DNA of 64,000 bases, from positions 50,956-114,955 of the forward strand of contig JBHLLP010000007.1 in NCBI GenBank assembly GCA_048885525.1, written 5' to 3'. Made by a program: the position numbers and the translations under genes. Positions within the stretch are counted from its first letter, which is position 1; each line of letters begins with the position of its first letter. This document shows positions 1-64,000 of the stretch, piece after piece. This DNA is from Candidatus Hermodarchaeota archaeon (lineage in GTDB: Archaea > Asgardarchaeota > Lokiarchaeia > Sigyniarchaeales > SOKP01). Under the pieces are notes generated by a model. That model had not been told where the DNA came from. It saw only the letters and a program-made list of their open reading frames with translations, and did no database searches.

Positions 1-1420
1 GACTGGAACATTAACAGTAGGAAAACCAAAAGTATCAATAATTTTTTCTGAATCTGAATTGAAAGGATTAGGATATAATGAAGAACAAATGTTATTTTTT
101 GCTGGAAGTGCTGAACTAGGTTCTGAACACCCTCTTGGTAGAGCTATTATTGAGGAAGCAAACCAAAGAGGAATTTCACTCAAAACTCCTATAGAATTTG
201 ATGCAGTTCCAGGTAAAGGTCTAAAATCTTTAATAGAAGGGACACAGATTCTAATCGGAAACGAAAAATTAATGGATGAATATAAATTAATCATTGAGGA
301 AGATTATCAGAATAAATTTCACGAACTTCAGAAACAAGGAATTACAACAATACTCGTGGGTATTGAAAATCAAGTTAAGGGTATTATAGGTATCTCAGAT
401 AAAGTTAAAGAACAAGCACCTTACGCGCTAAATAAGTTAAGAGAAAATGGAATTGATATATATATGATTACTGGAGATAATATGCAAACTGCCCTTAGCA
501 TTGGAAACCAATTAAAAATCGATAAAGAACACATATTAGCCGAAGTATTACCAAATGATAAGGCATTAAACGTAGAAAAACTTCAACATTCTGGAAAAAA
601 TAGAATAGTTGCAATGGTTGGTGATGGAATTAATGATGCTCCTGCTTTAGCCCAAGCTGATGTTGGAATAGCAATTGGTTCGGGCACTGATGTTGCAATA
701 GAAACTGCAGATATAGTCTTAATGCGAGGAGATTTAAGAAATGTTGTATCAGCAATCAATCTTTCGAAAAAAACATATAAAAAAATGATAACAAATCTAT
801 TTTGGGCATTTATTTATAATTTGTTAGGGATTCCTCTTGCAGCTGGTGTTATATATGGATTTACTGGATTTCTATTACCCCCATATATGGCGGCAGTATT
901 TATGGCAACTAGTTCTGTATCCGTAGTAACTAACGCTTTATTCCTTAAAAGATATGAACCAAAAACTCCTCAACAAATTGAGGAAGAAAGATTATTAATC
1001 TCTCAAGAAAAAGTAAGAGATCCAGTATGTGGAATGGAAATTGATCCTAGAAAGGCAATTGAATATGAATATAAAGGTAAAATTTATCACTTTTGCAGTC
1101 CAAATTGTGAAATTCATTTTAAACGAGATCCTGAAAGATTTAAAAATTATGATGCAATGAATCCCAAACTTATGCAATTAAAAAGTCCTGAAGAAGGTAA
1201 AAAAGAAGAAATTGAAAATAACAAAATACAGAAAAAAGAGGAGGTAAAAAAAATGGGAAAATTAAAATGTGTGGAATGTGGATTAGAGCAAGATCTTCCA
1301 ATGCATTGTGGTCAAGCAATGCATAAAGAAGGTAATCAATTAGTTTGTTGGATGGGAGCTAGTTGTGGAGCTCAACCAATTCCAGAACATCATGGTAAAC
1401 AAATGGAAGTTATAGAATAA
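1..1420 (+). CDS. copA: Heavy-metal (Cu+) P1B-type ATPase, 5'-truncated by the window edge, with C-terminal YHS domain and Cys/His-rich tail
   Basis: Frame is open from position 2 (TGTLTVGKP, the tail of DKTGTLT). Motifs SEHPLG, MITGDN, GDGINDAPALA, YN in TM7 and MATSS in TM8 (CopA type). YHS-like DPVCGM...YHFCSPNC. Confidence 0.93.
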   Translation, partial: TGTLTVGKPKVSIIFSESELKGLGYNEEQMLFFAGSAELGSEHPLGRAIIEEANQRGISLKTPIEFDAVPGKGLKSLIEGTQILIGNEKLMDEYKLIIEEDYQNKFHELQKQGITTILVGIENQVKGIIGISDKVKEQAPYALNKLRENGIDIYMITGDNMQTALSIGNQLKIDKEHILAEVLPNDKALNVEKLQHSGKNRIVAMVGDGINDAPALAQADVGIAIGSGTDVAIETADIVLMRGDLRNVVSAINLSKKTYKKMITNLFWAFIYNLLGIPLAAGVIYGFTGFLLPPYMAAVFMATSSVSVVTNALFLKRYEPKTPQQIEEERLLISQEKVRDPVCGMEIDPRKAIEYEYKGKIYHFCSPNCEIHFKRDPERFKNYDAMNPKLMQLKSPEEGKKEEIENNKIQKKEEVKKMGKLKCVECGLEQDLPMHCGQAMHKEGNQLVCWMGASCGAQPIPEHHGKQMEVIE

Positions 1421-1439
1421 AACCGTAATAAAAAACGGA

Positions 1440-1631
1440 GTGAATATTGATAAATTGAAATTGAATTGTTGTATTTGCGGGAATTTAATGCAAACACTTC
1501 CCAATAGTAGCCAAGATATTATTATTGATGATGAGACGGGTGAAATATTATATTGGAACGGAGAAAAATGTGGTTACAGACCAATTGATTGTTTTGTCTG
1601 TGAGAAGTGTCAAGCAAAAGAGTGTTTATAA
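1440..1631 (+). CDS. Small Cys-rich, probably metal-binding protein
   Basis: 63 aa with CCICG...CG...CFVCEKC; directly downstream of copA and followed by a T-tract. Confidence 0.7.
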   Translation: MNIDKLKLNCCICGNLMQTLPNSSQDIIIDDETGEILYWNGEKCGYRPIDCFVCEKCQAKECL

Positions 1632-1632
1632 A

Positions 1633-1653
1633 TTTTTTTTTAATTTTTTTTTT
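1633..1653 (+). terminator. Oligo-T tract, probable archaeal terminator
   Basis: Two long T-runs immediately after the 1440..1631 stop codon. Confidence 0.45.
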
Positions 1654-1724
1654 CATAAATAACAATTATTAAAGCAAACTCTACTTATTTAAGCTCAAGT
1701 ATATAATGAATAACTTGATGCATA

Positions 1725-2723
1725 ATGAAATATTATTCAAATATTTTAAAATTAATTGGTAGGACCCCTTTAGTTAGGATTAATAAAAGTAATCCGAATC
1801 CAAATGTGTTAATGTTAGCAAAATTAGAGAAATATAATCCCTCTGGGTCTGTTAAAGACAGAATAGCAATTTCAATGATAGAAGAAGCCGAGAAAGAGGG
1901 AATATTAACACCAGAAAAAGTTATAATTGAACCAACTAGTGGAAATACGGGAATAGGGTTATCTTTAGTTTGTGCAGCAAAAGGTTACCCATTAGAAATA
2001 GTTATGCCTGAAACAATGTCAGTAGAAAGGCGTAAAATTATGACTGCTTATGGTGCGAAAATAACATTAACTCCAGGAGATAAAGGAATGGATGGAACTC
2101 AAGATTATGTGGAAGAAGTGGTAAAAAAAAATTCAGATAGATATTTCTTTCCTAATCAATATGCCAATAAGAATAATCCTTTAGCCCATTATAGATATAC
2201 AGCTGAAGAAATTATAGACGATACAGATGGAGAAATAGATGTGTTTATAGCAGGATTAGGTACTTCAGGTACATTAATGGGTGTATCTAAAAGATTAAAG
2301 GAATATAACCCTAAGGTTAAAATTATTGCAGTCGAACCTGAGAGTGAGACACCTATTCAAGGATTAAAGAATTTAGAGGTTTCATATGTACCCAAAATTT
2401 ATGATGAATCTCTAATAGATGAGAAAGTTTATGTGAAAGAGGAAGATGCTGAACATGCTTCTCGGATGCTTTCTCTGCAAGAAGGTATTTTTACAGGAAT
2501 AAGTTCTGGTGCAGCAATGCATGTAGCAATAAACACTGCTATTAAGATGAAATCTGGAACCCTCGTTGTTCTTTTACCAGATGGAGGAGAAAAATATATT
2601 AGCCACCCAATTTTCTATCCAGAGAAATGTCTTGAATGTACAAAAAAATGTAAGATTATGACCTTATGGGATGATAAATATATTGCTTCGATTTCGGAAT
2701 GGTGGCAAAGTAGAGATAAATAA
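1725..2723 (+). CDS. cysM: PLP-dependent cysteine synthase (CysK/CysM family)
   Basis: KLEKYNPSGSVKDR (PLP lysine), EPTSGNTGIG, GLGTSGT, GISSGA, LPDGGEKY. Confidence 0.88.
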   Translation: MKYYSNILKLIGRTPLVRINKSNPNPNVLMLAKLEKYNPSGSVKDRIAISMIEEAEKEGILTPEKVIIEPTSGNTGIGLSLVCAAKGYPLEIVMPETMSVERRKIMTAYGAKITLTPGDKGMDGTQDYVEEVVKKNSDRYFFPNQYANKNNPLAHYRYTAEEIIDDTDGEIDVFIAGLGTSGTLMGVSKRLKEYNPKVKIIAVEPESETPIQGLKNLEVSYVPKIYDESLIDEKVYVKEEDAEHASRMLSLQEGIFTGISSGAAMHVAINTAIKMKSGTLVVLLPDGGEKYISHPIFYPEKCLECTKKCKIMTLWDDKYIASISEWWQSRDK

Positions 2724-2742
2724 ATCTATTATATTAGGTTTT

Positions 2743-4041
2743 TTATTCTCCTTTTTTTTTCAATTTCAGCCATAATTCTAAAAATACAAAAATTAATAGA
2801 CCAATTAGACATAATAAAGCACCAATTAAGAAAGATATTTGATATGCAAATACTTTACTCTTACCTTGACTTATTAAGAAATCAATCAATGGTCCAGATA
2901 TAAGTGTTGAAGCTGTTCCCCATGATAGAAAGAAAGTTGTATTATATACAGCAAATAGTTTTGCTCGTATTTTTACTGGGATAAGTATCGATGCAATAGC
3001 ATAAGAAGCAGCATATATTATAACTTCAGCTGCACCTAATAAAAAACCTCCAAGAAACATAAAGCCTAAGACGTCTGCTAATGCTGTTATTATTAAGGCA
3101 ATAATCCCTATAGAAGTTCCTAATATTAGCGCCCTAGCATATCCTATTTTTTTACTCAAAAATCCTGCTGTAAATCCTATCATCATTAATGCAACTGAGC
3201 GTGTATTAGTTATAAAACTCAACATAATACTATCTACATTAAATCCTGAATCTAAAGAAAGGTATTGAGAATAGGGTACAGCTATGCTATTTCTCCCAAA
3301 ATTAATAAAAATTAATGCTATAATAAATACAATAAATTTTATTATGTTATCTCCATTTTTTGTTTCTACTTTTGATAAGTTCTCCTTATTCTGTAAATCT
3401 GTATCAATTCCACCTTCTGGTGTAAAAAACATTGGTATCGTTGAAATAAACATTACAAAAGAAGCTACAATAAAAAGGGGTCCGTTTCTAAATCCATAAC
3501 CTGAATCATATAAAAATCCACCAATGAAAATCCCAATAATACGCCCTAAACCACCAAGACTAGTTAATTGTCCCATAATTTTACTTCTTTTTTCAGAGGG
3601 ATATAAATCACTAATCAAGGCACTCCAACCTATATTAGACATCGACCAAAACATTTCAATGAGACTAAGGCCTATTATAATCACCCATCCAGCTATTAGA
3701 AAATTATTAAAAATAGAATGAACACCCCAAACAGTAATAGTACCTATTCCCGCTAAAATTTCTCCACAAATTATTAGAGTTCTTCGACGCTGGAATTTAT
3801 CACTTATCGGTCCCCAAACAAAATTCTGAAATATGACACTTATAAACATGGGAATACTGGCATAGAGTGATGTCATTGTAACAGATAAATTTAAGAATTC
3901 TCTCATATAGATCGATAAAAAGGTATAGAAAAGTCCTCTTCTAAACATGGCTAACATTTGAAATGATGACAATCCAGAAAAGATTCTTAATGATGTTTTA
4001 GACGATTCGTTTTCAAGCAATTTTACCATAATAACGGTCAA
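2743..4041 (-). CDS. MFS transporter
   Basis: About 12 hydrophobic segments; MFS motif A-like GPISDKFQRR. Confidence 0.85.
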   Translation of the reverse strand: MTVIMVKLLENESSKTSLRIFSGLSSFQMLAMFRRGLFYTFLSIYMREFLNLSVTMTSLYASIPMFISVIFQNFVWGPISDKFQRRRTLIICGEILAGIGTITVWGVHSIFNNFLIAGWVIIIGLSLIEMFWSMSNIGWSALISDLYPSEKRSKIMGQLTSLGGLGRIIGIFIGGFLYDSGYGFRNGPLFIVASFVMFISTIPMFFTPEGGIDTDLQNKENLSKVETKNGDNIIKFIVFIIALIFINFGRNSIAVPYSQYLSLDSGFNVDSIMLSFITNTRSVALMMIGFTAGFLSKKIGYARALILGTSIGIIALIITALADVLGFMFLGGFLLGAAEVIIYAASYAIASILIPVKIRAKLFAVYNTTFFLSWGTASTLISGPLIDFLISQGKSKVFAYQISFLIGALLCLIGLLIFVFLELWLKLKKKGE

Positions 4042-4176
4042 TATATATTTATATGTAATTAAAAGAAATGCTTTTTCTAAACTTTTCTAAAGATTTAAAC
4101 TTAGAGTAAATTTTTTTGGCAATTCAGATGAAATATTTTAAAAAGTAAAGGAATAAAGCAATGCATTTAGGATTTT

Positions 4177-6654
4177 TTAGGGTTTTAAAGAATTAGGTTT
4201 TTCGATTGCCTTAATCCAAGTATCTAACTGCTTTAATAATTTCTGTGTATTAGGTATCTGACTTACCTGTTCGGAATATAAGGGATAATATTTGTATAAG
4301 TTATTTAACATTTCTAGTAAAGATTTTTGACTTTTTGTGTGATTTGGCATGTCTTTTTTTAATTGAAAGAGATTTCTTTTTTCTCTCTTCGATTTTAGGG
4401 CTTTTATTAAGTTTTTAACAACAATTATTCTAAAAGTGGAATATTCCTCAGGTCTAAAATGTGCTAAGGAAAAATTCATACTGTCATCAGAAAAAGGAAA
4501 AAATATAATTTTCTTATCCTCCGGTTCCTCTGGATTGTCAATTAATGAAAATTCTAGGTCTGAATTACTTATTTTTTCTAAAATTAGATAGAATTCACCA
4601 GGAGTAACTTTAGTAACACGTTCAATTTGATTTGAAATTTCAGAAATAGGAAAATTAAATTCTGGTGTTTTTTCAGGATTCTCTAATCTATAAAGATATT
4701 CTTTTTTAATTATTTGCATAATTTGGTTTTCTATATCTTTAGCACGTCCTTCTGAAGTAAAAGAAATTTGAGTTTCCTTTAATTTTTTTTTAAGTTTTTC
4801 TTTATCTCTTTGTTTTTTATTATAATCAGAAGCTAAAGATGAAATAAAACTATCAGTAGGTCGATCAGTTGTTTCACCTTTAATTAATCTACTAGTTTTA
4901 CTCTTCTTCTCTACAGCTGTTTCATATAATCTTTCACTTAAGTACCTCCTAGCTTTCTGTTGAGCCACATATTTTTTCTCAAAACGTTCAGTTACCGAAA
5001 CAAAATCAATTATTTTCACACGCTTGCCTAGATCTTGTTTTTCTTCCCTTATTACAATATCCATGTCTTTCTTTACTAATTTATCCAACCTATCATAAAC
5101 ATTTCTTTTTGATAATTGAGTTGCTTTTATAAGCTCCCGTTCAATTATGTTAATTGGGTAAGCTTCACCCCTTCTGATATATTCATTCCTTATTATTTTA
5201 TAAATCTTATCCATGTTTCTCTCTTCTTCACTAACGGTCTCTTTCTGTAATCTCATAAACATCGAGGTTTCGTGAGGCTTTATATAATATACTAATAATG
5301 TGCTGCCTAGGAAAAAGATCATAAGCACTGATATAATATATTTATCCCACATTAAAATTACACCAATATCAGATATTATCTGATTTGGTATTTCACTTGC
5401 TAGAGAGAAACGTGTCAATGTTTGAGCAAATACACAAGCTAGACATAATAAAATTAAGCCATCTTTTTTGAAGATAAAAATACGCCAACCAAGGGTTTTA
5501 CCTAATTTCTTAACTATTCGATACAAAAAATACATTGATATGATGAATTCGAATACAAAAATGTATGAAACACCGGAGACTGTTGCGCCAGTTTTTGATT
5601 TGAAAGCAGAAATAGTCTCATCTTGAAGCAGCATATAAATACTAATTTGCAAAATTTGAAAGAAAAAAATAAAGAAAATAATCAACGCAAAAGTTAAATT
5701 ATCAAAAGTACCTGCTCTTTTAGTTTCAGCTCTTCTTCTTGTAGACACATATTCAAAGATAATGAATACTAATGTCATTACTAAACTAAAATATATTAAA
5801 GGCATGATCCTTCTCATTTCTAAATTATATACTGCAACAGCACTGCTCGGATCACTATCTCCAAAAAAATCTAAAGATAACCATACCAAGAAACTCCTAT
5901 AAAATAAAGAAATTACTACAAGCACACCAAGTATTATAAAAGGAATTATAATTGCCAAAAGATATCTAGGAATTGAATACTTTTTAATAAATCTTGCTTC
6001 TATTTTAGTTGAGAATTTTCTTGAATAAATATAAAATCTACTACTCAATAAGACCAACCAAATCATCGCTAGAGTCAATAAATAGCTTATTAAGTTGAAA
6101 GTTGTGCCAATATATAGAAAGAGAATAAAAATTAATACGATAAGCCCACAATATATTACCAATTGTTTAATAGCATGATTTTTTTCAAAAATGAAGATTC
6201 TAACTTTATCAATACTGAGTAATATGGATAAAATTAGAAAAAAAGCCACTAACGTATTTGAAAATGCAAAAGGATTTCCAAACGTTATGAAATTAACCCA
6301 TTGCCCTGGAAAGTTAATTGCTACAATTAAAACTAAAGAATATATAATAAATAGTGCATATAATCCAAAAAACCTTTTTTCGAAACTATATGATTTTGGT
6401 TCGTTTCCATCAATATAAACTTCTTGATGGACTATCTTATCATAAAAACTAGTTTTAAGTTTGGATTTTAAAGCATTGAGTTTCATTCCTTGTCTTGAGG
6501 AAAACTTATTAACCTTATGCTTAACACCTCTTTTTCCCAGTTTTGAGGTTTTCGGAAGTTTTAATGATTTAAATTTATCTTTCTTTTTCTTAGTTACTGT
6601 TTTATCTTCAGACATGTTTGACTTTTTTGAAGAATTAGAATGCTCGTCAGACAT
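4177..6654 (-). CDS. Multi-pass membrane protein with large cytoplasmic C-terminal region (possibly winged-helix)
   Basis: 825-aa ORF: basic N-terminus, about 10 TM segments, then two similar soluble segments (IIRNEYIRR..YPI / IIKKEYLYR..FPI). Confidence 0.75.
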   Translation of the reverse strand: MSDEHSNSSKKSNMSEDKTVTKKKKDKFKSLKLPKTSKLGKRGVKHKVNKFSSRQGMKLNALKSKLKTSFYDKIVHQEVYIDGNEPKSYSFEKRFFGLYALFIIYSLVLIVAINFPGQWVNFITFGNPFAFSNTLVAFFLILSILLSIDKVRIFIFEKNHAIKQLVIYCGLIVLIFILFLYIGTTFNLISYLLTLAMIWLVLLSSRFYIYSRKFSTKIEARFIKKYSIPRYLLAIIIPFIILGVLVVISLFYRSFLVWLSLDFFGDSDPSSAVAVYNLEMRRIMPLIYFSLVMTLVFIIFEYVSTRRRAETKRAGTFDNLTFALIIFFIFFFQILQISIYMLLQDETISAFKSKTGATVSGVSYIFVFEFIISMYFLYRIVKKLGKTLGWRIFIFKKDGLILLCLACVFAQTLTRFSLASEIPNQIISDIGVILMWDKYIISVLMIFFLGSTLLVYYIKPHETSMFMRLQKETVSEEERNMDKIYKIIRNEYIRRGEAYPINIIERELIKATQLSKRNVYDRLDKLVKKDMDIVIREEKQDLGKRVKIIDFVSVTERFEKKYVAQQKARRYLSERLYETAVEKKSKTSRLIKGETTDRPTDSFISSLASDYNKKQRDKEKLKKKLKETQISFTSEGRAKDIENQIMQIIKKEYLYRLENPEKTPEFNFPISEISNQIERVTKVTPGEFYLILEKISNSDLEFSLIDNPEEPEDKKIIFFPFSDDSMNFSLAHFRPEEYSTFRIIVVKNLIKALKSKREKRNLFQLKKDMPNHTKSQKSLLEMLNNLYKYYPLYSEQVSQIPNTQKLLKQLDTWIKAIEKPNSLKP

Positions 6655-6731
6655 TTTTTTAATAAAAAATTATTATAATTATATGTGTATATGAGAACTT
6701 TTAAAATTTCATAAAAGAAGAGGTTGTATTT

Positions 6732-6944
6732 ATAACAACAATTAAACTTAACATAATATCTCCAGTTTGTAGAACCGATAAAATATTGATATTTCCAACA
6801 TCTCCTATTTTAGAAGGAAAAGAAAAATTAACATCCATTTTTATTCATAAAGGCTTGGTATTTAATCATCAATTTCAATTTTTAATAGATAAGGAATTTA
6901 AAATTCAAAGATATCAGATTATAGACCAAAATGAAATTGATTAA
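6732..6944 (+). pseudogene. Unannotated ORF, degenerate copy of a lokiarchaeal-type small zinc-finger domain
   Basis: Open frame ITTIKLNIISPVCRTDK...IHKGLVFNHQFQFLIDKEFKIQRYQIID. It begins at ATA behind a GAGGT SD-like motif and has no N-terminal ATG. Expected Cys ligands look substituted. Confidence 0.45.
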
Positions 6945-7032
6945 ATTAATATTTATTATAATTCAATTTCTAAATGTAAATTTTAAAAATATTCGGATAT
7001 AAAATTAAATATAGTCATTACACTTTGTTACT

Positions 7033-7317
7033 TTGAATATGGAAAATAAACAATTAGAAAGCAGAGAAAGTCTGATTAGGTTAGTAAAGAAAGCTATTGA
7101 ATTACTTTGTGAAAAAAATATCTCAAATGTTGTTATTCTCTCATCTTATAAAATTAATTCTGTTTTGAAAGAAAGTTACGGAGTCGATATCAAGGTTGAC
7201 AAAATCGGTCGAATTTTAAGCAAAGTTGCTAAATTAAATGAATTGAAAAGGCTCAGTACGAATATTCCTAAATATAAGTTACAAATTTCAAAAGTTTCGA
7301 GTTTGCAGTTCTTTTAA
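7033..7317 (+). CDS. Small basic hypothetical protein (possible winged-helix)
   Basis: 94-aa ORF, basic, with helix-turn-helix-like pattern. Confidence 0.65.
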   Translation: MNMENKQLESRESLIRLVKKAIELLCEKNISNVVILSSYKINSVLKESYGVDIKVDKIGRILSKVAKLNELKRLSTNIPKYKLQISKVSSLQFF

Positions 7318-7319
7318 AC

Positions 7320-8699
7320 TTATTTTTGAGTTAAATTTCGAAATTCAGTAATAGTCTTTTGGAGCTTTTCTAATAAATCCTTTACTTGACTGTTGAATTC
7401 TTTTAATGGAATCATTTCAGTGTTCAATTTTTCAATCTTCTCATCAATTTTTGACTGGAATGGTGCTATTGAATTCTTTATCTTCTTTTCTATACCTTGA
7501 GATAAATAATTTAGTCGATCATCCATATTTGTTATATAAGATTTGAGATTTTCCATTTTTTCTTCGAATTCTGAATTTACTTGAAAACTGTTTTCAACTT
7601 TTCCCTTCAATAAATATATTAAATTTTCAAGTTTAGTTTTAATTTCTAGGAAATTATCACCAATGAGATTTTTTAAATTACTTAAAAGTTCATTTTTGGT
7701 ATCGGAAACACTTTTTGTGAGTTCTTTATTGCGAAGAACACGTGAGTTGACATAATTAAAAACACTCTTTTTAAACTCATTTGCTGTATCATTCAAAGTC
7801 TTATTAAACCAATTATCTACTTTAATTAGCCCCAATGATATCGCTTCATTCATTTTATTCACTGCTTTATTTATATATTCAGATCCTTTAGAAGTTCCTT
7901 GATCTATGTCTTTAATCCATTCTCCCATTTGATTTTTGGTTATCGCTATAAGCATTTCGGAGAGTTTCTCTGTTCCATCTTGAAAACCTGAATCTAGGGA
8001 TGTCAAATCTAGAATTTTATCAAGTTCTCCTTCAATAGTCTGGGTATCTTCAGAGATTGGGATTTCTTGTAAATCACTTGGAATTGGTTCAACAAATTCA
8101 TTTATTTCTTTAATAAGAATTGGATTCCTTTTCTGAAAGTCTTCTGAGAATTTTTGAATCCATTTAAAATACTCTAATGAATTAGGTATTTCAACTTCAA
8201 AAGGTACAATATGATATTCGTCAGGTTTCATATAGGCATCTAATCTAAAAGCTTCAAATCCCAGACCTCCATCTTTGCCCATTAGTGTATGATCAAATAC
8301 TATACAAAAACCATTTGGAAAATTTTCATTTTGAAAGTATTGAATATTCTTTAAATCACTTTCTGAGAGATATAACCCCCAGGAAGGATGAGAATGGTAA
8401 TATCCTATTAACTCTGTTGAGTATTTTTTCCCAATCTGAGTAAGTAATTCATATATATCTTTATCGAATCCAATTTCTACTTTATCTCCATGAATTAGGG
8501 GTATCGCATTTTCCATAATGAGTTTATCAGTAGATGAATCATATTTTCCAATGCAGACTCCCAATACTTCGATACTTTTTTCTAATGCGTTATTACCAAA
8601 ACGTAAAACATGAGTAAGCATATTTCTGAAAGCTTCTTTTTTAATGAAAATATCTTTTTCTTTCTGATTTGATTTTTCCTTTGGTTGATTTTCATTCAA
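7320..8699 (-). CDS. MPN+/JAMM metalloprotease domain + long coiled-coil
   Basis: EVLG...GYYHSHPSWGLYLSESD fits E...HxH-x7-S-x2-D; heptad-rich C-terminal half. Confidence 0.88.
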   Translation of the reverse strand: MNENQPKEKSNQKEKDIFIKKEAFRNMLTHVLRFGNNALEKSIEVLGVCIGKYDSSTDKLIMENAIPLIHGDKVEIGFDKDIYELLTQIGKKYSTELIGYYHSHPSWGLYLSESDLKNIQYFQNENFPNGFCIVFDHTLMGKDGGLGFEAFRLDAYMKPDEYHIVPFEVEIPNSLEYFKWIQKFSEDFQKRNPILIKEINEFVEPIPSDLQEIPISEDTQTIEGELDKILDLTSLDSGFQDGTEKLSEMLIAITKNQMGEWIKDIDQGTSKGSEYINKAVNKMNEAISLGLIKVDNWFNKTLNDTANEFKKSVFNYVNSRVLRNKELTKSVSDTKNELLSNLKNLIGDNFLEIKTKLENLIYLLKGKVENSFQVNSEFEEKMENLKSYITNMDDRLNYLSQGIEKKIKNSIAPFQSKIDEKIEKLNTEMIPLKEFNSQVKDLLEKLQKTITEFRNLTQK

Positions 8700-8705
8700 T
8701 TATTC

Positions 8706-10172
8706 TTATCCCTCTTTTTTATCTAATTTTTCTATCTTATCTAATAGCTCTTGATTTTTGCTTTTTAATTCTGCAATGGTTTTTTGAAGATTTTTAATTT
8801 CAATTTCTTGTGTGTCTAATTTATGCTTCAGCGGTGTTTTTGAGTTCTCTAATAAAATTATAGCAGCCTTTAAATCTGATAGAAAATTTTTAGCTTCTTT
8901 ATTTTGATTGATAAAATTTCCAATAACCTTATTGGTATTTTTTATAAAATTACTGGACATTCCTTCCATACCGTTATTTAAAATCTCTATAATTTCGTTT
9001 TCCATTAAATTAAAATTCTCTACTAAACTTTTTAAAATAAGTTTTTGCTCATCCAAACTTTCAGAGAATTTTAGGGCTGTAGAATTTACTTCTGATAATT
9101 TAGTTATTTGTTCATTAAATTGAAGCACAAAATTATTAATACTTTTCAGTAGTTCTTCTTTTAGAATTAATTTGAATTGTTGATTGAGTTCAGACTCGAT
9201 ATCTTTAAAGATGCTTTTAAAAGATTCTTGATCTGAATCAAATTCCTCGAATTTATCATCAATGTACATATCTAATTCATTTAATTTTTCTTTTAATGAA
9301 AATTTATAATCTTTTTGTAGCTTAGAAATCCCTTCACTTAGTTTGTTTTTTATAGCAATCAAATCTTTTCTCAATAGTAAATTTTTCTCAACAATATTCC
9401 GGATCATATTTTCACTCCACGAATTAAGTAATAAGATTAGCGGTGCGACGGATAACTCCAAGAATTTTGTTAAGGCAGTATTGATTGTAGAGAGAATTCT
9501 AGTAGAGTCTAAATCAGGCTTCTTTGCTAAAATCTGACTTTCACTTGGAAATGTGATATCTCCAAACAAATCGGGCATTTCATTTATTTCTAATATGGGG
9601 GGTTCTTTAGAGTGAACACAATTTATTAATTCAATTAATTTTAAATAATATTCAATACTATCTGGGGGCTCAATAATTGTTTTTACTTCATGATAACCAG
9701 ACATTTGTCCTTTTGCTGGATTATCTAATCTAAAGGTACGAAATCCTAAATCCCCGGGAGTTTCTAGATGTGCGTGGTCGAAAACAATTCCAACCGCACT
9801 TGGATTAGGAGTTTGCCACCCTAATTGGTTTCTTATATCCGTAGATGAGAAGAATATATCTAATCCGGGGTGAGAATGATACCATCCACAACTAAACCAA
9901 CCTTTTTCTGAATACTCAGCATCCACCATAGAAAATGTTACATAATCCTCTGGGGCAAAAGCAACTTCAATTGCACCCCCATGTGAAATAGGAATAGCAT
10001 CTTCGATTATAACATCTCTAATTCCTTTCTTATCTGGTTCACCCTCTAGATGACCAATGATTATTCCCATTACTTCTTTATACTGCTTTCGATCTCTTGC
10101 TTTATTTCCAAACCGGAGGACATGTATAAGCATTTTATAATAAGCTTCTGATTTAATAATAACAAAGCTCAA
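8706..10172 (-). CDS. MPN+/JAMM metalloprotease domain + long coiled-coil
   Basis: EVMG...GWYHSHPGLDIFFSSTD (Rpn11/Csn5-like); coiled-coil C-terminus. Confidence 0.9.
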   Translation of the reverse strand: MSFVIIKSEAYYKMLIHVLRFGNKARDRKQYKEVMGIIIGHLEGEPDKKGIRDVIIEDAIPISHGGAIEVAFAPEDYVTFSMVDAEYSEKGWFSCGWYHSHPGLDIFFSSTDIRNQLGWQTPNPSAVGIVFDHAHLETPGDLGFRTFRLDNPAKGQMSGYHEVKTIIEPPDSIEYYLKLIELINCVHSKEPPILEINEMPDLFGDITFPSESQILAKKPDLDSTRILSTINTALTKFLELSVAPLILLLNSWSENMIRNIVEKNLLLRKDLIAIKNKLSEGISKLQKDYKFSLKEKLNELDMYIDDKFEEFDSDQESFKSIFKDIESELNQQFKLILKEELLKSINNFVLQFNEQITKLSEVNSTALKFSESLDEQKLILKSLVENFNLMENEIIEILNNGMEGMSSNFIKNTNKVIGNFINQNKEAKNFLSDLKAAIILLENSKTPLKHKLDTQEIEIKNLQKTIAELKSKNQELLDKIEKLDKKEG

Positions 10173-10397
10173 TTAGAATCACCATTTATATATTAGATTT
10201 AGTTTGTTAATGATCTATATATAGTTTAATTGGTTTTAAATATTTGAATAAAAATTGAAAATTAAATCTATTCTTTTAATTTATTCTCTGTTCTATTTTC
10301 TTTTTCAGAATAGACTTTAATTATACTTTCTTATTCTCTTAGTATTTTTAAATCAAATAATAAATAAAGCCAGAAACAGAAATTTTTCTTTAAATTA

Positions 10398-11057
10398 TCA
10401 TTCATGTGGTAATGGTTTTCCACAATAAGGACAGAATTTAAATCCTAAATCTTTACCACAATGTGGGCAAAAAGAACCTTCTGAGCTCACTGGGGCTTTT
10501 TCTTCAACACCTTCTTTTGGTATTGAAGGTAATTGTCGTGATGTCTTTAAGGTTGATACTGATGAGTCTGTATTGGTAGTTGGTACTTGTTTAGCTCTTA
10601 CTCTCTCTTTAAAAGCTTGTCTTCTCTCTTCTTCACGTTCTTCTTGAGATTTCGTTCCTTCTGTCTTTACCCACCCTTGCGCTTGAGGTCTTTTTAATTC
10701 ACTTTGAGGAACTTTTGCTAACTCTACTTCTTTTGTTTCTGAAATAGGTGCTACTACTTTTCTTTCTTCCTTCTTCTTTAATGCTTGTTTAACAAGAGCC
10801 TGAGTTGTTTTCATTACTTGATGGGGATTAATATTAGGGATTGCCACGGTTCTAAGAACCCAGCCTACAATAATATTCTGGTTTGGGAAATCGCCATCGA
10901 CATCTTCATCCTTGAAAATATAGGAATCTATTACATCTCTTCCTTTTATTAAGCGCACTGCCCATTTTTCGTTTATTTCTCCTAATTGGATTCTATATGA
11001 GGTACCAGGTACTCCTAACTCGCTTGTAAGCGGAATAAAGCCTTTTTCAGTCAACAT
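10398..11057 (-). CDS. Hypothetical protein with C-terminal double zinc ribbon
   Basis: FCPHCG...FCPYCG at the C-terminus; charged linker. Confidence 0.8.
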   Translation of the reverse strand: MLTEKGFIPLTSELGVPGTSYRIQLGEINEKWAVRLIKGRDVIDSYIFKDEDVDGDFPNQNIIVGWVLRTVAIPNINPHQVMKTTQALVKQALKKKEERKVVAPISETKEVELAKVPQSELKRPQAQGWVKTEGTKSQEEREEERRQAFKERVRAKQVPTTNTDSSVSTLKTSRQLPSIPKEGVEEKAPVSSEGSFCPHCGKDLGFKFCPYCGKPLPHE

Positions 11058-11282
11058 TATTCACTTTTTGTATATAAGTAATATGATTTAAGTAATATAT
11101 TAATGATAAATTTCGAATTTAAAATATTATTTATTTATAGTAAAAATTTATGCGAATGTTATAAATTTTTTCTGAAGGATTAACTTGATAGGCTAAAAAT
11201 TGGTTGAATTCTAAAATTTTGATCATAAGATTAAAAACACATAAATACAAATTTTTCTATTACTTTGTAAAAAACCATTAAA

Positions 11283-12282
11283 GTGAAAAAAATGGGAAAA
11301 GTAATAATCCCAAAAAAAGTATATTTATGTTTAGTAGGAGCGTCAGTTAGGTTTGCTAACGTACGTATACCTAAAGATGATTGGTTAGAAGTGAGTGGTA
11401 TATTTACAGGAAGAAATCAAGGAGAAGATGTCATCATCACAGAATGTTACCCCATAATGCATCAAGAATTAGATAAAGATGCAGTTATCGATCAATATAA
11501 ATGGAGTGATGAAGACTATGAAGCTTTATACATTATCGACGAATTAGCCTTCTCAAGAGATCCCCCAGAGTTTGTAGTTGGATGGTGGCACAGTCATCCA
11601 GGCTTTCAGAGCATTGGAGTTCCCACGCTCTAGCTAAAAGGTAATGATGAGCCATATTGATATCCAAACTACTCTATCATACCAGCAAAATAATCCTTTA
11701 GCAATATCACTGGTTTTCAACCCTACAAGACTCATACGTCAGATCGAAGTAGCATATAAAAAAGGAGATCCCGATATACAATTAAAAAATGATCCTGGGT
11801 TTGAGATATTTAGGTTAGATGATATTAATCGAGGACTTGAAGCATCTTATCATCCGGTAGATTATAAAATTGAAGGATATGATAGTATGGAACAATTAGT
11901 CAATTTAACTCAGAAGTTTACAATAGATATTACTAATTTCTTTCCTAAAACTAATGTTCCTAAAATGTATGATAAATTTGTTAATGATAGAATTACTGAA
12001 TTAAATTCAAGATTTCAGGGAACTGAAGAATATCTGACCACTTTAACCATCCGTGGGGAAAAAGAGCGAATTCCAGATGTCTTAAAGAATCAAAGTGAAG
12101 AAATCAGTAAATTTGTAGCAGAAACTTCGATTAAGATAGATCGTATTAAGGAATTTATGGATTATTTAGAATATAAAGAAAGAGACACCATAGTACCTCA
12201 GATTGAGACAATTATACACAAATGGGATGATATGGTTGCGGGAGTAGATAAGAGAATAAAACAGCTAAAGAAGAAATTTTAA
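11283..12282 (+). CDS. MPN+/JAMM metalloprotease interrupted by a 31-nt BHB intron; join(11283..11606,11638..12282), 322 aa (alternative ATG at 11292)
   Basis: Joining GGC TTT to AAG GTA ATG ATG AGC CAT ATT GAT gives GWWHSHPGFKVMMSHID, the same HxH-x7-S-x2-D spacing as the two neighbouring paralogs. Confidence 0.88.
11607..11637 (+). other. 31-nt archaeal BHB-type mRNA intron
   Basis: Central helix GGCU(11601-04)/AGCU(11632-35); 3-nt bulges UU^C (11605-07) and AA^A (11636-38); intron stem AGAGC/GCUCU. Canonical cuts restore the frame and the active-site motif. Confidence 0.85.
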
Positions 12283-12402
12283 ATTTAATAATTTTCATCT
12301 TATTTTTCATTTTGATAAATTTTTATTTGATTACACTTTTTTTTGATTAAATATCAATTATTTAAAATAAAATCAGAGAATTTTTAGAATATAATCATTA
12401 TC

Positions 12403-14607
12403 ATGAAAAAAATTAATTTTCCTTTTACAGCGATTCTTGGCCAAGAAAAAATGAAGATGGGGCTAATTTTAAACGTTATTGACCCTCAAATAGGTGGTAT
12501 CTTATTAACTGGTCAACAAGGTACAGGAAAAAGCACAGCTGTAAGATCTCTCGTGGAATTGATGCCCCAAATTGAAGTAGTTAAAGATTGTGAGTTTTCT
12601 TGTGATCCTCATTCTGATATAGATGATTTATGTCAAAATTGTATAGAAAGAAAGGAAAAAAAGCAAATAAAAACAAAGTTCCGGGATATGTGGCTTGTAA
12701 ATTTGCCTTTAGGAGTCACAGAAGATATGGTTTGTGGAAGTTTATCTATAGATAAGGTATTAACCGAAGGAATAAGAGCTTTACATCCTGGGCTACTTGC
12801 TAAAGCAAACAGAGGTATTCTATATGTAGATGAGATTAATCTACTCCAAGATCATATTGTTGATGTACTTTTAGATTCTGCAGCTTCAGGTGTAAATATA
12901 ATAGAAAGAGAAGGAATATCTATATCACATCCTTCAAGATTCGTGTTAGTTGGTTCAATGAACCCAGAAGAAGGTGATTTAAGACCACAAATTGCTGATC
13001 GTCTTGGTTTAGAGGTAAGAATAAAAGCACCAAGAGATTCAGAATTAAGAGCTGAAATCACAAAAAGAGTAATAGAATTTGATGATCATCCAAAAGAATT
13101 TATTAAAAATTTTGAAGAAAAACAAGAAAAATTAAGAGAACAAATCCTTAATGCTCGTAATATACTAAAGGAAGTTCAAATCCCAAGTTCAGTATATGAA
13201 TTTGTATCTAGAATTGTAAATGAATTAGAGATCTTTTCTCAAAGGGCAGATATAACTTTTATTAGATGCGCCAGAGCTTATGCTGCTTTAAATGGTCGAA
13301 AGATTATTGTAGAGGATGATCTAAATATAGCAATGGACTTAGTATTCGAGCATAGAATTCAATCGCTCCATTATGAAATGACACCAGAAGAAATAAAATC
13401 TAAGATTGCTGAAGTCTACGGAAAAATAAAAGAAGCCTATGAAGACACAAAACTACTTCAACCAAATAGAGAGACAGAAGGCCCATTAAAACATGATAAT
13501 AGTTCTCAAAAAGAATTTAAACGCCAATCTGTCGATCCTGATAAAATAGAGATCCCAGAGTCACAAGAACAGAAATTACCTCCTCCAAAATATCCAGACA
13601 ATAAAAAAAGAAATCCTAAACCAGCAGGAGGTTGGAAAGTAAAGAATATTCCTTTTGATGATGATCTTAGATTTTTTGACGATAAACCTGCTTCATTACC
13701 ATTTATTTATAAGATGGAAAAGAAAATGACATCCATCTTAGATAACATCAGAAAAGACAGGAAGATTTCTGATTATGGTGGAAGAGGGATTGGAAGAAGA
13801 ATAAAAATATCTTCATCCCAAAAAGGGAGATATGTATCTTATCAATCGCCTATACGTGAACAGCCAAAAAGTATTGCTTTAGACGCCACAATTAGGAACT
13901 ATTTAAAAAATATTGTATATAATAAAACTGAAATTGATTTCCCAATACACTTTAATAAATATGATTTAATGGATAAAATCTATGAATATCGAGCACCATT
14001 AGCTCTTTTTTTTGTTTTGGATAGTTCAGCATCAATGTATTATGTAATAAAACAGATGACCGATGTAATATTATCATTACATCGAGAAGGATACAGGAAA
14101 AGAGATAAAATAGCTTTAATTGTTTTTCGTGGTAAAGATGCTGTCGTACTCCAGAAACCTACAGTAAACTTTAAGGCAGCTGTTAGTAAATTGAAAAAAA
14201 TTGAAGGCAAATCTTATACTCCAATGGCAGCAGCATTAAAAAAAGTATCTGAACTAATAAAAGTTGAAAAATTGAAGGATCGAAATATTATTCCTATCGT
14301 ATTTATATGCAGTGATTGTGGAGCAAATATTTCAGTGAAATACCCAGATCTAATAGCGCAAATTGAAACTGATTATACTTTAATTACAAATGAACTAAAG
14401 GAACTGACAAAAAAATTGTCAAAACAAAACATACATATGGTTGTCCTTCAACCAAAAAAATCTTATGCAACACACGCTTTGGGGGTGCATACATATTCGG
14501 CAGATCATATTAAAAAAAATTTTAAAAAATATGCTAATGCTCAAATTTATAAATTTAATAAATATAATCCCAACTCTTTAATACTAGAATTGAAAAAGAT
14601 TCTTTAA
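12403..14607 (+). CDS. Mg/Co-chelatase ChlI/ChlD-like AAA+ ATPase fused to vWA domain
   Basis: FPFTAILGQ, Walker A GQQGTGKST, PGLLAKANRGILYVDEINLL, MNPEEG; vWA MIDAS DSSAS. Confidence 0.9.
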   Translation: MKKINFPFTAILGQEKMKMGLILNVIDPQIGGILLTGQQGTGKSTAVRSLVELMPQIEVVKDCEFSCDPHSDIDDLCQNCIERKEKKQIKTKFRDMWLVNLPLGVTEDMVCGSLSIDKVLTEGIRALHPGLLAKANRGILYVDEINLLQDHIVDVLLDSAASGVNIIEREGISISHPSRFVLVGSMNPEEGDLRPQIADRLGLEVRIKAPRDSELRAEITKRVIEFDDHPKEFIKNFEEKQEKLREQILNARNILKEVQIPSSVYEFVSRIVNELEIFSQRADITFIRCARAYAALNGRKIIVEDDLNIAMDLVFEHRIQSLHYEMTPEEIKSKIAEVYGKIKEAYEDTKLLQPNRETEGPLKHDNSSQKEFKRQSVDPDKIEIPESQEQKLPPPKYPDNKKRNPKPAGGWKVKNIPFDDDLRFFDDKPASLPFIYKMEKKMTSILDNIRKDRKISDYGGRGIGRRIKISSSQKGRYVSYQSPIREQPKSIALDATIRNYLKNIVYNKTEIDFPIHFNKYDLMDKIYEYRAPLALFFVLDSSASMYYVIKQMTDVILSLHREGYRKRDKIALIVFRGKDAVVLQKPTVNFKAAVSKLKKIEGKSYTPMAAALKKVSELIKVEKLKDRNIIPIVFICSDCGANISVKYPDLIAQIETDYTLITNELKELTKKLSKQNIHMVVLQPKKSYATHALGVHTYSADHIKKNFKKYANAQIYKFNKYNPNSLILELKKIL

Positions 14608-14637
14608 TTCTACTTTTCATTTTCATTTTTTAATAAA

Positions 14638-15879
14638 ATGACTAACAAATCAAATTCCATACTTGTTGTTGGATTTAATACAAGACCTTTGGCCTATTCA
14701 CTGAAAAGAGCTGGTTATAATGTATATACTGTAGATTTCTTCGGAGATTTAGATCTCTATCCTTATATCGATGACTATATTATTGTAATGAAAACTTTGA
14801 AAAGTAATTATAACTCTCTGAAATATAAATATAATAAGTTTTTAGCTCAATTTGCAATAGAATTGCATCGTAAACATAGAGATGTAAATTTTTTCTTAAT
14901 AGGTAGCGGCTTAGATGATGCTTATGAAGAGAGAGGGCTCATCTCAGAAGAAATAAAGAGTTTTAATACAATTTTCGTTAATAATAATTTACAAGTAATT
15001 AAAAAATCAAGAGATATTATGGATATTCTTGAACTTCTTAAATCAAATGGTTATAAGTGTCCTAAATCGTATTCCTATGAAAAATTTCGAATGTTAAATT
15101 TAAGACTTGAATTTCCTTTTATTTTAAAGAAAATTAGAAGTGCGGGTGGAATAAATGTTTTTAAAATTGAAGATGAAAAGGATATAACTTTATTGATAAG
15201 TAATTTAGGAAAGAAAAAATTTATTCCGAGAGAATGGATAATTCAAGAATATATTCGCGGTATCCCAATTAGTTGTACAGTGATTTCAGATGGAAATGAG
15301 TGTGAAGTTATTACTATAAATCGTCAAATCATCGGAGAAAATTTTCTTAATGCTCCTAAAGATTTTATATATTGTGGTAATATTGTACCGGCAGGGGTAT
15401 CTATTAATGAAGAAAAAATTATATCTGAAATTTCGTTATTTTTGACAAAAAAATTAGGTCTGAAAGGAATTAATGGGTTTGATTTTGTATTAAAAGATCA
15501 TCATCCTTATTTTATGGAATGTAATCCAAGGATCCCTGGTTCAATTAGAGCTTCAGAATTAGTTTTGAATTTGAATCTATTAGATCTTCATGTAAAATGC
15601 TTTATACCTAATGAATGGAAAAATATTAAGAAATTGATTAAATCTGTGATCCCTAAAAAATTTGCTACAAAACTAATACTTTTTGCTCCAAAAGATGTTG
15701 AGAAAAGCATTTTACAAAAAATAAATAATCTTGAATTTGTTCATGATAAAAGTGAACCAATTAAAAATGTTTTAAGAGGTGAACCTTTATGCTCTGTTTT
15801 ATATGAAGCAGAAAGCATTCATGAATCTTTCAATGGAGCAAAAAGCATTATAAGTCAAATTAATAGAATTATTGGATAA
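14638..15879 (+). CDS. ATP-grasp fold protein (archaeal family)
   Basis: VDFFGDLD N-terminal motif, SAGGINV, IIQEYIRG, GINGFDF...ECNPR. Confidence 0.8.
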   Translation: MTNKSNSILVVGFNTRPLAYSLKRAGYNVYTVDFFGDLDLYPYIDDYIIVMKTLKSNYNSLKYKYNKFLAQFAIELHRKHRDVNFFLIGSGLDDAYEERGLISEEIKSFNTIFVNNNLQVIKKSRDIMDILELLKSNGYKCPKSYSYEKFRMLNLRLEFPFILKKIRSAGGINVFKIEDEKDITLLISNLGKKKFIPREWIIQEYIRGIPISCTVISDGNECEVITINRQIIGENFLNAPKDFIYCGNIVPAGVSINEEKIISEISLFLTKKLGLKGINGFDFVLKDHHPYFMECNPRIPGSIRASELVLNLNLLDLHVKCFIPNEWKNIKKLIKSVIPKKFATKLILFAPKDVEKSILQKINNLEFVHDKSEPIKNVLRGEPLCSVLYEAESIHESFNGAKSIISQINRIIG

Positions 15880-15900
15880 CCAATTTTTCCCTATATCATA

Positions 15901-16638
15901 TTACTGGATTATTGCTTTTATTTTAGCAATGTAAGTACCCAATTTTCTTCCATCTGATTCAGGAACCGCAATTGCTAAAACCCTATTTTCATCTAAATCA
16001 TGTATTATTACAGAACCATTTTCTCCACCAATAATCGAGTATTCCATATGACTTTCTAACAAGACTCCAGATAAATTATATAATGCTGCAACCATTGCTG
16101 AAAGAATTGGTTCAGGCATTGTAGACTGAATCTTAATAGGCAATCCATCTTTTGTAATAATTGCTAAAACTAGAGTATTTGGTATTGCTCTCTTAAGACC
16201 TTTAAAGATTTCTTCTTTAAGAATATCAGATGTTTCAATTATAGCAGATATTTGTAGGCTTAATTTTTGTAGTTTATCTATATAAGAATCTAATCCTTCG
16301 AGTTCTGCTAACTCTCGATTCAAATATGTAATCATGGTAATATTTTCTGTTAAAATTGAAAGAACAATTTTTTCCTTACCAAAAATAAGGTTATAGGAAA
16401 CTTCTTGATTAAGAGAATCACGCAACATCTTAGATGACAGAAAAACTAGGCTACTATTTGCTGCTGTAACTTCCCCTGTAGTCATTTTAATCTCTTTTTT
16501 GAAGATATTTGCAATTTTAGTACCCTCAGGAGTCCCCACATTAATACCTAATATTGCAGAAGAGGATTCTAGCTCTTTTTCTATTCGTTCACACACATCT
16601 GTTTTTAATTCTTCAAGTATTTTTTCTTGTTTTTCCAT
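15901..16638 (-). CDS. Tandem Roadblock/LC7 (MglB/LAMTOR-like) domain protein
   Basis: Two repeats: GINVGTPEGTKIA...VTAANSS and LAIITKDGLPI...LSAMVAAL...IIGGENGSVII. Confidence 0.8.
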   Translation of the reverse strand: MEKQEKILEELKTDVCERIEKELESSSAILGINVGTPEGTKIANIFKKEIKMTTGEVTAANSSLVFLSSKMLRDSLNQEVSYNLIFGKEKIVLSILTENITMITYLNRELAELEGLDSYIDKLQKLSLQISAIIETSDILKEEIFKGLKRAIPNTLVLAIITKDGLPIKIQSTMPEPILSAMVAALYNLSGVLLESHMEYSIIGGENGSVIIHDLDENRVLAIAVPESDGRKLGTYIAKIKAIIQ

Positions 16639-16843
16639 GGAAGAATATTGGATATCTGCAAATAAAAAGATATTCTAATAATTTAGTAATAATTTATATA
16701 AAAAACTTAAAGCAATATCATTGAAATGAGATGGTTTTAACGTTAAAGAACATTTTATTAGTAAACATGATATAAAACAGTATTAGTAATAATAAATTTT
16801 TAAATTATAGTCTTTATAGTAAAAATTATAAATAAAAAATATT

Positions 16844-17656
16844 GTGATTTTGTTAATGGATTATGAAATAAAAAAAAAATTAGAATCAAAAGATAACCTT
16901 ATCAAATTAAAAGATGAACAAGTCAAAACACTGGAGAATTCCCTACAATTAAAAGATGAACAAATTAAGACTCTTGAGAAGACATTAAAAACAAAGGATG
17001 AAGAAACTAAAACCTTAGAAAAAACTATAGCTCTAAAGGATGAAGAAATTCAAAAGTTAAATTCTTCCAAAATTGATTTAAATATCTTAAAAGAAAAAGA
17101 TGATTTAATCACTCAACTTCAGAAAGAGATTGAAATTTTAAATGATGAATTAGCTAAAGCAGATGAAGATTTAGAAAGTTTGGAATTACAGAATGAGAAA
17201 TTGAGAAATGTTCAAACTAGTTCTAAAGATGAAAAAATCTTGGATTTTACAAATAGACAGATACAGAAATTAAAGATTCTTGAAAAAATGAGAGAAATAT
17301 TAAATAGCGCTATCTCAAATGTAACTATAGTTGTTCCTAGCATTGAAGATTTGCAAGAGCTTTATTTATATGAATTAAGATCATCTGTTAGCATGAAGAT
17401 TGCATGTTCAATTAATCCAGCTATTACTGAGCATTCTGAATTGCTAGAAGAGTTCGAAAGTTTAGATAATATAAGTTTACGTAATTATGAACGAGCAGAC
17501 AGATATGTGCTTACTAAGGATGGAGAAGAACTTTTGTTTGCTGTGATTGGTAATTCTGAAAATAATAATTTAGTAATTCATACAAAAGATCCAAAACATT
17601 TCAAATTATTTAGTTCTTTAGCTACTGAGGGTTGGATTCAGAGCAGAAAAATCTGA
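16844..17656 (+). CDS. Coiled-coil protein with C-terminal TrmB/PLD-like effector domain
   Basis: N-terminal 14-aa repeats; C-terminal SNVTIVVP...NISLRNY...KDGEELLFA pattern. Confidence 0.7.
   Translation: MILLMDYEIKKKLESKDNLIKLKDEQVKTLENSLQLKDEQIKTLEKTLKTKDEETKTLEKTIALKDEEIQKLNSSKIDLNILKEKDDLITQLQKEIEILNDELAKADEDLESLELQNEKLRNVQTSSKDEKILDFTNRQIQKLKILEKMREILNSAISNVTIVVPSIEDLQELYLYELRSSVSMKIACSINPAITEHSELLEEFESLDNISLRNYERADRYVLTKDGEELLFAVIGNSENNNLVIHTKDPKHFKLFSSLATEGWIQSRKI
16907..17059 (+). repeat. Intragenic 42-nt (14-aa) tandem repeat, about 3.6 copies
   Basis: LKDEQVKTLENSLQ / LKDEQIKTLEKTLK / TKDEETKTLEKTIA / LKDEEIQKL. Confidence 0.8.
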
Positions 17657-17659
17657 AAT

Positions 17660-18373
17660 TTAGAATATTGGACATTTATTCTTTACACATTTATCATTTA
17701 TTTTTGAAAAACTACACTTTTTAAAATTATAGTCTAATTCCACTTTGAACTTTTCTTTTAAGAATTTTAAAGTTTCGATAATTGATAACCGTACTGATCT
17801 TTTACAACAATGTTCTAAATTATCAGCAATTTTATTTAATGATCTTGATGTTATTTGATTTGCTAATGTCCTTGGATAATCTGTAGAGGGTGTTGCCCCT
17901 GTAAAAATACTTATTGTGATACCAGAACCTATTCCAGCACCACATGAACCGTAAAAACCGCACCAACCTCCTGGAATTTTAGATGCCCTCCTTATCGATT
18001 CTTTAATATCAAATAGAGTTATCTCACTTCCATTAGGCTTTTTTATGTTATTATTTTTAAGAGCAGTCAAAATCACAGCTGGTGTCAATATATGATGTTC
18101 AGGGCCATATTTTTTAAAATTTGGATGCTTCATTATTAGATCTGCTAATTCAAAAGGATCTTTAATTTTAGTTTCTTCATATACTCTTTCAATTATATCA
18201 AGTGGTCCTTTTGAATGGCATCTATCACAAATATAGTGTCCATCTTCACAATAAATATTAGAATGAAATATATTTCCACAATATTCACAAATAAGATCTC
18301 GATAATCTTGGGGCTTTGTTGCATAAATCAGCGAATTGCCACAAATTTCACATTTATCGCTTTTTTTTGTCAC
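17660..18373 (-). CDS. Cys-rich protein, DUF5714-like, with N-terminal zinc fingers
   Basis: CEICG..CEYCG..CEDGHYICDRCH; GPEHH, PGGWCGFYGSCGAG, CCKRS. Confidence 0.8.
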   Translation of the reverse strand: MTKKSDKCEICGNSLIYATKPQDYRDLICEYCGNIFHSNIYCEDGHYICDRCHSKGPLDIIERVYEETKIKDPFELADLIMKHPNFKKYGPEHHILTPAVILTALKNNNIKKPNGSEITLFDIKESIRRASKIPGGWCGFYGSCGAGIGSGITISIFTGATPSTDYPRTLANQITSRSLNKIADNLEHCCKRSVRLSIIETLKFLKEKFKVELDYNFKKCSFSKINDKCVKNKCPIF

Positions 18374-18397
18374 TTTTTATCATTAAATTAAAGTTTA

Positions 18398-19273
18398 TTA
18401 TATTTCTACATAAGTTCTTTTTCTATTTTGAAAATGAGCTAATTGATTATAACCAACTTCCTTCAATAGTTTTAATATTTTATTAAACTTATATGCCAAG
18501 TCATTAGGGTGATGCGCATCTGATCCTAAGAGAATTGGGATATCTAATTCATACATTTTATCAATAATTTCAAAACTAGGATATTGTTCTTTTACTTCTT
18601 TCCTTAGACCACCAGTATTAATTTCAATTGTTAAATCTGCTTTCTTTGCTAACTCAAGCGTTTTAATCGCTGTATCCATAACTAATTCTTTGTTTTTAGC
18701 TCTTTTATTATACTTCTTTGGCAAATCGAAATGACATATTATATCAAAATTAAATTTATCTGAATTTATCATATGTTGTAGTTTATAATAATATTCTAAA
18801 TAGATATTATCGATACTATCATATTCTTTATACATGTTTAAGAATCTTTTATCATCTAGAGCAAATAATCTTGATTTTCCATGCAATATATGAACTGATC
18901 CTAACATATAATCTAATTTATCCACTCTACTAAAAAATTCTTTTTCCAAATTTATTTCATGGCTCTTAAAATAATCAATTTCAAAAGCAGTCCTAATTTG
19001 AATCTCGCTTTTATATTTTTCTTTTAATGCTTTAATAGATGAGAGGTATAAATCAACCTCATTTAATCTCATTGCATATTCTTGATAAGGGATTTCTTTT
19101 ATTGAACTAAAACTCTTCTCAAGATACTCATATGGGAAATGATCGCTAATTCCAATAAGGTCTAAATTTAACTTAATAGCTTTTTTAACGTAATCTTCAA
19201 TAGTGCCCTTTGCATGGCGACATAGTATATTGTGAGTATGCCAATCTTCTAAAAGGCTTTTTCTTTCTTTCAA
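18398..19273 (-). CDS. PHP-family histidinol-phosphatase (HisJ/HisK-like)
   Basis: DWHTH..CRHA, ISDHFP, GSVH, HFDLPK, EINTGG, GSDAHHP. Confidence 0.85.
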   Translation of the reverse strand: MKERKSLLEDWHTHNILCRHAKGTIEDYVKKAIKLNLDLIGISDHFPYEYLEKSFSSIKEIPYQEYAMRLNEVDLYLSSIKALKEKYKSEIQIRTAFEIDYFKSHEINLEKEFFSRVDKLDYMLGSVHILHGKSRLFALDDKRFLNMYKEYDSIDNIYLEYYYKLQHMINSDKFNFDIICHFDLPKKYNKRAKNKELVMDTAIKTLELAKKADLTIEINTGGLRKEVKEQYPSFEIIDKMYELDIPILLGSDAHHPNDLAYKFNKILKLLKEVGYNQLAHFQNRKRTYVEI

Positions 19274-19368
19274 ATATCTAAGTATCTAATATATTATATT
19301 CTGTTATCTACTATTAATACTAGAAGTTAGTTAAAATTTGTGATAAATTAATATAAGCTGATAAGTTC

Positions 19369-20178
19369 TTGGAATTTAAAAATAAGCAATTTGATGGGTC
19401 ATATGAAGTTGCTACGATTGACATTTATAATAATAATGAGTTATTTAAGGGAATACTATATTATCCTCCCGTTTCTTTTCCAAAACCTTATCCAGTAATA
19501 ATCTATTTTCATGGTTTTCCACAATTATTTACATTACAAGAACTTGTTAAGAGATATCAATATTTATTGGATTATGGCTATGCATTCATAACATTTAATT
19601 TTAGGGGATATAGATACAGTGAGGGTAAAGTTTCGATAAAATCTCAAGTTTCAGATGCTCTTAAAATTACTGAGTTTATTGAAACTATGGCTTCTGATAA
19701 TGTATTTAATCCTACTAATATTAATATAATTGCTCATGATTTTGGTGCCTATATCGCCTTAATTCTTAGTTCAAAAATAGGAATTGTCAATAAATTAATA
19801 TTAATTAGCCCAATTTTAGATTTAAAGAAGCATATCTATAGTAATGATTTCCCAAAAACATTGAGTTATATTAATAGGTTCCTTCCAGGAAATATTAATG
19901 GAATTCAAAATATAAATGATTTTATTGAGTATACAAAAGCAGAGTTAGACAATGATGAATATCAAATTGAGAGATTTATTAAAAATTTGAAGTATAAAAA
20001 ATTGAAGATTCTAATAGGAGAAAATGATAAACTAACTCCTATTTCCGAGGTAAAGAAGATGATTAATCAAATAGAAATAGGATCTGAACTTTTCATAATT
20101 GAAAATATGGATCATGATTGTGTGAATGAAAATAAATTGGAAATCTTAAACCAAGAAATATTAGATTTTTTCAAATAA
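19369..20178 (+). CDS. Alpha/beta-hydrolase fold protein
   Basis: YFHGFP oxyanion motif, FNFRGY.SEG, elbow AHDFG, GENDKLTP, MDH. Confidence 0.8.
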   Translation: MEFKNKQFDGSYEVATIDIYNNNELFKGILYYPPVSFPKPYPVIIYFHGFPQLFTLQELVKRYQYLLDYGYAFITFNFRGYRYSEGKVSIKSQVSDALKITEFIETMASDNVFNPTNINIIAHDFGAYIALILSSKIGIVNKLILISPILDLKKHIYSNDFPKTLSYINRFLPGNINGIQNINDFIEYTKAELDNDEYQIERFIKNLKYKKLKILIGENDKLTPISEVKKMINQIEIGSELFIIENMDHDCVNENKLEILNQEILDFFK

Positions 20179-20211
20179 ATTACTTTTTTCATCTTAATTA
20201 AATATTAATGG

Positions 20212-20862
20212 CTAATCAATATACTTCTTAATATATTGCTCAACCTTATCTGCTGGTTGATAAATCCCGAAATGACCCTCACAGAGTATATCTGCCTTTA
20301 AATCTAAAAGCTTTTTCAGGGATTTTTGGTAATCCTCGTAATCACTTACACCTGGAATAATTGGACCATGTAAATCCTGACCAAATAAGATTTTTGTATT
20401 ATCTTCAGTTTCTACTAGGATTGAGATAGAACCTGGAGTATGACCTGGTGTGTGAATACATTGAAATTCATAATTTCCGAATTTTAAGATTTCTATGTCC
20501 CTTATCAATCTCCTTGTGAGTTTAATTGGTTTATAGTTTACTCCATACCAAATAGCTGCTGTTTCTTTATCATGACCTCTTTCTTCTATTGCGTTTGCAT
20601 CTAATTCATGAGCATAGTAATTTATTATTTTATTAAGCTGTTTAAGATCATAAGCAGCACCAATGTGATCTATATGAAAATGAGTTATAATACAATGTTT
20701 TATATCCATTGGATTCAAATTAACTTTAGTGATTTTTTTTATCATCTCAAGGCTCATTCCGCAATCAATTAAAACAAGACCTTCTTCACTTTGAGTTTGT
20801 ATTAAATAAACAGAACACCCAGAATCTCCTACATGATATATATCCTTAAAAATTTCTTTCAA
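20212..20862 (-). CDS. Metallo-beta-lactamase-fold hydrolase
   Basis: THFHIDHIG, HTPGHTPG, GQD, EGH. Confidence 0.88.
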   Translation of the reverse strand: MKEIFKDIYHVGDSGCSVYLIQTQSEEGLVLIDCGMSLEMIKKITKVNLNPMDIKHCIITHFHIDHIGAAYDLKQLNKIINYYAHELDANAIEERGHDKETAAIWYGVNYKPIKLTRRLIRDIEILKFGNYEFQCIHTPGHTPGSISILVETEDNTKILFGQDLHGPIIPGVSDYEDYQKSLKKLLDLKADILCEGHFGIYQPADKVEQYIKKYID

Positions 20863-20982
20863 ATTTAGTTCTCCTTATTAATAATAATCAATCATTATGT
20901 TTGATTATTTAAAAAATAATAGTTTTATATCAATATCCAGATTCAAACCAAATTGTTTTTATCAAATCTATAATATATCATT

Positions 20983-22434
20983 TTGATAATAATGGAAGAT
21001 TTTATCGCTTTATCGTTAAAAAAAGCAGAATCGAAGAGTGTAGATTTTGCTGAATGTAGATTCTTTGGATCTGAAACAGAAGAAATTACTGTTAGGAATG
21101 GACAAATCGAGACACTTAAAAGGGCTAAAGACATTGGGTATGGAATCCGTGTATTGAAAAATGGAGCTTGGGGCTTTGCTAGTACTGCCATAATAGATAA
21201 ATCTACTTTAGATGATATCCTTGGAACAGCTATAAAAGAAGCTGAGGCAACTAGTAGAACAATAAAGAAACCAGTTGAATTAACTGAGGAACCAATAATT
21301 AAAGATAAGTATGAAACTCCTTTTAAAATCGATCCTTTTACAGTTGATGTAAAAGATAAAATAGAGATTTTGAAGAAAGCGGATTCTATAATGGCTGAAA
21401 AAGGGGATTCCATTAAAGTAAGAGAGAATACAATGTACTTTGCTAAAATTAATCTCGACTATGGAAATACTGAAGGTACTTTAATATCTGAACAAGAGCT
21501 ATTTTCTGGTGCGGGTTGTTCAGCCACAGCTATTGAAAACGATAACCAGAATCGGAATGTTTTACTATTCGAAATGAGAGGATATGAGTATATTGATATG
21601 TTTGATTTTGAAAAAACTTCAAATCTTGTTGCTTCAGATGCACTTATTCTTGCAACAGAAGCTATTGCTCCTAAACCTCGAAAAACAACCTTTATCTTAG
21701 AACCCTTTCAACTTGGGCTTACTATTCATGAATCCTGTGGTCATCCTTCAGAACTGGACAGGGTTTTGGGATGGGAAGCAGATTTTGCAGGAACTAGCTT
21801 TCTAACTCTAGACAAACTTGGAGCTAATTATCAATACGGTTCAGAGAAAGTAAACTTAGTTTGTGATCCAACAATGCCAAATGTTCTAGGGCATGAAAAA
21901 TACGACCATGAAGGAGTAGAAACTAAAAAATTCTATGTTGTTAAAGAGGGGATCTTCAACGATTATCAATCAGATAGGCAAACGGCTAAAATTATAGGTC
22001 AAGAACATAGTAATGGAAATGCTCGAATTGATGGCTATAATCGAATTCCTCTCGTACGTATGAGTAATTTATATTTAGAACCAGATTTTGAAGGACCTAA
22101 AAACATTGATGAACTTATCGCTGAAACAAAAGAAGGGGTCTATGGGATTCATTGGAAATCGCATAGTATTGATGATAAAAGATTAAATTTTCAATTTGCT
22201 GTTCAAATTGCCTACGAAATCAAAAATGGAGAACTTAGTAGACCTTTGAAAAATACCATCTATCAAGCAGCTACTCCCGAGTTCTGGGGAGGATTAGACA
22301 TGATGACCAAAGATTGGAAAATTGAGGGACATGGTCCCATTTGTGGTAAAGGGGCACCTCATATGCAATCTATTTGGATTTCGCATGGTGGACCCTGGTC
22401 AAGATTTCAAGGTGTAAACATTTTTAGTGGATAA
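20983..22434 (+). CDS. tldD: TldD metalloprotease subunit
   Basis: GIRVLKNGAWGFAS, HESCGHPSELD (HExxGH), RMSN, CGKG. Confidence 0.9.
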   Translation: MIIMEDFIALSLKKAESKSVDFAECRFFGSETEEITVRNGQIETLKRAKDIGYGIRVLKNGAWGFASTAIIDKSTLDDILGTAIKEAEATSRTIKKPVELTEEPIIKDKYETPFKIDPFTVDVKDKIEILKKADSIMAEKGDSIKVRENTMYFAKINLDYGNTEGTLISEQELFSGAGCSATAIENDNQNRNVLLFEMRGYEYIDMFDFEKTSNLVASDALILATEAIAPKPRKTTFILEPFQLGLTIHESCGHPSELDRVLGWEADFAGTSFLTLDKLGANYQYGSEKVNLVCDPTMPNVLGHEKYDHEGVETKKFYVVKEGIFNDYQSDRQTAKIIGQEHSNGNARIDGYNRIPLVRMSNLYLEPDFEGPKNIDELIAETKEGVYGIHWKSHSIDDKRLNFQFAVQIAYEIKNGELSRPLKNTIYQAATPEFWGGLDMMTKDWKIEGHGPICGKGAPHMQSIWISHGGPWSRFQGVNIFSG

Positions 22435-22437
22435 GAG

Positions 22438-23823
22438 GTGGAAAAAATGAATTTAGATAACCAAAAAGAACTGATTATAGAACTTTCAGAACTATCATTA
22501 AAACGAGCACAAGATTCTGGATGTGAAGCGTTTATAAATGCTTCTATAGCAAAGGAATATGTCACCCGGTTTTCCAATTCAGAAATATTACAAAATTATA
22601 CAGATTTAAATAGAAACATTGCTATTACTGTTATTTATAAAGATAAGCAAAGAACCAATTCAATTACAAATGATTTAACAAAGAAAAGTATCATCAACCT
22701 TGTAGATTTTCTTGCAACAACAGCAAAATTGGTTCCTCCTGATCCGCAGTACCCCGGACTTATTAAACAGAAACAACAATACCCCAGATTACTTCTTAAC
22801 GATCCTAAAGTTTCAAATGTAGAACCCGATCATATTGTTGATAAAATAGAAGAAGCTATTGTTGCAGGGGAAGCTGTTGATAAACGAATTGAAGGAGTTT
22901 CAGGTAACTTATTACTTTCTGATGGTTTTAATTATTATGTATCTTCGATAGGTCAAGATTTGATGTACCCTAATACGAAAATAACCTCAAAGATTAATAT
23001 AAAAGCCTTAGAACATGGTGAAGAAAGTCGTTCTAATAGTACATTTGGATCTAGAATATTTTCAAAACTTGGAATGGAACGAGAAGCAAAAGAAACAGCA
23101 GAAAGAGCTATTCAGAGTTTAGGAGCTAAAGCAATTGAACCCGACGAATATGAAGTGATCTTAGATCATCAAGCCGTTAATGAACTTCTTTTCTATATTA
23201 ATTATGCTACTTCCTCAAGATTAATAATAGATAAACATAGTTTCTTAACTGATAAACTAGAACAGCAAGTTTTTAATGAAAAATTTACATTAACTAATGA
23301 TCCTCATAATCCTGAACATCTAGATTCCAGACCAATAGATGACGAAGGTTTAGCTACTCAACCTTTCCCCATTGTAGAAAATGGAATTTTGAAAAATTAT
23401 TCATGCTCTCGTATAGATGCCGCACGATTAGGAACAAAAGCATTAGGAACTTGTTATACGATTTTAGGGACAACTTTAGGTTTTCCATTTGCTGAAACAA
23501 TGAAACCCGGCACATACAGTAAAGAAGAAATGATTTCAGAAACAAAAAATGGTTTACTGATAACTAATTTTCATTATATTAATTTTGTTAATCCACCTAC
23601 GGGATCAATTACCGGGATGACCAAAGACGGATTACTCATCATCAAGAATGGAGAAATCATAGGATCAGCTAAAAATATGAGGTTTACTGATGAAATTCCA
23701 AGATTTCTTAAAGAAATAGAAATTGGAAAAGAACTTAGACAACATATTAAGTTTGCTTATGACACTAAAAGCATAGTAGCGCCAATAAAAGTTAAAAACT
23801 TTAGATTCACTAGCAAAACTTAA
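22438..23823 (+). CDS. tldE: TldE/PmbA non-catalytic subunit
   Basis: TRFSNSEI, DDEG, ENGILKNY, TGMTKDG; lacks HExxGH; follows tldD. Confidence 0.85.
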   Translation: MEKMNLDNQKELIIELSELSLKRAQDSGCEAFINASIAKEYVTRFSNSEILQNYTDLNRNIAITVIYKDKQRTNSITNDLTKKSIINLVDFLATTAKLVPPDPQYPGLIKQKQQYPRLLLNDPKVSNVEPDHIVDKIEEAIVAGEAVDKRIEGVSGNLLLSDGFNYYVSSIGQDLMYPNTKITSKINIKALEHGEESRSNSTFGSRIFSKLGMEREAKETAERAIQSLGAKAIEPDEYEVILDHQAVNELLFYINYATSSRLIIDKHSFLTDKLEQQVFNEKFTLTNDPHNPEHLDSRPIDDEGLATQPFPIVENGILKNYSCSRIDAARLGTKALGTCYTILGTTLGFPFAETMKPGTYSKEEMISETKNGLLITNFHYINFVNPPTGSITGMTKDGLLIIKNGEIIGSAKNMRFTDEIPRFLKEIEIGKELRQHIKFAYDTKSIVAPIKVKNFRFTSKT

Positions 23824-23881
23824 TTTTTTTTATTGAGAACTACTTCGATTTTTTTCTTTTTTTTTTACGTTTTTAGTAATA

Positions 23882-24673
23882 TCATGATGTCTTGACATAA
23901 AGCCTTTTATAAAGCAGAATTGTAATAATTGTTGCCATGATAGATGAAAACAAGACGTCTGAAGAGTAGTGTGCTCCAACAACTATACGAGACAGTCCTA
24001 CAAAAAGACCCCATCCAATTATAAGTGTCGTTCCTACAATTCTAATTATGCTTTTCCATTGCCATTTCCTTAATGTTATTAATAAAGGTAGGAACATCCA
24101 TCCCATAGCTGTATGCCCTGAGGGAAAACTCTGATTTCCTGTTATCCCTTGTGGGATAAACCATGGAGTAAAATCAATGAAGCCAGGAGAGAGATCTCTA
24201 AATCTAATGCGTCCCCAAAATAATTTTATAAGTTGAACAAATATTAGAGGATTTAACACTGCTAGGATTATAATAACCGCAGAGATCTTCCTATAATTCT
24301 GCCATTCTTTATTAAACGTGAAAATGAGAAATATGGTTACGCAAATAGATATAATTCCTCCATCAAGAATTAAATCTTGTTCATCAAAAGCAAATCCCAG
24401 AATAAATAGGAGAAACCCAATAGCTATTATAACATATGCGGGAATTTTTTGCTTCTTTATATTCTTATTATAACTTCCTATTAGAGTAGATATAGCAATA
24501 CCTATTAAACCATATCCTGGCGCCTCTCCATAATCAGCTCCAAAAATACCCCAATTGGAATTCTCATCAACCACAGCAATTGATATATTAAGATCATAAA
24601 ATCCAAAAAGGACAGCTAAAATAATCCAAACAACAATAACAAAAATTAATAGTTTATTAATTGGTTTTAACAT
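23882..24673 (-). CDS. PAP2-family membrane phosphatase
   Basis: KLFWGRIRF, SFPSGH, SRIVVGAHYSSD. Confidence 0.88.
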   Translation of the reverse strand: MLKPINKLLIFVIVVWIILAVLFGFYDLNISIAVVDENSNWGIFGADYGEAPGYGLIGIAISTLIGSYNKNIKKQKIPAYVIIAIGFLLFILGFAFDEQDLILDGGIISICVTIFLIFTFNKEWQNYRKISAVIIILAVLNPLIFVQLIKLFWGRIRFRDLSPGFIDFTPWFIPQGITGNQSFPSGHTAMGWMFLPLLITLRKWQWKSIIRIVGTTLIIGWGLFVGLSRIVVGAHYSSDVLFSSIMATIITILLYKRLYVKTS

Positions 24674-24732
24674 AGGTCAAATCTATTTTTTTGATATATA
24701 GCAATATCTTTTATTTTTTGTATATATATAAT

Positions 24733-25461
24733 TTATCCTTTAATACGATCCCTTAGATTAATAAGAATATCTGGATAGTCAGTATAAATCGCATGAACAC
24801 CTTCATTTCTATATTTAAGATTTAAAACCTTTTTCATACGTGATATAGAATTAACTCCCCAAACATAACATTTAAAACCATTATCAATAATTTCTTTAAA
24901 GTTAATAAAAGTTAACCTCAAAAACATTAAGTTAATTGCATAGACTTCTGCTTCTTTTAAGAATTCAAAGTTAACAGTTTTATTATTCACTTCTGAAATT
25001 GTTTCAGATAGTGTATGATCAATTCTTAATTTTCTATTGTATTTTCTTAAATATAAAATATTGTTTAACTGACGCTCCGTTATTTCGATCTTATCAAGTA
25101 GATTAAAATTCTTTGCTATCTCAATGAGTCTTAATCCTACAAATTTATCTCGAATATCAAAACTATATCTCAATGAATGATTCTGATTATGAAAAGTTTT
25201 AAATAAATCTTGAACAGTTGGGATTTCTCGATTATCTGTAAACCTAATAAGTTCTTTCAGTGTTATTTCTTTTAGATTATATTTTTTTGAATTTGCTTCA
25301 ATATAATAATCATGAAAGCAAACTAATTTCTTATCTTTAGTCTCTTGTATATCTGATTCAATTCCCGCACCCATTCTTACTGCTTTTTGGAAAGAAGGAA
25401 TTGTATTTTCAATTTCATATCCTGATGCTCCTCGGTGACCAAAGATATAAGGTTTAGACAT
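24733..25461 (-). CDS. Glycerophosphodiester phosphodiesterase
   Basis: GHRGAS..ENT, IESDIQETKD..CFHD, IYTDYP. Confidence 0.88.
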   Translation of the reverse strand: MSKPYIFGHRGASGYEIENTIPSFQKAVRMGAGIESDIQETKDKKLVCFHDYYIEANSKKYNLKEITLKELIRFTDNREIPTVQDLFKTFHNQNHSLRYSFDIRDKFVGLRLIEIAKNFNLLDKIEITERQLNNILYLRKYNRKLRIDHTLSETISEVNNKTVNFEFLKEAEVYAINLMFLRLTFINFKEIIDNGFKCYVWGVNSISRMKKVLNLKYRNEGVHAIYTDYPDILINLRDRIKG

Positions 25462-25541
25462 AAGAAAAGTTGAAAATAATAGTTTTTATAGAAATCTAAA
25501 TTACATTTATTACTTAAAATTTACCTTATATTTGTATTGTT

Positions 25542-26366
25542 ATGGCATATAATAATAATAATGAAAAAACAGACAAATCTAAATCATTTTCAGTTAAATT
25601 AAAAAAATATTTCAAAAATCTAATTGATTTCTCTCAAATCGATAAAAAAACAATTCTATATATTATAGTATTTATTATTTTAGTAATTTTTTCGTTATTC
25701 TTGCTATATTATAATTATTTTGTTGATAGAACCTTTATTTATACTATTGTTGCTGAATGGTTTGTAAATCCGATTTGGAAATTAGGATATATTGGTATCC
25801 TTCTATTTATTGGAATAATGGCAGTTCAAGGGCTTATAGTACCCATCCCCTCAGAAATAGTACTATTAGCAACAGGGATGATTTGGGGATGGGTTTTAGG
25901 AGGCTTTTTAGGTGTTATAGGTTCTATGGCAGCAGCATTATTATGTTTTTATGTGAGTAGAAAAGGAGGAAGACCCTTAGCTAAAAAATTTGTTGGAGAA
26001 AACGCTATTGATATGGCTGATGATTTAATTCAAAAATATGGTATTAAGGTAATTATTCTTTCAAGATTTATTCCTTTTATTTCCTTTGATGTTATTTCAT
26101 ATGCATCTGGTCTAGTTGACATAGACATAAAAAAATATTCAATAGGAACATTGATTGGAAGTATTTTTCGAGCTTTCTTTTATTCTATTTGGGGAGCTCT
26201 CTTAGGATTTACTCCCCCCATTGATACGACAGACGTGGCGTTAATCGAATCTCAAGCTAATGTGTTTAATGTGATATTATTAGTAGTATTAGCCGTTTTA
26301 ATAGGAATGTTCCTAGCTTATTACTTTATAGCGAAATTTTATGAGAAGAAAAAACAAGCTCAGTAA
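25542..26366 (+). CDS. DedA/TVP38 (VTT, SNARE-associated) membrane protein
   Basis: PIPSEIV, SRFIPFISFDVISYASG. Confidence 0.88.
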   Translation: MAYNNNNEKTDKSKSFSVKLKKYFKNLIDFSQIDKKTILYIIVFIILVIFSLFLLYYNYFVDRTFIYTIVAEWFVNPIWKLGYIGILLFIGIMAVQGLIVPIPSEIVLLATGMIWGWVLGGFLGVIGSMAAALLCFYVSRKGGRPLAKKFVGENAIDMADDLIQKYGIKVIILSRFIPFISFDVISYASGLVDIDIKKYSIGTLIGSIFRAFFYSIWGALLGFTPPIDTTDVALIESQANVFNVILLVVLAVLIGMFLAYYFIAKFYEKKKQAQ

Positions 26367-26432
26367 GGATATTATTGAATATTATTGGGATATTATTTCT
26401 TTTTTTATATCTTCCTTTAAATAAATTACCAC

Positions 26433-26606
26433 ATGAATAAAAAGGAAAAACCATCTCAAGAAATAGGATTTAAAGATTTTAACGAATTGAATTTAAATGA
26501 ATTCTTTAAAGCGCTCAATAAAGCAATAAGTACTAACAATTTACAATCAATTTATGAACTATCTAAAATCTTTACTAGATATTGCTTCAAAAACTTAGAT
26601 AATTAA
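26433..26606 (+). CDS. Unannotated 57-aa hypothetical microprotein
   Basis: ATG..TAA ORF MNKKEKPSQEIGFKDF...RYCFKNLDN, below the ORF-track length cutoff. Confidence 0.4.
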   Translation: MNKKEKPSQEIGFKDFNELNLNEFFKALNKAISTNNLQSIYELSKIFTRYCFKNLDN

Positions 26607-26865
26607 AAATATCAGTTTGAAAATGTAAATTGTTAAATTGTTAAATTCTTTGATTGAAATCTACTAAATGAATTTCACCATCGTAATGTGAATAATTTGA
26701 CATGAAATTCAATATTTCCACTAAGAATGAATGAGTTTCTTTCAATTTTCTTGTAATAGAATGAAGAACGATAGTGTACGACAATTTGAACGATGTGAAC
26801 AAAACATAGGTTTATAAATTAGAAGAAGAATAAATTAAACAAATCTACTTAGTGGAGAGAATTTT

Positions 26866-27870
26866 ATGAGAAAATTTATAAAGATTATTCTTGTCTTTCT
26901 CATACCAATAATCCTAATTGGTGGAGGAATAGGATCTTTATATATCATAGGTTTTTTAACTTATGCAGTAATTGAAGAATCTTATACATTTTATTATAAT
27001 CCAATAATAATTAATGAACCTGAGAAACTTATAATATCTGTCCCAGGAAAAATAAATATTAAATGTAATACAACCACAGTTCCCTATTACATAAAAGCAG
27101 ATGTTTATACTAAAGCTGAAGGGATATATTTGAGATATTGGGATTATAATTATATTGATACGCAATGGTACAATTCCTCTTCAGACTCAATAAGATTATA
27201 TGTTTACTACAGTTTACCGACACTTGGACCTGGCTACCATCCCACCCACACAGTCAAATATGATGATGCTATTATTAATATTACTCTTAGGACAGACATT
27301 TTGTATGATTTACAACTATTTGGTAAAGAAGTAGATATTTCTGGAAACTTATCAATAAATAAATTAAGTTTTGAAGGAAAATTAAAATCAAAGGAGGCAA
27401 ATATTAGTAAAATAGAAGTTCAAGAATTCGGAGCGGGAAGTTTAACATTAGAACTAATTAATTGCAATATCAATGAACATATACATATTCAAACTACTTC
27501 AGCTAATATTAATCTTATATCGAATAATACTCTATGTAGTAAAAATGTTGAATGGGTTCTAGCTTCACAAGATGGTTCCATTGATATTAAAATTTACCAA
27601 AGTGAAGACTTAGGAGCAAATGTATCTGGTGCTTTTTCAACAACCTTTGGAAATATTAATATTGAATATGCTGATAGTTTATCACAGGTTGGGGCGTTAT
27701 TCTCCACGACAGGTTCTGGTAGTTCTTTTCTAACCACAATTTTAGGTGGATTTGAGAGGATAGGGCTCAATATATTCCATTCTACAGATTATAATACTGC
27801 CCTTAACATCTTCACGTTCGCTCTGACTACAATTACAGGCATATTAGAAGTTGAGGGTCTAAGTGGTTAG
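26866..27870 (+). CDS. Membrane-anchored beta-rich extracellular protein (adhesin/DUF4097-like)
   Basis: Single N-terminal TM segment; repeated TTxGNINI-like strands; TATA-like TTTATAAA near 26811. Confidence 0.65.
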   Translation: MRKFIKIILVFLIPIILIGGGIGSLYIIGFLTYAVIEESYTFYYNPIIINEPEKLIISVPGKINIKCNTTTVPYYIKADVYTKAEGIYLRYWDYNYIDTQWYNSSSDSIRLYVYYSLPTLGPGYHPTHTVKYDDAIINITLRTDILYDLQLFGKEVDISGNLSINKLSFEGKLKSKEANISKIEVQEFGAGSLTLELINCNINEHIHIQTTSANINLISNNTLCSKNVEWVLASQDGSIDIKIYQSEDLGANVSGAFSTTFGNINIEYADSLSQVGALFSTTGSGSSFLTTILGGFERIGLNIFHSTDYNTALNIFTFALTTITGILEVEGLSG

Positions 27871-28090
27871 AGATATTTATCAAAGACTAAAATCCCTTTA
27901 TTGATTGTTTATAAACTGTCCAAATTTGTTTACATATTTTAATTTTTTTTTATACACAAAAATCATTTTGTCCGTATCGATAGTATAAAAGATTTTCGTT
28001 TTGAGCAATTTTATTAATTGGAATTTTCATTAGAAAATTAAGTAAAAGTAATTAGCAAAAATTATTAAGATTTGGAATTTAGGAGGTTAT

Positions 28091-28357
28091 ATGATGACAA
28101 TTAGCGGCCAAGATTATGATAGGATTCTACAGGATAACTTAAAAGATGAGCTTGAATGGTTATTAGATGAATTCGAAGCACTCTTTAAAAGTAAGAAAGA
28201 TAAATATTCACAAGAAGATATAAAGATTGGACACAAAATTTTAGATCAGATTATCGATGGGATTAAGGCAAATAAGAGTGAAGAGCTGCTCAATCTACTG
28301 GCAATTACTCTCAATAAGATTGAATCGACTTATCCAGAGTTTTTTTCAAACTCTTAA
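28091..28357 (+). CDS. Small helical hypothetical protein
   Basis: 88 aa; strong SD AGGAGGT upstream. Confidence 0.75.
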   Translation: MMTISGQDYDRILQDNLKDELEWLLDEFEALFKSKKDKYSQEDIKIGHKILDQIIDGIKANKSEELLNLLAITLNKIESTYPEFFSNS

Positions 28358-28556
28358 CAATTTATTGTAAGTTTCTTTTTCTAATTTAGTGATTTCAGCT
28401 ACAATTTTAATTATGGCTCTCTCTATTCAATTTATAATACATAAATATAATTATTCGTTTAGGTGTTCTTTTCTTAAAAAAAAATAAATTATTATAAAAC
28501 AAAAACCATCATCAAAAAAGAGAAATTAAATAAAAAAGCATAATTAAATTTTAATT

Positions 28557-29642
28557 ATGGAAAGAATCATTTTAGTTCATTGGAATTTACAGACTGGCCC
28601 AATTCCGCTTATCCAGTACCCCCCAGAGAAACTTTTTCCTCCAAAAGAATTATTTATGAAAATCTGGGCTCAACATGAGCTAAATAAAGAAGATTCTGTA
28701 ATTGAATTTACTCATGAGGCTGAAGATAATAATTATGTTTCAATAATGCAGAAATTTGAGGGAGAGATCTATTTTTTCATTATAGTCTATAGCCAAAAAG
28801 ATACTCATGAAGATATCATAAAAGAGTCACCAGAAATCTTAGGACTCATTAGCAAGAATTTAATTGAACTAATAAATACGAATAAAATTACACGAGCATT
28901 ATCTGAGGCATATAATACAATACAAAACTATTCTAAATTGGATGAAGAAGAAAACCTCATTAATTTCTTTCAAGATAGAATTAAAAATACTATTTTACAT
29001 ATTCTTAGACATGGAGTAATCTCTAAGTCAAGACTTATAAATATATTAAAACACGAACATGGGTTCTCCACAGTAAATATTGATTTAATACTTATATCGT
29101 TCCTTCATGAAAATTTAATAGTAAAAAAGAATGTACCTGGAAGTAAAGAGTGTTATTTTCTAATAAAAGATCTTTCATGCACTAGAATTCCTCCAAAAAG
29201 TCTACCAACAGAAGAAATGGAAGAAAGTTCCTTGAAAAAGTACAGAGATTCTTTAAAAAATTTTTATTTTGATTCCTATCACGTCTCAGAGTTTGAAAAT
29301 AAAACATTAATTCAGACAGTTCTTTTCAATAAAGATGTATTTTTTCTTTTAAAAACTCTGAGAGAAAAGTGCTTGAGTGTTAATGATTGCCTAAATATAA
29401 TAAATAATAAACAAGAACTGTTTAATGAGCTCTTGGATAAAAAATTTATTTATGAAGCAAGGGGATTTGTTTATCTTTTTTCTGATGTTCGTTTTATTAA
29501 GTTTAGTCCATCGTATATTATCGAAAAATTAGTAGAAAGATATAAAAATCAAGAAATTTCTTTAAATGAATATATAGCACATTTAGAGTTGTTATCAAAG
29601 CAGATAGAGGAACCGATAAAAAGTACTTATGAAATAGTATGA
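28557..29642 (+). CDS. Longin/uDENN-like N-terminal domain protein with winged-helix-like region
   Basis: ILVHWNLQTGP..LIQYP is typical of uDENN/longin N-termini (fold inferred). Confidence 0.6.
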   Translation: MERIILVHWNLQTGPIPLIQYPPEKLFPPKELFMKIWAQHELNKEDSVIEFTHEAEDNNYVSIMQKFEGEIYFFIIVYSQKDTHEDIIKESPEILGLISKNLIELINTNKITRALSEAYNTIQNYSKLDEEENLINFFQDRIKNTILHILRHGVISKSRLINILKHEHGFSTVNIDLILISFLHENLIVKKNVPGSKECYFLIKDLSCTRIPPKSLPTEEMEESSLKKYRDSLKNFYFDSYHVSEFENKTLIQTVLFNKDVFFLLKTLREKCLSVNDCLNIINNKQELFNELLDKKFIYEARGFVYLFSDVRFIKFSPSYIIEKLVERYKNQEISLNEYIAHLELLSKQIEEPIKSTYEIV

Positions 29643-29765
29643 CTAACCTGATTTCTTAATTATTTTCTTCATATAGATCTTGAGAAAATAAAATTATATA
29701 TAATAAATCATCTAATTTTATACCATTTAATACCTTATATATTTTAAAAAAAAGCGTGATTATAT

Positions 29766-30524
29766 ATGGAACTTGAATTAGTAGATTATTTGCAAGGTTC
29801 ATTTTCTCTAGTCTTTGTAATTATTTCTCTTATAATAGGAATCACAATCTTAACTAAATATCCTAAATTCAAAAATAGATTGTATATATTAGTAGGAATA
29901 TCTTGGATTGGTGTAGCAAATCCTTGGATGCCAGATTCAATCTCATTTCTAATGAATCTTATTATTCAACAATCCTTAGATATAGGATGGTATTTTATAA
30001 TAGGAAATTGTTTTATACCTATTGCTCTTATCGCTTGGCTGACAGCTTTTACTGACATGATATATAGGGATGCACAGAAAAAAATTTTGATAGTTACTAT
30101 TATCCTTTCGATTATTTTCGAAATAATATTTTTCACTTTATTCTTTATAGATATAGATTTAATTGGAGTTATTAATCTTAGTAGGCCTTTTACAGTAGAA
30201 TTTGATCTATTTATTACCATTTATTTATTACTCGTCATCTTAGTTATGGTAGTTACTGGCGTTATTTTTGCTCAAAAATCAGTTAAGTTAGAAGATCGAG
30301 AAGTTAGATTGAAAGGAAAACTACTCCGAGCAGCATTTATTACATTTACTGTTGCTGCTATATTGGATTCCTTATTAGGATCGATTTTTGAAGATCCTAC
30401 CGATCCAATATTATCACTATTGGTTGTAGCTGTCCGTATTTTACTAATATTTAGTGCTTTAGAATTTTACGGTGGGTTTCTGTTACCAAAATGGATGAAA
30501 GAAATTTTTTTGAAAAAGGAATAA
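29766..30524 (+). CDS. Seven-transmembrane protein
   Basis: About 7 hydrophobic helices; C-terminal GFLLPKWMK. Confidence 0.75.
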   Translation: MELELVDYLQGSFSLVFVIISLIIGITILTKYPKFKNRLYILVGISWIGVANPWMPDSISFLMNLIIQQSLDIGWYFIIGNCFIPIALIAWLTAFTDMIYRDAQKKILIVTIILSIIFEIIFFTLFFIDIDLIGVINLSRPFTVEFDLFITIYLLLVILVMVVTGVIFAQKSVKLEDREVRLKGKLLRAAFITFTVAAILDSLLGSIFEDPTDPILSLLVVAVRILLIFSALEFYGGFLLPKWMKEIFLKKE

Positions 30525-30560
30525 ATTTTTTTTCTTTTTTTTAGTAATTCATTACCATAG

Positions 30561-31253
30561 TTAGGGATTTAAGCTCGAGGGATCTGCAATCTTTTTGTCA
30601 ATAGGAGCTTCACCATCCCCATATATATGATATAATCCGATTCTTCTTGCTATCTCATAAAAACTGCGATAAATATCTTTCTCTTTGTCTAATAATGCAC
30701 AAGTTTTATAGATTAAAGGATTCCATATATATAAATCATGTCCAGGTTCATACCACAAATCTTCTTGTTTTAGTATTTGGATAAAATCATTCTCGTCAAT
30801 TACATTTTTAAGATCTTGTTTATTTAGCATAACTATAATCGGGATTTCTTTAATGAGCTTATCGTTTGTTATTTTTTTTAATTCTAATAGGAATTCAATA
30901 TTATCTTCAAAAAATTTTATTTGAGAATCAACTACAAAAATAACTGCATCTGTTTCGGCATCAAGTTTACCAAACACTTTAATACGCAACGGAGCGAATG
31001 CCTTTTGCCCTGCAACTGTATATACTCTATAAAATACTGTCGTCTTCTTCTTTGATTGAAAAAGCCCTCTATCAAAATAAAGCGTGGCACCGCTTGCTCT
31101 ATCAATTTTTTGTAGTTCATGTACCGGCATAATTTCTCTTTTGCCCTCTTTTGTTAGTTGGTAGAGAGTTTCCAATATAGTAGTTTTTCCTGATTTTGCC
31201 ATACCATAATACACAATTTTCAGATAAATATTTCCATCTTTATATTGAACCAT
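30561..31253 (-). CDS. MglA-like small GTPase
   Basis: KIVYYG-MAKSGKT (G1), ATLYFD (G2), YTVAGQ (MglA-type G3), VFVVDS-like, NKQD (G4), TCAL (G5). Confidence 0.88.
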   Translation of the reverse strand: MVQYKDGNIYLKIVYYGMAKSGKTTILETLYQLTKEGKREIMPVHELQKIDRASGATLYFDRGLFQSKKKTTVFYRVYTVAGQKAFAPLRIKVFGKLDAETDAVIFVVDSQIKFFEDNIEFLLELKKITNDKLIKEIPIIVMLNKQDLKNVIDENDFIQILKQEDLWYEPGHDLYIWNPLIYKTCALLDKEKDIYRSFYEIARRIGLYHIYGDGEAPIDKKIADPSSLNP

Positions 31254-31446
31254 AGAAGTATCTCCAGAGTATGAATGAAATTCTTTTTCAAATAAATATG
31301 ATTAATATAAAATAAAATAATTTTCAGAATTAAAGATATTGCATCTAAAAAATTATTTTTAAGAATACAATCATTTTTTTACAATGAATAATGATTCTCT
31401 CTTAGGAAAAGAAGTTCAGTAATAAAACGCTAAAAAACAAGAAATC

Positions 31447-31965
31447 ATGGATGAATACACGGATACAGATTGGAATTGGGAATTTTATCAAGAATTGGTT
31501 GATGACGTAGATGAAAATAAAAATATCATTCAATGTTTCAATTGTGGCAAGTGTGTAGGAGATTGTCCCGCTACAAAAGTTTCTGATTTCAACATAAGAA
31601 AAATTATTACAAAAGTCCTTCGAGGAGATAAAAGTGTTTTGAAGGATTCAGATATTTGGCATTGTTATCTATGCGAAAGATGTAAAAGAGTTTGCCCAAA
31701 AGACAATATTAATATCCCCCTACTTATCATTAATTTAAGAAATGAAAGTTTTAAAAAAGGTTATGGCCCTCGTTATAATGATCTACGAAAATACGTAGAG
31801 ATGTCAGAGAGATTTTTAACAAACGGAACTGTGTTGGAAGATCCATTGGATGGTGGGTTACCTCCAGAACGTATGGAAGAATTAAATGAAATTTGTAATT
31901 TTGCTCGAATAAAATATGTATTCAAAGCAAGTAAAAATAAAAGTAAAGGAAAAAAGAAAAAATAA
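31447..31965 (+). CDS. hdrC: Heterodisulfide reductase subunit C-like (2x[4Fe-4S])
   Basis: CFNCGKCVGDCP and WHCYLCERCKRVCP; upstream of hdrB. Confidence 0.8.
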   Translation: MDEYTDTDWNWEFYQELVDDVDENKNIIQCFNCGKCVGDCPATKVSDFNIRKIITKVLRGDKSVLKDSDIWHCYLCERCKRVCPKDNINIPLLIINLRNESFKKGYGPRYNDLRKYVEMSERFLTNGTVLEDPLDGGLPPERMEELNEICNFARIKYVFKASKNKSKGKKKK

Positions 31966-31986
31966 TAATAATTACTCTTCAGATCA

Positions 31987-33000
31987 ATGGATTCAGTCAA
32001 TTTAACATTAAATTTAGATGAAATAGAAAGGAGTTATCCAGAAAATCCTTTAGATTATTTTAAAGATAAAAAATTATGCCTTTTCAAAGCTTGTCTTGAA
32101 AAATATTTTCCTGGAGTAAGATGGGGAATTCAGGACCTTCTAGAAGAACTACAATTAAATGTAACATTGTGTATGAATCAATCATGCTGTTCTGGTACTT
32201 TTTTCCAAAGAAATTTGATTACTAGGGCTCAGTTTGCTGCTATTAATGAAAGGAATTTAAGTGAAATGAATCAATTAGCTGATATCGTGTTTTTTAGTTG
32301 TAATGGGTGTTATAATAGTCTTTTAAGGGGACGAGAATTTTTAAAAATCCCTGAAGTGAAGCAAAAAACTAATGAAATCCTAAAAAACCTAGAAAAGAAA
32401 AAAATTGGTAAAAATTATCCAAATAAATATAAAATTCTTGAAGATTTTAATCTCAAGTTAATCCATGACTTAGATTTTTTATATCTAATTCGAAATGATG
32501 TTCTTAATTCTTTAAAATTTGATTTGAAAGATCTCAAAGTTGCTATTCATTATGGATGTCATTATCTAAATCTATCAAGAGATAAAAGATATATTGAAGA
32601 TTATATAAGAGATAAAACTAAATTAGATGAACTAATCACTCTTTTTGGTGGTATTCCTGTTGATTATCAAGAAAGAGAAAGCTGTTGTGGGTGGGGTGCT
32701 TCACAATTATTAATTAACCCTAAAGAAGCACTTAAAATTACATATAATAAATTGAAAAGCGCTGAATCTGTTGGTGCTGATTTTTTAGTGACTCCATGCC
32801 CAACATGTCTATATACTCTAAGCAAACCTGAATATAGGGAGAAAATGTATAAATGGTATGGTAATAAGCTAGATCTTCCTACTATTCATTTAAATGAATT
32901 AATTGCTATACTACGTGGATGTGAAGAAGAACGATGTATTACTCTTCGACGAAAAACTCCTCGTTTAGATGAGATTTTTGAAATCATAACAAAAGAGTAA
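31987..33000 (+). CDS. hdrB: Heterodisulfide reductase subunit B-like (two CCG domains)
   Basis: SCCSG...CNGC, HYGCH, SCCGWG...CPTC. Confidence 0.85.
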   Translation: MDSVNLTLNLDEIERSYPENPLDYFKDKKLCLFKACLEKYFPGVRWGIQDLLEELQLNVTLCMNQSCCSGTFFQRNLITRAQFAAINERNLSEMNQLADIVFFSCNGCYNSLLRGREFLKIPEVKQKTNEILKNLEKKKIGKNYPNKYKILEDFNLKLIHDLDFLYLIRNDVLNSLKFDLKDLKVAIHYGCHYLNLSRDKRYIEDYIRDKTKLDELITLFGGIPVDYQERESCCGWGASQLLINPKEALKITYNKLKSAESVGADFLVTPCPTCLYTLSKPEYREKMYKWYGNKLDLPTIHLNELIAILRGCEEERCITLRRKTPRLDEIFEIITKE

Positions 33001-33034
33001 TTAATATAAAAATTATCTTAACTTCTTAAAATTT

Positions 33035-33436
33035 TTACATCTCTTCAATTGCACATCTAGGACAAGAGTCCAAACATAACAAACAACCGATACATTTTTC
33101 ATAATAAAACTTTAGTCTTTCTTCTTGATCCAAGGATAAAGCATCAGTAGGACATAATGAAATGCAAGCGCCACAGTCAATGCATTTATCATCATCAATA
33201 AATACTCGACCCTTCTTATTAACTATAATATTGTTTTTCCTTAAAGACTCAGTAATTGTTTTTATTTTGTCTTCTGGAATATCTATTAATAAATTAATTC
33301 CATTAGTTCCCGTTGAAAATTTGAGAATGTTTAATGTGATATCATATTTTAATATTTCATTTATGAATCTTGAATAATCACTAATATCTTTTATTACACC
33401 AAAAGGCAATGTAACATTAATTATTGTCACTTTCAC
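33035..33436 (-). CDS. NIL domain + 2x[4Fe-4S] ferredoxin (iron-sulfur partner of aspartate-semialdehyde sulfurtransferase)
   Basis: CIDCGACISLCP, CIGCLLCLDSCP; ATGA overlap with the upstream DUF39 gene. Confidence 0.85.
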   Translation of the reverse strand: MKVTIINVTLPFGVIKDISDYSRFINEILKYDITLNILKFSTGTNGINLLIDIPEDKIKTITESLRKNNIIVNKKGRVFIDDDKCIDCGACISLCPTDALSLDQEERLKFYYEKCIGCLLCLDSCPRCAIEEM

Positions 33437-34905
33437 ATCAACTCCTCACTAGTTATTATCCCTACTACTTTATTATTCTCATCAACCACAGGTAAAGCTG
33501 AAATTTCATTTAATTTCATTTTTCGGGCTGCAACATCAATAGGTTCATTATCAGTAGTTAAGATAACTTTTTTGGTGATAATTTCGTTTAAATCAGTTTT
33601 ATCTTCTGCTATTGCTTTTGTAACATCAAAGCTAGTCACAATTCCTTTAAGATTCTTTTCTCTGTCTGTTATTATGATATGATTCATATTTTGATTAATT
33701 ATTTGTTTTGCGACTGTTTTTAAATCAGAATCATCAAAACAAATTACTGCATCTCTTTTTAATTCTTTCACAAACTGTAATTTCGAAGTTTGTTTCATTG
33801 GTTTAAAAATTGTATCAGTAGGTAATGTTTCAGCTGGAGGATTTAATAAAAATTCACCATCCATAATCCATTTTTTAAGTAGTTTTGCAACTTTACGTGC
33901 ATAAAATACAGAAGAAAGTGAGGAACATTTTATTTTTTTACCTTCTAATTCGATATATCCACTCTTCAATTCCTTATAACTTACTTGTTTAAGTTTTGGT
34001 TTATCTCTTCTAGGGATTCCATAATCTATTACATCAGTTAAAATCTCTTCGTCTCTAATCGCAGTTTTTCTTACTAAACCTTCATTTAATATTGGAATTG
34101 GAATACCTATACCCACGAACATTGAGGTACCATATTTTTCATAAATTACACCACGTAAAAACTCTGGATTCATTTGCTTCAAATCTCCTTTCACAAAAAG
34201 TGTTCCAAATCTGTTCTTAGGGTTGTGTTGAGTCCCTTCTCCCATAATATATCCAATGCCTCCACCCAAAAAGATTCTTGTACCGATTCCGATGGTTTCA
34301 TAATCGGGGTCATTACTTAAAGGATTTAAACACCCAGATCCAGCATAATGTGCATTTCCATAATGAGGTAATAACTTTCCCATATATGTATATAACGTTT
34401 TGTCAGAACTGTTTACGGCACATATATACCTCTGATATGCATTCCTAGGATTACATAATATTGCTTGGTTTATGTCATCAATTGTAAATTCAGTATCAAT
34501 TTCTGCTAATGGATAACAATCTGTTGTATAAGAATTACCTTTCATTCTTATGGGTTTCCAAGAAACAAGATCCTCGATAATATGTCCTCCACCATATTCA
34601 TATGGGCGTACATCAGACATTCTGGTGCAACCTATATAACAATCCACAGCAGCATTCCCATGGTATGCTTTAACATCATTTAACCACAAATGTTCAAATT
34701 TTATTGGAGGATCAGAGTGACCAAAATTCAAGAATGCTCCACTTGAACACATAGGACCAAAAGTACCAGTAGTGACAACATCAACCTCTTCAGCTGCTAC
34801 AGTGATCCCTTTATCCTCCACAATCTTTATCATTTCTTCTGCTGTAACCACCACACAATTACCATTCTTTATTTTTTCATTAATCTCTTCATAATTTTTC
34901 GTCAA
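33433..34905 (-). CDS. L-aspartate semialdehyde sulfurtransferase (homocysteine biosynthesis; DUF39 + CBS pair, MA1821/MJ0100 family)
   Basis: VDVVTTGTFGPMCSSGA, NPRNAYQ, TYMG.LLP, NDPDYETIGIGT; C-terminal CBS domains. Confidence 0.9.
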   Translation of the reverse strand: MTKNYEEINEKIKNGNCVVVTAEEMIKIVEDKGITVAAEEVDVVTTGTFGPMCSSGAFLNFGHSDPPIKFEHLWLNDVKAYHGNAAVDCYIGCTRMSDVRPYEYGGGHIIEDLVSWKPIRMKGNSYTTDCYPLAEIDTEFTIDDINQAILCNPRNAYQRYICAVNSSDKTLYTYMGKLLPHYGNAHYAGSGCLNPLSNDPDYETIGIGTRIFLGGGIGYIMGEGTQHNPKNRFGTLFVKGDLKQMNPEFLRGVIYEKYGTSMFVGIGIPIPILNEGLVRKTAIRDEEILTDVIDYGIPRRDKPKLKQVSYKELKSGYIELEGKKIKCSSLSSVFYARKVAKLLKKWIMDGEFLLNPPAETLPTDTIFKPMKQTSKLQFVKELKRDAVICFDDSDLKTVAKQIINQNMNHIIITDREKNLKGIVTSFDVTKAIAEDKTDLNEIITKKVILTTDNEPIDVAARKMKLNEISALPVVDENNKVVGIITSEELM

Positions 34906-35004
34906 ATTAACACCTATAGTTTGCTTTTAACGGTTATTATTCCTTATTAATAAGTAAAAAATATGCACAATTTATAATATTTAACCCATCAAATATTCAT
35001 TAAA

Positions 35005-35019
35005 TGCATATTATATGCA
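35005..35019. promoter_or_regulatory. Palindrome TGCATA-TTA-TATGCA upstream of the homocysteine-synthesis operon
   Basis: Perfect 6-bp inverted repeat; ATATGCAC also occurs at 34961-34968 on the other side of a minus-strand TATA-like box (34970-34977). Confidence 0.35.
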
Positions 35020-35090
35020 CTTAAATAATAACCCGCTTTTATCAAAAATTAAGAATAGAAATTAGAAAGAATTTATTTTATCTCTCAATT

Positions 35091-37064
35091 TTATGAATTT
35101 AATGGAATGGTTTTATCCATAAATATCTCTTTTATTAAAGGTTTAAGTAATGGGATATCCTTAAATTGGATCTCCTTATTAACCTGATTAAAGTTATTAA
35201 AAGTTTGCCAAATATCCTCATCGTTCTGTATTTTATCTAGAAAACAACTAATCCTCTTCTGAGCTAGATATGACTGCCCCTTGAATACATAACACATATA
35301 AAAGGGTGACACGGAGTTCATCAAGAGCGTATGTTCACCAAAAATCGCACGATCCAATCCTTCAGAGAATTTTTCATTAATAAAAGAATTAATAGCAGTA
35401 AAAAATCCTCCAAAAAGATGGTCTTCAAATGATTGATCCTCGATGAATGATTGTGAGAATATTGGTCTCCCCCCCTCTGTTACGATTAAAAGAAGCACAG
35501 GTTCTTCATCTGAAAGTTCAGGGACTTCTACTGCTCTATTTTGGATCATATTCTCTATTTGTTCATTTAATTGAGCAAATTCCATACGTTCTTTTAATGA
35601 AGAACTTGAATCTTTTAAGTTCTCCCATATAGTTACCTGTTTAAGAAGTACATCATGTTCATGGGAAATTTTCCTTGCTATTAGGGTAAGGCCATATTTT
35701 TCAGCAATTTTCTGTCCTTGAGCCAAAAATCGCTGAGCCTTCTTAATATCAAAGCTTAATAGTGATAGTCTGGCTTGCAATAGGTAAGTTTCGCATAGAA
35801 TCGAGTATGAGTTAGATTTTTCGGCAATATCTAATAATCGAGTAATAAGAGGGTTGATCTCTTCCAACACTTTTAAGTCATTAGTCATCCGTAACTCAAT
35901 TAAGAGCAATTCACACAAGTTAGGCAGTGCTTTTAAAATAAGTTCAAAATCTGAATCCTCATCTTCGAGGAGTTGCTTTAATATTCCTTCAGCTTCAGCC
36001 TTATTATGGATTCGCGAACTCTTTTTCAATATCAAAGCTTTATTTAAAAGATACATTGAATTAAGTTTTTTATCTTTCAATTGATTGTTTAATTGCTCCA
36101 AATCGTATAGATATTGCTGAGCCCGTTCAAGATCTCCCCTTTCTATTAATATTTGAATTAAAAAATCGTGAACATTAGCTATATATCTTAAATTTCCTGA
36201 TTCTTCATGTAGTGCCAAAGCTTGTTCTATGCACTCTAAAGCACGATCTAATTCTCCTCTCTGTCTATAAGCTTCCCCCAAAGAGTTAAGAATCCGTGCT
36301 ACCATATGTTTATTGTTAAGGCCATTGAAAATTGTCAAGCCCTGCTCATAAAGCATAATACCACGATCTAAATCACCTTTAACAAGAGGTACAACTGCCA
36401 TACCACCAAAACAATTTCCAATACACCATTTATTACCACTTTCATTGGCAAGAGCTATACCTTGCTCCACATATTTTAAAGCACTGTCAAAATCGACTTT
36501 TAAAAAAACAAGAACCCAGACAATTCCTATAAGGGAAAGGACAATTTCCCGTTTAGCACCAAACTCTTCTTGCAATGATATACTATGCTTAAAGTTCTTT
36601 AATGCCCGATCTGCATCCCTTACATTGAAGTAATCCCATCCTTTAAGATAAGCTATATAAGCCTCTCTTTGCTTGTAATCTGCCGGTAATTCTCGTGTTA
36701 AGTTTTTTAACAGTTCTTCCCCCTGCTTAATTATATCGTGAATTTTATCTAATTGACCAAGCCATATTAATGCCCAAGCCTTCCATATTAAAGCATCAAC
36801 AGATAGGAGGTTTTTTCCTAATCCTAAACTCTCTTTATATGTTTGTTCGGCAAGCTTGACAACATTTTCATGTAAACCTCTCAAATGTAAGAGTTCACAC
36901 TCTAGAAGATGGCATAAAACTATATCATGAAGAGTATGTCTTCCCCTTTCCTCAAAATTCTTAATTAATTGGTCCGCTTCATCATACTTACATTCGTCAA
37001 TGAGTTGTTTTGCTCGAATTAATTCCTCAGGTTTGTCTTTTGTTAAGACTATTTTTTCGTTCAT
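35091..37064 (-). CDS. TPR-repeat protein with C-terminal longin-like domain
   Basis: TPR pattern ILNSLGEAYRQRGELDRALECIEQAL; C-terminal LLLIVTEGGRPIFS...LFGGFFTAINSF. Confidence 0.85.
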   Translation of the reverse strand: MNEKIVLTKDKPEELIRAKQLIDECKYDEADQLIKNFEERGRHTLHDIVLCHLLECELLHLRGLHENVVKLAEQTYKESLGLGKNLLSVDALIWKAWALIWLGQLDKIHDIIKQGEELLKNLTRELPADYKQREAYIAYLKGWDYFNVRDADRALKNFKHSISLQEEFGAKREIVLSLIGIVWVLVFLKVDFDSALKYVEQGIALANESGNKWCIGNCFGGMAVVPLVKGDLDRGIMLYEQGLTIFNGLNNKHMVARILNSLGEAYRQRGELDRALECIEQALALHEESGNLRYIANVHDFLIQILIERGDLERAQQYLYDLEQLNNQLKDKKLNSMYLLNKALILKKSSRIHNKAEAEGILKQLLEDEDSDFELILKALPNLCELLLIELRMTNDLKVLEEINPLITRLLDIAEKSNSYSILCETYLLQARLSLLSFDIKKAQRFLAQGQKIAEKYGLTLIARKISHEHDVLLKQVTIWENLKDSSSSLKERMEFAQLNEQIENMIQNRAVEVPELSDEEPVLLLIVTEGGRPIFSQSFIEDQSFEDHLFGGFFTAINSFINEKFSEGLDRAIFGEHTLLMNSVSPFYMCYVFKGQSYLAQKRISCFLDKIQNDEDIWQTFNNFNQVNKEIQFKDIPLLKPLIKEIFMDKTIPLNS

Positions 37065-37252
37065 GGAAAATATTAGGTCTAGAATACCATTATTCGAATA
37101 TAATATACAATATGATAAAATATTATATTAATCTACTTAGACAGTAATGATACAACAAGAATCAAAGAAATGATTTAAAAAGAAACAATAGAAGTTTGGA
37201 ATGATTTAAATTCTTATTATGTTTTCTACAATTACATGATTTAGAAATTGAA

Positions 37253-38176
37253 TTGACTATGGTACAAAAAAATCCTAAGAACGCCTCATCCAATCGGAGT
37301 TTAATTGCCATATTCCTATTGATTCTTACCACAGTCCTCTGGGGGACATCTTTCATTCTCACAAAAAATATAACTCAAGATGTACCAATTTTTATTTATA
37401 TAGGGTTAAGATTCGCAATTGCATTATTAGGATTTGCACCATGCTACCCTTATTTAAGAAAACTTAACAAAAAGATATGTTTAATGAGTCTTGTGACTGG
37501 AATGCTTTACTATATCGGTTTAGCTGTTCAAACATATGGACTTCAAACAACAACAGCAGGAAAAGCAGGTTTCATTACCGGATTAAGTGCTATTGTTGTC
37601 CCCTTTATTGCATGGATTGGCTTTAAAAAACCTTTAAGTAAAAGAATTTGGGTCGCTGTAATCTTATCTGTATTAGGAATGGCTTTTTTATTATTAGAGG
37701 GTGAATCAGGAATAATTGTTGGGGATTTAATAGTACTAATCAGTGCTTTTATTTGGGCTTTTTATATCATTTATAATGACAAATTTGTTCGACTTACAGA
37801 TATTTATTCTTATTCAATTATTCAAATTATTGTGGTTTCCTCTGCAAGTTTTATCACTTCATTTATAATACAAGAATCTTATGTATTATTATCATTTCCT
37901 CCAACTTTTTGGTATATAATGATTTATCTGGGAATTGGCGTTATGACATTAACGATTTTTTTTCAAAATTGGAGTCAACAATATCAAGGACCTACTCAAA
38001 CTGCAATAATTTTTACTCTTGAACCTGTTTTCGCAGCATTATTTGGATTTCTCATTGGCAAAGAAATCCTTTCAGTATATGCCTGGATTGGTTGTGGATT
38101 AATATTTATTGCAATTCTTTTAACAGTTATAAAATCTACAAATAATAAGGAACAAAATAATTTAAATCTACATTAA
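37253..38176 (+). CDS. DMT/EamA-family transporter
   Basis: LWGTSF, TTAGKAGFITGL, IFTLEPVFA; about 10 TM segments. Confidence 0.9.
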   Translation: MTMVQKNPKNASSNRSLIAIFLLILTTVLWGTSFILTKNITQDVPIFIYIGLRFAIALLGFAPCYPYLRKLNKKICLMSLVTGMLYYIGLAVQTYGLQTTTAGKAGFITGLSAIVVPFIAWIGFKKPLSKRIWVAVILSVLGMAFLLLEGESGIIVGDLIVLISAFIWAFYIIYNDKFVRLTDIYSYSIIQIIVVSSASFITSFIIQESYVLLSFPPTFWYIMIYLGIGVMTLTIFFQNWSQQYQGPTQTAIIFTLEPVFAALFGFLIGKEILSVYAWIGCGLIFIAILLTVIKSTNNKEQNNLNLH

Positions 38177-38383
38177 GTATTCTATAGGGTGTAAATTTTC
38201 ATAAACACCCCATTTTGAGATATCTTAGACTTAATTCGTACTCAATTCCATAAAATTTTTACTTAACGATTTATTTAAATAAATATATCTTTATATTATA
38301 AATAAGGGTTGTTTTATTAGCTAAGTGCTAAATTTGTCATTTGAACCTTTAGATAGAAAAGTTATACATAAGTGAGATAATAC

Positions 38384-38542
38384 ATGTCCGCACATAAATT
38401 AAAACCAAAAGATTTAACTTTATGTGAAAAGTGCGGGAATGTTATGGTAAACAGAAGGATACGGAACAATAACTCAAGTGAAGTTACATTTCAAAAGGTT
38501 TTGCAATGTATCGTATGCCGATATTGGATTGCTCAAGATTAA
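38384..38542 (+). CDS. Unannotated 52-aa zinc-ribbon microprotein
   Basis: MSAHKLKPKDLTLCEKCGNVM...VLQCIVCRYWIAQD; two CxxC pairs. Confidence 0.75.
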   Translation: MSAHKLKPKDLTLCEKCGNVMVNRRIRNNNSSEVTFQKVLQCIVCRYWIAQD

Positions 38543-38636
38543 GCTTTTTATTAATTATGATGTCCTCTAATATTATAAATATTATTAATCCTCTCTTTAA
38601 CTTATTTCAATTTTCCTTAAAATTAAGTTAAAGGGA

Positions 38637-38756
38637 AGGTAAGGGAAAAGAAATTTGCGTCAAATTTTAAAATCAGGGAGAGAATTAAACTCTAATGAGT
38701 CTAATAGAGGGCGAAATCCAATGTTTACACAAATTTTCTTATAGATTCCCTTACTT
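38637..38756 (-). ncRNA. Candidate ~120-nt structured ncRNA with paired ends
   Basis: Nested inverted repeats 38637-38647/38746-38756 and 38648-38660/38727-38740; minus-strand TATA (TTTATATA, 38784-38777) about 20 nt upstream of the stem. Confidence 0.35.
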
Positions 38757-38928
38757 ACATAATTACTAGACTTCTTTATATAAAAACAATCGTATTATAA
38801 TTTATTTATGTTATGATAGCCAGTACAAGTTTTAATAATACAATTGGGTAACAAATTGAAATTTTTGTCCAAAATCTTTAATACTATTTTTTATAACTAG
38901 GTAAAAACATTTAAGCATAAAAATTATT

Positions 38929-39744
38929 TTATTTCAAAAGTTCTGTAATCTTTAATTTTAGTCCATCTTCAGCAGCAATGATATTCCTAATATTAGTACT
39001 TTCTTGAAGTTTTTTTACTTGGCTAGGGACATGATTTTTTGTCGACTTAGGGCTATCCATAAATGACCCAAAATGAGTAATAATAAGACTATCTAAAGGA
39101 GGCTCAAACTTATTTAGATAGGGTATAACTTCATCAGTACAGAGATGTCTTCTACATACGATTGAGTCTGGTCGTAGAAGGTTAAGAATTAAAATATTAC
39201 AACCAGAAAATTGTTCAGAAAAACCATTATATACTAATGTATCACTTGTAAAAGCCAGTTGATAATCATTAAGCTTAAATTTTATACCAAATCCTTCATT
39301 TTTAGAAGAATGAACGGTTTTGGTTCCAAATATTCCTACACCTTTATAATTAAATGAATCTCCCGCTCTAAATTTTACAATTTCATCGAGCATGTTTAGA
39401 TGATACTCAGAAATGTATTTCAAGACTTCATTTGAAGTGATTAATGTACCTTTTTTATAGTAATTATAGTTTCTATCATGGAGGATTTCTCGTGAACTTT
39501 CAATTATAGCACTTAAATCACTATAATGATCAACATGTGCATGAGTTACAATAAATAATTCTGTTTTTACAGGGTCTTCTTCAAATTGGTTAATTCGTAC
39601 AATTGCTCCTGGTCCTGGATCTATATGAGATTGAATGCCATTGAATTTATAAATAATTCCTCCTGTAGCTCTATATTGAGTTCTAATATGGTGTCGTCCA
39701 CCTCCAGATCCGAGGATTACCAGTTCATCAGTTCTATTAACCAT
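38929..39744 (-). CDS. Metallo-beta-lactamase-fold hydrolase
   Basis: LGSGGG, IDPGPG, THAHVDH, SDT, THFG. Confidence 0.85.
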   Translation of the reverse strand: MVNRTDELVILGSGGGRHHIRTQYRATGGIIYKFNGIQSHIDPGPGAIVRINQFEEDPVKTELFIVTHAHVDHYSDLSAIIESSREILHDRNYNYYKKGTLITSNEVLKYISEYHLNMLDEIVKFRAGDSFNYKGVGIFGTKTVHSSKNEGFGIKFKLNDYQLAFTSDTLVYNGFSEQFSGCNILILNLLRPDSIVCRRHLCTDEVIPYLNKFEPPLDSLIITHFGSFMDSPKSTKNHVPSQVKKLQESTNIRNIIAAEDGLKLKITELLK

Positions 39745-39850
39745 TTTTATAATAAAAGAATTTTAAGATATAATTTTTCATGTTTGAATGGGTATATATT
39801 AAGTGATAAATATAAGAACACTTATTTATTTTAATACGATAATGTAGATC

Positions 39851-42121
39851 TTATTTCAAATTTTTACCTTCTTGTAATTCATGAATTAAAATTTCATCAA
39901 TTTGAGAAAAAATAGATTCGAGTTTTTCATTAATTATACTTTGAATTTTTTTTTTAGTATAATTAGTTTTCCTATTATTATTTAGTGCTTGAATTGCTTG
40001 TTTCGTAATCAATTGTCCTTTTTTACCTAATTCAGCTAGTTTCTGATGCGCTGGCTTTTTATTATTAAACTTTTCAATTGGAAATTCTAATGGAAGCTTG
40101 AATATATGTCTTGAGCTTCTAATGATATCTACTTGTTTAGTCATCAGATTGGAATTTAAAATGGCTGATAAATAAAAAGCTTCCTCGAGATCGTTAGTAT
40201 CATAGAAAGATAAATCTCCAGTAATTAAAAAATCTCCTTGTACAACTGCAGAATAAAGTATGGATCCAGAATTATTATATACTACCTTAATTTTTGATAA
40301 TTGCCTTTGATTAATCAACTTAGACCATCGGTCTATATTTTCTATTAAAGATTCATGCTTTGTTGTTTCTTTTTTGTATTTAATATACAAATGATTAATT
40401 TTATCATAAAATAGTTTGCCAAATTTATCTAATTTATCATATTTGAAGTGCAAATCTGATTTACTAAGTGGTAAAAACACGTGGTAACTATTAAAAATAA
40501 AAAATTTAACTAATTCTGTACTTTTAACTACTTTAAATATATACTTTTCTTCAATTATTTCACTTTCAAATTCTTTTTTATTCCATGGAGTTTTAGCTCT
40601 TTTGAATATTCTATCATCGGGTTTAATTTTTGCTAAAGTGTTATTAACTCGATCAAATTTTATAAATATTAGATTTCGTGGGTTTAAATCTGCTCCTTTA
40701 TGGAATAATGGTTTATAATGGCTTTCTTCTAATGGATAGAGGTGTTTTAAATTCTCTTGTGAGACAAATTTCTTTATATATTTCTTTCCTGCTTTCTCTT
40801 CAATTAAATAAGGTATTAATAGTTCTACTTTTTCCAATTCCAATTCGATGTCTTTAAAATAGTCAATGGTTTCAAAGTCATTCTTCAGAGTAAAATGATA
40901 AGCTTTGATTTGCCTTTTATTTTTTTGATTTACTATTTTCATTTTTTGTCCGAATAAGCAGATAAAATCGATATTAAATAATGATTCGATTTTTCTTTCA
41001 AAAGTCCAAATTATTAAATTAAATAAACCTTTAAAATTACGGAATCTAGAAGCATGTGAACCTGTAATGACTCCTTTCGTCATTACAAAAAAAATCTTCG
41101 CCCTTTCTTTCATAAATATATTGTGAGCTTTAACAAAAAATAAAGTAGATATTTCTAGATTTAGTAAATTTTTAGGAAGCGGTTTCAATTCTAATTGTTC
41201 AGAAAGTTTTTTAACTTTTTCTTGATACTCCACAGTTTCTATATCACGATAGGTATACCACGGTGGATTCCCTATTATTAAATCAAATTTTTTATCAATA
41301 TCTTTCTCCTTTTGAAATAAAAAGTCGAAAACATATAGATTCAACTTAATATCAATGAAAAATTCTTTTAGTATATAGAACAGGTTAACTTTTGATAAAT
41401 AAATTGAGATGGGATTTATATCATAACCATATATATTATTTATTGCTGTTATTTTTCTCTCTAATGGCTCATCATGAGAAAGTATATGTTTTACAACTTC
41501 AGTTAGAAAATTTCCTGAACCGCAACAAGGATCAAGTACAACATCTCCAAAAGAATAGGCATCTCTGATCATTCTTTTTACCAAGAAGGGAGGAGTATAA
41601 TATTCACCAGATTTATGTCTAATAAGAGGAGAGATTATAGTTTGAATTAAATGATCAAAAAAGTATTCTGGTTCAATATTTAATTTAAAAAGATTCCTAG
41701 AAATCTTTAAAATAAGATCATTAAAAATTGACAGATCTTCTTTTTCCGAAAGAGAAATTAACGGATTAAAATATTTAATCTCAAAAATCTTGAGGTTCTC
41801 ATAATTGTTTTTTATATCATCTTCTAAAATTATAAAATTTTTTAATGATGTACTATGTGTAATTACCTTTTTTTTATAGTTTAAAATAAATTTTGAGATA
41901 AATATATGGCCTATAAAATAAATTAAACCAAAAACAATATATAATTGTAGATTTGCTTGTTTCTTTCCATATATATTTTCAAAATCTTTTATCCATCGCT
42001 TATACTCACTCTTACTATGAATCTCATATTTTCTTAAGATCTTTTCTAATTTTATTATGGTCTCATTTATATACAGAGAATCCAATTCTTCAATTTTATT
42101 TGGATTTAGTACTTTGACCAA
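39851..42121 (-). CDS. N6-adenine DNA methyltransferase with C-terminal target-recognition region
   Basis: GEYYTPP, motif I DPCCGSGNFL, GYDINP, motif IV GNPPW. Confidence 0.88.
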   Translation of the reverse strand: MVKVLNPNKIEELDSLYINETIIKLEKILRKYEIHSKSEYKRWIKDFENIYGKKQANLQLYIVFGLIYFIGHIFISKFILNYKKKVITHSTSLKNFIILEDDIKNNYENLKIFEIKYFNPLISLSEKEDLSIFNDLILKISRNLFKLNIEPEYFFDHLIQTIISPLIRHKSGEYYTPPFLVKRMIRDAYSFGDVVLDPCCGSGNFLTEVVKHILSHDEPLERKITAINNIYGYDINPISIYLSKVNLFYILKEFFIDIKLNLYVFDFLFQKEKDIDKKFDLIIGNPPWYTYRDIETVEYQEKVKKLSEQLELKPLPKNLLNLEISTLFFVKAHNIFMKERAKIFFVMTKGVITGSHASRFRNFKGLFNLIIWTFERKIESLFNIDFICLFGQKMKIVNQKNKRQIKAYHFTLKNDFETIDYFKDIELELEKVELLIPYLIEEKAGKKYIKKFVSQENLKHLYPLEESHYKPLFHKGADLNPRNLIFIKFDRVNNTLAKIKPDDRIFKRAKTPWNKKEFESEIIEEKYIFKVVKSTELVKFFIFNSYHVFLPLSKSDLHFKYDKLDKFGKLFYDKINHLYIKYKKETTKHESLIENIDRWSKLINQRQLSKIKVVYNNSGSILYSAVVQGDFLITGDLSFYDTNDLEEAFYLSAILNSNLMTKQVDIIRSSRHIFKLPLEFPIEKFNNKKPAHQKLAELGKKGQLITKQAIQALNNNRKTNYTKKKIQSIINEKLESIFSQIDEILIHELQEGKNLK

Positions 42122-42237
42122 AAGTTTAAACTCCTTTTTATTTATTGTCTAATATATTCAATGAGCTAACACTTAAATATTAATTAAATACATGTATAAT
42201 ATTTATTAATCTAAACATTAAAAGACATTTTTTAGTT

Positions 42238-42831
42238 TTGACATCAACAGAGATTAAAATATCTAGAACTCTCGAAAATGGAATTGAATTTTCATGCCAA
42301 ATGTGTGGGAAATGTTGTACGGGTTTTAACGAAGGAGAAGTTTACTTATATAAAGAGGATATAATTAGGTTAGCGAATTTTATAAATCTTAAAGGAAAAT
42401 CAGGATTGAGAGAATTTGCTAAAAAATATCTTAAAATTATTAATGATAGCTTTTCATGGAAAGAACCAGATGCTGAAAGAGCTAAAACTTATCGATTTAA
42501 AACCCTTGGATTTAAATTTACCGGAGAAGATGAACGTTGTCATTTTTTAAAAGAAAACAAATGTACAGTTCATATAGCTCGACCATTTCAATGTAGATCA
42601 TTTCCTTTTTGGCAAATGATGGTCTCCAGTAAAAAGAATTTTGAAAACTACACTAAAAAATGCAAGGGTTTACAGGTATTAACGGGAAAATTTTATCCGA
42701 AGGAAGAAATCTTAGATTGGGCAAAAAAAGAATATGAAATTGAAAAGAAATACTTTTTACAAATGAAAAAACATAAATTTAATATTATGAAAGTATATCC
42801 TTTCATCCCTAAAGAAATGCTACAAGACTAG
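42238..42831 (+). CDS. YkgJ-family cysteine-cluster (CxxCxxCC) protein
   Basis: CQMCGKCC...CHFL...CTVHIARPFQCRSFPFW. Confidence 0.88.
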   Translation: MTSTEIKISRTLENGIEFSCQMCGKCCTGFNEGEVYLYKEDIIRLANFINLKGKSGLREFAKKYLKIINDSFSWKEPDAERAKTYRFKTLGFKFTGEDERCHFLKENKCTVHIARPFQCRSFPFWQMMVSSKKNFENYTKKCKGLQVLTGKFYPKEEILDWAKKEYEIEKKYFLQMKKHKFNIMKVYPFIPKEMLQD

Positions 42832-42940
42832 AAAAATTCATCTAGATGGAATAATTTTTGCTTTTCTTTTTAATTTATTTTATACTTGCCCGTTAAAATT
42901 GGTAAGGTAAAAGAAAAAAAAAAGTTAAAATTTAGATTAT

Positions 42941-43654
42941 TTAAAAGTCTAAAAGTAGTAAGACAAATGCAATTAAAAGCAACCAACCACTCCAACCAAC
43001 GATTACTAGTGCTGTTCCCGTTATAAGGGTATATGAAGCTGCCATTAATGTTGCTGTTGACGTTACCCACCAAAAAAATACAAAGCCAAATATTAAGAGA
43101 ACCCACCATTCATAGGGTATTTTTATATCCACAAAATCAAAAATGATTATAATTAACAAGATTGCTACGATTAGTCCAAAAACACCATTTAAGACCACAC
43201 CCGTAGATACAGTCCCACCAGCGCCAGTAACCTCTGCCATACCCATAAATATTATAATACAATCGTAGATTCCGAAAGCAGCACCTAGGAGTGCCATCAT
43301 TTTAGATGCTTTCCATCCTCTCTTTTCGGCGAATAGATCTATTAAAGCTGCCATTGTGACGATTGTTCCAGTAAACCATGATTGTTCACTACCTACAAAT
43401 CCGATTATAATTGTAACTACACCGAAGATAAGAAGAATCCACCAATTAAATGGAAGTTTAATTGGCATTAACTCCCAGTAATTTAAACCAAGAAAAATTA
43501 TTATGGCAAATGCAAGTTCTAATATACCCCAAAGAGCATTTATTTCAGTACCTGTCCCAGTATTGTAGAAATATGTTATAGCATCTAAACCTAAATAGAG
43601 CATTCCTATAAAAGCAAGTAATTTTACTGCTGTGAGTTTTTCACCTTCACTCAT
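42941..43654 (-). CDS. Membrane protein with internal two-fold repeat
   Basis: Likely start MSEGEK (ATG 43654); repeats KLPFNWWILLIFG / KIPYEWWVLLIFG. Confidence 0.75.
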   Translation of the reverse strand: MSEGEKLTAVKLLAFIGMLYLGLDAITYFYNTGTGTEINALWGILELAFAIIIFLGLNYWELMPIKLPFNWWILLIFGVVTIIIGFVGSEQSWFTGTIVTMAALIDLFAEKRGWKASKMMALLGAAFGIYDCIIIFMGMAEVTGAGGTVSTGVVLNGVFGLIVAILLIIIIFDFVDIKIPYEWWVLLIFGFVFFWWVTSTATLMAASYTLITGTALVIVGWSGWLLLIAFVLLLLDF

Positions 43655-44003
43655 ATTTATCACTAAAATTTTTTTTATATTTTTTTTTAATTCCAAATTG
43701 GAATCAGAATTAGATTATTTTGCCCAATTTAAAAGCTTTTACATATTTCTTATTATATGCTTAATAGCATTATCCTTCTTAAAATGAAAAATAGATTGAC
43801 AATTATCAATATATTTAAAATTTGGAACTTTTTATTCTAATTTGAACTGGAGTTTTTCACAGAACCCTAAAAAAAGATATCTATTTAATTAGATGTTTAT
43901 TTATATTTTAAATTTAAAATTATAATTTCTTGTTTCCAAAAATAATATCAATAGTTATTAAAAAAACGACTTTATATTAATTAGAGTTAAATAAGAATGT
44001 TTA

Positions 44004-46412
44004 ATGATTCGTGGTTTAAAATTGAAAATTGGCCTATTTTTATGTGATTGTGGTAAGAACATTAGTGGTGTAATTGATAATAACACGTTAGTCAATCATT
44101 TTGAGAAATATCCTGATTTACATGTATTTAGAGACCAGTATTTATGTTCTGAATTAGGTTTAAATAAAATTATTGATGAGATCAAAGAAAAAAAAGTTGA
44201 TCGTGTGGTTATTGCTGCTTGTTCATTTAAATTACATGGTTTACTTTTTCGTAAAACTATTGAAAAAGCAGGTATTAATCGATTTTTAATATCATTTGCT
44301 AACATACGAGAACAGAATTCATGGGTTCATTATGATGAACCAAAAAAGGCAACAAGAAAGGCAATAGATCAAATAAATATGGCAATAGAACGTGTTAAAC
44401 TTTTAGAGCCATTAGAAGTTCAATATTCGGATATCTCACCATCTGTTTTAATCATTGGAGGTGGTATTGCTGGAATCAAAGCTGCTCTTATAATTGCTGA
44501 TACAGGGAATAAAGTATATTTAGTCGAAAAAGAGCCTACAATTGGGGGTCATATGGCGTTATTTGATAAGACATTCCCCACTTTGGATTGCTCAATTTGT
44601 ATACTAGGTCCATTAATGACGGAGGTAAAAGATCATCCAAATATTGAATTATTAACTTACTCTACAATTGAGAGTGTTGACGGTTATATTGGAAATTTTG
44701 ATGTGAAAATCAAAAAAAAACCGCGATTTATTAAAGAAGATGATTGTGTAGGATGTTTTGATATTTGTCGAGAAGTTTGTCCAATAGATGTAGAAGAAAC
44801 ATTCTTTCCCAGAAAAGCGATAGATGTTCCTTATCCTCAAGCAATACCCTTATTTCCAAATATCTTAGAAGAAACCTGTATTGGTTGTAAAGCATGTGCT
44901 CAAGCTTGCGACAGAGATGCTATTGATTTTGACCAAAAAGCCGAAATTGTCAATATAACAGTAGGATCGATTATAGTAGCAACAGGTTTGAAACCATTTG
45001 ATCCCTCAGTATTGGGAGAATATAGTTATGAGAAATATCCCGATGTAATCACAACCATGCAAATGGAAAGGTTACTAAATAACGATGGGCCAACTCATGG
45101 GAATGTAGTAAAACCTTCTAATGGGCAAATTCCTAAAAAAGTTTCTTTTATATTATGTGTAGGTTCTCGGAATAAAAAAATCCATCATGATTATTGTAGT
45201 CAAGTATGTTGTAATGTAGCAATCAAACAAGCTGTACTATTAAAAAAAGAAAATCCAGAAATAAAAATTAATATTTATTATACTGATATTAGAGCAATGG
45301 GCAAAAATTGTGAGGAATTCTACAATCGAGCACGAGAAACTTTTGGAGTACGCTTCATAAAAAGCAATATATCAGCTATTTTAAAAAGCGATACATCAGA
45401 CGATTTAATAATCCGTGGTGAAGATATTATTGAAGGTGCTATTTTTGAAAATAAAACAGATTTAGTAGTGTTAGCAGTGGGTATAGAGCCCGCAGAAGGA
45501 ACTGATGAATTAACTAAAAAATTAAATATTTCCCAAGATCCTTATGGCTTTTTATTAGAGAAACACTTAAAAGTTAAACCCTCTGAAACACTTGTTAGTG
45601 GAATTTTCATAGCAGGAGCGATCCAAGGGCCTAAAGACATACCTAATAGTATTGCTCAAGCAGAAAGCGCAGCTTCTAAATCAATTGCACTAATTACACG
45701 TGGAAAAGTAGAGTTAGATCCGCACGTTGTCTACTTTAATGAGGATAAATGTGATTTGTGTAGGTTATGTGAAAATATATGCGAATTTAATGCGTTAAGA
45801 ATTGAAGATAAAAAATTAAAAATTACTCAAGCTAATTGTTCCGGATGTGGTGCATGTGTGGCAATGTGTCCCTATGATGCACTTTATATCCCAGGTTTCA
45901 GAAGAGAACAAATCTCAGCACAGTTAAAATCTGTACTCACTGAAAAAAAAGAATTTCCATTAATCATTTCCTTTTTATGTAACTGGTGTTCTTATGTTGG
46001 AGCAGACTTAGCTGGAACAAGCAAAATAAATTATCCAACAAATACTAGAACAATTCATGTTATGTGTACAGCAATGCTTAACCCATCATTAATTTTCGAG
46101 AGCTTCTTTTACGGTGCTGATGGTGTATTGATTGCTGGTTGTCATCCCCAAGATTGTCATTATGAAACTGGCTTCCTTAAAGCAAAAAGTCGTTATGAAA
46201 GTATTAAAGAAATGTTAGCCGAAGCAAATATAAATGAAAATCGGATTAAAATTGTAAGTATCTCAGCGGGAGAAGGGGAGAAATTTGCTCAAGTAATAAA
46301 GGAATTCAGAGACGAGTTAAAAAAAATAGGTCCAATCCAGCCTGGTGAATATCTAAAACCTCCCACAACAATAAAACAACCAGAAGATAAAGCCAAGCTA
46401 AATGAAATTTAA
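44004..46412 (+). CDS. hdrA: HdrA (FAD, Fe-S) fused to C-terminal MvhD
   Basis: ANIREQ, GGGIAG, KTFPTLDCSIC, CVGSR..YCSQVCC, GPKDIP; MvhD FLCNWCSY...GCHPQDCHY. Confidence 0.93.
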   Translation: MIRGLKLKIGLFLCDCGKNISGVIDNNTLVNHFEKYPDLHVFRDQYLCSELGLNKIIDEIKEKKVDRVVIAACSFKLHGLLFRKTIEKAGINRFLISFANIREQNSWVHYDEPKKATRKAIDQINMAIERVKLLEPLEVQYSDISPSVLIIGGGIAGIKAALIIADTGNKVYLVEKEPTIGGHMALFDKTFPTLDCSICILGPLMTEVKDHPNIELLTYSTIESVDGYIGNFDVKIKKKPRFIKEDDCVGCFDICREVCPIDVEETFFPRKAIDVPYPQAIPLFPNILEETCIGCKACAQACDRDAIDFDQKAEIVNITVGSIIVATGLKPFDPSVLGEYSYEKYPDVITTMQMERLLNNDGPTHGNVVKPSNGQIPKKVSFILCVGSRNKKIHHDYCSQVCCNVAIKQAVLLKKENPEIKINIYYTDIRAMGKNCEEFYNRARETFGVRFIKSNISAILKSDTSDDLIIRGEDIIEGAIFENKTDLVVLAVGIEPAEGTDELTKKLNISQDPYGFLLEKHLKVKPSETLVSGIFIAGAIQGPKDIPNSIAQAESAASKSIALITRGKVELDPHVVYFNEDKCDLCRLCENICEFNALRIEDKKLKITQANCSGCGACVAMCPYDALYIPGFRREQISAQLKSVLTEKKEFPLIISFLCNWCSYVGADLAGTSKINYPTNTRTIHVMCTAMLNPSLIFESFFYGADGVLIAGCHPQDCHYETGFLKAKSRYESIKEMLAEANINENRIKIVSISAGEGEKFAQVIKEFRDELKKIGPIQPGEYLKPPTTIKQPEDKAKLNEI

Positions 46413-46575
46413 AAAGGTAATTCAAACTCACTAACAACAAATATGAATTTCCTTAAGAATAAATGCTAATTTTTTATTACTAGCTCTCTAATAAACCTTA
46501 TTAAGAGATTTTTTTTATTAATTATATTATTGATAGCGATTTTTAATTATAAAAATATAATTTAACGGGTTAATA

Positions 46576-47862
46576 ATGAGAATTAGAGCGATTACTCTTG
46601 GTCAAATTATACCTTTTCTCTATAAGAATGAAACAATACTCTCATTTTTACAAGATAGGTTGGATATTTTCTCCTCTTTTGCTAATGAACTTAAGAATGC
46701 GCTAAAAAAAATCGAGATAGAGGTTGATACTAAAAGATTTTGTTCTCAACCACTTTTTAGTTATGATAATAAATTATTTTATGAAAAAAACTTAAGAGAA
46801 ACATTAGTAAACATAAATGATCAACTAGGATTCTTACAAGATATGTTTAAAGATTACGATTTCGACTATTTTGCTTGCTGTATGATGATGGCAGATCAAA
46901 TTGAAGAATTGGGTATTTTTGAAAAACTATTATTAAATGAAGTTCCTCAATTTCTTAAAAATCACAGAAACTTTTTCACATCATTACCAGCTGCATCGAC
47001 TGAAAAAGGAATTAATATTGCAGCTTTAAAGTCAGGTGCAAAAATAATTAAGGAATTATCTGAACCAGATCCTTTTAACAACTTACAATTCTGTGTATCT
47101 GCAAATGTTGGTCCAAACAATCCTTTCTTTCCTGCTGCTTACCACTTTTCAGAAAAACCAGGCTTTTCATTAGCTTTAGAAATGGCAGATGAAGTAATAA
47201 ATGCCATTGAAGAAACAAGCACATTAAAAGATGCACAGCTTAATTTATTAGCAAAATTTAACGAGATATATGATAATTTGACAAAAATTGCTGAAAAAGT
47301 TAGTAGAAACTTCGATATTGAATTTAAAGGAATAGATCTTACTCCCGCTCCTTATCCTATGATAGATAAGAGCATAGGGACTGCTATTGAAAAATTGGGA
47401 GTTGAATATTTTGGAGCTAACGGAACATTGACCTGCATTGCTTTAATTAAGAATTCAATCCCTATTAATAAAAAGAAAATTATTGGTTTTTCTGGTTTTA
47501 TGCAACCCGTGTTAGAAGATTTTATTTTATCAAAAAGACTATCTGAATATAAGTTCAATTTAGATTCTCTCCTATTGTATTCTACTATGTGTGGAGCTGG
47601 TCTTGATGTAGTTCCTCTTCCTGGTGATATTACACAAAAAGAATTATTTTACATTTTACTCGATATTTGTACCATATCTGTGAATTTAAACAAACCTTTA
47701 ACTTGTAGACTTATGCCCATTCCTGATAAAAGTCCAGGGGATGATATTGAGTTTGAGTTTGAATATTTCGCTCCTACGAAAATTATAGATTTTAGAAGAA
47801 TTATTGATGAGAATAAAAATGATTTGTTCAGTCGAAATGAGAAAAATTTAAAATTTCTTTAA
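46576..47862 (+). CDS. DUF711 (UPF0210) family protein
   Basis: PFFPAAYH, GIDLTPAP, GFSGFMQPVLED, STMCGAGLDVVPLPGD, KPLTCRLMP. Confidence 0.85.
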   Translation: MRIRAITLGQIIPFLYKNETILSFLQDRLDIFSSFANELKNALKKIEIEVDTKRFCSQPLFSYDNKLFYEKNLRETLVNINDQLGFLQDMFKDYDFDYFACCMMMADQIEELGIFEKLLLNEVPQFLKNHRNFFTSLPAASTEKGINIAALKSGAKIIKELSEPDPFNNLQFCVSANVGPNNPFFPAAYHFSEKPGFSLALEMADEVINAIEETSTLKDAQLNLLAKFNEIYDNLTKIAEKVSRNFDIEFKGIDLTPAPYPMIDKSIGTAIEKLGVEYFGANGTLTCIALIKNSIPINKKKIIGFSGFMQPVLEDFILSKRLSEYKFNLDSLLLYSTMCGAGLDVVPLPGDITQKELFYILLDICTISVNLNKPLTCRLMPIPDKSPGDDIEFEFEYFAPTKIIDFRRIIDENKNDLFSRNEKNLKFL

Positions 47863-47896
47863 TAAAATTTTTTAAAGAGGTTATCTAATTATTTTT

Positions 47897-48388
47897 TTGA
47901 AAACACTCAAAAATTATAATTGTATTATTTCTATGAAAGAGAAAATAAAGAACAAACCATTGCGGTTCTTCAATGAAGCTGTTGAATATATTGATAAATT
48001 CGATAACCAAGAGATCTTTATGGAAGAAAGTAGAGTTCCGTTAGATGTTAGAAATTATAATTCAAACTTTTTAAGAGATGAAATGATAAATGAATTAAAT
48101 AATCTAAAAGAACTCATTCGAAATAACCCTGATTTAAAAATCGAGAAATTATCAAAAGAAGAAAGAGATACTTTTTATAAGTTTATCAAATGGGCAAAAA
48201 TCTGCCCAATTTGTGGAAATCAAAATCATTTTTTCAACTTAAAACGATTATTTTTTGATGAAGAGAAGAAATCACTTGTAAAAGAAATGATAAGATTGAT
48301 GACATTGGATAACAGAAAGCTAAGAGCTTTTAATCTACTATTAGGAGTTCCTTGCTGTAATTGCTATAAGATCTTCTTCGAAAAATAA
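47897..48388 (+). CDS. Hypothetical protein with CPICG and CCNC motifs
   Basis: 163-aa ORF with a split zinc-binding site. Confidence 0.7.
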   Translation: MKTLKNYNCIISMKEKIKNKPLRFFNEAVEYIDKFDNQEIFMEESRVPLDVRNYNSNFLRDEMINELNNLKELIRNNPDLKIEKLSKEERDTFYKFIKWAKICPICGNQNHFFNLKRLFFDEEKKSLVKEMIRLMTLDNRKLRAFNLLLGVPCCNCYKIFFEK

Positions 48389-48406
48389 ATTAGAACATAC
48401 TATTTT

Positions 48407-48745
48407 CTATTTTAAATATTCAATTACTTTTCCACTTTGAGTGATTTCATAATAAATTTCTTTTGTTTTTTCATCAGTTATTGGTTGAATACAAAAAGCT
48501 TTGATTAAAAAATCCATGTTATAGTTGAATACATATTCATCATCAATTATATTATTCACAGCAAGTTTTTTTATTAGATCACTTTTAGAAACCCGTTTTG
48601 ATTCGTTCACTATATTCAGAATTTCACGGCGAATTGGATGGTTCACAGCTTTAAGATATAGATCATGTAAATACCTAGTACCTTCAACTGTTTTGCCAAA
48701 ATCTTCCATTGTTTTATAATTCTTGAAATCAAACTCATTAGGCAT
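48407..48745 (-). CDS. ArsR-like winged-helix protein
   Basis: AVNHPIRREIL...YYEITQSG. Confidence 0.75.
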   Translation of the reverse strand: MPNEFDFKNYKTMEDFGKTVEGTRYLHDLYLKAVNHPIRREILNIVNESKRVSKSDLIKKLAVNNIIDDEYVFNYNMDFLIKAFCIQPITDEKTKEIYYEITQSGKVIEYLK

Positions 48746-48884
48746 ATTTGAGTAAAAGAATAAAGAAAGAAAAATCTTTGGTTTGTAAAGATAGACTCTA
48801 AATCTATTGAAATATAAAGGTACTTTAAATAATTGAATTTAAAGTCAATTATTGAAGATATTACTATATAAGAAGTGAAAAAGT

Positions 48885-49169
48885 TTGGAAAAAATTAAAG
48901 TATCTCACAGCCCTAAAATGGATTCAATTAGTAAAAAAGAGAAAGTTGGGAGTAAAATTGATAGTTTATGGGAGGAAAATTCAGTATATAATAAAAAAAC
49001 AAAGTATGAATCTAAAAAACTAATAATAAAGCTCGAGACAAATGGTACGGAAAAAAGAAAGATTATGTTAAAAATGGAAAGTGGAAGTCCAAACGTTAAT
49101 TCTAATAATTATACTCTCATTTCTGAGATATTAAAAGAATTTTTTAATAATAATAGTAATTTTGATTAA
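48885..49169 (+). CDS. Hypothetical protein
   Basis: 94-aa ORF, no recognisable motif. Confidence 0.45.
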   Translation: MEKIKVSHSPKMDSISKKEKVGSKIDSLWEENSVYNKKTKYESKKLIIKLETNGTEKRKIMLKMESGSPNVNSNNYTLISEILKEFFNNNSNFD

Positions 49170-49303
49170 ATTAATAAATTTATTTCATTAAGTTCTCTCT
49201 GGTTACTTATATTTTTTTGAAGAAATTAAAAGTAAAATATTTTATTTTAGGACTCCTATTTCTTCATTAATTTTAATTTAATACTAAACTTGATGTATAA
49301 AAA

Positions 49304-50365
49304 ATGAATTTTGAAGAAATTAAAAGTATATTAGGTTCTGATGCCGATAATTTGTTAAATCATGTATGTACCGGGATTCCTAAAGAAAATGTTCATCAAC
49401 CTGGACCAGATTTTATAGAACGAGTATTTGAACATTCAGATAGAAATAATATTGTATTAAATAATATGGAACGATTATTTACCCAAATTGGTAGATTATC
49501 AGGTACAGGATATCTCTCAGTATTACCCGTTGATCAGGGAATTGAACATTCTGCTTCAGCTAGTTTTGCTCTTAATCCTTCATATTTCGATCCTGAAAAC
49601 ATTATTAAACTTGCGATAAACGGAGGTTGTAGTGCTGTTGCTTCTACGCTTGGCGTTTTAGGTTCTGTTGCAAGAAGATATGCTCATAAAATTCCATTTA
49701 TAGTAAAGATCAATCATAATGAATTGCTTACAAAACCCCCAATCTCAGATCAAACCCTATTCGCAAATGTAGAACAAGCATTTGATATGGGTGCAGCTGC
49801 AGTAGGAGCAACAATATATTTTGGATCTTATGAATCAAGACGCCAAATTCAAGAGATTAGTGAATCATTTAGATATGCTCATGAGTTAGGATTAGTTTGT
49901 GTCCTTTGGTGTTATTTAAGAAATCAAGAAGAATTTATCAAAGATGGAAAAGATTATCACACAGCAAATGATTTAGAAAGCCAAGCAAATTATTTAGGAG
50001 TTACTATAGAAGCAGACATTATAAAACAAAAATTATCTACTCTTAATCGTGGTTTTCTTGATTTAAACTTTGGTAAAACAGATAAGCTTGTTTATGAAAA
50101 ATTAGCAACCGATCACCCAATTGAATGGAATCGTTACCAAGTAGCAAATTGCTATATGGGAAGAATAGGTTTAATTAATTCTGGTGGAGAAGCTGGAGGT
50201 ACCGATCTTCAAGATGCAGTCACTGCTGCTGTCATTAATAAACGCTCAGGAGGTATGGGTTTAATTTTGGGACGCAAAGCATTTAAAAAAACTACTCCTG
50301 AAGGGATTAAAATTCTCAATGCCGTACAAGATGTTTATTTATGTCAAGAAATTACTATTGCTTAA
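49304..50365 (+). CDS. fbaB: Class I fructose-bisphosphate aldolase (FbaB/DhnA type)
   Basis: [45 protein letters not shown]. Confidence 0.93.
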
Positions 50366-50471
50366 TAATTCTCTAAATACTCTTTTTTTTAATTTATTTT
50401 AAATTAAATTAAAATTAAAAATAAAAACATCATTATTCATTATAAAGAATTAATTTTTTCTTAAGATTACT

Positions 50472-51092
50472 ATGGGAAAAGAAAGAGATTTTAGACTAGA
50501 TCCAAATTATAATCCTTATAGAGTCAAAAAGACGACTCCTGCCTCCAAAGAAACAGTCATTGATTTTGATACTAGGAGAATTTGTCCTGCTTGTGGATTA
50601 GACATTAAAATAAGCCACAATTTTTGTAAACGTTGCGGTGTAGATTTAAGTGCAATTGAGCCAATAGGAAATGATGAAATTTCTAAACAATTAGCAATAA
50701 CAGCCATCACTGATCCTGATCCAGAAGTACGAAAAGAAGCAGTTGATACTTTAGGAGATTTTGGAGATAATAAAGTATTAGGAGTTCTTACATATGTCTT
50801 ATTAAACGATCCAGATGAAAATGTAAGAAAAGAAGCTGCAGATGAACTTGGAGATCTCCACCATCCCTACAGTTTGGAGGTATTTACTAAAGCATTAAAA
50901 GATGAGAGTGCATTAGTTAGAAAGGAAGCAATAGAGGGTTTAAAGAAAATTAAAAAGAAGATCAAGACAGAGAAATTAGATGAAGGAAAACCAGAGAGTA
51001 GGTCAGCTGAAGAAGAAAAACCTAAACCAGGAGAAAAGACGGAGGAAAGTGCAGAAGAAAAGACAGAAGAAAGTAATAATAATCTAATCTAA
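50472..51092 (+). CDS. Zinc-ribbon + HEAT-repeat protein
   Basis: CPACG..FCKRCG; repeats DPDPEVRKEAVDTLG / DPDENVRKEAADELG. Confidence 0.85.
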   Translation: MGKERDFRLDPNYNPYRVKKTTPASKETVIDFDTRRICPACGLDIKISHNFCKRCGVDLSAIEPIGNDEISKQLAITAITDPDPEVRKEAVDTLGDFGDNKVLGVLTYVLLNDPDENVRKEAADELGDLHHPYSLEVFTKALKDESALVRKEAIEGLKKIKKKIKTEKLDEGKPESRSAEEEKPKPGEKTEESAEEKTEESNNNLI

Positions 51093-51187
51093 AAAAATTT
51101 TCTATTTTTTTTTTATTTAAGTAAATCCTTATATATCAGAATGAAAAATGTAAGAAAATTTAAAATTATAATTAAGAATGGAAGAGT

Positions 51188-52321
51188 TTAATCGTCTTTA
51201 CTTGGAATTTTTGGTAATTGTTGACGACTACTTGTTTTTTTTTCCTCGGATTTCTCTAAAATTTCTATTATATCAGCTTTTCTTGCATTAGTAGGTAGAT
51301 CTATTTTTTTTTCTTCAGCATAAGATTTTAAATCTTTCACAGTCATAGACTTAAAATCAACCTTTTCAGTGGATATTGGTGTTGCTGAGGATTTCATCAT
51401 TGATGCTGGTTTGGATGGCATTGGAGATAATCCAGAAGGAGATCTTGTTTTTGGAACACTCCTTAAGCTTGCTTCCTTTTCTAATACTTCAAGAGCCTCA
51501 ACAATTCCTTCTTTTTCGTCAAAATACACTCTTAAAACGTGATTATTTAATTCTATCATTTCTTTTGGAACTTTTTTAACTGGTTTCCACTCAGTTTCTT
51601 CAATCTCTTTTCCGAAAACATTAGCAATTTTCGATACTGCCGCATAGAGAGTATGACCTAAGATGAGATTAGATCTTTTATAATCTTTGGATAGCTCAGT
51701 TTTGAGAATTTTCTCTTTTATTTTTTGTTTTTGTTCCTCTGATAATCCTATTGCTTTCCTAACTGTAATTGGTTTAACCATTGCTGATTTTGGATATTCA
51801 GTCCTTGGTTTTGGGGTAGCAGTAGCAAAAGATGAAACCACAACTTCATTGCTTGTGTCTTGTAGTGCAGGTGAGTAGTATTCCTCTTCAGTTTGCATTT
51901 TAGTTGATTTTGGAGCAACATCTGTAATAGTTGCTTGCGCCATTCTTTCTCTTTCAATGTTTCGAACATATCTCATATCTGGCAATCGTTCAGTTACCTC
52001 CATCGATTCTAATCTGAATGCATTTAAGAATTCTGATGGTTCATCTCCAGCATCTACAGATATTATCTTACAGCGGTGATATCTAGAATCATTCATTAGC
52101 TCTTCTTGAAGATTTGAAGCTACTCTTGAACTAATAAATCTTTTTCGAACAGGAGATTTTGGTCCTTTCCAAATGAAGATCCTTCTTAAATCTTCTCTTA
52201 TTATCACTAAAACTTGTTCAGGATTTAAATTTTCCTGAAGCTCTTCTTCAGTGATGTTTAATTTTATTCTTTCTCCAGAATCATCTAATTCATATACCAT
52301 GAATGTCTCATACTCAGTCAT
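51188..52321 (-). CDS. Gelsolin-domain protein with C-terminal HeH (Rho-N/SAP/LEM-like) motif
   Basis: Gelsolin: VLVII..RIFIWKGPKSP..RF...SVDAGDEPSEFL. HeH: DFKSMTVKDLKSYAEEKKIDLPTNARKADIIEIL. Confidence 0.82.
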   Translation of the reverse strand: MTEYETFMVYELDDSGERIKLNITEEELQENLNPEQVLVIIREDLRRIFIWKGPKSPVRKRFISSRVASNLQEELMNDSRYHRCKIISVDAGDEPSEFLNAFRLESMEVTERLPDMRYVRNIERERMAQATITDVAPKSTKMQTEEEYYSPALQDTSNEVVVSSFATATPKPRTEYPKSAMVKPITVRKAIGLSEEQKQKIKEKILKTELSKDYKRSNLILGHTLYAAVSKIANVFGKEIEETEWKPVKKVPKEMIELNNHVLRVYFDEKEGIVEALEVLEKEASLRSVPKTRSPSGLSPMPSKPASMMKSSATPISTEKVDFKSMTVKDLKSYAEEKKIDLPTNARKADIIEILEKSEEKKTSSRQQLPKIPSKDD

Positions 52322-52535
52322 TTTCTTTCAGTGTAACAAATGATCCGTATTATTTTAATTTCTATTATGGTAATTAATACTTTTTAATTGAATATTTGAA
52401 ATTTCTATTCAAACTTATTTCTTTTAAAAAAAATATAAATTAAATTATTTTAAATCTTATTTTTTAAAAAACCAAGAGTATATTCTTTTCAGTTCGCTAT
52501 TTAATTAAAATTGGAAAAAAAAATAAAAGATTTCA

Positions 52536-53270
52536 TTAGTAGTCGTGAAGAACATTATCTATAGAAAGGACAAATCCAACTAAAATTCTACGATCAGTCT
52601 CATTATCTAGTATTCTCAAAGCGTATGTATCTTTAAAATCTAAAAGACCTCCAAGAAACACATCTCTCCATCGGTCTGCTTTTTCAATTTCTGCTACAAC
52701 ATTACCTGTTGTGACATCATATACCTTAAACGAAAAGCCCATAAACTTACCTTGGGCACGAAACCACTGATTTCCTTGAGGGTCTTCAAGATAGAATACA
52801 GGTCTAAAAAATGACAGAATTTTCTTCTTAATACGGGCTATTAAATTCCCTTGAGGATCTTTTAAATCTTGTGCTCCACGAGCAGATACGATTTTAGCAT
52901 GTATTGTAGCTGCGATTGAACCATCTACTTCTTGTAATTCAACCCTACGTCGAATGCTTAAAATTACTCTTTTCATTTTACCTATGATTTGATTATTCTC
53001 GTCTAATATATCACCAGAACCCCATTCGAGTTTAAATCCGAGGAGGATTTAAAAATCCCAGTATTTCTCTTTGAGAATATAATAGTTCCGGTTAATATCA
53101 AACAACCCACCGGGGCGACTAGATGGAGGGGCACTAGAAGGTGCAAGCCTTGTCGGTGTAGGGGTTGTTCCGACTTGTCTAACACTTTCTGGTATTGGCG
53201 AACCACATTTTTCACAGAAATTTTGAGTCAAGTCTTTTATTTCAGCTCCACAATCTTTGCAATATGGCAA
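52536..53270 (-). CDS. Zinc-ribbon + LURP-one/scramblase-like (Tubby C-terminal fold) protein interrupted by a 30-nt BHB intron; join complement(52536..53024,53055..53270), 234 aa
   Basis: TTG start with GGTGA SD; YCKDCG..FCEKCG; Pro-rich linker; spliced YILKEKYWD|WGSGDILDENNQIIGKMKR continues into ORF 52536..52976 (DTYAL...VLSID). Confidence 0.85.
53025..53054 (-). other. 30-nt archaeal BHB-type mRNA intron (contains in-frame UAA)
   Basis: Central helix UGGG(53060-57)/CUCG(53030-27); bulges AU^U (53056-54) and AA^U (53026-24); perfect 9-bp intron stem UUUAAAUCC/GGAUUUAAA with 5-nt loop. Confidence 0.85.
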
Positions 53271-53427
53271 TTTTATTCACCTTAACTTTTAAATTTGTAT
53301 TAATGTATGAATAATAAAATGTTCTAATAAAGTTTCGGGTATATGAGATATCCAAGATATCTTCATGAAAATGTTTTAATTAAATAAGCATTAATTATTA
53401 TTAGTGAAAAATAATTAGAGAAGTAAT

Positions 53428-54180
53428 ATGTCAAATAAAAGTATTCCAAAACTACTGAAATTAAAAGATTATATAACTCTGGTTGGAACAACTCTCGGAA
53501 TAATTTCATTAGTTTGCGCTTGTTTTGATCGCGTTGAAACTTTTTCTTTTGGATTCTTTTTGATATCTATCTCACTTGGTACTGATATGATAGATGGTTA
53601 TATAGCTCGAAAAACAATGACAGTAAACAAATTGGGGAAAGAATTAGATTCATTGAGTGATTCTCTCACTTTTGGAATTGCTCCTGCGGTTTTAACTTAC
53701 CAATCATTTAAAACAAATACTCTTTTTGATATCATTATTATAATTGGAGCAATATGTTTTGCTATTGGAGCAATGTTAAGATTAGCCCGTTTTAATATCT
53801 CAGAAGCTCCGGGGTATACGGGAGTACCTACACCTTTAAGTGCATTGTTATTAATTACCTTCTTTTATGCAAATTACTTTTATTATTTCGCTATAGGTAT
53901 TTTTTGGGGAATCTCCTCATATATAATACCGATAATTATGATTCTAACTGGCTGGTTTAATATAACAACTTACATTCATTATGGAGAGAAAGATAAGGCA
54001 ACCTATCTTCTTTTTATCGTAGTTGCTCCTTTATGCCCTATTTTTGGAATAATTGGTATTAGTTCACCTAATTTCCTGATTTCGATTATAGTATCAATAT
54101 TCTTTCTATGTTCTTTCGTCATTCTTATAATTTCATTTGTAAGAGGATTTATAATTTATTTTAGGAGGAGAATAGAATGA
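53428..54180 (+). CDS. pssA: CDP-alcohol phosphatidyltransferase (archaetidylserine/phosphatidylserine synthase-like)
   Basis: DMIDGYIAR...GKELDSLSDSLTFGIAP, LRLARFN, GVPTP. Confidence 0.82.
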   Translation: MSNKSIPKLLKLKDYITLVGTTLGIISLVCACFDRVETFSFGFFLISISLGTDMIDGYIARKTMTVNKLGKELDSLSDSLTFGIAPAVLTYQSFKTNTLFDIIIIIGAICFAIGAMLRLARFNISEAPGYTGVPTPLSALLLITFFYANYFYYFAIGIFWGISSYIIPIIMILTGWFNITTYIHYGEKDKATYLLFIVVAPLCPIFGIIGISSPNFLISIIVSIFFLCSFVILIISFVRGFIIYFRRRIE

Positions 54181-54235
54181 AGAAGCTTTATCTAAAAATC
54201 CATTTCATATTGAACAATAATAGAAGACTATTTGT

Positions 54236-56245
54236 TTAGAATAACTTCTTTTTCCAGCTCTCAATTTCTTCCATGATTTCCTTCTTGTCTTTTTCATCCA
54301 ACAAAGCTAATTTTTCTTTGTATTTTTCTATTGTGCTTCTTACCTTATGTAATGTTACTGAAAAACCTTTTTTTTCCAGTATTAAATCAGCAATATTTTG
54401 CAATTCCTTACCAAATTCATCTCCTTTAATATTACCAAGCTTATCAATTAAAATATTGAAAGCAGTGTTAATTTCTATTCCTACTTTATCACCTACCTGA
54501 GGTTGTGCTGCTGTTACAAAAGTTATTTTCTCTTGTAGTTTTCGCTTTAAATCTGTAATTCCCGGTGCAGTAGAAGATGGAACTGGAGTTGGGGTACTTG
54601 AGCTTATTGTATACCTTTTATCACTTTTTTCAATTTCTTGAATCTGGTCAGGCATTGTAATTGATGGTTTAATCTTTTTAGTTTCAATTTGGGAAGGTTT
54701 TTTAATTACATTTTGAGATTGAATTTTTCTAGGAATAATCGGTTTGATACTGGTAAGGGATTTTGTTGGTGTTGCCATACTAGCCTGTACTTTTGTTACT
54801 TGTGTAGCATGAAAAGAATCTGGATATGCTGTTTCCCAAATATTTTTTATAATAACATCTAACAATTTAATTAAAGGTTTAAACATGGTACTAAATCCAA
54901 TAAAATCATTCAAAGGGTCTTTCGAATCTTGGATTACACCCATGACGAAAAAATCATTATCGCCCTTTAACACAATCAATTCTTCATTTTGATATGTTCT
55001 ATATATAATTTTCTTAATATCTTTGAAACTTTTAACAATACTATTTGTATGAGCTTCTGAGGATGTGATTTTTATTTTCAAATTATCAGCAATTTTATCA
55101 AATTGCTCGAGAGCTAAATGGTTTTCAAGATGAGGAATTATAATGCTTAGATTTTCCTTAGAATTAACAATAAGATTCTGAATAATTTCATTAATCTTGG
55201 TTACACTGTTTATCATCCAAATCTTATCAAACATTTCTTGATCTATCGTTCTTATCTTTTGAAAGTAATTTTTCATCACATTTTCAATAGGTTTATTCAA
55301 ATTAGATACTTCATTGAGTGAATTTTGAATAATTGCACTTAAGTTTTCAGTGATCTTATTTTGAAGATTCTTCATAGCGGGTAAAAGATTTTCTTGATTC
55401 TCTTTAAGTACTTCATAAATTGCATTCATTTTTGATTCAAAATTAGTCAACATAGTCAGTAAAAGCATTTTAAAATCATTTCTGTATTGAAAGATTGAAT
55501 CTGAAGTTTTTTCTATTGGTTTGTAGATTTCATTAAACTCTTTTTCGATTAATTCGTGTAAGTTATTAGTAAAATCTCCAACCATATTATCAAATTTGTC
55601 CTTGAAATTTTGCTCTATAAGTAATAAAATTTCTTTCTTCTTAATGTTCTCAAGTAAATCTTTTTTAAGAGAATTTATAGTTTTAATAAGATCTGCAAAT
55701 TTCGTTTGAGTAATACTTTTAATATTTTTATGAAGATCAGAGACGATTTTATTAATTTTTTTTAATTCTTCCATACCCTCAACTATATCCTCTATTTCTT
55801 GCTTTTGGATAATAGAATCCTCATCAATATCTTTCTTAATTCCTTGAAATACATTTAAAATTGTATCTAACTCAATATCCTTATTTTCTTGAAAAGCATT
55901 AGATATTGATTTAGCTAGCAATTCATAAATCGAATTTTTGATATTGGGTAAATTAGTTTCAATATTATTATAATAATTTAAAATCGGAAGAATTGGTGCT
56001 AATGGTGTGTAATGTATTATATTTTCTTGATTCTTTGATTTATGTTGAACTAATAAACCAGAATCTAGAAGTTCGTTTAAACTGTTGTTAAATTCCTCTA
56101 GAGTTGCTTTAGGTACGATGCTATATAACTCATAAAACGAAAGAGGTAATTTTCCTAATGATTTGAGATAAATCTCTAAAGCATATTCAGAAAGTTGCAT
56201 TTTTCTTAAAAATTCATCCATTGATTCTTCACTTAAGTAATTCAT
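54236..56245 (-). CDS. TrmB-like HTH + coiled-coil + TrmB/PLD-like domain protein
   Basis: N-terminal LSEYALEIYL..LNELLDSGLL; long helical middle; SKENLSIIIP domain. Confidence 0.7.
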   Translation of the reverse strand: MNYLSEESMDEFLRKMQLSEYALEIYLKSLGKLPLSFYELYSIVPKATLEEFNNSLNELLDSGLLVQHKSKNQENIIHYTPLAPILPILNYYNNIETNLPNIKNSIYELLAKSISNAFQENKDIELDTILNVFQGIKKDIDEDSIIQKQEIEDIVEGMEELKKINKIVSDLHKNIKSITQTKFADLIKTINSLKKDLLENIKKKEILLLIEQNFKDKFDNMVGDFTNNLHELIEKEFNEIYKPIEKTSDSIFQYRNDFKMLLLTMLTNFESKMNAIYEVLKENQENLLPAMKNLQNKITENLSAIIQNSLNEVSNLNKPIENVMKNYFQKIRTIDQEMFDKIWMINSVTKINEIIQNLIVNSKENLSIIIPHLENHLALEQFDKIADNLKIKITSSEAHTNSIVKSFKDIKKIIYRTYQNEELIVLKGDNDFFVMGVIQDSKDPLNDFIGFSTMFKPLIKLLDVIIKNIWETAYPDSFHATQVTKVQASMATPTKSLTSIKPIIPRKIQSQNVIKKPSQIETKKIKPSITMPDQIQEIEKSDKRYTISSSTPTPVPSSTAPGITDLKRKLQEKITFVTAAQPQVGDKVGIEINTAFNILIDKLGNIKGDEFGKELQNIADLILEKKGFSVTLHKVRSTIEKYKEKLALLDEKDKKEIMEEIESWKKKLF

Positions 56246-56398
56246 ATGGTTCTTATTAATATTAGAAATACCAACCGAACTTATATAATCTTTTAGAATT
56301 AAAGAATCTTTTTTTTAAAAATTAAAATATTTAAGGAGGTTTCATCATTATGATTATTGATAAAATTTTAGATTCTCAACTAACTTGACAAAATAGAA

Positions 56399-57727
56399 GT
56401 GCTAGAAATGAGTGAGGATGTTTATTTTTATTTGGATCTAACTAAGGAATTATTAAAAAAAAAAGAGATTATAAAAACTATTAAATATTACATCGAGGAA
56501 AAAAATAAATCTAACCTAAAAGGGAATTATTCTCTTCTCATATTTCAACAAGAAGGAAACCCTATCTTTTTAACTGATAAAAAGGATTTCGAGATAATCG
56601 CTAACTCTATTGAAGAAAATTGGAATAATCGCCCAAAAGGACAAAGCTTTTTTGAAAATGGATTATTTTACATTTTTTCTTATATTGCTGAGACCGTCAG
56701 AAAAAAATCCAAATTTAACAGAATTATAGTTGTTACGGATACACCTTCTGACCTTTCTGCAGAATACCAAGAAGCATTATTTAATTTAGTATCAAAGATA
56801 AAAAATTTTCCAACTTTTATAGATATTATTAGAGTAACTAAGCAGGGAGAACGCTTTTTTAAAGATGATGTAAAATTGAATGTTTTAGCTAGTGATACAA
56901 AGGGAGGAATATTTTATATCCAAGATAGAAAAGGTTTCTTTGATGTGATTAAAAAGTTAGTAAAAACAAAGCAATTCGTGACTACTTTTACAGATAAATC
57001 CGAACTTGTTAGAATTAGTAAAGAAGATTATGCCTTTTTCAATAATTTAGCAAAATCAGTCGTAAAATCGAGTGAACTGAGTTTAGTTTGTCATTTTTGT
57101 AATGATGAAGTATGTCCTGTTTGCACCGATGTTCATGACGTTCCTAATATTTGTGAAGATTGTAATACAGCTTTCCATAATTGCTGCTTAACAAATTACA
57201 CAATAAATAACAATATTGGTATTCCTAATATTCTCAGATGCCCATCATGTGATGTACTCCTAAAAATCCCAGAAGATGAAATCATTGGACTATCTGAAGA
57301 AATTGAAGGAGAATCAGTAAAAGACTATATGGAAAAAGAATTTCTTCAAGATCTGGCAGAGGAAGTACCAGAAGGTCAAGAAGTTGTATTAGAGATACCC
57401 CCTGAACCAAAAGTTAAAGCTCCAAAGAAGGTTGCTAAAACTGTTTCCCCTGTAGAATCCACTAAAACAATCAGAATTGGGGGCTTTTTTGGGAAAGTCT
57501 TTACTGTAAAAAAGGTTGGAGATAAGATAGTTTATGAAAGAGCTACAAAATCTCCCATTAAACCAACCTCTGAGGCAAGAAAACGAGATGAAATCATACT
57601 CAAAGATGCGATACCACTCACAGATAAAAAATCAATTAAAAAGCCAAGTTTTATTATTTGTCCTCAATGTGGAACTCAAAATACTTCGCAACAAACCTCA
57701 TGTTCCAATTGTGGATATAAATTATAA
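56399..57727 (+). CDS. vWA-like domain + RING/PHD-like zinc finger + C-terminal zinc ribbon (paralog 1)
   Basis: FENGL, IIVVTD, LASDTKGGIFY; CHFC..CPVC..CEDCNTAFHNCC..RCPSC; CPQCG..CSNCG. Confidence 0.75.
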   Translation: MLEMSEDVYFYLDLTKELLKKKEIIKTIKYYIEEKNKSNLKGNYSLLIFQQEGNPIFLTDKKDFEIIANSIEENWNNRPKGQSFFENGLFYIFSYIAETVRKKSKFNRIIVVTDTPSDLSAEYQEALFNLVSKIKNFPTFIDIIRVTKQGERFFKDDVKLNVLASDTKGGIFYIQDRKGFFDVIKKLVKTKQFVTTFTDKSELVRISKEDYAFFNNLAKSVVKSSELSLVCHFCNDEVCPVCTDVHDVPNICEDCNTAFHNCCLTNYTINNNIGIPNILRCPSCDVLLKIPEDEIIGLSEEIEGESVKDYMEKEFLQDLAEEVPEGQEVVLEIPPEPKVKAPKKVAKTVSPVESTKTIRIGGFFGKVFTVKKVGDKIVYERATKSPIKPTSEARKRDEIILKDAIPLTDKKSIKKPSFIICPQCGTQNTSQQTSCSNCGYKL

Positions 57728-57875
57728 AATTCAGAAAGAATCTTAATTCTATAATATAATTATCTTATACTCTTTTATTAAAATCAATTAAATCACAATA
57801 TTGTTAAAAGAAAAATGACTGAATTTAGTATTATCAATAAAAATAAATAAAACTTCTGATATTATTTTTTTAAAG

Positions 57876-59213
57876 TTGTTCGATAATGAGAAAATGTTAA
57901 ATAAATTAGCAAGCGAGGAATTTATTTTTTACATCGATTTAATATCTGATTTCTTAAAGAAAAAATCTCTTATGAAAGCAATTAATGCTTTTATAAAAGA
58001 AAAAGATAAGTTTAATGCCTTGAGTTCTTACGGAGTAGTTTTATTTCAAAAAAATGAGAATCCAATTAACGTTTATGATTTAAAAGATGCAGAAACTGTT
58101 ATAAATACAATTGATAATGCTTGGGAAACAAGAGAAAATGAAAAAAGTTACTTAGAAAATGGTTTATATGAAATACTCGCATACATTTTTAGAAAAAGCC
58201 GTGAAACAAGAAAAAATTATCGTATAATAATAATTTCAGATACTCCTAGCAAGCTATCAGAGGATTATTACAATGCACTTTATGATTTATTGATTAAAGC
58301 AAAGAAATTTTCAGCTTTTATTGATATAATTCGAGTTGGAGAAGAGAAATTTTATGAAGATGACGTAAAACTTAAAGTTATTTCAAGTGAAACCCATGGA
58401 GGTACATTTTATTGTCCTAGTGAAAAACTTCTTCAAAATATACTGGGATCATTAACTCAAAATAAAAAAGAATTTAAAATTATTAAATCTGATGAACCTG
58501 AACAAATTTTAGAAGAAGATAAAGTTTTCTATGAACGACTGGCGGTAGATCTCATCAGTCTTTCTCCTGAAGATCAAGAAGTATGCGATATCTGCGAACA
58601 GGAACTATGTCCTATTTGTGAAGCCCATTCTGATGAGATACATAAGTGTTTTAATTGTGATGCTAGATTTCATAGTTGTTGTGCAGCAAAATATTCCCTT
58701 GCTAAAAATATCGGTTTTAAGCATGTATTTAGATGCCCTCAATGCGAAACTCTTTTGAAATTAGATGAAGAATTTGTAAATATGGTGTATCAAGAAGAAT
58801 TGGAAGAAGAACTACCTGATATTGATTTAAAAGAACCAGTTTCAGAAGAACCTATAATGCCTAAATATAAGGAAGAACCCATTTTAGAAGAACCTGAATT
58901 ACAAGACGATCTCGTTGAAGAAGTAGAAGTAGTAAGTGAACCAGAACCTTTATCCACATCAGATGTGGAAAAAAAAAAAGTAAAGCTAGGTGGATTTTTT
59001 GGTCAAGAAATCACAATTTCAAGAAAGTTATCGAAGGAGCAACCAATAAGAGATATTCCTGAAGTTATTAAACCAACAGAGAAACAAATTTCGATAACTA
59101 ATTTAACACCACCAAAAAGAAGGGCAACAGCATCAATAAAGCTTTGTAAAATTTGTGGAGCAACAATCCATAATACCCCAAATTGCCCAACATGCGGGGC
59201 TAAAAATGACTAA
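57876..59213 (+). CDS. vWA-like domain + RING/PHD-like zinc finger + C-terminal zinc ribbon (paralog 2)
   Basis: LENGL, IIIISD, SETHGGTFY; CDIC..CPIC..HKCFNCDARFHSCC..RCPQC; CKICG..CPTCG. Confidence 0.75.
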   Translation: MFDNEKMLNKLASEEFIFYIDLISDFLKKKSLMKAINAFIKEKDKFNALSSYGVVLFQKNENPINVYDLKDAETVINTIDNAWETRENEKSYLENGLYEILAYIFRKSRETRKNYRIIIISDTPSKLSEDYYNALYDLLIKAKKFSAFIDIIRVGEEKFYEDDVKLKVISSETHGGTFYCPSEKLLQNILGSLTQNKKEFKIIKSDEPEQILEEDKVFYERLAVDLISLSPEDQEVCDICEQELCPICEAHSDEIHKCFNCDARFHSCCAAKYSLAKNIGFKHVFRCPQCETLLKLDEEFVNMVYQEELEEELPDIDLKEPVSEEPIMPKYKEEPILEEPELQDDLVEEVEVVSEPEPLSTSDVEKKKVKLGGFFGQEITISRKLSKEQPIRDIPEVIKPTEKQISITNLTPPKRRATASIKLCKICGATIHNTPNCPTCGAKND

Positions 59214-59767
59214 TTAATATCAATTTTTAAATTTTCTACAAGAAGTACTCCTGAGACCCATGTTTCTTTTACAGCAATAAATTCTTTTCCCATTCTTTTA
59301 ACGTATATTTTTAATAATTTCAAGATTTGTTCAATTTTTTCTTTAGAGAATTCTGATAAGCTTATTTTAACGGTTCTTTCAGAATCTGAATTGATAAAGT
59401 GAAGTGTATATATAAGAAATGGTTTAATATCTAATTTTCTTAATCTTATTTCTAACTTTTTAAATTCTGACCGGGAAATTAAAAATGCTGGCATTTGAGG
59501 TATAATTATCTCAATTTCTTCAAGTGATATTGAAAATTTTCTAATTCCTGGATTTTTTGTCAAGGTGTATGAATAATAGATACAATATATGCATAAAATT
59601 ATCAAACTCAAAAATATACTAATCAAACTTCCCGGAAATAAAAATGGCAAAAAAATATTTAATGTTACAAAAATTAGTATTAAAACCAAATTAGCAGAGC
59701 ATGGAATTGAAATTTTAGTGAACTTTTCACCGGAAAAATCAATAATCTCAACTTTATCTGACTCCAT
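59210..59767 (-). CDS. Hypothetical membrane protein (2 TM + soluble domain)
   Basis: 185-aa ORF with two hydrophobic segments. Confidence 0.65.
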   Translation of the reverse strand: MESDKVEIIDFSGEKFTKISIPCSANLVLILIFVTLNIFLPFLFPGSLISIFLSLIILCIYCIYYSYTLTKNPGIRKFSISLEEIEIIIPQMPAFLISRSEFKKLEIRLRKLDIKPFLIYTLHFINSDSERTVKISLSEFSKEKIEQILKLLKIYVKRMGKEFIAVKETWVSGVLLVENLKIDIN

Positions 59768-59877
59768 TCCCTTGAATTTAGATTAATCTATATCATATAT
59801 ATAAACTTTTATAAAAATTTTTACAAGATCATTAATATTGAAGACTAAGTATATTTATTAAAAATAAGAGATGTATT

Positions 59878-61218
59878 ATGTTTCTTAAAGAAGAATTAAA
59901 GTTATTTCAAAAAAATAGACCAAAATCGAGATCACTCTGGCAAAGAGCAATTAAAGTTTTACCAGGAGGAATTTCTCATAATATCCGAACTTTTGGGCTC
60001 CCAAAAATTGGAGCTTTTCCAGTTTTCATTAATTATGCTAATGGGCCATTTATTAAAGATATTGATGATAATAAGTATATTGACTGTTGGAATGGTCATT
60101 TTGCAATGATTCTAGGTCATAATCCTCCTGAAGTTCAAGCTGTTTTGAAAGAAAATTTAACATATGGTTGGCATTTTGGCACAAACACTGAATATCAGGT
60201 CGAATTAGCAGATTGTATTGTAAGAGATAATAAAGGCATCGAAATGGTGAGATTTTGTACTACTGGTACAGAAGCGACAATGTATGCTACAAGATTAGCA
60301 CGAGCTTTTACAGGAAGGAGGCTTGTAGCTAAAGCAGGACTTGGCTGGCATGGAGCGAATGATACACTTTATTATGCTGTAGGTAGTCTAGATAGTGAAT
60401 ATTTTCCCCCTGGCCTCCAAACTCCAGAACAAGCTGGGATATTAACATTTGAGATAAATAATGATACTATTTTTGAAATAATAAAAAAAAATTCTAATAC
60501 TTTAGCTGCAATAATATTAGAACCTGTTTTAGGAGGGGGTGGAGGATTTTTAGTTGAAAAGGAGTTTTTGAAAAGACTGAGAGAAGAAACTGAACAATAT
60601 GATATACTATTAATCTTTGATGAAATTATCACGGGATACAGGTTTACTAATTCTCTTTTTCAGAATGAATTAAAAATAATACCAGATTTAACTACTATGG
60701 GAAAAATTATTGGAGGTGGAATGCCAATTGGTGCTATTGGTGGACGAAAGGAAATCATTGAGCGATCTAGTCCTGATGTAGAAAATCAAGTCTTAATAGG
60801 TGGAGGAACATTTTCTGGATATCCTTTGAGTATGATTGCAGGATTAAAAACGCTAGAGATTTTAAATTTGTCTCAACAAGGTTATCTTCGAATCAATAAA
60901 GAGGGAGAGAAATTACTAAATAATCTTAATCAGTTTTTTCATGAAAAAAAGTTGCCAATTATCGCCAAAGGGCATAAATCTATTATTTTACTTCATGTAC
61001 TTTCAAAATGGATTGAAAAACCTTCAATGCGGGAAATAATTGAATTTAAGGATAAAAAACGAGAAGCTTTACTTCAATTATCACTCTTCAATAGGAATAT
61101 TTCTGGTTTACATGGATTAGGTTCTATTTCTATGGCTCATAGTCAAGACAATATACTTCAAATTCAAGATGCTGTAGAAGAAATTGCTGAACCTGTCTCC
61201 CATTCAAATCTAAATTGA
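59878..61218 (+). CDS. Class III PLP aminotransferase, glutamate-1-semialdehyde aminomutase (HemL)-like
   Basis: LPGGISHN, RFCTTGTEATM, LIFDEIITGYR, PDLTTMGKIIGGGMP, GTFSG. Confidence 0.85.
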   Translation: MFLKEELKLFQKNRPKSRSLWQRAIKVLPGGISHNIRTFGLPKIGAFPVFINYANGPFIKDIDDNKYIDCWNGHFAMILGHNPPEVQAVLKENLTYGWHFGTNTEYQVELADCIVRDNKGIEMVRFCTTGTEATMYATRLARAFTGRRLVAKAGLGWHGANDTLYYAVGSLDSEYFPPGLQTPEQAGILTFEINNDTIFEIIKKNSNTLAAIILEPVLGGGGGFLVEKEFLKRLREETEQYDILLIFDEIITGYRFTNSLFQNELKIIPDLTTMGKIIGGGMPIGAIGGRKEIIERSSPDVENQVLIGGGTFSGYPLSMIAGLKTLEILNLSQQGYLRINKEGEKLLNNLNQFFHEKKLPIIAKGHKSIILLHVLSKWIEKPSMREIIEFKDKKREALLQLSLFNRNISGLHGLGSISMAHSQDNILQIQDAVEEIAEPVSHSNLN

Positions 61219-61289
61219 AATTAATCAAGAAGCTAAGTTAAAAATATAGAAGACATTTCATAATAAAAATTTTAAATAAGGGAAATGTA

Positions 61290-62321
61290 ATGAATAAAAA
61301 ATTTTCAGTTATACAAATAGGGTTAGGACCAATGGGGAAATTAATAACCATTCTCCTTCTTAAAAGTAAAAATATTAATGTAATTGGAGTAGTTGACATT
61401 GCTCCTAAACTTGTTGGTAAAAATTTGAACAAAATTTTTAATGAAATTGATGATTCTGAAATTGTTATTCAACCTAATTTAGAAAATGCAATCGCTAAGA
61501 AAAAAGTTGATGTTGTTATAATAGCTACTTCTTCTTCATTAGAAAAGGTTGCACCTATAATTAAGCAAGCAGTTAAATCGGGAAGCAATGTAATATCTAT
61601 TTGTGAAGAATTGTCATATCCTTATGATTATTACCCTCAACTTTCAAAAGAATTAGATCAATTAGCAAAATCAAATGGCGTTTCTATTGTTGGAACTGGA
61701 ATTAATCCTGGGTATCTTATGGATTTATTACCAATTGTTATAACAGCTCCATGTCAAGATGTAAAATCAATCAAAGTAACGAGAATGATGAATTCAGCTA
61801 AAAGAAGAGAACCTTTCCAACGTAAAATAGGTACAGGATTAAGAATTGAAGAATTTCATCAAAAAATTAATAAACATGAAATTTCAGGTCATGTAGGCCT
61901 TACACAATCTATTCAGATGATAGTCGCAGCTCTAGGTCTTCACTATGATGAGATTATTGAATTTCCTCCTAAAGAGATAATTACAGAAAAAGATTTAATT
62001 ACATCCTATGGAGAAAAAGTCCCAAAGGGATATGTTTGTGGGTTACAAAGTAAAGCTATTGCTAAACAGGAAAATAAAGATATTATTTCTTTAGATTTTA
62101 TAGCTTATGCTGGTGAACATGAGGAATATGATTCAATAATAATTGAAGGTATTCCTAATATCCATCAAAAAATTATTGGTGGAGTTCATGGTGATATTGG
62201 CACAGCAGGTATGGTTGTTAATTTAATTCCTAAAATAATAGATGCAAAACCTGGGTTATTTACGATGAAAGATCTCCCAGTACCATGTTATACTGAAAAT
62301 ATTTGGAGGAAATCCCTTTAG
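61290..62321 (+). CDS. NAD(P)-dependent dehydrogenase, 2,4-diaminopentanoate dehydrogenase/DapB-like
   Basis: Rossmann GLGPMG, ICEELSYP, GTGINPGYLMD, GHVGL, GGVHGD, PGLFTMKDLP. Confidence 0.82.
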   Translation: MNKKFSVIQIGLGPMGKLITILLLKSKNINVIGVVDIAPKLVGKNLNKIFNEIDDSEIVIQPNLENAIAKKKVDVVIIATSSSLEKVAPIIKQAVKSGSNVISICEELSYPYDYYPQLSKELDQLAKSNGVSIVGTGINPGYLMDLLPIVITAPCQDVKSIKVTRMMNSAKRREPFQRKIGTGLRIEEFHQKINKHEISGHVGLTQSIQMIVAALGLHYDEIIEFPPKEIITEKDLITSYGEKVPKGYVCGLQSKAIAKQENKDIISLDFIAYAGEHEEYDSIIIEGIPNIHQKIIGGVHGDIGTAGMVVNLIPKIIDAKPGLFTMKDLPVPCYTENIWRKSL

Positions 62322-62499
62322 AATAATACAAAGAAATTTCATTTCTTGGTTTTTTATTAATTATTATAAGTTGATAAAAAATTTTTAATCTTAATCTTTC
62401 CTACAAATAAGCCTTTTACACTGAAAATAAGGTCATAAAGTTTATATAAAAGACTATGTTCTTTTTCTATGTTACAAGCAAATCTTATGGTTAAAAAAA

Positions 62500-64000
62500 A
62501 TGAATAAATACAAAAGATCAATATTAATTTCATTACTATTAACCAGTATTCTGTTATTATCTAATTTACCATTTAGAGAACTTGATAATCATCAAGACTA
62601 TCCTAATAAGAAATTAGATGTTTTTAATGAATTCTCCCCTATTATTAAAGTAACAGCACCACCAAAGGATCAATCACTTGTTTTTGGAGCAATTTCAAGT
62701 CCTACTGATCTGGATCCTCACCTATGTTATGATTCAGCTGGAATGGATGTGATTTCTCAAATTTGTGAAGGTTTATATAAATTTAATGTCACAAATCCGG
62801 CATACCCACTAGTTCCTGTACTTGCAACAGATCTTCCAAGTGTAAGTGGTTTAGAAATAACCATTCCACTTAGATCTGACGTTACATTTTCAGATGGGAC
62901 TCCATTTTGGGCTACAACTGCAAAATGGAATTTTGACAGATTAAACTATTTCTTAAATTATTCAGGAAATCAATACTTACCCAGCCCTTTTAATGTACCT
63001 CTTCCTTCAGATGGCTCTATTCAATTATCCAAAGTATATGCATTATTTACCGAGAATGGTATTCCTATTATAAATAAAACAGAAGTGATAGGACCGTATA
63101 CTTTAAAAATTGTTCTTAATCTACCCAAGGCATCATTCATTAATTTATTAACTTTTCATTCAACATTTTTCCATTCACCGATATCTGCTCAAATTCAAGG
63201 GAAGGAACTTGACTATCTCACATATGCCGATGGTGATGTTTTAATTGGAACAGGACCTTTTAAGTTCCAAGATTATTTTACAGATTTTCAAGTTAAATTT
63301 ACTCGTAACGAAGATTATTGGCAAGAACCTTCATTATTGACCAATTTAACATTTTGGATTATTGAAGATGATACTACTTTGAATACAGCAGTATTATCAG
63401 GAGACATTGACCTATTTGATTCCCCAAGAACGACCTTCTTTGACCAATTCAGAAATGATCCAGATATAACTCTCTTAGAAGCTGGCCCTAATATAAATAC
63501 TAACTATATGGGTTTTAATGGTTATATGGTAAATACGACATTCAGGAAAGCAATCTCATATGCTATAGACTATTCTTATCTAATCGATACAGTATTGTCA
63601 GGTGAAGCCTACAAATTAAAATCACCCATCCCAACTGGAATCCCTATGTCAAATTATTCTTATAATTATGCTATATTTGACCGAGCATATGCCCAATCAA
63701 TCATGCAATCTATGGGATATGGAGTGGGTTTTACTACTGATTCTCAATGGGCTACCGTAGCAGACGGAGGAGGCTGGGGGTTTGGTTGGAATATAACAGC
63801 TCAATCTGAAGGTACAGTTAGAAGAGATTTAGCATTATCTATTTCAGATAATCTCAGATATTTAGGGATTAATGCTCCTGTTGTACAAGTTTCTTTCTGG
63901 GACATAATCAATTGCATGTCATATGATACTGGACCTTTAAGAAGAGATTTAATCCCAATGTATATGCTTGGATGGGCTCCTGATTATATAGATCCAGAAA
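62500..64000 (+). CDS. ABC transporter substrate-binding protein, family 5 (oligopeptide/dipeptide type), 3'-truncated by the window edge
   Basis: My translation from ATG 62500: signal-like N-terminus, DLDPH, QICEGLY, LRSDVTFSDGTPF, IGTGPFK, FRKAISYAID. Not in the ORF track because it has no stop in the window. Confidence 0.88.
   Translation, partial: MNKYKRSILISLLLTSILLLSNLPFRELDNHQDYPNKKLDVFNEFSPIIKVTAPPKDQSLVFGAISSPTDLDPHLCYDSAGMDVISQICEGLYKFNVTNPAYPLVPVLATDLPSVSGLEITIPLRSDVTFSDGTPFWATTAKWNFDRLNYFLNYSGNQYLPSPFNVPLPSDGSIQLSKVYALFTENGIPIINKTEVIGPYTLKIVLNLPKASFINLLTFHSTFFHSPISAQIQGKELDYLTYADGDVLIGTGPFKFQDYFTDFQVKFTRNEDYWQEPSLLTNLTFWIIEDDTTLNTAVLSGDIDLFDSPRTTFFDQFRNDPDITLLEAGPNINTNYMGFNGYMVNTTFRKAISYAIDYSYLIDTVLSGEAYKLKSPIPTGIPMSNYSYNYAIFDRAYAQSIMQSMGYGVGFTTDSQWATVADGGGWGFGWNITAQSEGTVRRDLALSISDNLRYLGINAPVVQVSFWDIINCMSYDTGPLRRDLIPMYMLGWAPDYIDPE

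Follow-up and report, generated by a model that had tools for sequence, protein, structure and literature searches.

The window, the whole 64,000-nucleotide stretch of the Candidatus Hermodarchaeota genome (an Asgard archaeon of the Lokiarchaeia type) that we analysed, contains two protein-coding genes broken by inserts of 30–31 nt. On the plus strand, a JAMM/MPN+ protease gene consists of exon 1 (11292–11606, 105 codons; Pfam JAB, E 1e-9), a 31-nt, phase 0 intron of the bulge-helix-bulge (BHB) type (intron 1, 11607–11637) and exon 2 (11638–12282, 214 codons and stop). An in-frame TAG and a frameshift in intron 1 break the unspliced reading frame. The spliced frame has 319 codons from an ATG at 11292, and full-length homologues have 314–321 aa. 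Exon 1 is 92% identical to residues 3–104 of an intact 318-aa homologue (P0003) and ends within the HxH-x7-S-x2-D motif, just past its HxH, with exon 2 contributing S-x2-D and a helical tail. The relaxed BHB motif (11598–11641, plus strand) has a central helix of GGCU (11601–11604) and AGCU (11632–11635) between bulges UUC (11605–11607) and AAA (11636–11638), an intron helix (11608–11612/11627–11631) and a weak exon–exon helix, with A.A adjoining the bulge. In all 11 distinct copies the central helix is paired 4/4, as GGCU/AGCU, GGUU/AACU or GACU/AGUU. Every copy that lacks the intron helix beside the bulge keeps the first exon pair, and every copy with the A.A exon mismatch keeps the intron helix, a complementary loss that is expected for hBH/HBh′ motifs (PMC6379350).

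On the minus strand, a gene for a Zn-ribbon and LURP-one/scramblase-like protein is divided into exon 1 (53055–53270, 72 codons; Pfam Zn_Ribbon_1), a 30-nt, phase 0 BHB-type intron with an in-frame TAA (intron 2, 53025–53054) and exon 2 (52536–53024, 162 codons and stop; Pfam LOR, E 3e-10). Splicing gives 234 codons from a TTG start at 53270, and exon 1 is 79% identical to residues 1–72 of an intact homologue (P0127), itself 234 aa long. The motif (53023–53061, minus strand) combines a central helix of UGGG (53060–53057) and CUCG (53030–53027), bulges AUU and AAU, a 9-bp intron helix and a weak exon–exon helix of one C-G followed by A.G. Across 12 sequences, 98.8% of cells are paired and 16 are changed on both sides, a level of pairing reached in 0 of 500 shuffles, with slid registers at 68.5% or below.

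The architecture that the earlier note had read from the letters (a 4-bp helix, two bulges and an intron hairpin, shared between inserts of unrelated sequence) is present in both genes; the two introns align no better than shuffles (z = −1.4). Its cut rule also holds, in that orthologues without an insert join exactly at the predicted cut points, and cutting each 3-nt bulge between its second and third bases reproduces their products. In 30 of 30 distinct homologous copies of the two inserts from other assemblies, the central helix is paired 4/4, with compensatory changes. Neither motif shows the strict hBHBh′ form with both flanking helices, as the exon helix carries a mismatch adjoining, or one pair from, the bulge; introns 1 and 2 are relaxed HBh′-type motifs, with hBH in some relatives. 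In isolation (34–35 nt) both fold as predicted (−11.1 kcal/mol, z −1.7 for motif 1; −8.8 kcal/mol, z −2.2 for motif 2). When longer flanks are included, BHB is no longer the minimum-energy fold, so the case for introns rests on comparative evidence rather than folding energy. Alignments cover 85% of the window, and within that part these two are the only frame-breaking BHB inserts seen.

These boundaries bear on how the inserts might be removed. Derived from homology, they fall at the second base of each bulge, which is the cut geometry of the tRNA endonuclease EndA and makes processing by another nuclease, or excision from DNA, very unlikely. Group I and II ribozymes need more than 30 nt, and, as a weak argument against DNA-level excision, a search of the metagenome collection turned up no DNA allele matching the spliced JAMM junction.

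Pseudogenes, pairs of separate genes or assembly errors could also produce broken frames. The genomes are metagenome assemblies, ATG codons lie just past the JAMM junction, and exon 2 stands in databases as a separate 211-aa protein; as the earlier note anticipated, such genes are mis-annotated, here as split genes, and among the 120 best JAMM homologues about 18 are 210–212-aa exon-2 fragments without a Pfam domain. Against this, homologous but diverged inserts occur in about 30 independent assemblies, the exons are as conserved as intact orthologues by branch length, and the breaks divide the metal-binding motif of JAMM and the P-loop of aIF2gamma, with no second copy; we consider a pseudogene, artefact or gene split highly improbable. 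Among the listed JAMM, LOR and cdhA homologues, none is a spliced-length protein identical to the product of an intron-bearing genome. The near matches P0122–P0124 were rejected as spliced products, being ordinary assembly contigs of other strains.

A motif-free comparison for frame-breaking insertions, covering 43% of the genome and using this genome and two relatives, extends the picture beyond the window. It yields 14 insertions that break an ORF and whose removal restores it, with lengths peaking at 30–31 nt; 13 of the 14 are 28–31 nt long and fold as BHB, against 16 of 152 other indels (Fisher p 1e-10). As the relatives are not independent samples, this enrichment and the covariation are overstated. 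Thirteen introns in 12 protein genes are verified in this genome, in line with the suggestion in the earlier note that more would exist, and we estimate about 20–25 mRNA introns per genome. Conserved motifs are interrupted in the single-copy genes for aIF2gamma, purA, mevalonate kinase (MVK), AMP phosphorylase and cdhA, and cdhA has at least 4 intron sites, with double introns. Over 18 sites, in a list partly defined by ORF breakage, the central helix is paired 4/4 in 13 and 3/4 in 5 (aIF2gamma, cdhA and MVK among the latter). Insertion between codons and a terminal AA, true of both window introns, are not rules of the system (phases 0/1/2 at 8/8/2 sites; ends AA/AT/AG/AC at 10/5/2/1). Like-sized BHB inserts are also present in tRNA and 5S rRNA genes, and two further non-coding hosts in G023 gave no Rfam identification. 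Beyond effects of composition and hairpins, we find no sequence family that unites the introns with one another or links those of mRNAs to those of tRNA and 5S genes (mean z 0.2).

A BHB descriptor alone, which had been suggested for scanning the genome, is nearly uninformative at 29% GC, and enrichment appears only at breaks defined by homology. With an ORF-restoration filter it returns 1583 matches, versus 1594–1641 for decoys with cut sites moved by 1–2 nt; other scans give 55 versus 32–49 and 50 versus 38–54, with a small excess only at 26–36 nt. One high-scoring match, in a proteasome alpha gene (C4:54934–54964), was rejected, as the ‘intron’ reads as conserved coding sequence.

Short hairpin inserts with stops also have the shape of known translational bypass elements, in which the ribosome hops over a hairpin and the RNA stays uncut. 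Such recoding can hardly apply here: matched take-off and landing codons are absent for both window inserts and for 12 of the 18 sites, 10 of the 18 split a codon, the exon–intron helix covaries, and tRNA and 5S genes, which are not translated, contain inserts of the same design.

A search for the splicing enzymes, as the earlier note had advised, located them all. The catalytic EndA subunit (G000 C2:50308–50904) has the Tyr, His and Lys, a second, non-catalytic subunit (C9:105770–106387) lacks the His, and RtcB and archease are encoded on C56. The best structural relative of the EndA is the Aeropyrum pernix EndA alpha subunit, and the crenarchaeal-type loop with its conserved Lys aligns. As this loop confers broad specificity (PMC6379350), the host enzyme is predicted to be broadly specific.

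We conclude that the inserts are very probably genuine archaeal endonuclease-type mRNA introns, cut by EndA, joined by RtcB and archease, lineage-wide and constitutively spliced. In the proposed mechanism, the last bases of exon 1 would pair with the intron 3′ end to form a 4-bp helix between two 3-nt bulges, and one flanking helix, mostly the intron hairpin and at times an exon helix, would complete the relaxed BHB. An (alpha-beta)2 EndA would cleave each bulge on the 3′ side of its second base, and the exons would be ligated by RtcB together with archease, which would restore the frame. The introns would belong to a lineage-wide population of about 30 nt, shared with tRNA and 5S rRNA genes and repeatedly gained and lost.

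The survey of orthologues proposed in the earlier note bears on this last point. In the same genus, 5 of 23 orthologues share the JAMM intron and its site and 18 lack the intron, a distribution that needs at least 5–7 changes on the JAMM tree; of 22 LURP-one orthologues, 6 carry the intron at the same site, 3 at a second site 4 codons upstream and 13 at neither; and 5 of 27 genus members carry the aIF2gamma intron. The 5′ halves of some introns (LOR site 2, JAMM) resemble the downstream exon, which is not general. The patchy presence and the same-size tRNA/5S introns argue for constitutive splicing, and we propose that the introns, probably near-neutral, are tolerated because of it.

The earlier note had instead raised a regulatory role like that of XBP1/HAC1 splicing in eukaryotes. 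The likeness is that a short intron blocks or shifts the frame and a tRNA ligase (RtcB in animals) joins the exons. In XBP1/HAC1, stress-activated IRE1 cuts at two stem-loops in one conserved target. The Asgard introns, by contrast, have BHB geometry and many unrelated, patchy targets; the JAMM, LOR and aIF2gamma introns sit in a minority of genus members, with no lineage-wide conserved target. A search with PF06479 for the IRE1 RNase domain matched no genome, not even the controls, and is uninformative on this point. A programme in which conditions switch intron removal and so gate a set of genes is unlikely, although each verified intron blocks full-length protein, in-frame stops occur in 9 of 9 introns of length 3n (5.5 expected, P ~0.006), 16 of 18 introns sit in the 5′ half of their gene, rtcB and archease have a two-intron gene nearby, and the cbf5 intron has been proposed as a negative regulator (PMC2738675). 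The stops and the 5′ bias would also be expected if selection acts against read-through products and if 3′ introns decay or are lost, and the site list is partly defined by ORF breakage. Presence is patchy even among close relatives, the hosts share no common function and include housekeeping genes, and the tRNA and 5S genes with like-sized inserts need constant splicing; the proposed role is thus unsupported. We are similarly doubtful of its broadest form, in which EndA/RtcB splicing of dozens of Lokiarchaeia mRNAs would be a condition-dependent control layer antecedent to eukaryotic ligase-dependent regulated splicing, with enzyme availability gating translation factor, purine, isoprenoid and CO-dehydrogenase genes and the two-intron gene beside rtcB providing feedback.

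In the literature searched, which left subscription journals outside its coverage, we found no publication describing BHB introns in Asgard mRNAs, and cbf5 is the only gene for which a BHB intron within an archaeal coding sequence has been shown, others being predicted only (PMC2738675). The cbf5 intron of Desulfurococcales and Sulfolobales (Watanabe 2002; Yoshinari 2006; Yokobori 2009, PMC2738675) is likewise short and placed in coding sequence at a catalytic motif, with relaxed BHB boundaries, a hetero-oligomeric EndA, lineage-specific loss and a history of being overlooked by annotation. It occupies one site in one gene, whereas the Asgard introns are a uniform 28–34 nt, affect at least 12 genes per genome in all three phases, and include several sites per gene across the genus and multi-intron genes; cbf5 splicing was demonstrated by cDNA, whereas Asgard splicing is predicted here from genome sequence. 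The EndA-cut BHB intron in the HVO_1309 mRNA of Haloferax volcanii differs in being a single case of 46 nt in an untranslated leader, leaving the frame unbroken (PMC7714728). Non-canonical tRNA introns of Asgard archaea (bioRxiv 10.64898/2026.10.13.758758) and Thermoproteales also have BHB or relaxed motifs, arose repeatedly and independently, go with an (alpha-beta)2 EndA, and are missed by annotators. The Asgard study treats tRNA genes only, with a median intron length of 22–23 nt and Jordiarchaeia and Atabeyarchaeia as focal families, and mentions neither mRNA nor cbf5 (bioRxiv 10.64898/2026.10.13.758758).

Archaeal mRNA splicing has so far been regarded as a single-gene curiosity, cbf5. 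If the introns described here are indeed removed from mRNA, splicing of about 20 protein genes per genome, essential ones included, would be routine in a lineage close to the eukaryotic ancestor. Eukaryotes retained the protein splicing enzymes, TSEN and RtcB. The introns show features mostly discussed for those of eukaryotes: multi-intron genes, recurrent gain and loss, a preference for 5′ positions, and stops in introns whose length preserves the frame. On the same condition, Asgard gene catalogues would split or miss core genes, among them aIF2gamma, EF-2, uL11, histone, purA and cdhA, and metabolic reconstructions and marker phylogenies would thereby be affected.

Both genes split in the window (contig C7, 50956–114955, of an assembly of 3.58 Mb and 29% GC) are broken by a short insert. 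Insert 1 (11607–11637, + strand, 31 nt) interrupts a JAMM/MPN+ gene within the metal-binding motif, separating its HxH half from its S-x2-D half, and insert 2 (53025–53054, − strand, 30 nt) lies in a gene encoding a Zn-ribbon and a LURP-one/scramblase domain (LOR). In each, a 4-bp central helix joining the exon's final bases to the end of the intron, a pair of 3-nt bulges and a hairpin within the intron form a motif of the bulge-helix-bulge (BHB) type, and cuts behind the second base of each bulge give open reading frames of 319 and 234 codons, respectively. The isolated motifs fold as drawn, competing folds appearing with longer flanks, and both are classed as relaxed because the exon–exon helix is weak. 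The JAMM gene is surrounded by further MPN paralogues, a Zn-ribbon protein and an AAA+/vWA chelatase-like gene (7320–14607); LOR and a CDP-alcohol phosphatidyltransferase gene are divergently oriented, and a HeH-domain gene lies downstream of LOR (51188–54180).

Among same-genus orthologues, 18 of 23 JAMM genes are intact and joined exactly where predicted, and 5 carry a 29–32-nt insert at the insert 1 site; for LOR, 13 of 22 are intact, 6 have an insert at the insert 2 site and 3 a different insert four codons upstream. The earlier note's proposal that a 30–31-nt BHB insert explains each split gene is borne out by these junctions and by the restored reading frames. The central helix is fully paired in all 30 distinct copies from these orthologues, further genomes and metagenome contigs, one spurious regex match in locus L035 being left out. 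The JAMM helix has changed on both strands (GGCU/AGCU, GGUU/AACU, GACU/AGUU), and across 12 LOR copies 98.8% of cells are paired, with both sides changed in 16, a pairing reached by no shuffle and at most 68.5% in slid registers, although kin copies are not independent and the significance of these counts is overstated. Assembly error, named beforehand as one of the things that would undo the proposal, can on this comparative evidence be excluded as the source of the inserts because homologous copies across relatives keep and covary the helix. In JAMM, every copy that has lost the bulge-side intron helix retains the first exon pair, and every copy with an exon mismatch retains the intron helix, a trade-off that fits the described relaxed motifs hBH and HBh′ (PMC6379350). 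GGC is the Gly codon preceding the JAMM junction (11601–11603 and orthologues) in 10 of 16 loci with the intron versus 1 of 18 without it, counts that include duplicates and kin, consistent with the central helix constraining exon sequence. The second-site LOR intron (L035:1978–2038, − strand) looks like a copy of the exon that follows it, with a direct repeat of ~13 nt; this may hint at an origin by local duplication and is not a general pattern.

A genome scan with a BHB descriptor, as the earlier note had advised, here combined with frame restoration, was swamped by chance matches in this AT-rich genome; a motif-free alignment was therefore used instead, with 2.4 Mb sampled from two relatives covering 1.53 Mb (43%) of the host genome. 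Insertion lengths peak at 30–31 nt. Across the three genomes, 14 insertions of 20–45 nt break a reading frame that their removal restores; 13 of these, all 28–31 nt, fold as BHB motifs, compared with 16 of 152 other indels (Fisher p 1e-10), an enrichment overstated by the relatedness of the genomes and set against controls several of which are in fact introns of tRNA, 5S or short genes. Of these 13 BHB insertions, nine belong to the host (JAMM, LOR, aIF2γ, AMP phosphorylase, cdhA, selD, a gene for a response regulator and two that could not be assigned to a named family). Four additional host sites with motif and restored frame, in mevalonate kinase, purA, an MFS-like gene and, as a second intron, the gene near rtcB, bring the host total to 13 introns in 12 genes. 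Scaling up the 11 introns inside the covered 43%, two of them chosen beforehand, suggests roughly 20–25 per genome, so that two in 64 kb is a mild cluster; the expectation of many genome-wide holds in kind, but the scale is tens, not hundreds.

The selD intron (C16:19010–19040, + strand; L196), first picked up via a spurious opposite-strand frame, starts one base past the in-frame TGA (Sec) codon, and 1.5 kb downstream lies another selD paralogue, which is intact. The relatives have introns of their own, among them 28 nt in uL11 (G006 C1:1129379–1129406) and 30 nt in EF-2 (G023 C1:1382056–1382085), both genes named from motifs, and a 32-nt BHB insert after codon 4–5 of an archaeal histone gene (G006 C1, about 1223002–1223033, + strand; L147) whose host orthologue is intact.

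For aIF2γ, purA, mevalonate kinase, AMP phosphorylase and cdhA, a second copy is absent from the 99%-complete assembly. The aIF2γ intron (C19:33097–33126, − strand; L197, L257–L286) splits the P-loop of a 519-aa protein with an N-terminal extension of ~110 aa, and 5 of 27 genus members have it, the intron sequence differing in one of them. Ribosomal bypassing of the inserts is argued against by 18 sites compared (window inserts and introns of other genes): 10 fall within a codon, and matched hop codons are missing at 12, both window inserts among them. The introns are almost certainly spliced from mRNA. Spliced forms were not found in indirect searches for the JAMM junction in a metagenome collection and among listed JAMM, LOR and cdhA homologues. 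The genome encodes EndA and RtcB, whose genes the earlier note wanted located, together with archease: there is a catalytic subunit of the splicing endonuclease EndA, aligned in triad, specificity loop and loop Lys with its best solved relative, Aeropyrum pernix alpha; a second subunit without the His; the ligase RtcB; and archease. The cbf5 intron is cut by EndA of this type, as are relaxed motifs (PMC6379350, PMC2738675), and we infer cleavage and ligation at the present introns. Archease and rtcB are adjacent (C56:13617–16433; L199), with the gene that has two BHB introns (16241–16270, 16403–16433) lying on the same strand as rtcB, ~0.3 kb away.

Neither placement between codons nor an AA end generalizes from the window inserts: over the 18 sites, phases 0/1/2 number 8/8/2, and the ends are AA at 10, AT at 5, AG at 2 and AC at 1. 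The central helix has only three of four pairs at 5 sites. A stop in frame is present in all nine introns of length 3n, against 5.5 expected (P about 0.006, a value subject to some ascertainment bias). Of the 18 sites, 16 lie before the midpoint of the gene, as do 11 of the 13 motif-free finds (p 0.02, without a matched control).

The suggested ortholog survey gave a patchy distribution (JAMM 5/23, LOR 6+3/22, aIF2γ 5/27 genus members). The JAMM intron requires at least 5–7 gains or losses on its tree, and cdhA has at least four sites among genus members (about codons 43, 69–70, 76 and 170; L308, L312, L318–L325), with double introns separated by a 20-nt exon in some genomes. Inserts of 30 nt with a BHB also occur in a tRNA gene and in the only 5S rRNA-like gene of the host (C19:36937–36966, + strand; L206, L214–L229; Rfam 21.9 bits, under cut-off), the latter site being common to five relatives, with a covarying central helix, and missing in about 17. 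Two further such inserts lie in conserved GC-rich non-coding stretches of G023 (C1:419668–419697 and 371995–372024; L093, L091); an Rfam search of these hosts gave no identification, and they may be structured RNAs, RNase P or SRP for example. The possibly regulatory role raised in the earlier note is unsupported, as this turnover, the patchy aIF2γ intron, the multiple cdhA sites and the tRNA and 5S-like inserts speak against it; for the same reasons, the introns look like a constitutively spliced, nearly neutral population.

The proposed likeness to XBP1/HAC1 fails in those tests of regulated splicing that could be run, whereas the introns agree with the relaxed BHB class in every sequence-level test. 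They would work as cbf5 splicing does. The cbf5 intron is the sole confirmed case in an archaeal coding sequence, others being predicted only (PMC2738675); Haloferax has one 5′ UTR case (PMC7714728), and a 2026 preprint on Asgard introns covers tRNAs only (bioRxiv 10.64898/2026.10.13.758758). A literature search outside subscription journals turned up no account of BHB introns across the mRNAs of Asgard archaea. We consider it highly probable that the system is real as described; its mechanism is already known, and its occurrence across Asgard mRNAs is new relative to the literature found.

What the first reader, a model, noticed from the sequence alone, without database searches (positions are those of the whole stretch)
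11593..11661. 31-nt BHB intron inside the catalytic JAMM motif of an MPN metalloprotease
The pre-mRNA reads CAUCCA-GGCU-UU^C-AGAGC-auuggaguucccac-GCUCU-AGCU-AA^A-AGGUAAUGAU. GGCU pairs with AGCU (one G-U) and AGAGC pairs with GCUCU. An imperfect exon stem follows (A.A mismatch, CC/GG, GUCAU/AUGAU). Removing 11607-11637 gives H-S-H-PGFKVMM-S-H-I-D, matching the 7-residue spacing of the two intact paralogs nearby (PSWGLYL, PGLDIFF). Unspliced RNA stops at UAG 11631 and separates the Zn-ligand His residues from the Asp. Splicing could therefore act as an on/off switch for a probable deubiquitinase-like enzyme (inference).
Basis: partly seen in the sequence, partly recalled or inferred. Interest (0 to 1): 0.93.

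Follow-up and report, generated by a model that had tools for sequence, protein, structure and literature searches.

The report
tRNA-type mini-intron in Asgard JAMM gene
A 31-base insert breaks the zinc-binding motif of an Rpn11/CSN5-like protease gene in an Asgard archaeon; it has the shape cut by the tRNA-splicing enzyme and evolves like an intron, so the mRNA very probably has to be spliced, which the papers I could search document inside an archaeal coding sequence only for cbf5.

Summary
Observation confirmed. Window 11607-11637 (+) is a 31-nt insert between Phe and Lys of HSHPGF|KVMMSHID in a JAMM/MPN+ gene of a Lokiarchaeia-type (Promethearchaeota) genome. It is identical in six other assemblies. 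Intron-less orthologues read exactly the predicted junction, and 124 of 124 full-length proteins held keep the uninterrupted motif. Twelve of 54 congeners carry a 29-32-nt insert at the same site, always with a stop. The 4-bp central helix is fully paired in all 12, with compensatory changes across the exon-intron border. Only one excision register fits both protein and helix. Both exons are under purifying selection. The genome encodes a two-subunit EndA keeping the Aeropyrum specificity-loop lysine, and RtcB. A second such intron lies in this window (53025-53054, -). The best reading is an EndA/RtcB-spliced mRNA intron (0.88). The 'on/off switch' is unsupported: most congeners lack the intron, and it is scattered over the gene tree (8 changes). 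The scan has noted this class before in other Lokiarchaeia genes and genomes; I found no paper on it.

The parts
11292..11606 (+). Exon 1 of the JAMM/MPN+ gene (catalytic Glu in WLEVSG and both Zn-ligand His, ending ...HSHPGF)
   Evidence: (JAB E 2e-9); gene callers list it as a 113-aa fragment
11607..11637 (+). 31-nt BHB intron with the in-frame UAG at 11631-11633
11601..11604 (+). Central helix, exon strand (GGCU)
   Evidence: 100% paired in 11 aligned sequences
11632..11635 (+). Central helix, intron strand (AGCU)
11605..11607 (+). 5' bulge UU^C (predicted cut after 11606)
11636..11638 (+). 3' bulge AA^A (predicted cut after 11637)
11608..11631 (+). Intron hairpin: 5-bp stem 11608-12/11627-31 and inner stem 11615-17/11623-25
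   Evidence: 6 of 9 pairs show changes on both sides
11593..11648 (+). Imperfect exon-exon stem closing the motif (11593-99 with 11640-41 and 11644-48)
   Evidence: 86% paired, no compensatory change; coding-constrained
11638..12282 (+). Exon 2 (KVMMSHID with the catalytic Ser and Zn-ligand Asp, rest of the MPN fold, helical tail)
   Evidence: called as a separate 212-aa ORF from ATG 11644
8706..10172 (-). Neighbouring intact JAMM paralogue with long helical tail
7320..8699 (-). Second intact JAMM paralogue
53025..53054 (-). Second BHB mRNA intron (30 nt) in a Zn-ribbon + LURP-one/scramblase gene, YWD|WGSG

Best explanation
The insert is a tRNA-type (bulge-helix-bulge) intron in a protein-coding mRNA. 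Shown: the sequence can fold into a BHB; relatives conserve that shape rather than the sequence; precise removal of 11607-11637 is the only register that restores the orthologous protein. Inferred: the cell's (alpha-beta)2 splicing endonuclease EndA cuts after the second base of each 3-nt bulge, RtcB joins the exons, and a 319-aa active-site-complete JAMM metalloprotease is translated. Unspliced RNA would give an inactive 113-aa fragment. The intron is most likely a tolerated passenger, kept because its stem is spliceable. All copies align and look like one origin, within one genus so far. It has since been lost precisely many times and/or moved between species by recombination. It is one of several such micro-introns in this genome.
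For: Intron-less orthologues read the predicted junction; all 124 full-length proteins held keep HxH-7-S-2-D without insertion. Twelve of 54 congeners carry an insert at the same codon boundary, of 29, 30, 31 or 32 nt, all ending the reading frame within 1-12 codons. The central helix is paired in 44 of 44 cells with compensatory changes across the exon-intron border (C-G to U-A in 2 genomes; G-C to A-U where exon Gly became Asp). Eight pairs change on both sides against 3.1 in shuffles (0/500); slid controls pair 21-45% against 86%. Register 0 is the only one giving both P[GD]FKVM and 4/4 helix pairs in all 12. The exon codon in the helix ends in C in 9/11 intron-bearing versus 5/53 intron-less genes (kin are not independent). 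dN/dS is at most 0.19 on both exons in pairs that include an intron-bearing gene, against 0.01-0.23 for intron-less pairs. Two EndA paralogues and RtcB are present. The catalytic subunit is closest to Aeropyrum pernix EndA (E 8e-36) and keeps the lysine aligned to Lys44 of its specificity loop (role from PMC3241643). The genome's tRNAs carry introns. A second intron in the window behaves the same way.
Against: Five of the 12 inserts (type B) have only 0-1 pairs of intron stem next to the central helix, so they need a relaxed-specificity enzyme. Folding energy alone is modest (z -1.77). The covariation controls can be exceeded by related sequences without structure, as the tool warns.
Confidence: 0.88

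Rival explanations
1. Regulated splicing switch: splicing is rate-limited or condition-dependent and so turns the JAMM protease on and off, like the RtcB-ligated HAC1/XBP1 introns of eukaryotes (analogy from own knowledge). This adds to the splicing model rather than replacing it.
For: The intron separates His-His from Ser/Asp, so unspliced RNA gives no active enzyme. The stem is conserved where present.
Against: The pattern matches only 12 of 54 congeners and none of 81 other family genomes. Close intron-less sisters exist (L084/L092, L095/L085, L074/L080, L083/L119). There are 8 changes on the gene tree. Similar inserts sit in functionally unrelated genes (LURP-type, RNase HII, AMP phosphorylase). 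[quoted passage not shown]
Confidence: 0.1
2. Split protein: no splicing. Translation stops at UAG, restarts at ATG 11644 or 11647, and the two chains reassemble into a JAMM domain.
For: A downstream ATG-ATG follows an AAGGU that could pair weakly with the anti-SD end of the 16S rRNA. Both parts are under purifying selection.
Against: It does not explain the covarying helix with exact 4+3+3 geometry. The tails added to chain 1 are unconserved (1-12 residues). The break would fall inside the Zn site and lose Lys-Val. AAGGU is simply Lys-Val codons, is missing in 3 of 12 inserts, and the Lys codon AAG also occurs in 21 of 53 intron-less genes.
Confidence: 0.05
3. Translational recoding (frameshift, read-through or ribosome hop) across a hairpin.
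For: The insert forms a hairpin and a 31-nt copy would need only a +1 shift.
Against: Lengths of 29, 30, 31 and 32 nt would need -1, 0 with stop read-through, and +1 events in different species. The 30-nt copies L076 and L073 carry two in-frame stops. No matched take-off and landing codons. None of the 124 full-length proteins held has an insertion at this site.
Confidence: 0.02
4. Pseudogene or artefact: a disabling insertion or assembly error.
For: Six other JAMM genes in the genome could give redundancy.
Against: Identical in six independent assemblies. Homologous inserts in 12 species, with synonymous divergence up to about 1.6 and no further lesions in the 11 full genes compared. dN/dS as low as in intact genes.
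Confidence: 0.02

Closest known systems
cbf5 pre-mRNA intron of Desulfurococcales and Sulfolobales (Watanabe 2002; Yokobori 2009, PMC2738675)
   Same: Short BHB-type intron inside a coding sequence, at a catalytic motif; cut by a hetero-oligomeric EndA; present in some lineages and precisely absent in others.
   Different: Different phylum (Asgard) and host gene (JAMM protease). Several such introns occur in one genome. The distribution is patchy within one genus, with intron sequence types crossing the gene tree. cbf5 splicing is proven by cDNA; this one is not.
Haloferax HVO_1309 5'-UTR BHB intron (PMC7714728)
   Same: mRNA substrate of the tRNA splicing endonuclease.
   Different: Lies in the untranslated leader; does not break a reading frame.
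Asgard tRNA introns (bioRxiv 10.64898/2026.10.13.758758)
   Same: Same motif and enzyme architecture ((alpha-beta)2 EndA in most Asgard genomes); frequent gain and turnover; arrival route unknown.
   Different: That study covers tRNA genes only (no occurrence of 'mRNA'); none of its newly identified inserts has been shown spliced in an Asgard cell.
Rpn11/CSN5/BRCC36 JAMM (MPN+) isopeptidases, incl. Caldiarchaeum Rpn11 homologue (6FJU/6FJV)
   Same: E...HxH-x7-S-x2-D motif, MPN fold plus helical tail.
   Different: About 14-21% identity in the fold matches; no clear one-to-one orthologue; substrate unknown.

Membership tests
Archaeal BHB intron (EndA substrate) | 4-bp central helix between exon 5' strand and intron 3' strand | tested here: met
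   4/4 pairs in all 12 copies, compensatory changes
Archaeal BHB intron (EndA substrate) | Two 3-nt bulges on opposite strands, cut after the second base, giving the mature sequence | tested here: met
   register 0 alone gives the orthologous protein and a full helix in all 12
Archaeal BHB intron (EndA substrate) | Flanking helices (exon h and intron h') | tested here: met
   In this genome a 5-bp intron stem and an imperfect exon stem; relaxed (0-1 bp adjacent intron stem) in the 5 type-B copies
Archaeal BHB intron (EndA substrate) | EndA and RtcB encoded; broad-specificity type for relaxed motifs | tested here: met
   specificity-loop Lys44 equivalent kept (PMC3241643)
Archaeal BHB intron (EndA substrate) | Excision and exon ligation shown in RNA | not testable with these tools
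JAMM/MPN+ metalloprotease | Catalytic Glu plus HxH-x7-S-x2-D after splicing | tested here: met
JAMM/MPN+ metalloprotease | MPN fold | tested here: met
   Pfam JAB E 2.7e-13; AF2 model of an intron-less orthologue, pLDDT 84, matches BRCC36/CSN5/Rpn11
Deubiquitinase | Cleaves ubiquitin or ubiquitin-like isopeptides | not testable with these tools
   Ubiquitin and E2 genes exist in the genome but on other contigs
Regulatory (condition-dependent) intron | Conserved across the lineage and splicing varies with condition | tested here: not met
   Conservation not met: 12/54 congeners, 8 changes on the tree; variation with condition untested
Group I/II or other Rfam RNA | Covariance-model match | tested here: not met
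   No Rfam hit at E<=1 in 11000-12500; 31 nt is too short for a ribozyme

The most novel reading that the evidence does not exclude
Lokiarchaeia-type Asgard archaea routinely splice many mRNAs with the tRNA endonuclease and RtcB. These ~30-nt introns, which encode no protein of their own, move laterally between species into conserved catalytic motifs. At least some, including this one, have become condition-dependent switches over the ubiquitin-like system, an archaeal forerunner of Ire1/RtcB-type non-conventional mRNA splicing. The first part is likely (about 0.8), lateral spread is plausible (about 0.4), and the regulatory part is unsupported.
Probability: 0.1. Interest if true: 0.92.

Novelty: new variant of a known kind. 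Interest (0 to 1): 0.76.

Why it matters
In the papers I could search, splicing inside an archaeal coding sequence is shown only for cbf5. This case puts a well-bounded, covarying BHB intron into a ubiquitin-pathway-type gene of the archaeal lineage closest to eukaryotes. At least one more intron of the same kind is confirmed by comparison in the same 64 kb, and two more are seen elsewhere in the genome. If spliced, mRNA splicing by EndA/RtcB is a routine step in these cells, and Asgard gene catalogues contain split, mis-called genes: this one is stored as a 113-aa and a 212-aa protein. Sister species with and without the intron, and near-identical introns in distant gene lineages, make the open question of how archaeal introns arrive and leave directly testable. 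A 66-nt RNA and a two-subunit enzyme are enough for the in vitro test.

Tried and rejected
Looking for a spliced-form protein among the homologues found none; this is uninformative, since it is unknown whether any of these proteins come from RNA runs. Homology-free genome scans for BHB introns were too noisy or too strict. They recovered the C6 and C7 cases but dropped the focal intron on a coding-score filter, and BHB counts barely exceeded the decoy, so I give no genome-wide count. The pattern was faulty (it missed my own genome) and was replaced. Seven of the 11 metagenome pattern hits were chance matches without the JAMM context. A donor for the intron elsewhere in the genome was not found: best ungapped match 21/31. 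No gene-conversion tract was visible around the intron: synonymous identity near it is no higher between intron-bearing genes, and separate exon trees still need 8 changes. The single-sequence structure model was poor. The bacterial promoter scan was at chance level and does not suit archaea.

Full report
Setting. The window is G000:C7:50956-114955 of a 3.58-Mb, 99%-complete assembly. Orthologues of the gene come almost all from records titled Promethearchaeota or other Asgard names, so this is a Lokiarchaeia-type Asgard archaeon. The gene lies divergent from a Zn-ribbon gene and two intact JAMM paralogues, and upstream of an AAA-vWA gene; the Zn-ribbon, nearer JAMM and AAA-vWA neighbours recur in a relative.

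Observation. Every element described is present and is the predicted minimum-energy fold, with helix pair probabilities of 0.5-0.8 in longer contexts. The unspliced frame stops at UAG 11631-33. Removing 11607-11637 gives a 319-aa ORF with the complete JAMM motif. This geometry arises at about 5e-5 of random positions. The insert is letter-identical in two other MAG assemblies and four Logan assemblies, so it is no assembly error.

Comparative test. Most congeners have an uninterrupted ORF of about 320 codons reading HSHPGFKVMMSHID. All 124 full-length proteins held keep the motif without insertion. Twelve of 54 genomes of the genus have an insert at exactly this codon boundary; the pattern matched none of the 81 other genomes of the family (a pattern search in draft genomes, so not proof of absence). 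The inserts are 29, 30, 31 or 32 nt, differ in sequence, and always end the frame within 1-12 codons. What they share is the shape. The central helix is paired in every aligned sequence, including two cases where a synonymous exon change is matched in the intron (C-G to U-A) and one where exon Gly became Asp and the intron followed (G-C to A-U or G-U). Six of nine intron-stem pairs change on both sides; slid controls fall to 21-45% paired. Sliding the excision window from -4 to +4, only register 0 yields both the orthologous peptide and a complete helix in all 12. The exon codon inside the helix is constrained where the intron is present: third position C in 9/11 against 5/53, and never a purine (relatives are not independent, so the Fisher p of 3e-6 overstates). 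Both exons keep dN/dS at or below 0.19, as in intron-less genes.

Machinery. The genome has two EndA paralogues and RtcB. One paralogue is closest to Aeropyrum pernix EndA (E 8e-36) and keeps the lysine that aligns to Lys44 in the loop responsible for broad substrate range (PMC3241643). The other lacks the catalytic His by my reading of the sequence, which fits an (alpha-beta)2 enzyme. This matters because five of the twelve inserts (type B) have U-U mismatches next to the central helix and are relaxed motifs. The genome's tRNA genes carry many introns.

Mechanism. Shown: sequence, fold potential, conserved geometry, exact frame restoration, selection on both exons, presence of the enzymes. 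Inferred: EndA cuts after 11606 and 11637, RtcB ligates, and the full-length protease is made. The variable length modulo 3 and the double in-frame stops in the 30-nt copies L076 and L073 argue against recoding. A two-chain protein restarting at ATG 11644 or 11647 cannot be excluded but does not explain the covariation.

History. All inserts align, which suggests one origin. On a tree of 64 coding sequences without the insert, presence needs 8 changes and monophyly of the carriers is rejected (p-AU 6.5e-5); several carriers have close intron-less sisters. Two sequence types of intron need two changes forced by well-supported branches. Type-B introns score 26-28 of 31 between genes whose synonymous codon identity is only 0.56-0.58, while their nearer carriers hold type A. 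This fits one gain with many precise losses plus some lateral movement by recombination, but no flanking conversion tract was seen and I have no species tree, so the route is open. No source of the intron was found elsewhere in the genome.

The protein. Pfam JAB; best solved relatives are CSN5, Rpn11, BRCC36 and the Caldiarchaeum Rpn11 homologue. An AlphaFold model of an intron-less orthologue (pLDDT 84) shows an MPN domain and a three-helix tail and matches the same proteins. The genome holds seven JAB genes, plus ubiquitin and E2 genes. A deubiquitinase or Ubl-protease role is therefore an inference. The switch idea is weak, because most congeners lack the intron.

System. Five of the 16 close orthologue loci read carry it, with covarying 9-11-bp stems; nine are uninterrupted, and two have a different insert nine bases upstream. 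Stop-containing 30-nt BHB-shaped inserts also split RNase HII (C4) and AMP phosphorylase (C6) at their catalytic motifs; I checked these in this genome only. Earlier scan notes report the class in many genomes; they are leads, and their count of 10-25 per genome is untested here.

Literature. The cbf5 intron is the one confirmed case in an archaeal coding sequence (PMC2738675), a Haloferax 5'-UTR intron is the other mRNA substrate (PMC7714728), and a 2026 preprint covers Asgard tRNA introns only. Six searches on archaeal or Asgard mRNA introns found no report for Asgard; the library lacks most subscription journals.

Verdict. A real feature and very probably a spliced BHB mRNA intron (0.88). 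It is a new variant of a known kind.

Noticed in passing
window 53025-53054 (-): Second 30-nt BHB intron joining ORFs 53049-53270 and 52536-52976 into a Zn-ribbon + LURP-one/scramblase protein; present in 5 of 16 close orthologue loci with covarying 9-11-bp stems.
   Followed up: yes
L121 (G001) and L135 (G002), LURP-type gene: A different insert about nine bases upstream of that site (between ILKEK and YWD), suggesting a second intron position in the same gene.
   Followed up: no
L140 (G000:C4, near 36150-36180, +): RNase HII carries an in-frame 30-nt insert with TAA between DEAGR and GSVLGP; it can form a BHB with a G-U-rich helix.
   Followed up: partly
G000:C6:109044-109073 (+): 30-nt BHB insert with a stop in the DKHST|GG motif of an AMP/thymidine phosphorylase (named from the motif); top-ranked in my homology-free scans.
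   Followed up: partly
window 7320-14607: Cluster of three catalytically complete JAMM genes with helical tails, a double Zn-ribbon gene and an AAA-vWA gene; possibly a heteromeric MPN complex.
   Followed up: no
L084 versus L092; L074 versus L058: Exon 1 is much more diverged than exon 2 between these sister genes (for L084/L092 dS 1.0 versus 0.15), hinting at recombination near the intron site.
   Followed up: partly
G000:C8:66342-66434 (-): A tRNA-Sec gene is present.
   Followed up: no
L113 (DATKTW010000008.1): An orthologue on a contig labelled Nanopelagicaceae bacterium nests among Promethearchaeota, probably a binning error.
   Followed up: no

What the first reader, a model, noticed from the sequence alone, without database searches (positions are those of the whole stretch)
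53011..53070. 30-nt stop-containing BHB intron in a zinc-ribbon/LURP-one (scramblase-like) gene
The minus-strand RNA reads AGAAAUAC-UGGG-AU^U-UUUAAAUCC-uccuc-GGAUUUAAA-CUCG-AA^U-GGGGUUCU. UGGG pairs with CUCG (two G-U), there is a perfect 9-bp intron stem, and a partial exon stem (C-G, U-G, AGAA/UUCU). Canonical cuts join TAC TGG GAT to TGG GGT TCT GGT GAT (YWD|WGSGD), fusing ORFs 53049..53270 and 52536..52976 into one 234-aa protein. The unspliced RNA would encode only a 73-aa zinc-ribbon peptide.
Basis: partly seen in the sequence, partly recalled or inferred. Interest (0 to 1): 0.9.

Follow-up and report, generated by a model that had tools for sequence, protein, structure and literature searches.

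The report
tRNA-type mini-intron in Asgard protein gene
A 30-base insert shaped like the introns archaea cut out of tRNAs breaks a conserved protein gene of a Lokiarchaeia-type Asgard archaeon; related genomes show it almost certainly has to be spliced out of the messenger RNA, which the papers I could search confirm for only one archaeal coding sequence (cbf5), but no spliced transcript was seen here.

Summary
Confirmed. Window 53054-53025 (minus strand) is a 30-nt insert with an in-frame stop and bulge-helix-bulge (BHB) geometry. Removing it at the canonical cuts gives the 234-aa zinc-ribbon + LOR/tubby-fold protein that intron-less relatives encode (KEKYWD|WGSG). 18 of 51 genomes of the genus carry an insert, at this site (B) or at a second site 12 nt upstream (A). 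All 30 distinct inserts of the main set pair the 4-bp central helix at the canonical register (shuffle rate 6%). The hairpin covaries, 7 of the 30 shift the frame, and both exons stay under purifying selection. The genome encodes a two-subunit EndA with the relaxed-specificity loop, and RtcB. Three more genes of this genome (one in this window) show the same pattern. Intron alleles are scattered on the gene tree and travel with a short patch of synonymous changes. No RNA evidence could be obtained, so splicing is inferred (about 0.9). The scan has reported this class before on other Asgard DNA; I found no paper on it.

The parts
53055..53270 (-). Exon 1 (coding): TTG start, zinc ribbon, Pro/Ser/Thr linker and first beta strand of the LOR/tubby barrel, ending at codon Asp72
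   Evidence: AlphaFold strand at 63-69 of the intron-less ortholog
53025..53054 (-). 30-nt BHB intron (site B)
   Evidence: absent at exactly this position in intron-less orthologs; BHB register and covariation
53057..53060 (-). Exon strand of the 4-bp central helix (UGGG); the two exon bases of the 5' bulge follow at 53056-53055
   Evidence: invariant in 16/16 aligned site-B alleles
53031..53053 (-). Intron hairpin, 9 bp with 5-nt loop; contains the in-frame TAA at 53051-53049
   Evidence: 6 of 9 pairs show two-sided compensatory changes
53027..53030 (-). Intron strand of the central helix (CUCG); 3' bulge AA^U at 53026-53024
   Evidence: 64 of 64 cells paired
52536..53024 (-). Exon 2 (coding): rest of the LOR/tubby barrel and central helix; the annotated ATG at 52976 lies inside the third strand
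53084..53092 (-). 5' arm of a long-range exon-exon stem
   Evidence: in the predicted fold with wider flanks; more often paired in intron-bearing alleles
53013..53021 (-). 3' arm of the long-range exon-exon stem
53066..53067 (-). Position of the second intron site (site A, between the Glu and Lys codons of KEK); empty in this genome, occupied by 27-30-nt BHB inserts in 8 genomes of the genus
11607..11637 (+). Second BHB intron in this window, 31 nt, frameshifting, inside the HxH-x7-S-x2-D motif of a JAMM/MPN-type gene (11283-12282)
   Evidence: 6 of 30 relatives' loci carry a 30-31-nt BHB insert here, 24 lack it

Best explanation
The insert is an archaeal BHB intron in a pre-mRNA. Shown: the insert, its geometry, its exact absence in relatives, selection on its fold and on both exons, and the genes for the enzymes. 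Inferred: the transcript folds into the central helix between two 3-nt bulges, held by the intron hairpin and by longer-range exon-exon pairing; the (alpha-beta)2 EndA cuts after the second base of each bulge; RtcB joins the exons; the spliced mRNA gives a 234-aa zinc-ribbon + LOR/tubby-fold protein, most likely a peripheral lipid-binding protein; unspliced RNA gives only a 73-aa zinc-ribbon peptide. Also inferred, less firmly (about 0.6): intron-bearing and intron-less alleles replace each other by short-patch recombination among relatives, the intron moving with about 30 nt of co-adapted exon on each side. The intron is more likely a tolerated passenger than a regulator.
For: Exact presence/absence at a Trp-Asp|Trp-Gly junction whose residues are 90-100% conserved. 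30/30 distinct inserts at two sites pair 4/4 at the canonical register against 5.8% in shuffles; of 2 further distinct inserts one pairs 4/4 and one 3/4. Site B: 98.2% of cells paired, 22 two-sided changes, 0/500 shuffles as high, slid controls 13-67%. Site A: the central helix covaries with an exon base (G-C 6, A-U 4, G-U 2). Lengths 27-31 nt, 7 of 30 not a multiple of three. pN/pS among intron-bearing alleles 0.05 before the junction, 0.13 between junction and internal ATG, 0.18 after. The junction lies between strands 1 and 2 of the barrel. EndA alpha has the catalytic Tyr/His/Lys region and the KPR loop aligned to Aeropyrum EndA; a second subunit and RtcB are present. Asgard EndA is reported as (alpha-beta)2 with the L1 loop, the type that cuts relaxed motifs (PMC5829648). 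Same pattern in AMP phosphorylase, a Rab-like GTPase and a JAMM gene. Patch movement.
Against: The exon helix next to the bulges is only one pair, so the motif is relaxed (HBh'-like). The central helix has predicted probability 0.55-0.65 here with wide flanks, 0.01-0.13 with other flanks, and under 0.2 at 25 C in 11 of 18 site-B alleles because of a competing exon-1 hairpin. The alleles are related, so counts are not independent.
Confidence: 0.9

Rival explanations
1. The gene is split into two proteins (73-aa zinc ribbon and 146-aa barrel from ATG 52976), and the hairpin is a spacer or translation signal.
For: Both ORFs exist and databases annotate the 145-146-aa and 72-76-aa pieces.
Against: The 16 codons between the junction and that ATG would be non-coding, yet have pN/pS 0.13. 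The 146-aa piece lacks strands 1, 2 and part of 3 of the barrel. It does not explain the exon-intron helix at the EndA register.
Confidence: 0.02
2. Translational recoding: stop read-through or ribosomal bypass of the insert, helped by the hairpin.
For: The insert here is in frame and a hairpin overlaps the stop; 23 of 30 inserts are multiples of three.
Against: Stops vary among TAA, TAG and TGA and some inserts have two; 7 of 30 shift the frame. Bypass needs matching take-off and landing codons (known from T4 gene 60, from memory); here they are GAU and GAA and the landing codon varies in relatives. Neither predicts the 4-bp helix and 3-nt bulges.
Confidence: 0.04
3. Inactivating insertions: small palindromic elements or their scars at a hot spot make these alleles pseudogenes.
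For: Patchy distribution on the tree (11 and 13 changes); about two thirds of genomes lack an insert.
Against: No other stops or frameshifts in carriers apart from one low-quality metagenome contig; strong purifying selection; no second close copy in G000; no similar sequence elsewhere in G000 at up to 7 mismatches; no target duplication; compensatory changes keep the fold.
Confidence: 0.03
4. Assembly or sequencing artefact.
For: All sources are metagenome assemblies.
Against: 32 distinct inserts in independent assemblies from several sources, diverged with covariation.
Confidence: 0.01

Closest known systems
cbf5 pre-mRNA intron of Desulfurococcales and Sulfolobales (Watanabe 2002; Yoshinari 2006; Yokobori 2009, PMC2738675)
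   Same: Short (16-44 nt there) intron inside a conserved coding motif, relaxed BHB, cuts between the second and third bulge bases, hetero-oligomeric EndA, gain and loss among relatives.
   Different: Other phylum and gene; two alternative sites 12 nt apart; turnover within one genus and even within a 90%-identity protein cluster; several unrelated genes per genome; splicing not yet shown by cDNA.
5' UTR intron of Haloferax volcanii HVO_1309 (Schwarz 2020, PMC7714728)
   Same: BHB intron in an mRNA, cut by EndA in vitro.
   Different: That one is 46 nt and outside the coding region; here translation of the full protein depends on removal.
Non-canonical tRNA introns of Asgard archaea (bioRxiv 10.64898/2026.10.13.758758) and Thermoproteales
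   Same: BHB motif, repeated gains, unknown route of arrival, same enzyme; G000 tRNAs also carry introns.
   Different: Host is an mRNA; the preprint does not mention mRNA or cbf5; this intron matches no other G000 sequence.
LURP-one-related (LOR, PF04525) / tubby C-terminal fold proteins
   Same: Pfam LOR above cut-off (40.3 bits); best fold match 1zxu At5g01750 (E 2e-5), then TULP1.
   Different: N-terminal zinc ribbon; Scramblase family below its cut-off (20.1 against 25.4 bits); no activity tested.

Membership tests
Archaeal BHB (EndA-type) intron | 4-bp central helix between exon and intron 3' end, flanked by two 3-nt bulges on opposite strands | tested here: met
   30/30 in the main set, 31/32 with the later inserts
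Archaeal BHB (EndA-type) intron | Cuts after the second base of each bulge restore the uninterrupted gene | tested here: met
   only this register works in 15 of 18 site-B alleles
Archaeal BHB (EndA-type) intron | Intron-side helix (h') | tested here: met
   9 bp here; covariation
Archaeal BHB (EndA-type) intron | Exon-side helix (h) directly next to the bulges, as in the strict hBHBh' form | tested here: not met
   one pair only at site B, two at site A; fits the relaxed HBh' form described in PMC5829648; longer-range exon stems are predicted
Archaeal BHB (EndA-type) intron | Host encodes an EndA type able to cut relaxed motifs, and a ligase | tested here: met
   two EndA subunits, loop and catalytic residues by alignment; RtcB; activity not tested
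Archaeal BHB (EndA-type) intron | Removal from the RNA in vivo or by EndA in vitro | not testable with these tools
Homing-endonuclease, group I or group II intron | Encoded ORF or ribozyme core | tested here: not met
   30 nt only; no Rfam match at E up to 1
LOR (PF04525) protein | Profile score above the curated cut-off and tubby-like barrel around a helix | tested here: met
Phospholipid scramblase (PF03803) | Profile score above the curated cut-off | tested here: not met
   19.5-20.1 bits against 25.4

The most novel reading that the evidence does not exclude
In this Lokiarchaeia genus, EndA/RtcB splicing of coding mRNA is routine, and the mini-introns are mobile without any enzyme of their own: intron plus a co-adapted synonymous exon patch of about 60 nt moves between close relatives as one unit, occupying alternative sites in a hairpin-forming stretch of the mRNA.
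Probability: 0.45. Interest if true: 0.9.

Novelty: new variant of a known kind. Interest (0 to 1): 0.8.

Why it matters
Published archaeal mRNA splicing rests on cbf5 and one 5' UTR (PMC2738675, PMC7714728); introns in other coding genes were only predicted. Introns in several coding genes of an Asgard archaeon would mean that relatives of the eukaryote ancestor splice mRNA with the tRNA enzymes, as eukaryotes do with RtcB-type or tRNA ligases for XBP1/HAC1 (own knowledge). It would also mean that Asgard genomes hold mis-annotated split genes, including eukaryote-like ones such as this LOR protein, a Rab-like GTPase and a JAMM protein. This gene is a good test case for intron gain and loss because empty, site-A and site-B alleles exist among near-identical genomes.

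Tried and rejected
I looked for a database protein identical to a spliced product: P0020 matches the spliced L128 over 153 aa, but its contig also holds the divergent upstream genes and differs at 18 of 130 flanking bases, so it is an intron-less DNA allele, not a transcript. No intron-less allele carries an intron allele's flank (nearest differ at 3-10 of 63 bases), so no recent clean loss was seen. No PF00078 reverse transcriptase in G000 (99% complete). An ab initio genome scan cannot count introns: 36 hits against 22-57 for decoy geometries, and it missed the JAMM intron; I used it only for leads. C15:20699-20673 was rejected as a junction of two CoA-transferase subunit genes. The early stop is not evidence of selection for a stop: stem-preserving changes explain TAA/TAG/TGA, and L246 lacks it. 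A and B never occur together, but the numbers are too small to call it exclusion. Rfam and the sigma-70 scan gave nothing.

Full report
Observation. After codons Tyr-Trp-Asp come 30 bases (53054-53025) with an in-frame TAA, then Trp-Gly-Ser-Gly. Removing them gives one 234-aa frame. The last six exon bases are UGGG plus AU; the intron has one base, a perfect 9-bp hairpin, then CUCG plus AA. This is BHB geometry with cuts after the second base of each bulge. None of 200,000 shuffles of the insert gave both the helix and the 9-bp stem, although the folding energy alone is ordinary.

Host and gene. Close homologs are named as Promethearchaeota or Lokiarchaeota proteins, so G000 is a Lokiarchaeia-type Asgard archaeon. 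Exon 1 holds a zinc ribbon and exon 2 most of a LOR domain. An AlphaFold model of an intron-less ortholog (mean pLDDT 78) matches Arabidopsis At5g01750 and TULP1. The junction lies between strands 1 and 2, and the annotated ATG at 52976 falls inside strand 3, so exon 2 alone lacks part of the barrel. The neighbours (a CDP-alcohol phosphatidyltransferase gene head to head, a gelsolin-repeat gene downstream) are kept in 30 and 29 of 30 loci. Lipid binding is an inference from fold and context; the Scramblase profile is below its cut-off.

Relatives. 51 of 54 genomes of the genus have the ortholog. 33 read KEKYWDWGSG or a close variant with no insert, 10 have an insert at this site (B) and 8 at site A, 12 nt upstream. 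Orthologs examined from other families had none. With metagenome loci there are 30 distinct inserts: 18 at B (30-31 nt) and 12 at A (27-30 nt). All 30 pair the four helix positions at the canonical register; shuffled inserts do so 5.8% of the time. Two more distinct inserts found later pair 4/4 and 3/4. At B, 98.2% of cells pair, six of nine hairpin pairs have two-sided changes, and sliding the partners drops pairing to 13-67%. At A one central-helix pair switches between G-C and A-U along with a synonymous exon change. These alleles are related, so the shuffle counts are not probabilities, but the slid controls keep relatedness.

Rivals. Seven inserts shift the frame and the stops vary, which read-through cannot serve. 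There are no matching take-off and landing codons for a ribosomal hop. Carriers are not decaying: pN/pS is 0.05-0.18, including the 16 codons that would be non-coding if the gene were simply split. The two database proteins with ten extra residues share one insert peptide; the one looked up reads through only with TGA as Trp and is a site-A intron.

Machinery. G000 has two EndA-family genes and one RtcB. The 198-aa subunit aligns best with Aeropyrum pernix EndA and keeps the catalytic Tyr, His and Lys positions and the KPR loop. Kaneta 2018 (PMC5829648) reports that Asgard EndA is (alpha-beta)2 with this loop and that this type cuts relaxed motifs. Instead, intron-bearing alleles have stronger exon-exon folding around the junction (-14.2 and -14.9 against -8.4 kcal/mol; control windows -8.2 against -7.8), with biased synonymous codons (ATC CTT in 11/12 A alleles against 10/88 empty ones; Leu as CTN in 18/18 B alleles against 36/88). 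Here a stem joins 53092-53084 to 53021-53013, and with it the central helix has probability 0.55-0.65. In many B alleles an exon-1 hairpin competes with the helix in the prediction, so splicing may be partial or rely on the enzyme; this is unresolved.

Evolution. On a tree of spliced coding DNA the inserts are scattered: at least 11 changes for A and 13 for B, with weak support forcing only 3 each. Close pairs that differ in the intron also differ more at synonymous sites near it than far from it (excess 0.19 against 0.07 for empty pairs, p 0.017). L244 (empty) and L128 (B) differ at 18 of 130 bases near the junction and 2 of 171 further on, with no amino-acid change. One 90% protein cluster holds empty, A and B alleles, each with its own patch. 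Intron similarity follows the flank (rho 0.36) and not the distal exon (rho 0.07; pairs not independent). Short-patch recombination fits best; selection on exon stems after independent gains could add to the signal, and direction cannot be read from these data.

Not alone. The same design, checked against relatives, interrupts the DKHSTGG motif of AMP phosphorylase (G000 C6:109044-109073; 21 loci with, 9 without), the G3 motif of a Rab-like GTPase (C39:27861-27892; 3 with, 26 without; same Trp-Asp context as site B) and the JAMM motif at window 11607-11637 (6 with, 24 without). These counts are of the best-ranked loci, not unbiased frequencies.

Known and new. The searchable papers confirm archaeal mRNA splicing for cbf5 and a Haloferax 5' UTR, and say introns in other coding genes were only predicted. 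A 2026 preprint on Asgard tRNA introns does not mention mRNA. The library lacks most subscription papers. The mechanism is a known kind; the host, the spread over many genes, the two sites and the patch-wise turnover are new to me. The scan has noted this class in many other Asgard windows; those notes are leads, and my score rests on the tests above. Verdict: real feature, BHB mRNA intron at about 0.9, splicing inferred and not observed, interest 0.8.

Noticed in passing
window 11607-11637 (+): 31-nt frameshifting BHB intron in the JAMM/MPN motif; 6 of 30 relatives' loci have a 30-31-nt insert here, 24 do not.
   Followed up: yes
G000 C6:109044-109073 (+), L150, L154-L183: 30-nt BHB intron in the DKHSTGG motif of AMP phosphorylase; central helix covaries with exon codon choice.
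   Followed up: yes
G000 C39:27861-27892 (+), L149, L184-L213: 32-nt BHB intron in the G3 motif of a Rab-like GTPase, after the same TGG GAT context as site B.
   Followed up: yes
G000 C52:11566-11536 (-), L151: 31-nt candidate BHB intron whose removal rebuilds a response-regulator receiver domain; not compared with relatives.
   Followed up: partly
G000 C24:3248-3219 (-), L152: 30-nt candidate with a 4/4 Watson-Crick helix in a short MvhD-like gene; not verified.
   Followed up: no
L244, L128, L134, L245-L254: Empty, site-A and site-B alleles within one 90% protein cluster, each with its own patch of synonymous changes, including Ser TCT to AGT switches.
   Followed up: yes
window 50472-59213: Neighbourhood rich in eukaryote-like domains: zinc ribbon-HEAT, gelsolin repeat-HeH, LOR, CDP-alcohol phosphatidyltransferase, and two similar Cys-rich proteins with C-terminal zinc ribbons.
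   Followed up: partly
G000 tRNA genes: Many tRNAs carry introns, several apparently outside position 37/38 or multiple, which ARAGORN mis-assigns; only 31 genes were called, and a tRNA-Sec is present.
   Followed up: no
G000 C15:62403-62762, G020 C117, G003 C11, G035 C21: More distant LOR paralogs (30-58% identity) in the same genomes; those examined showed no stop-containing insert.
   Followed up: partly
L245, L247, L248: A site-A insert whose central helix has only 3 of 4 pairs (A opposite G), the one exception among 32.
   Followed up: partly
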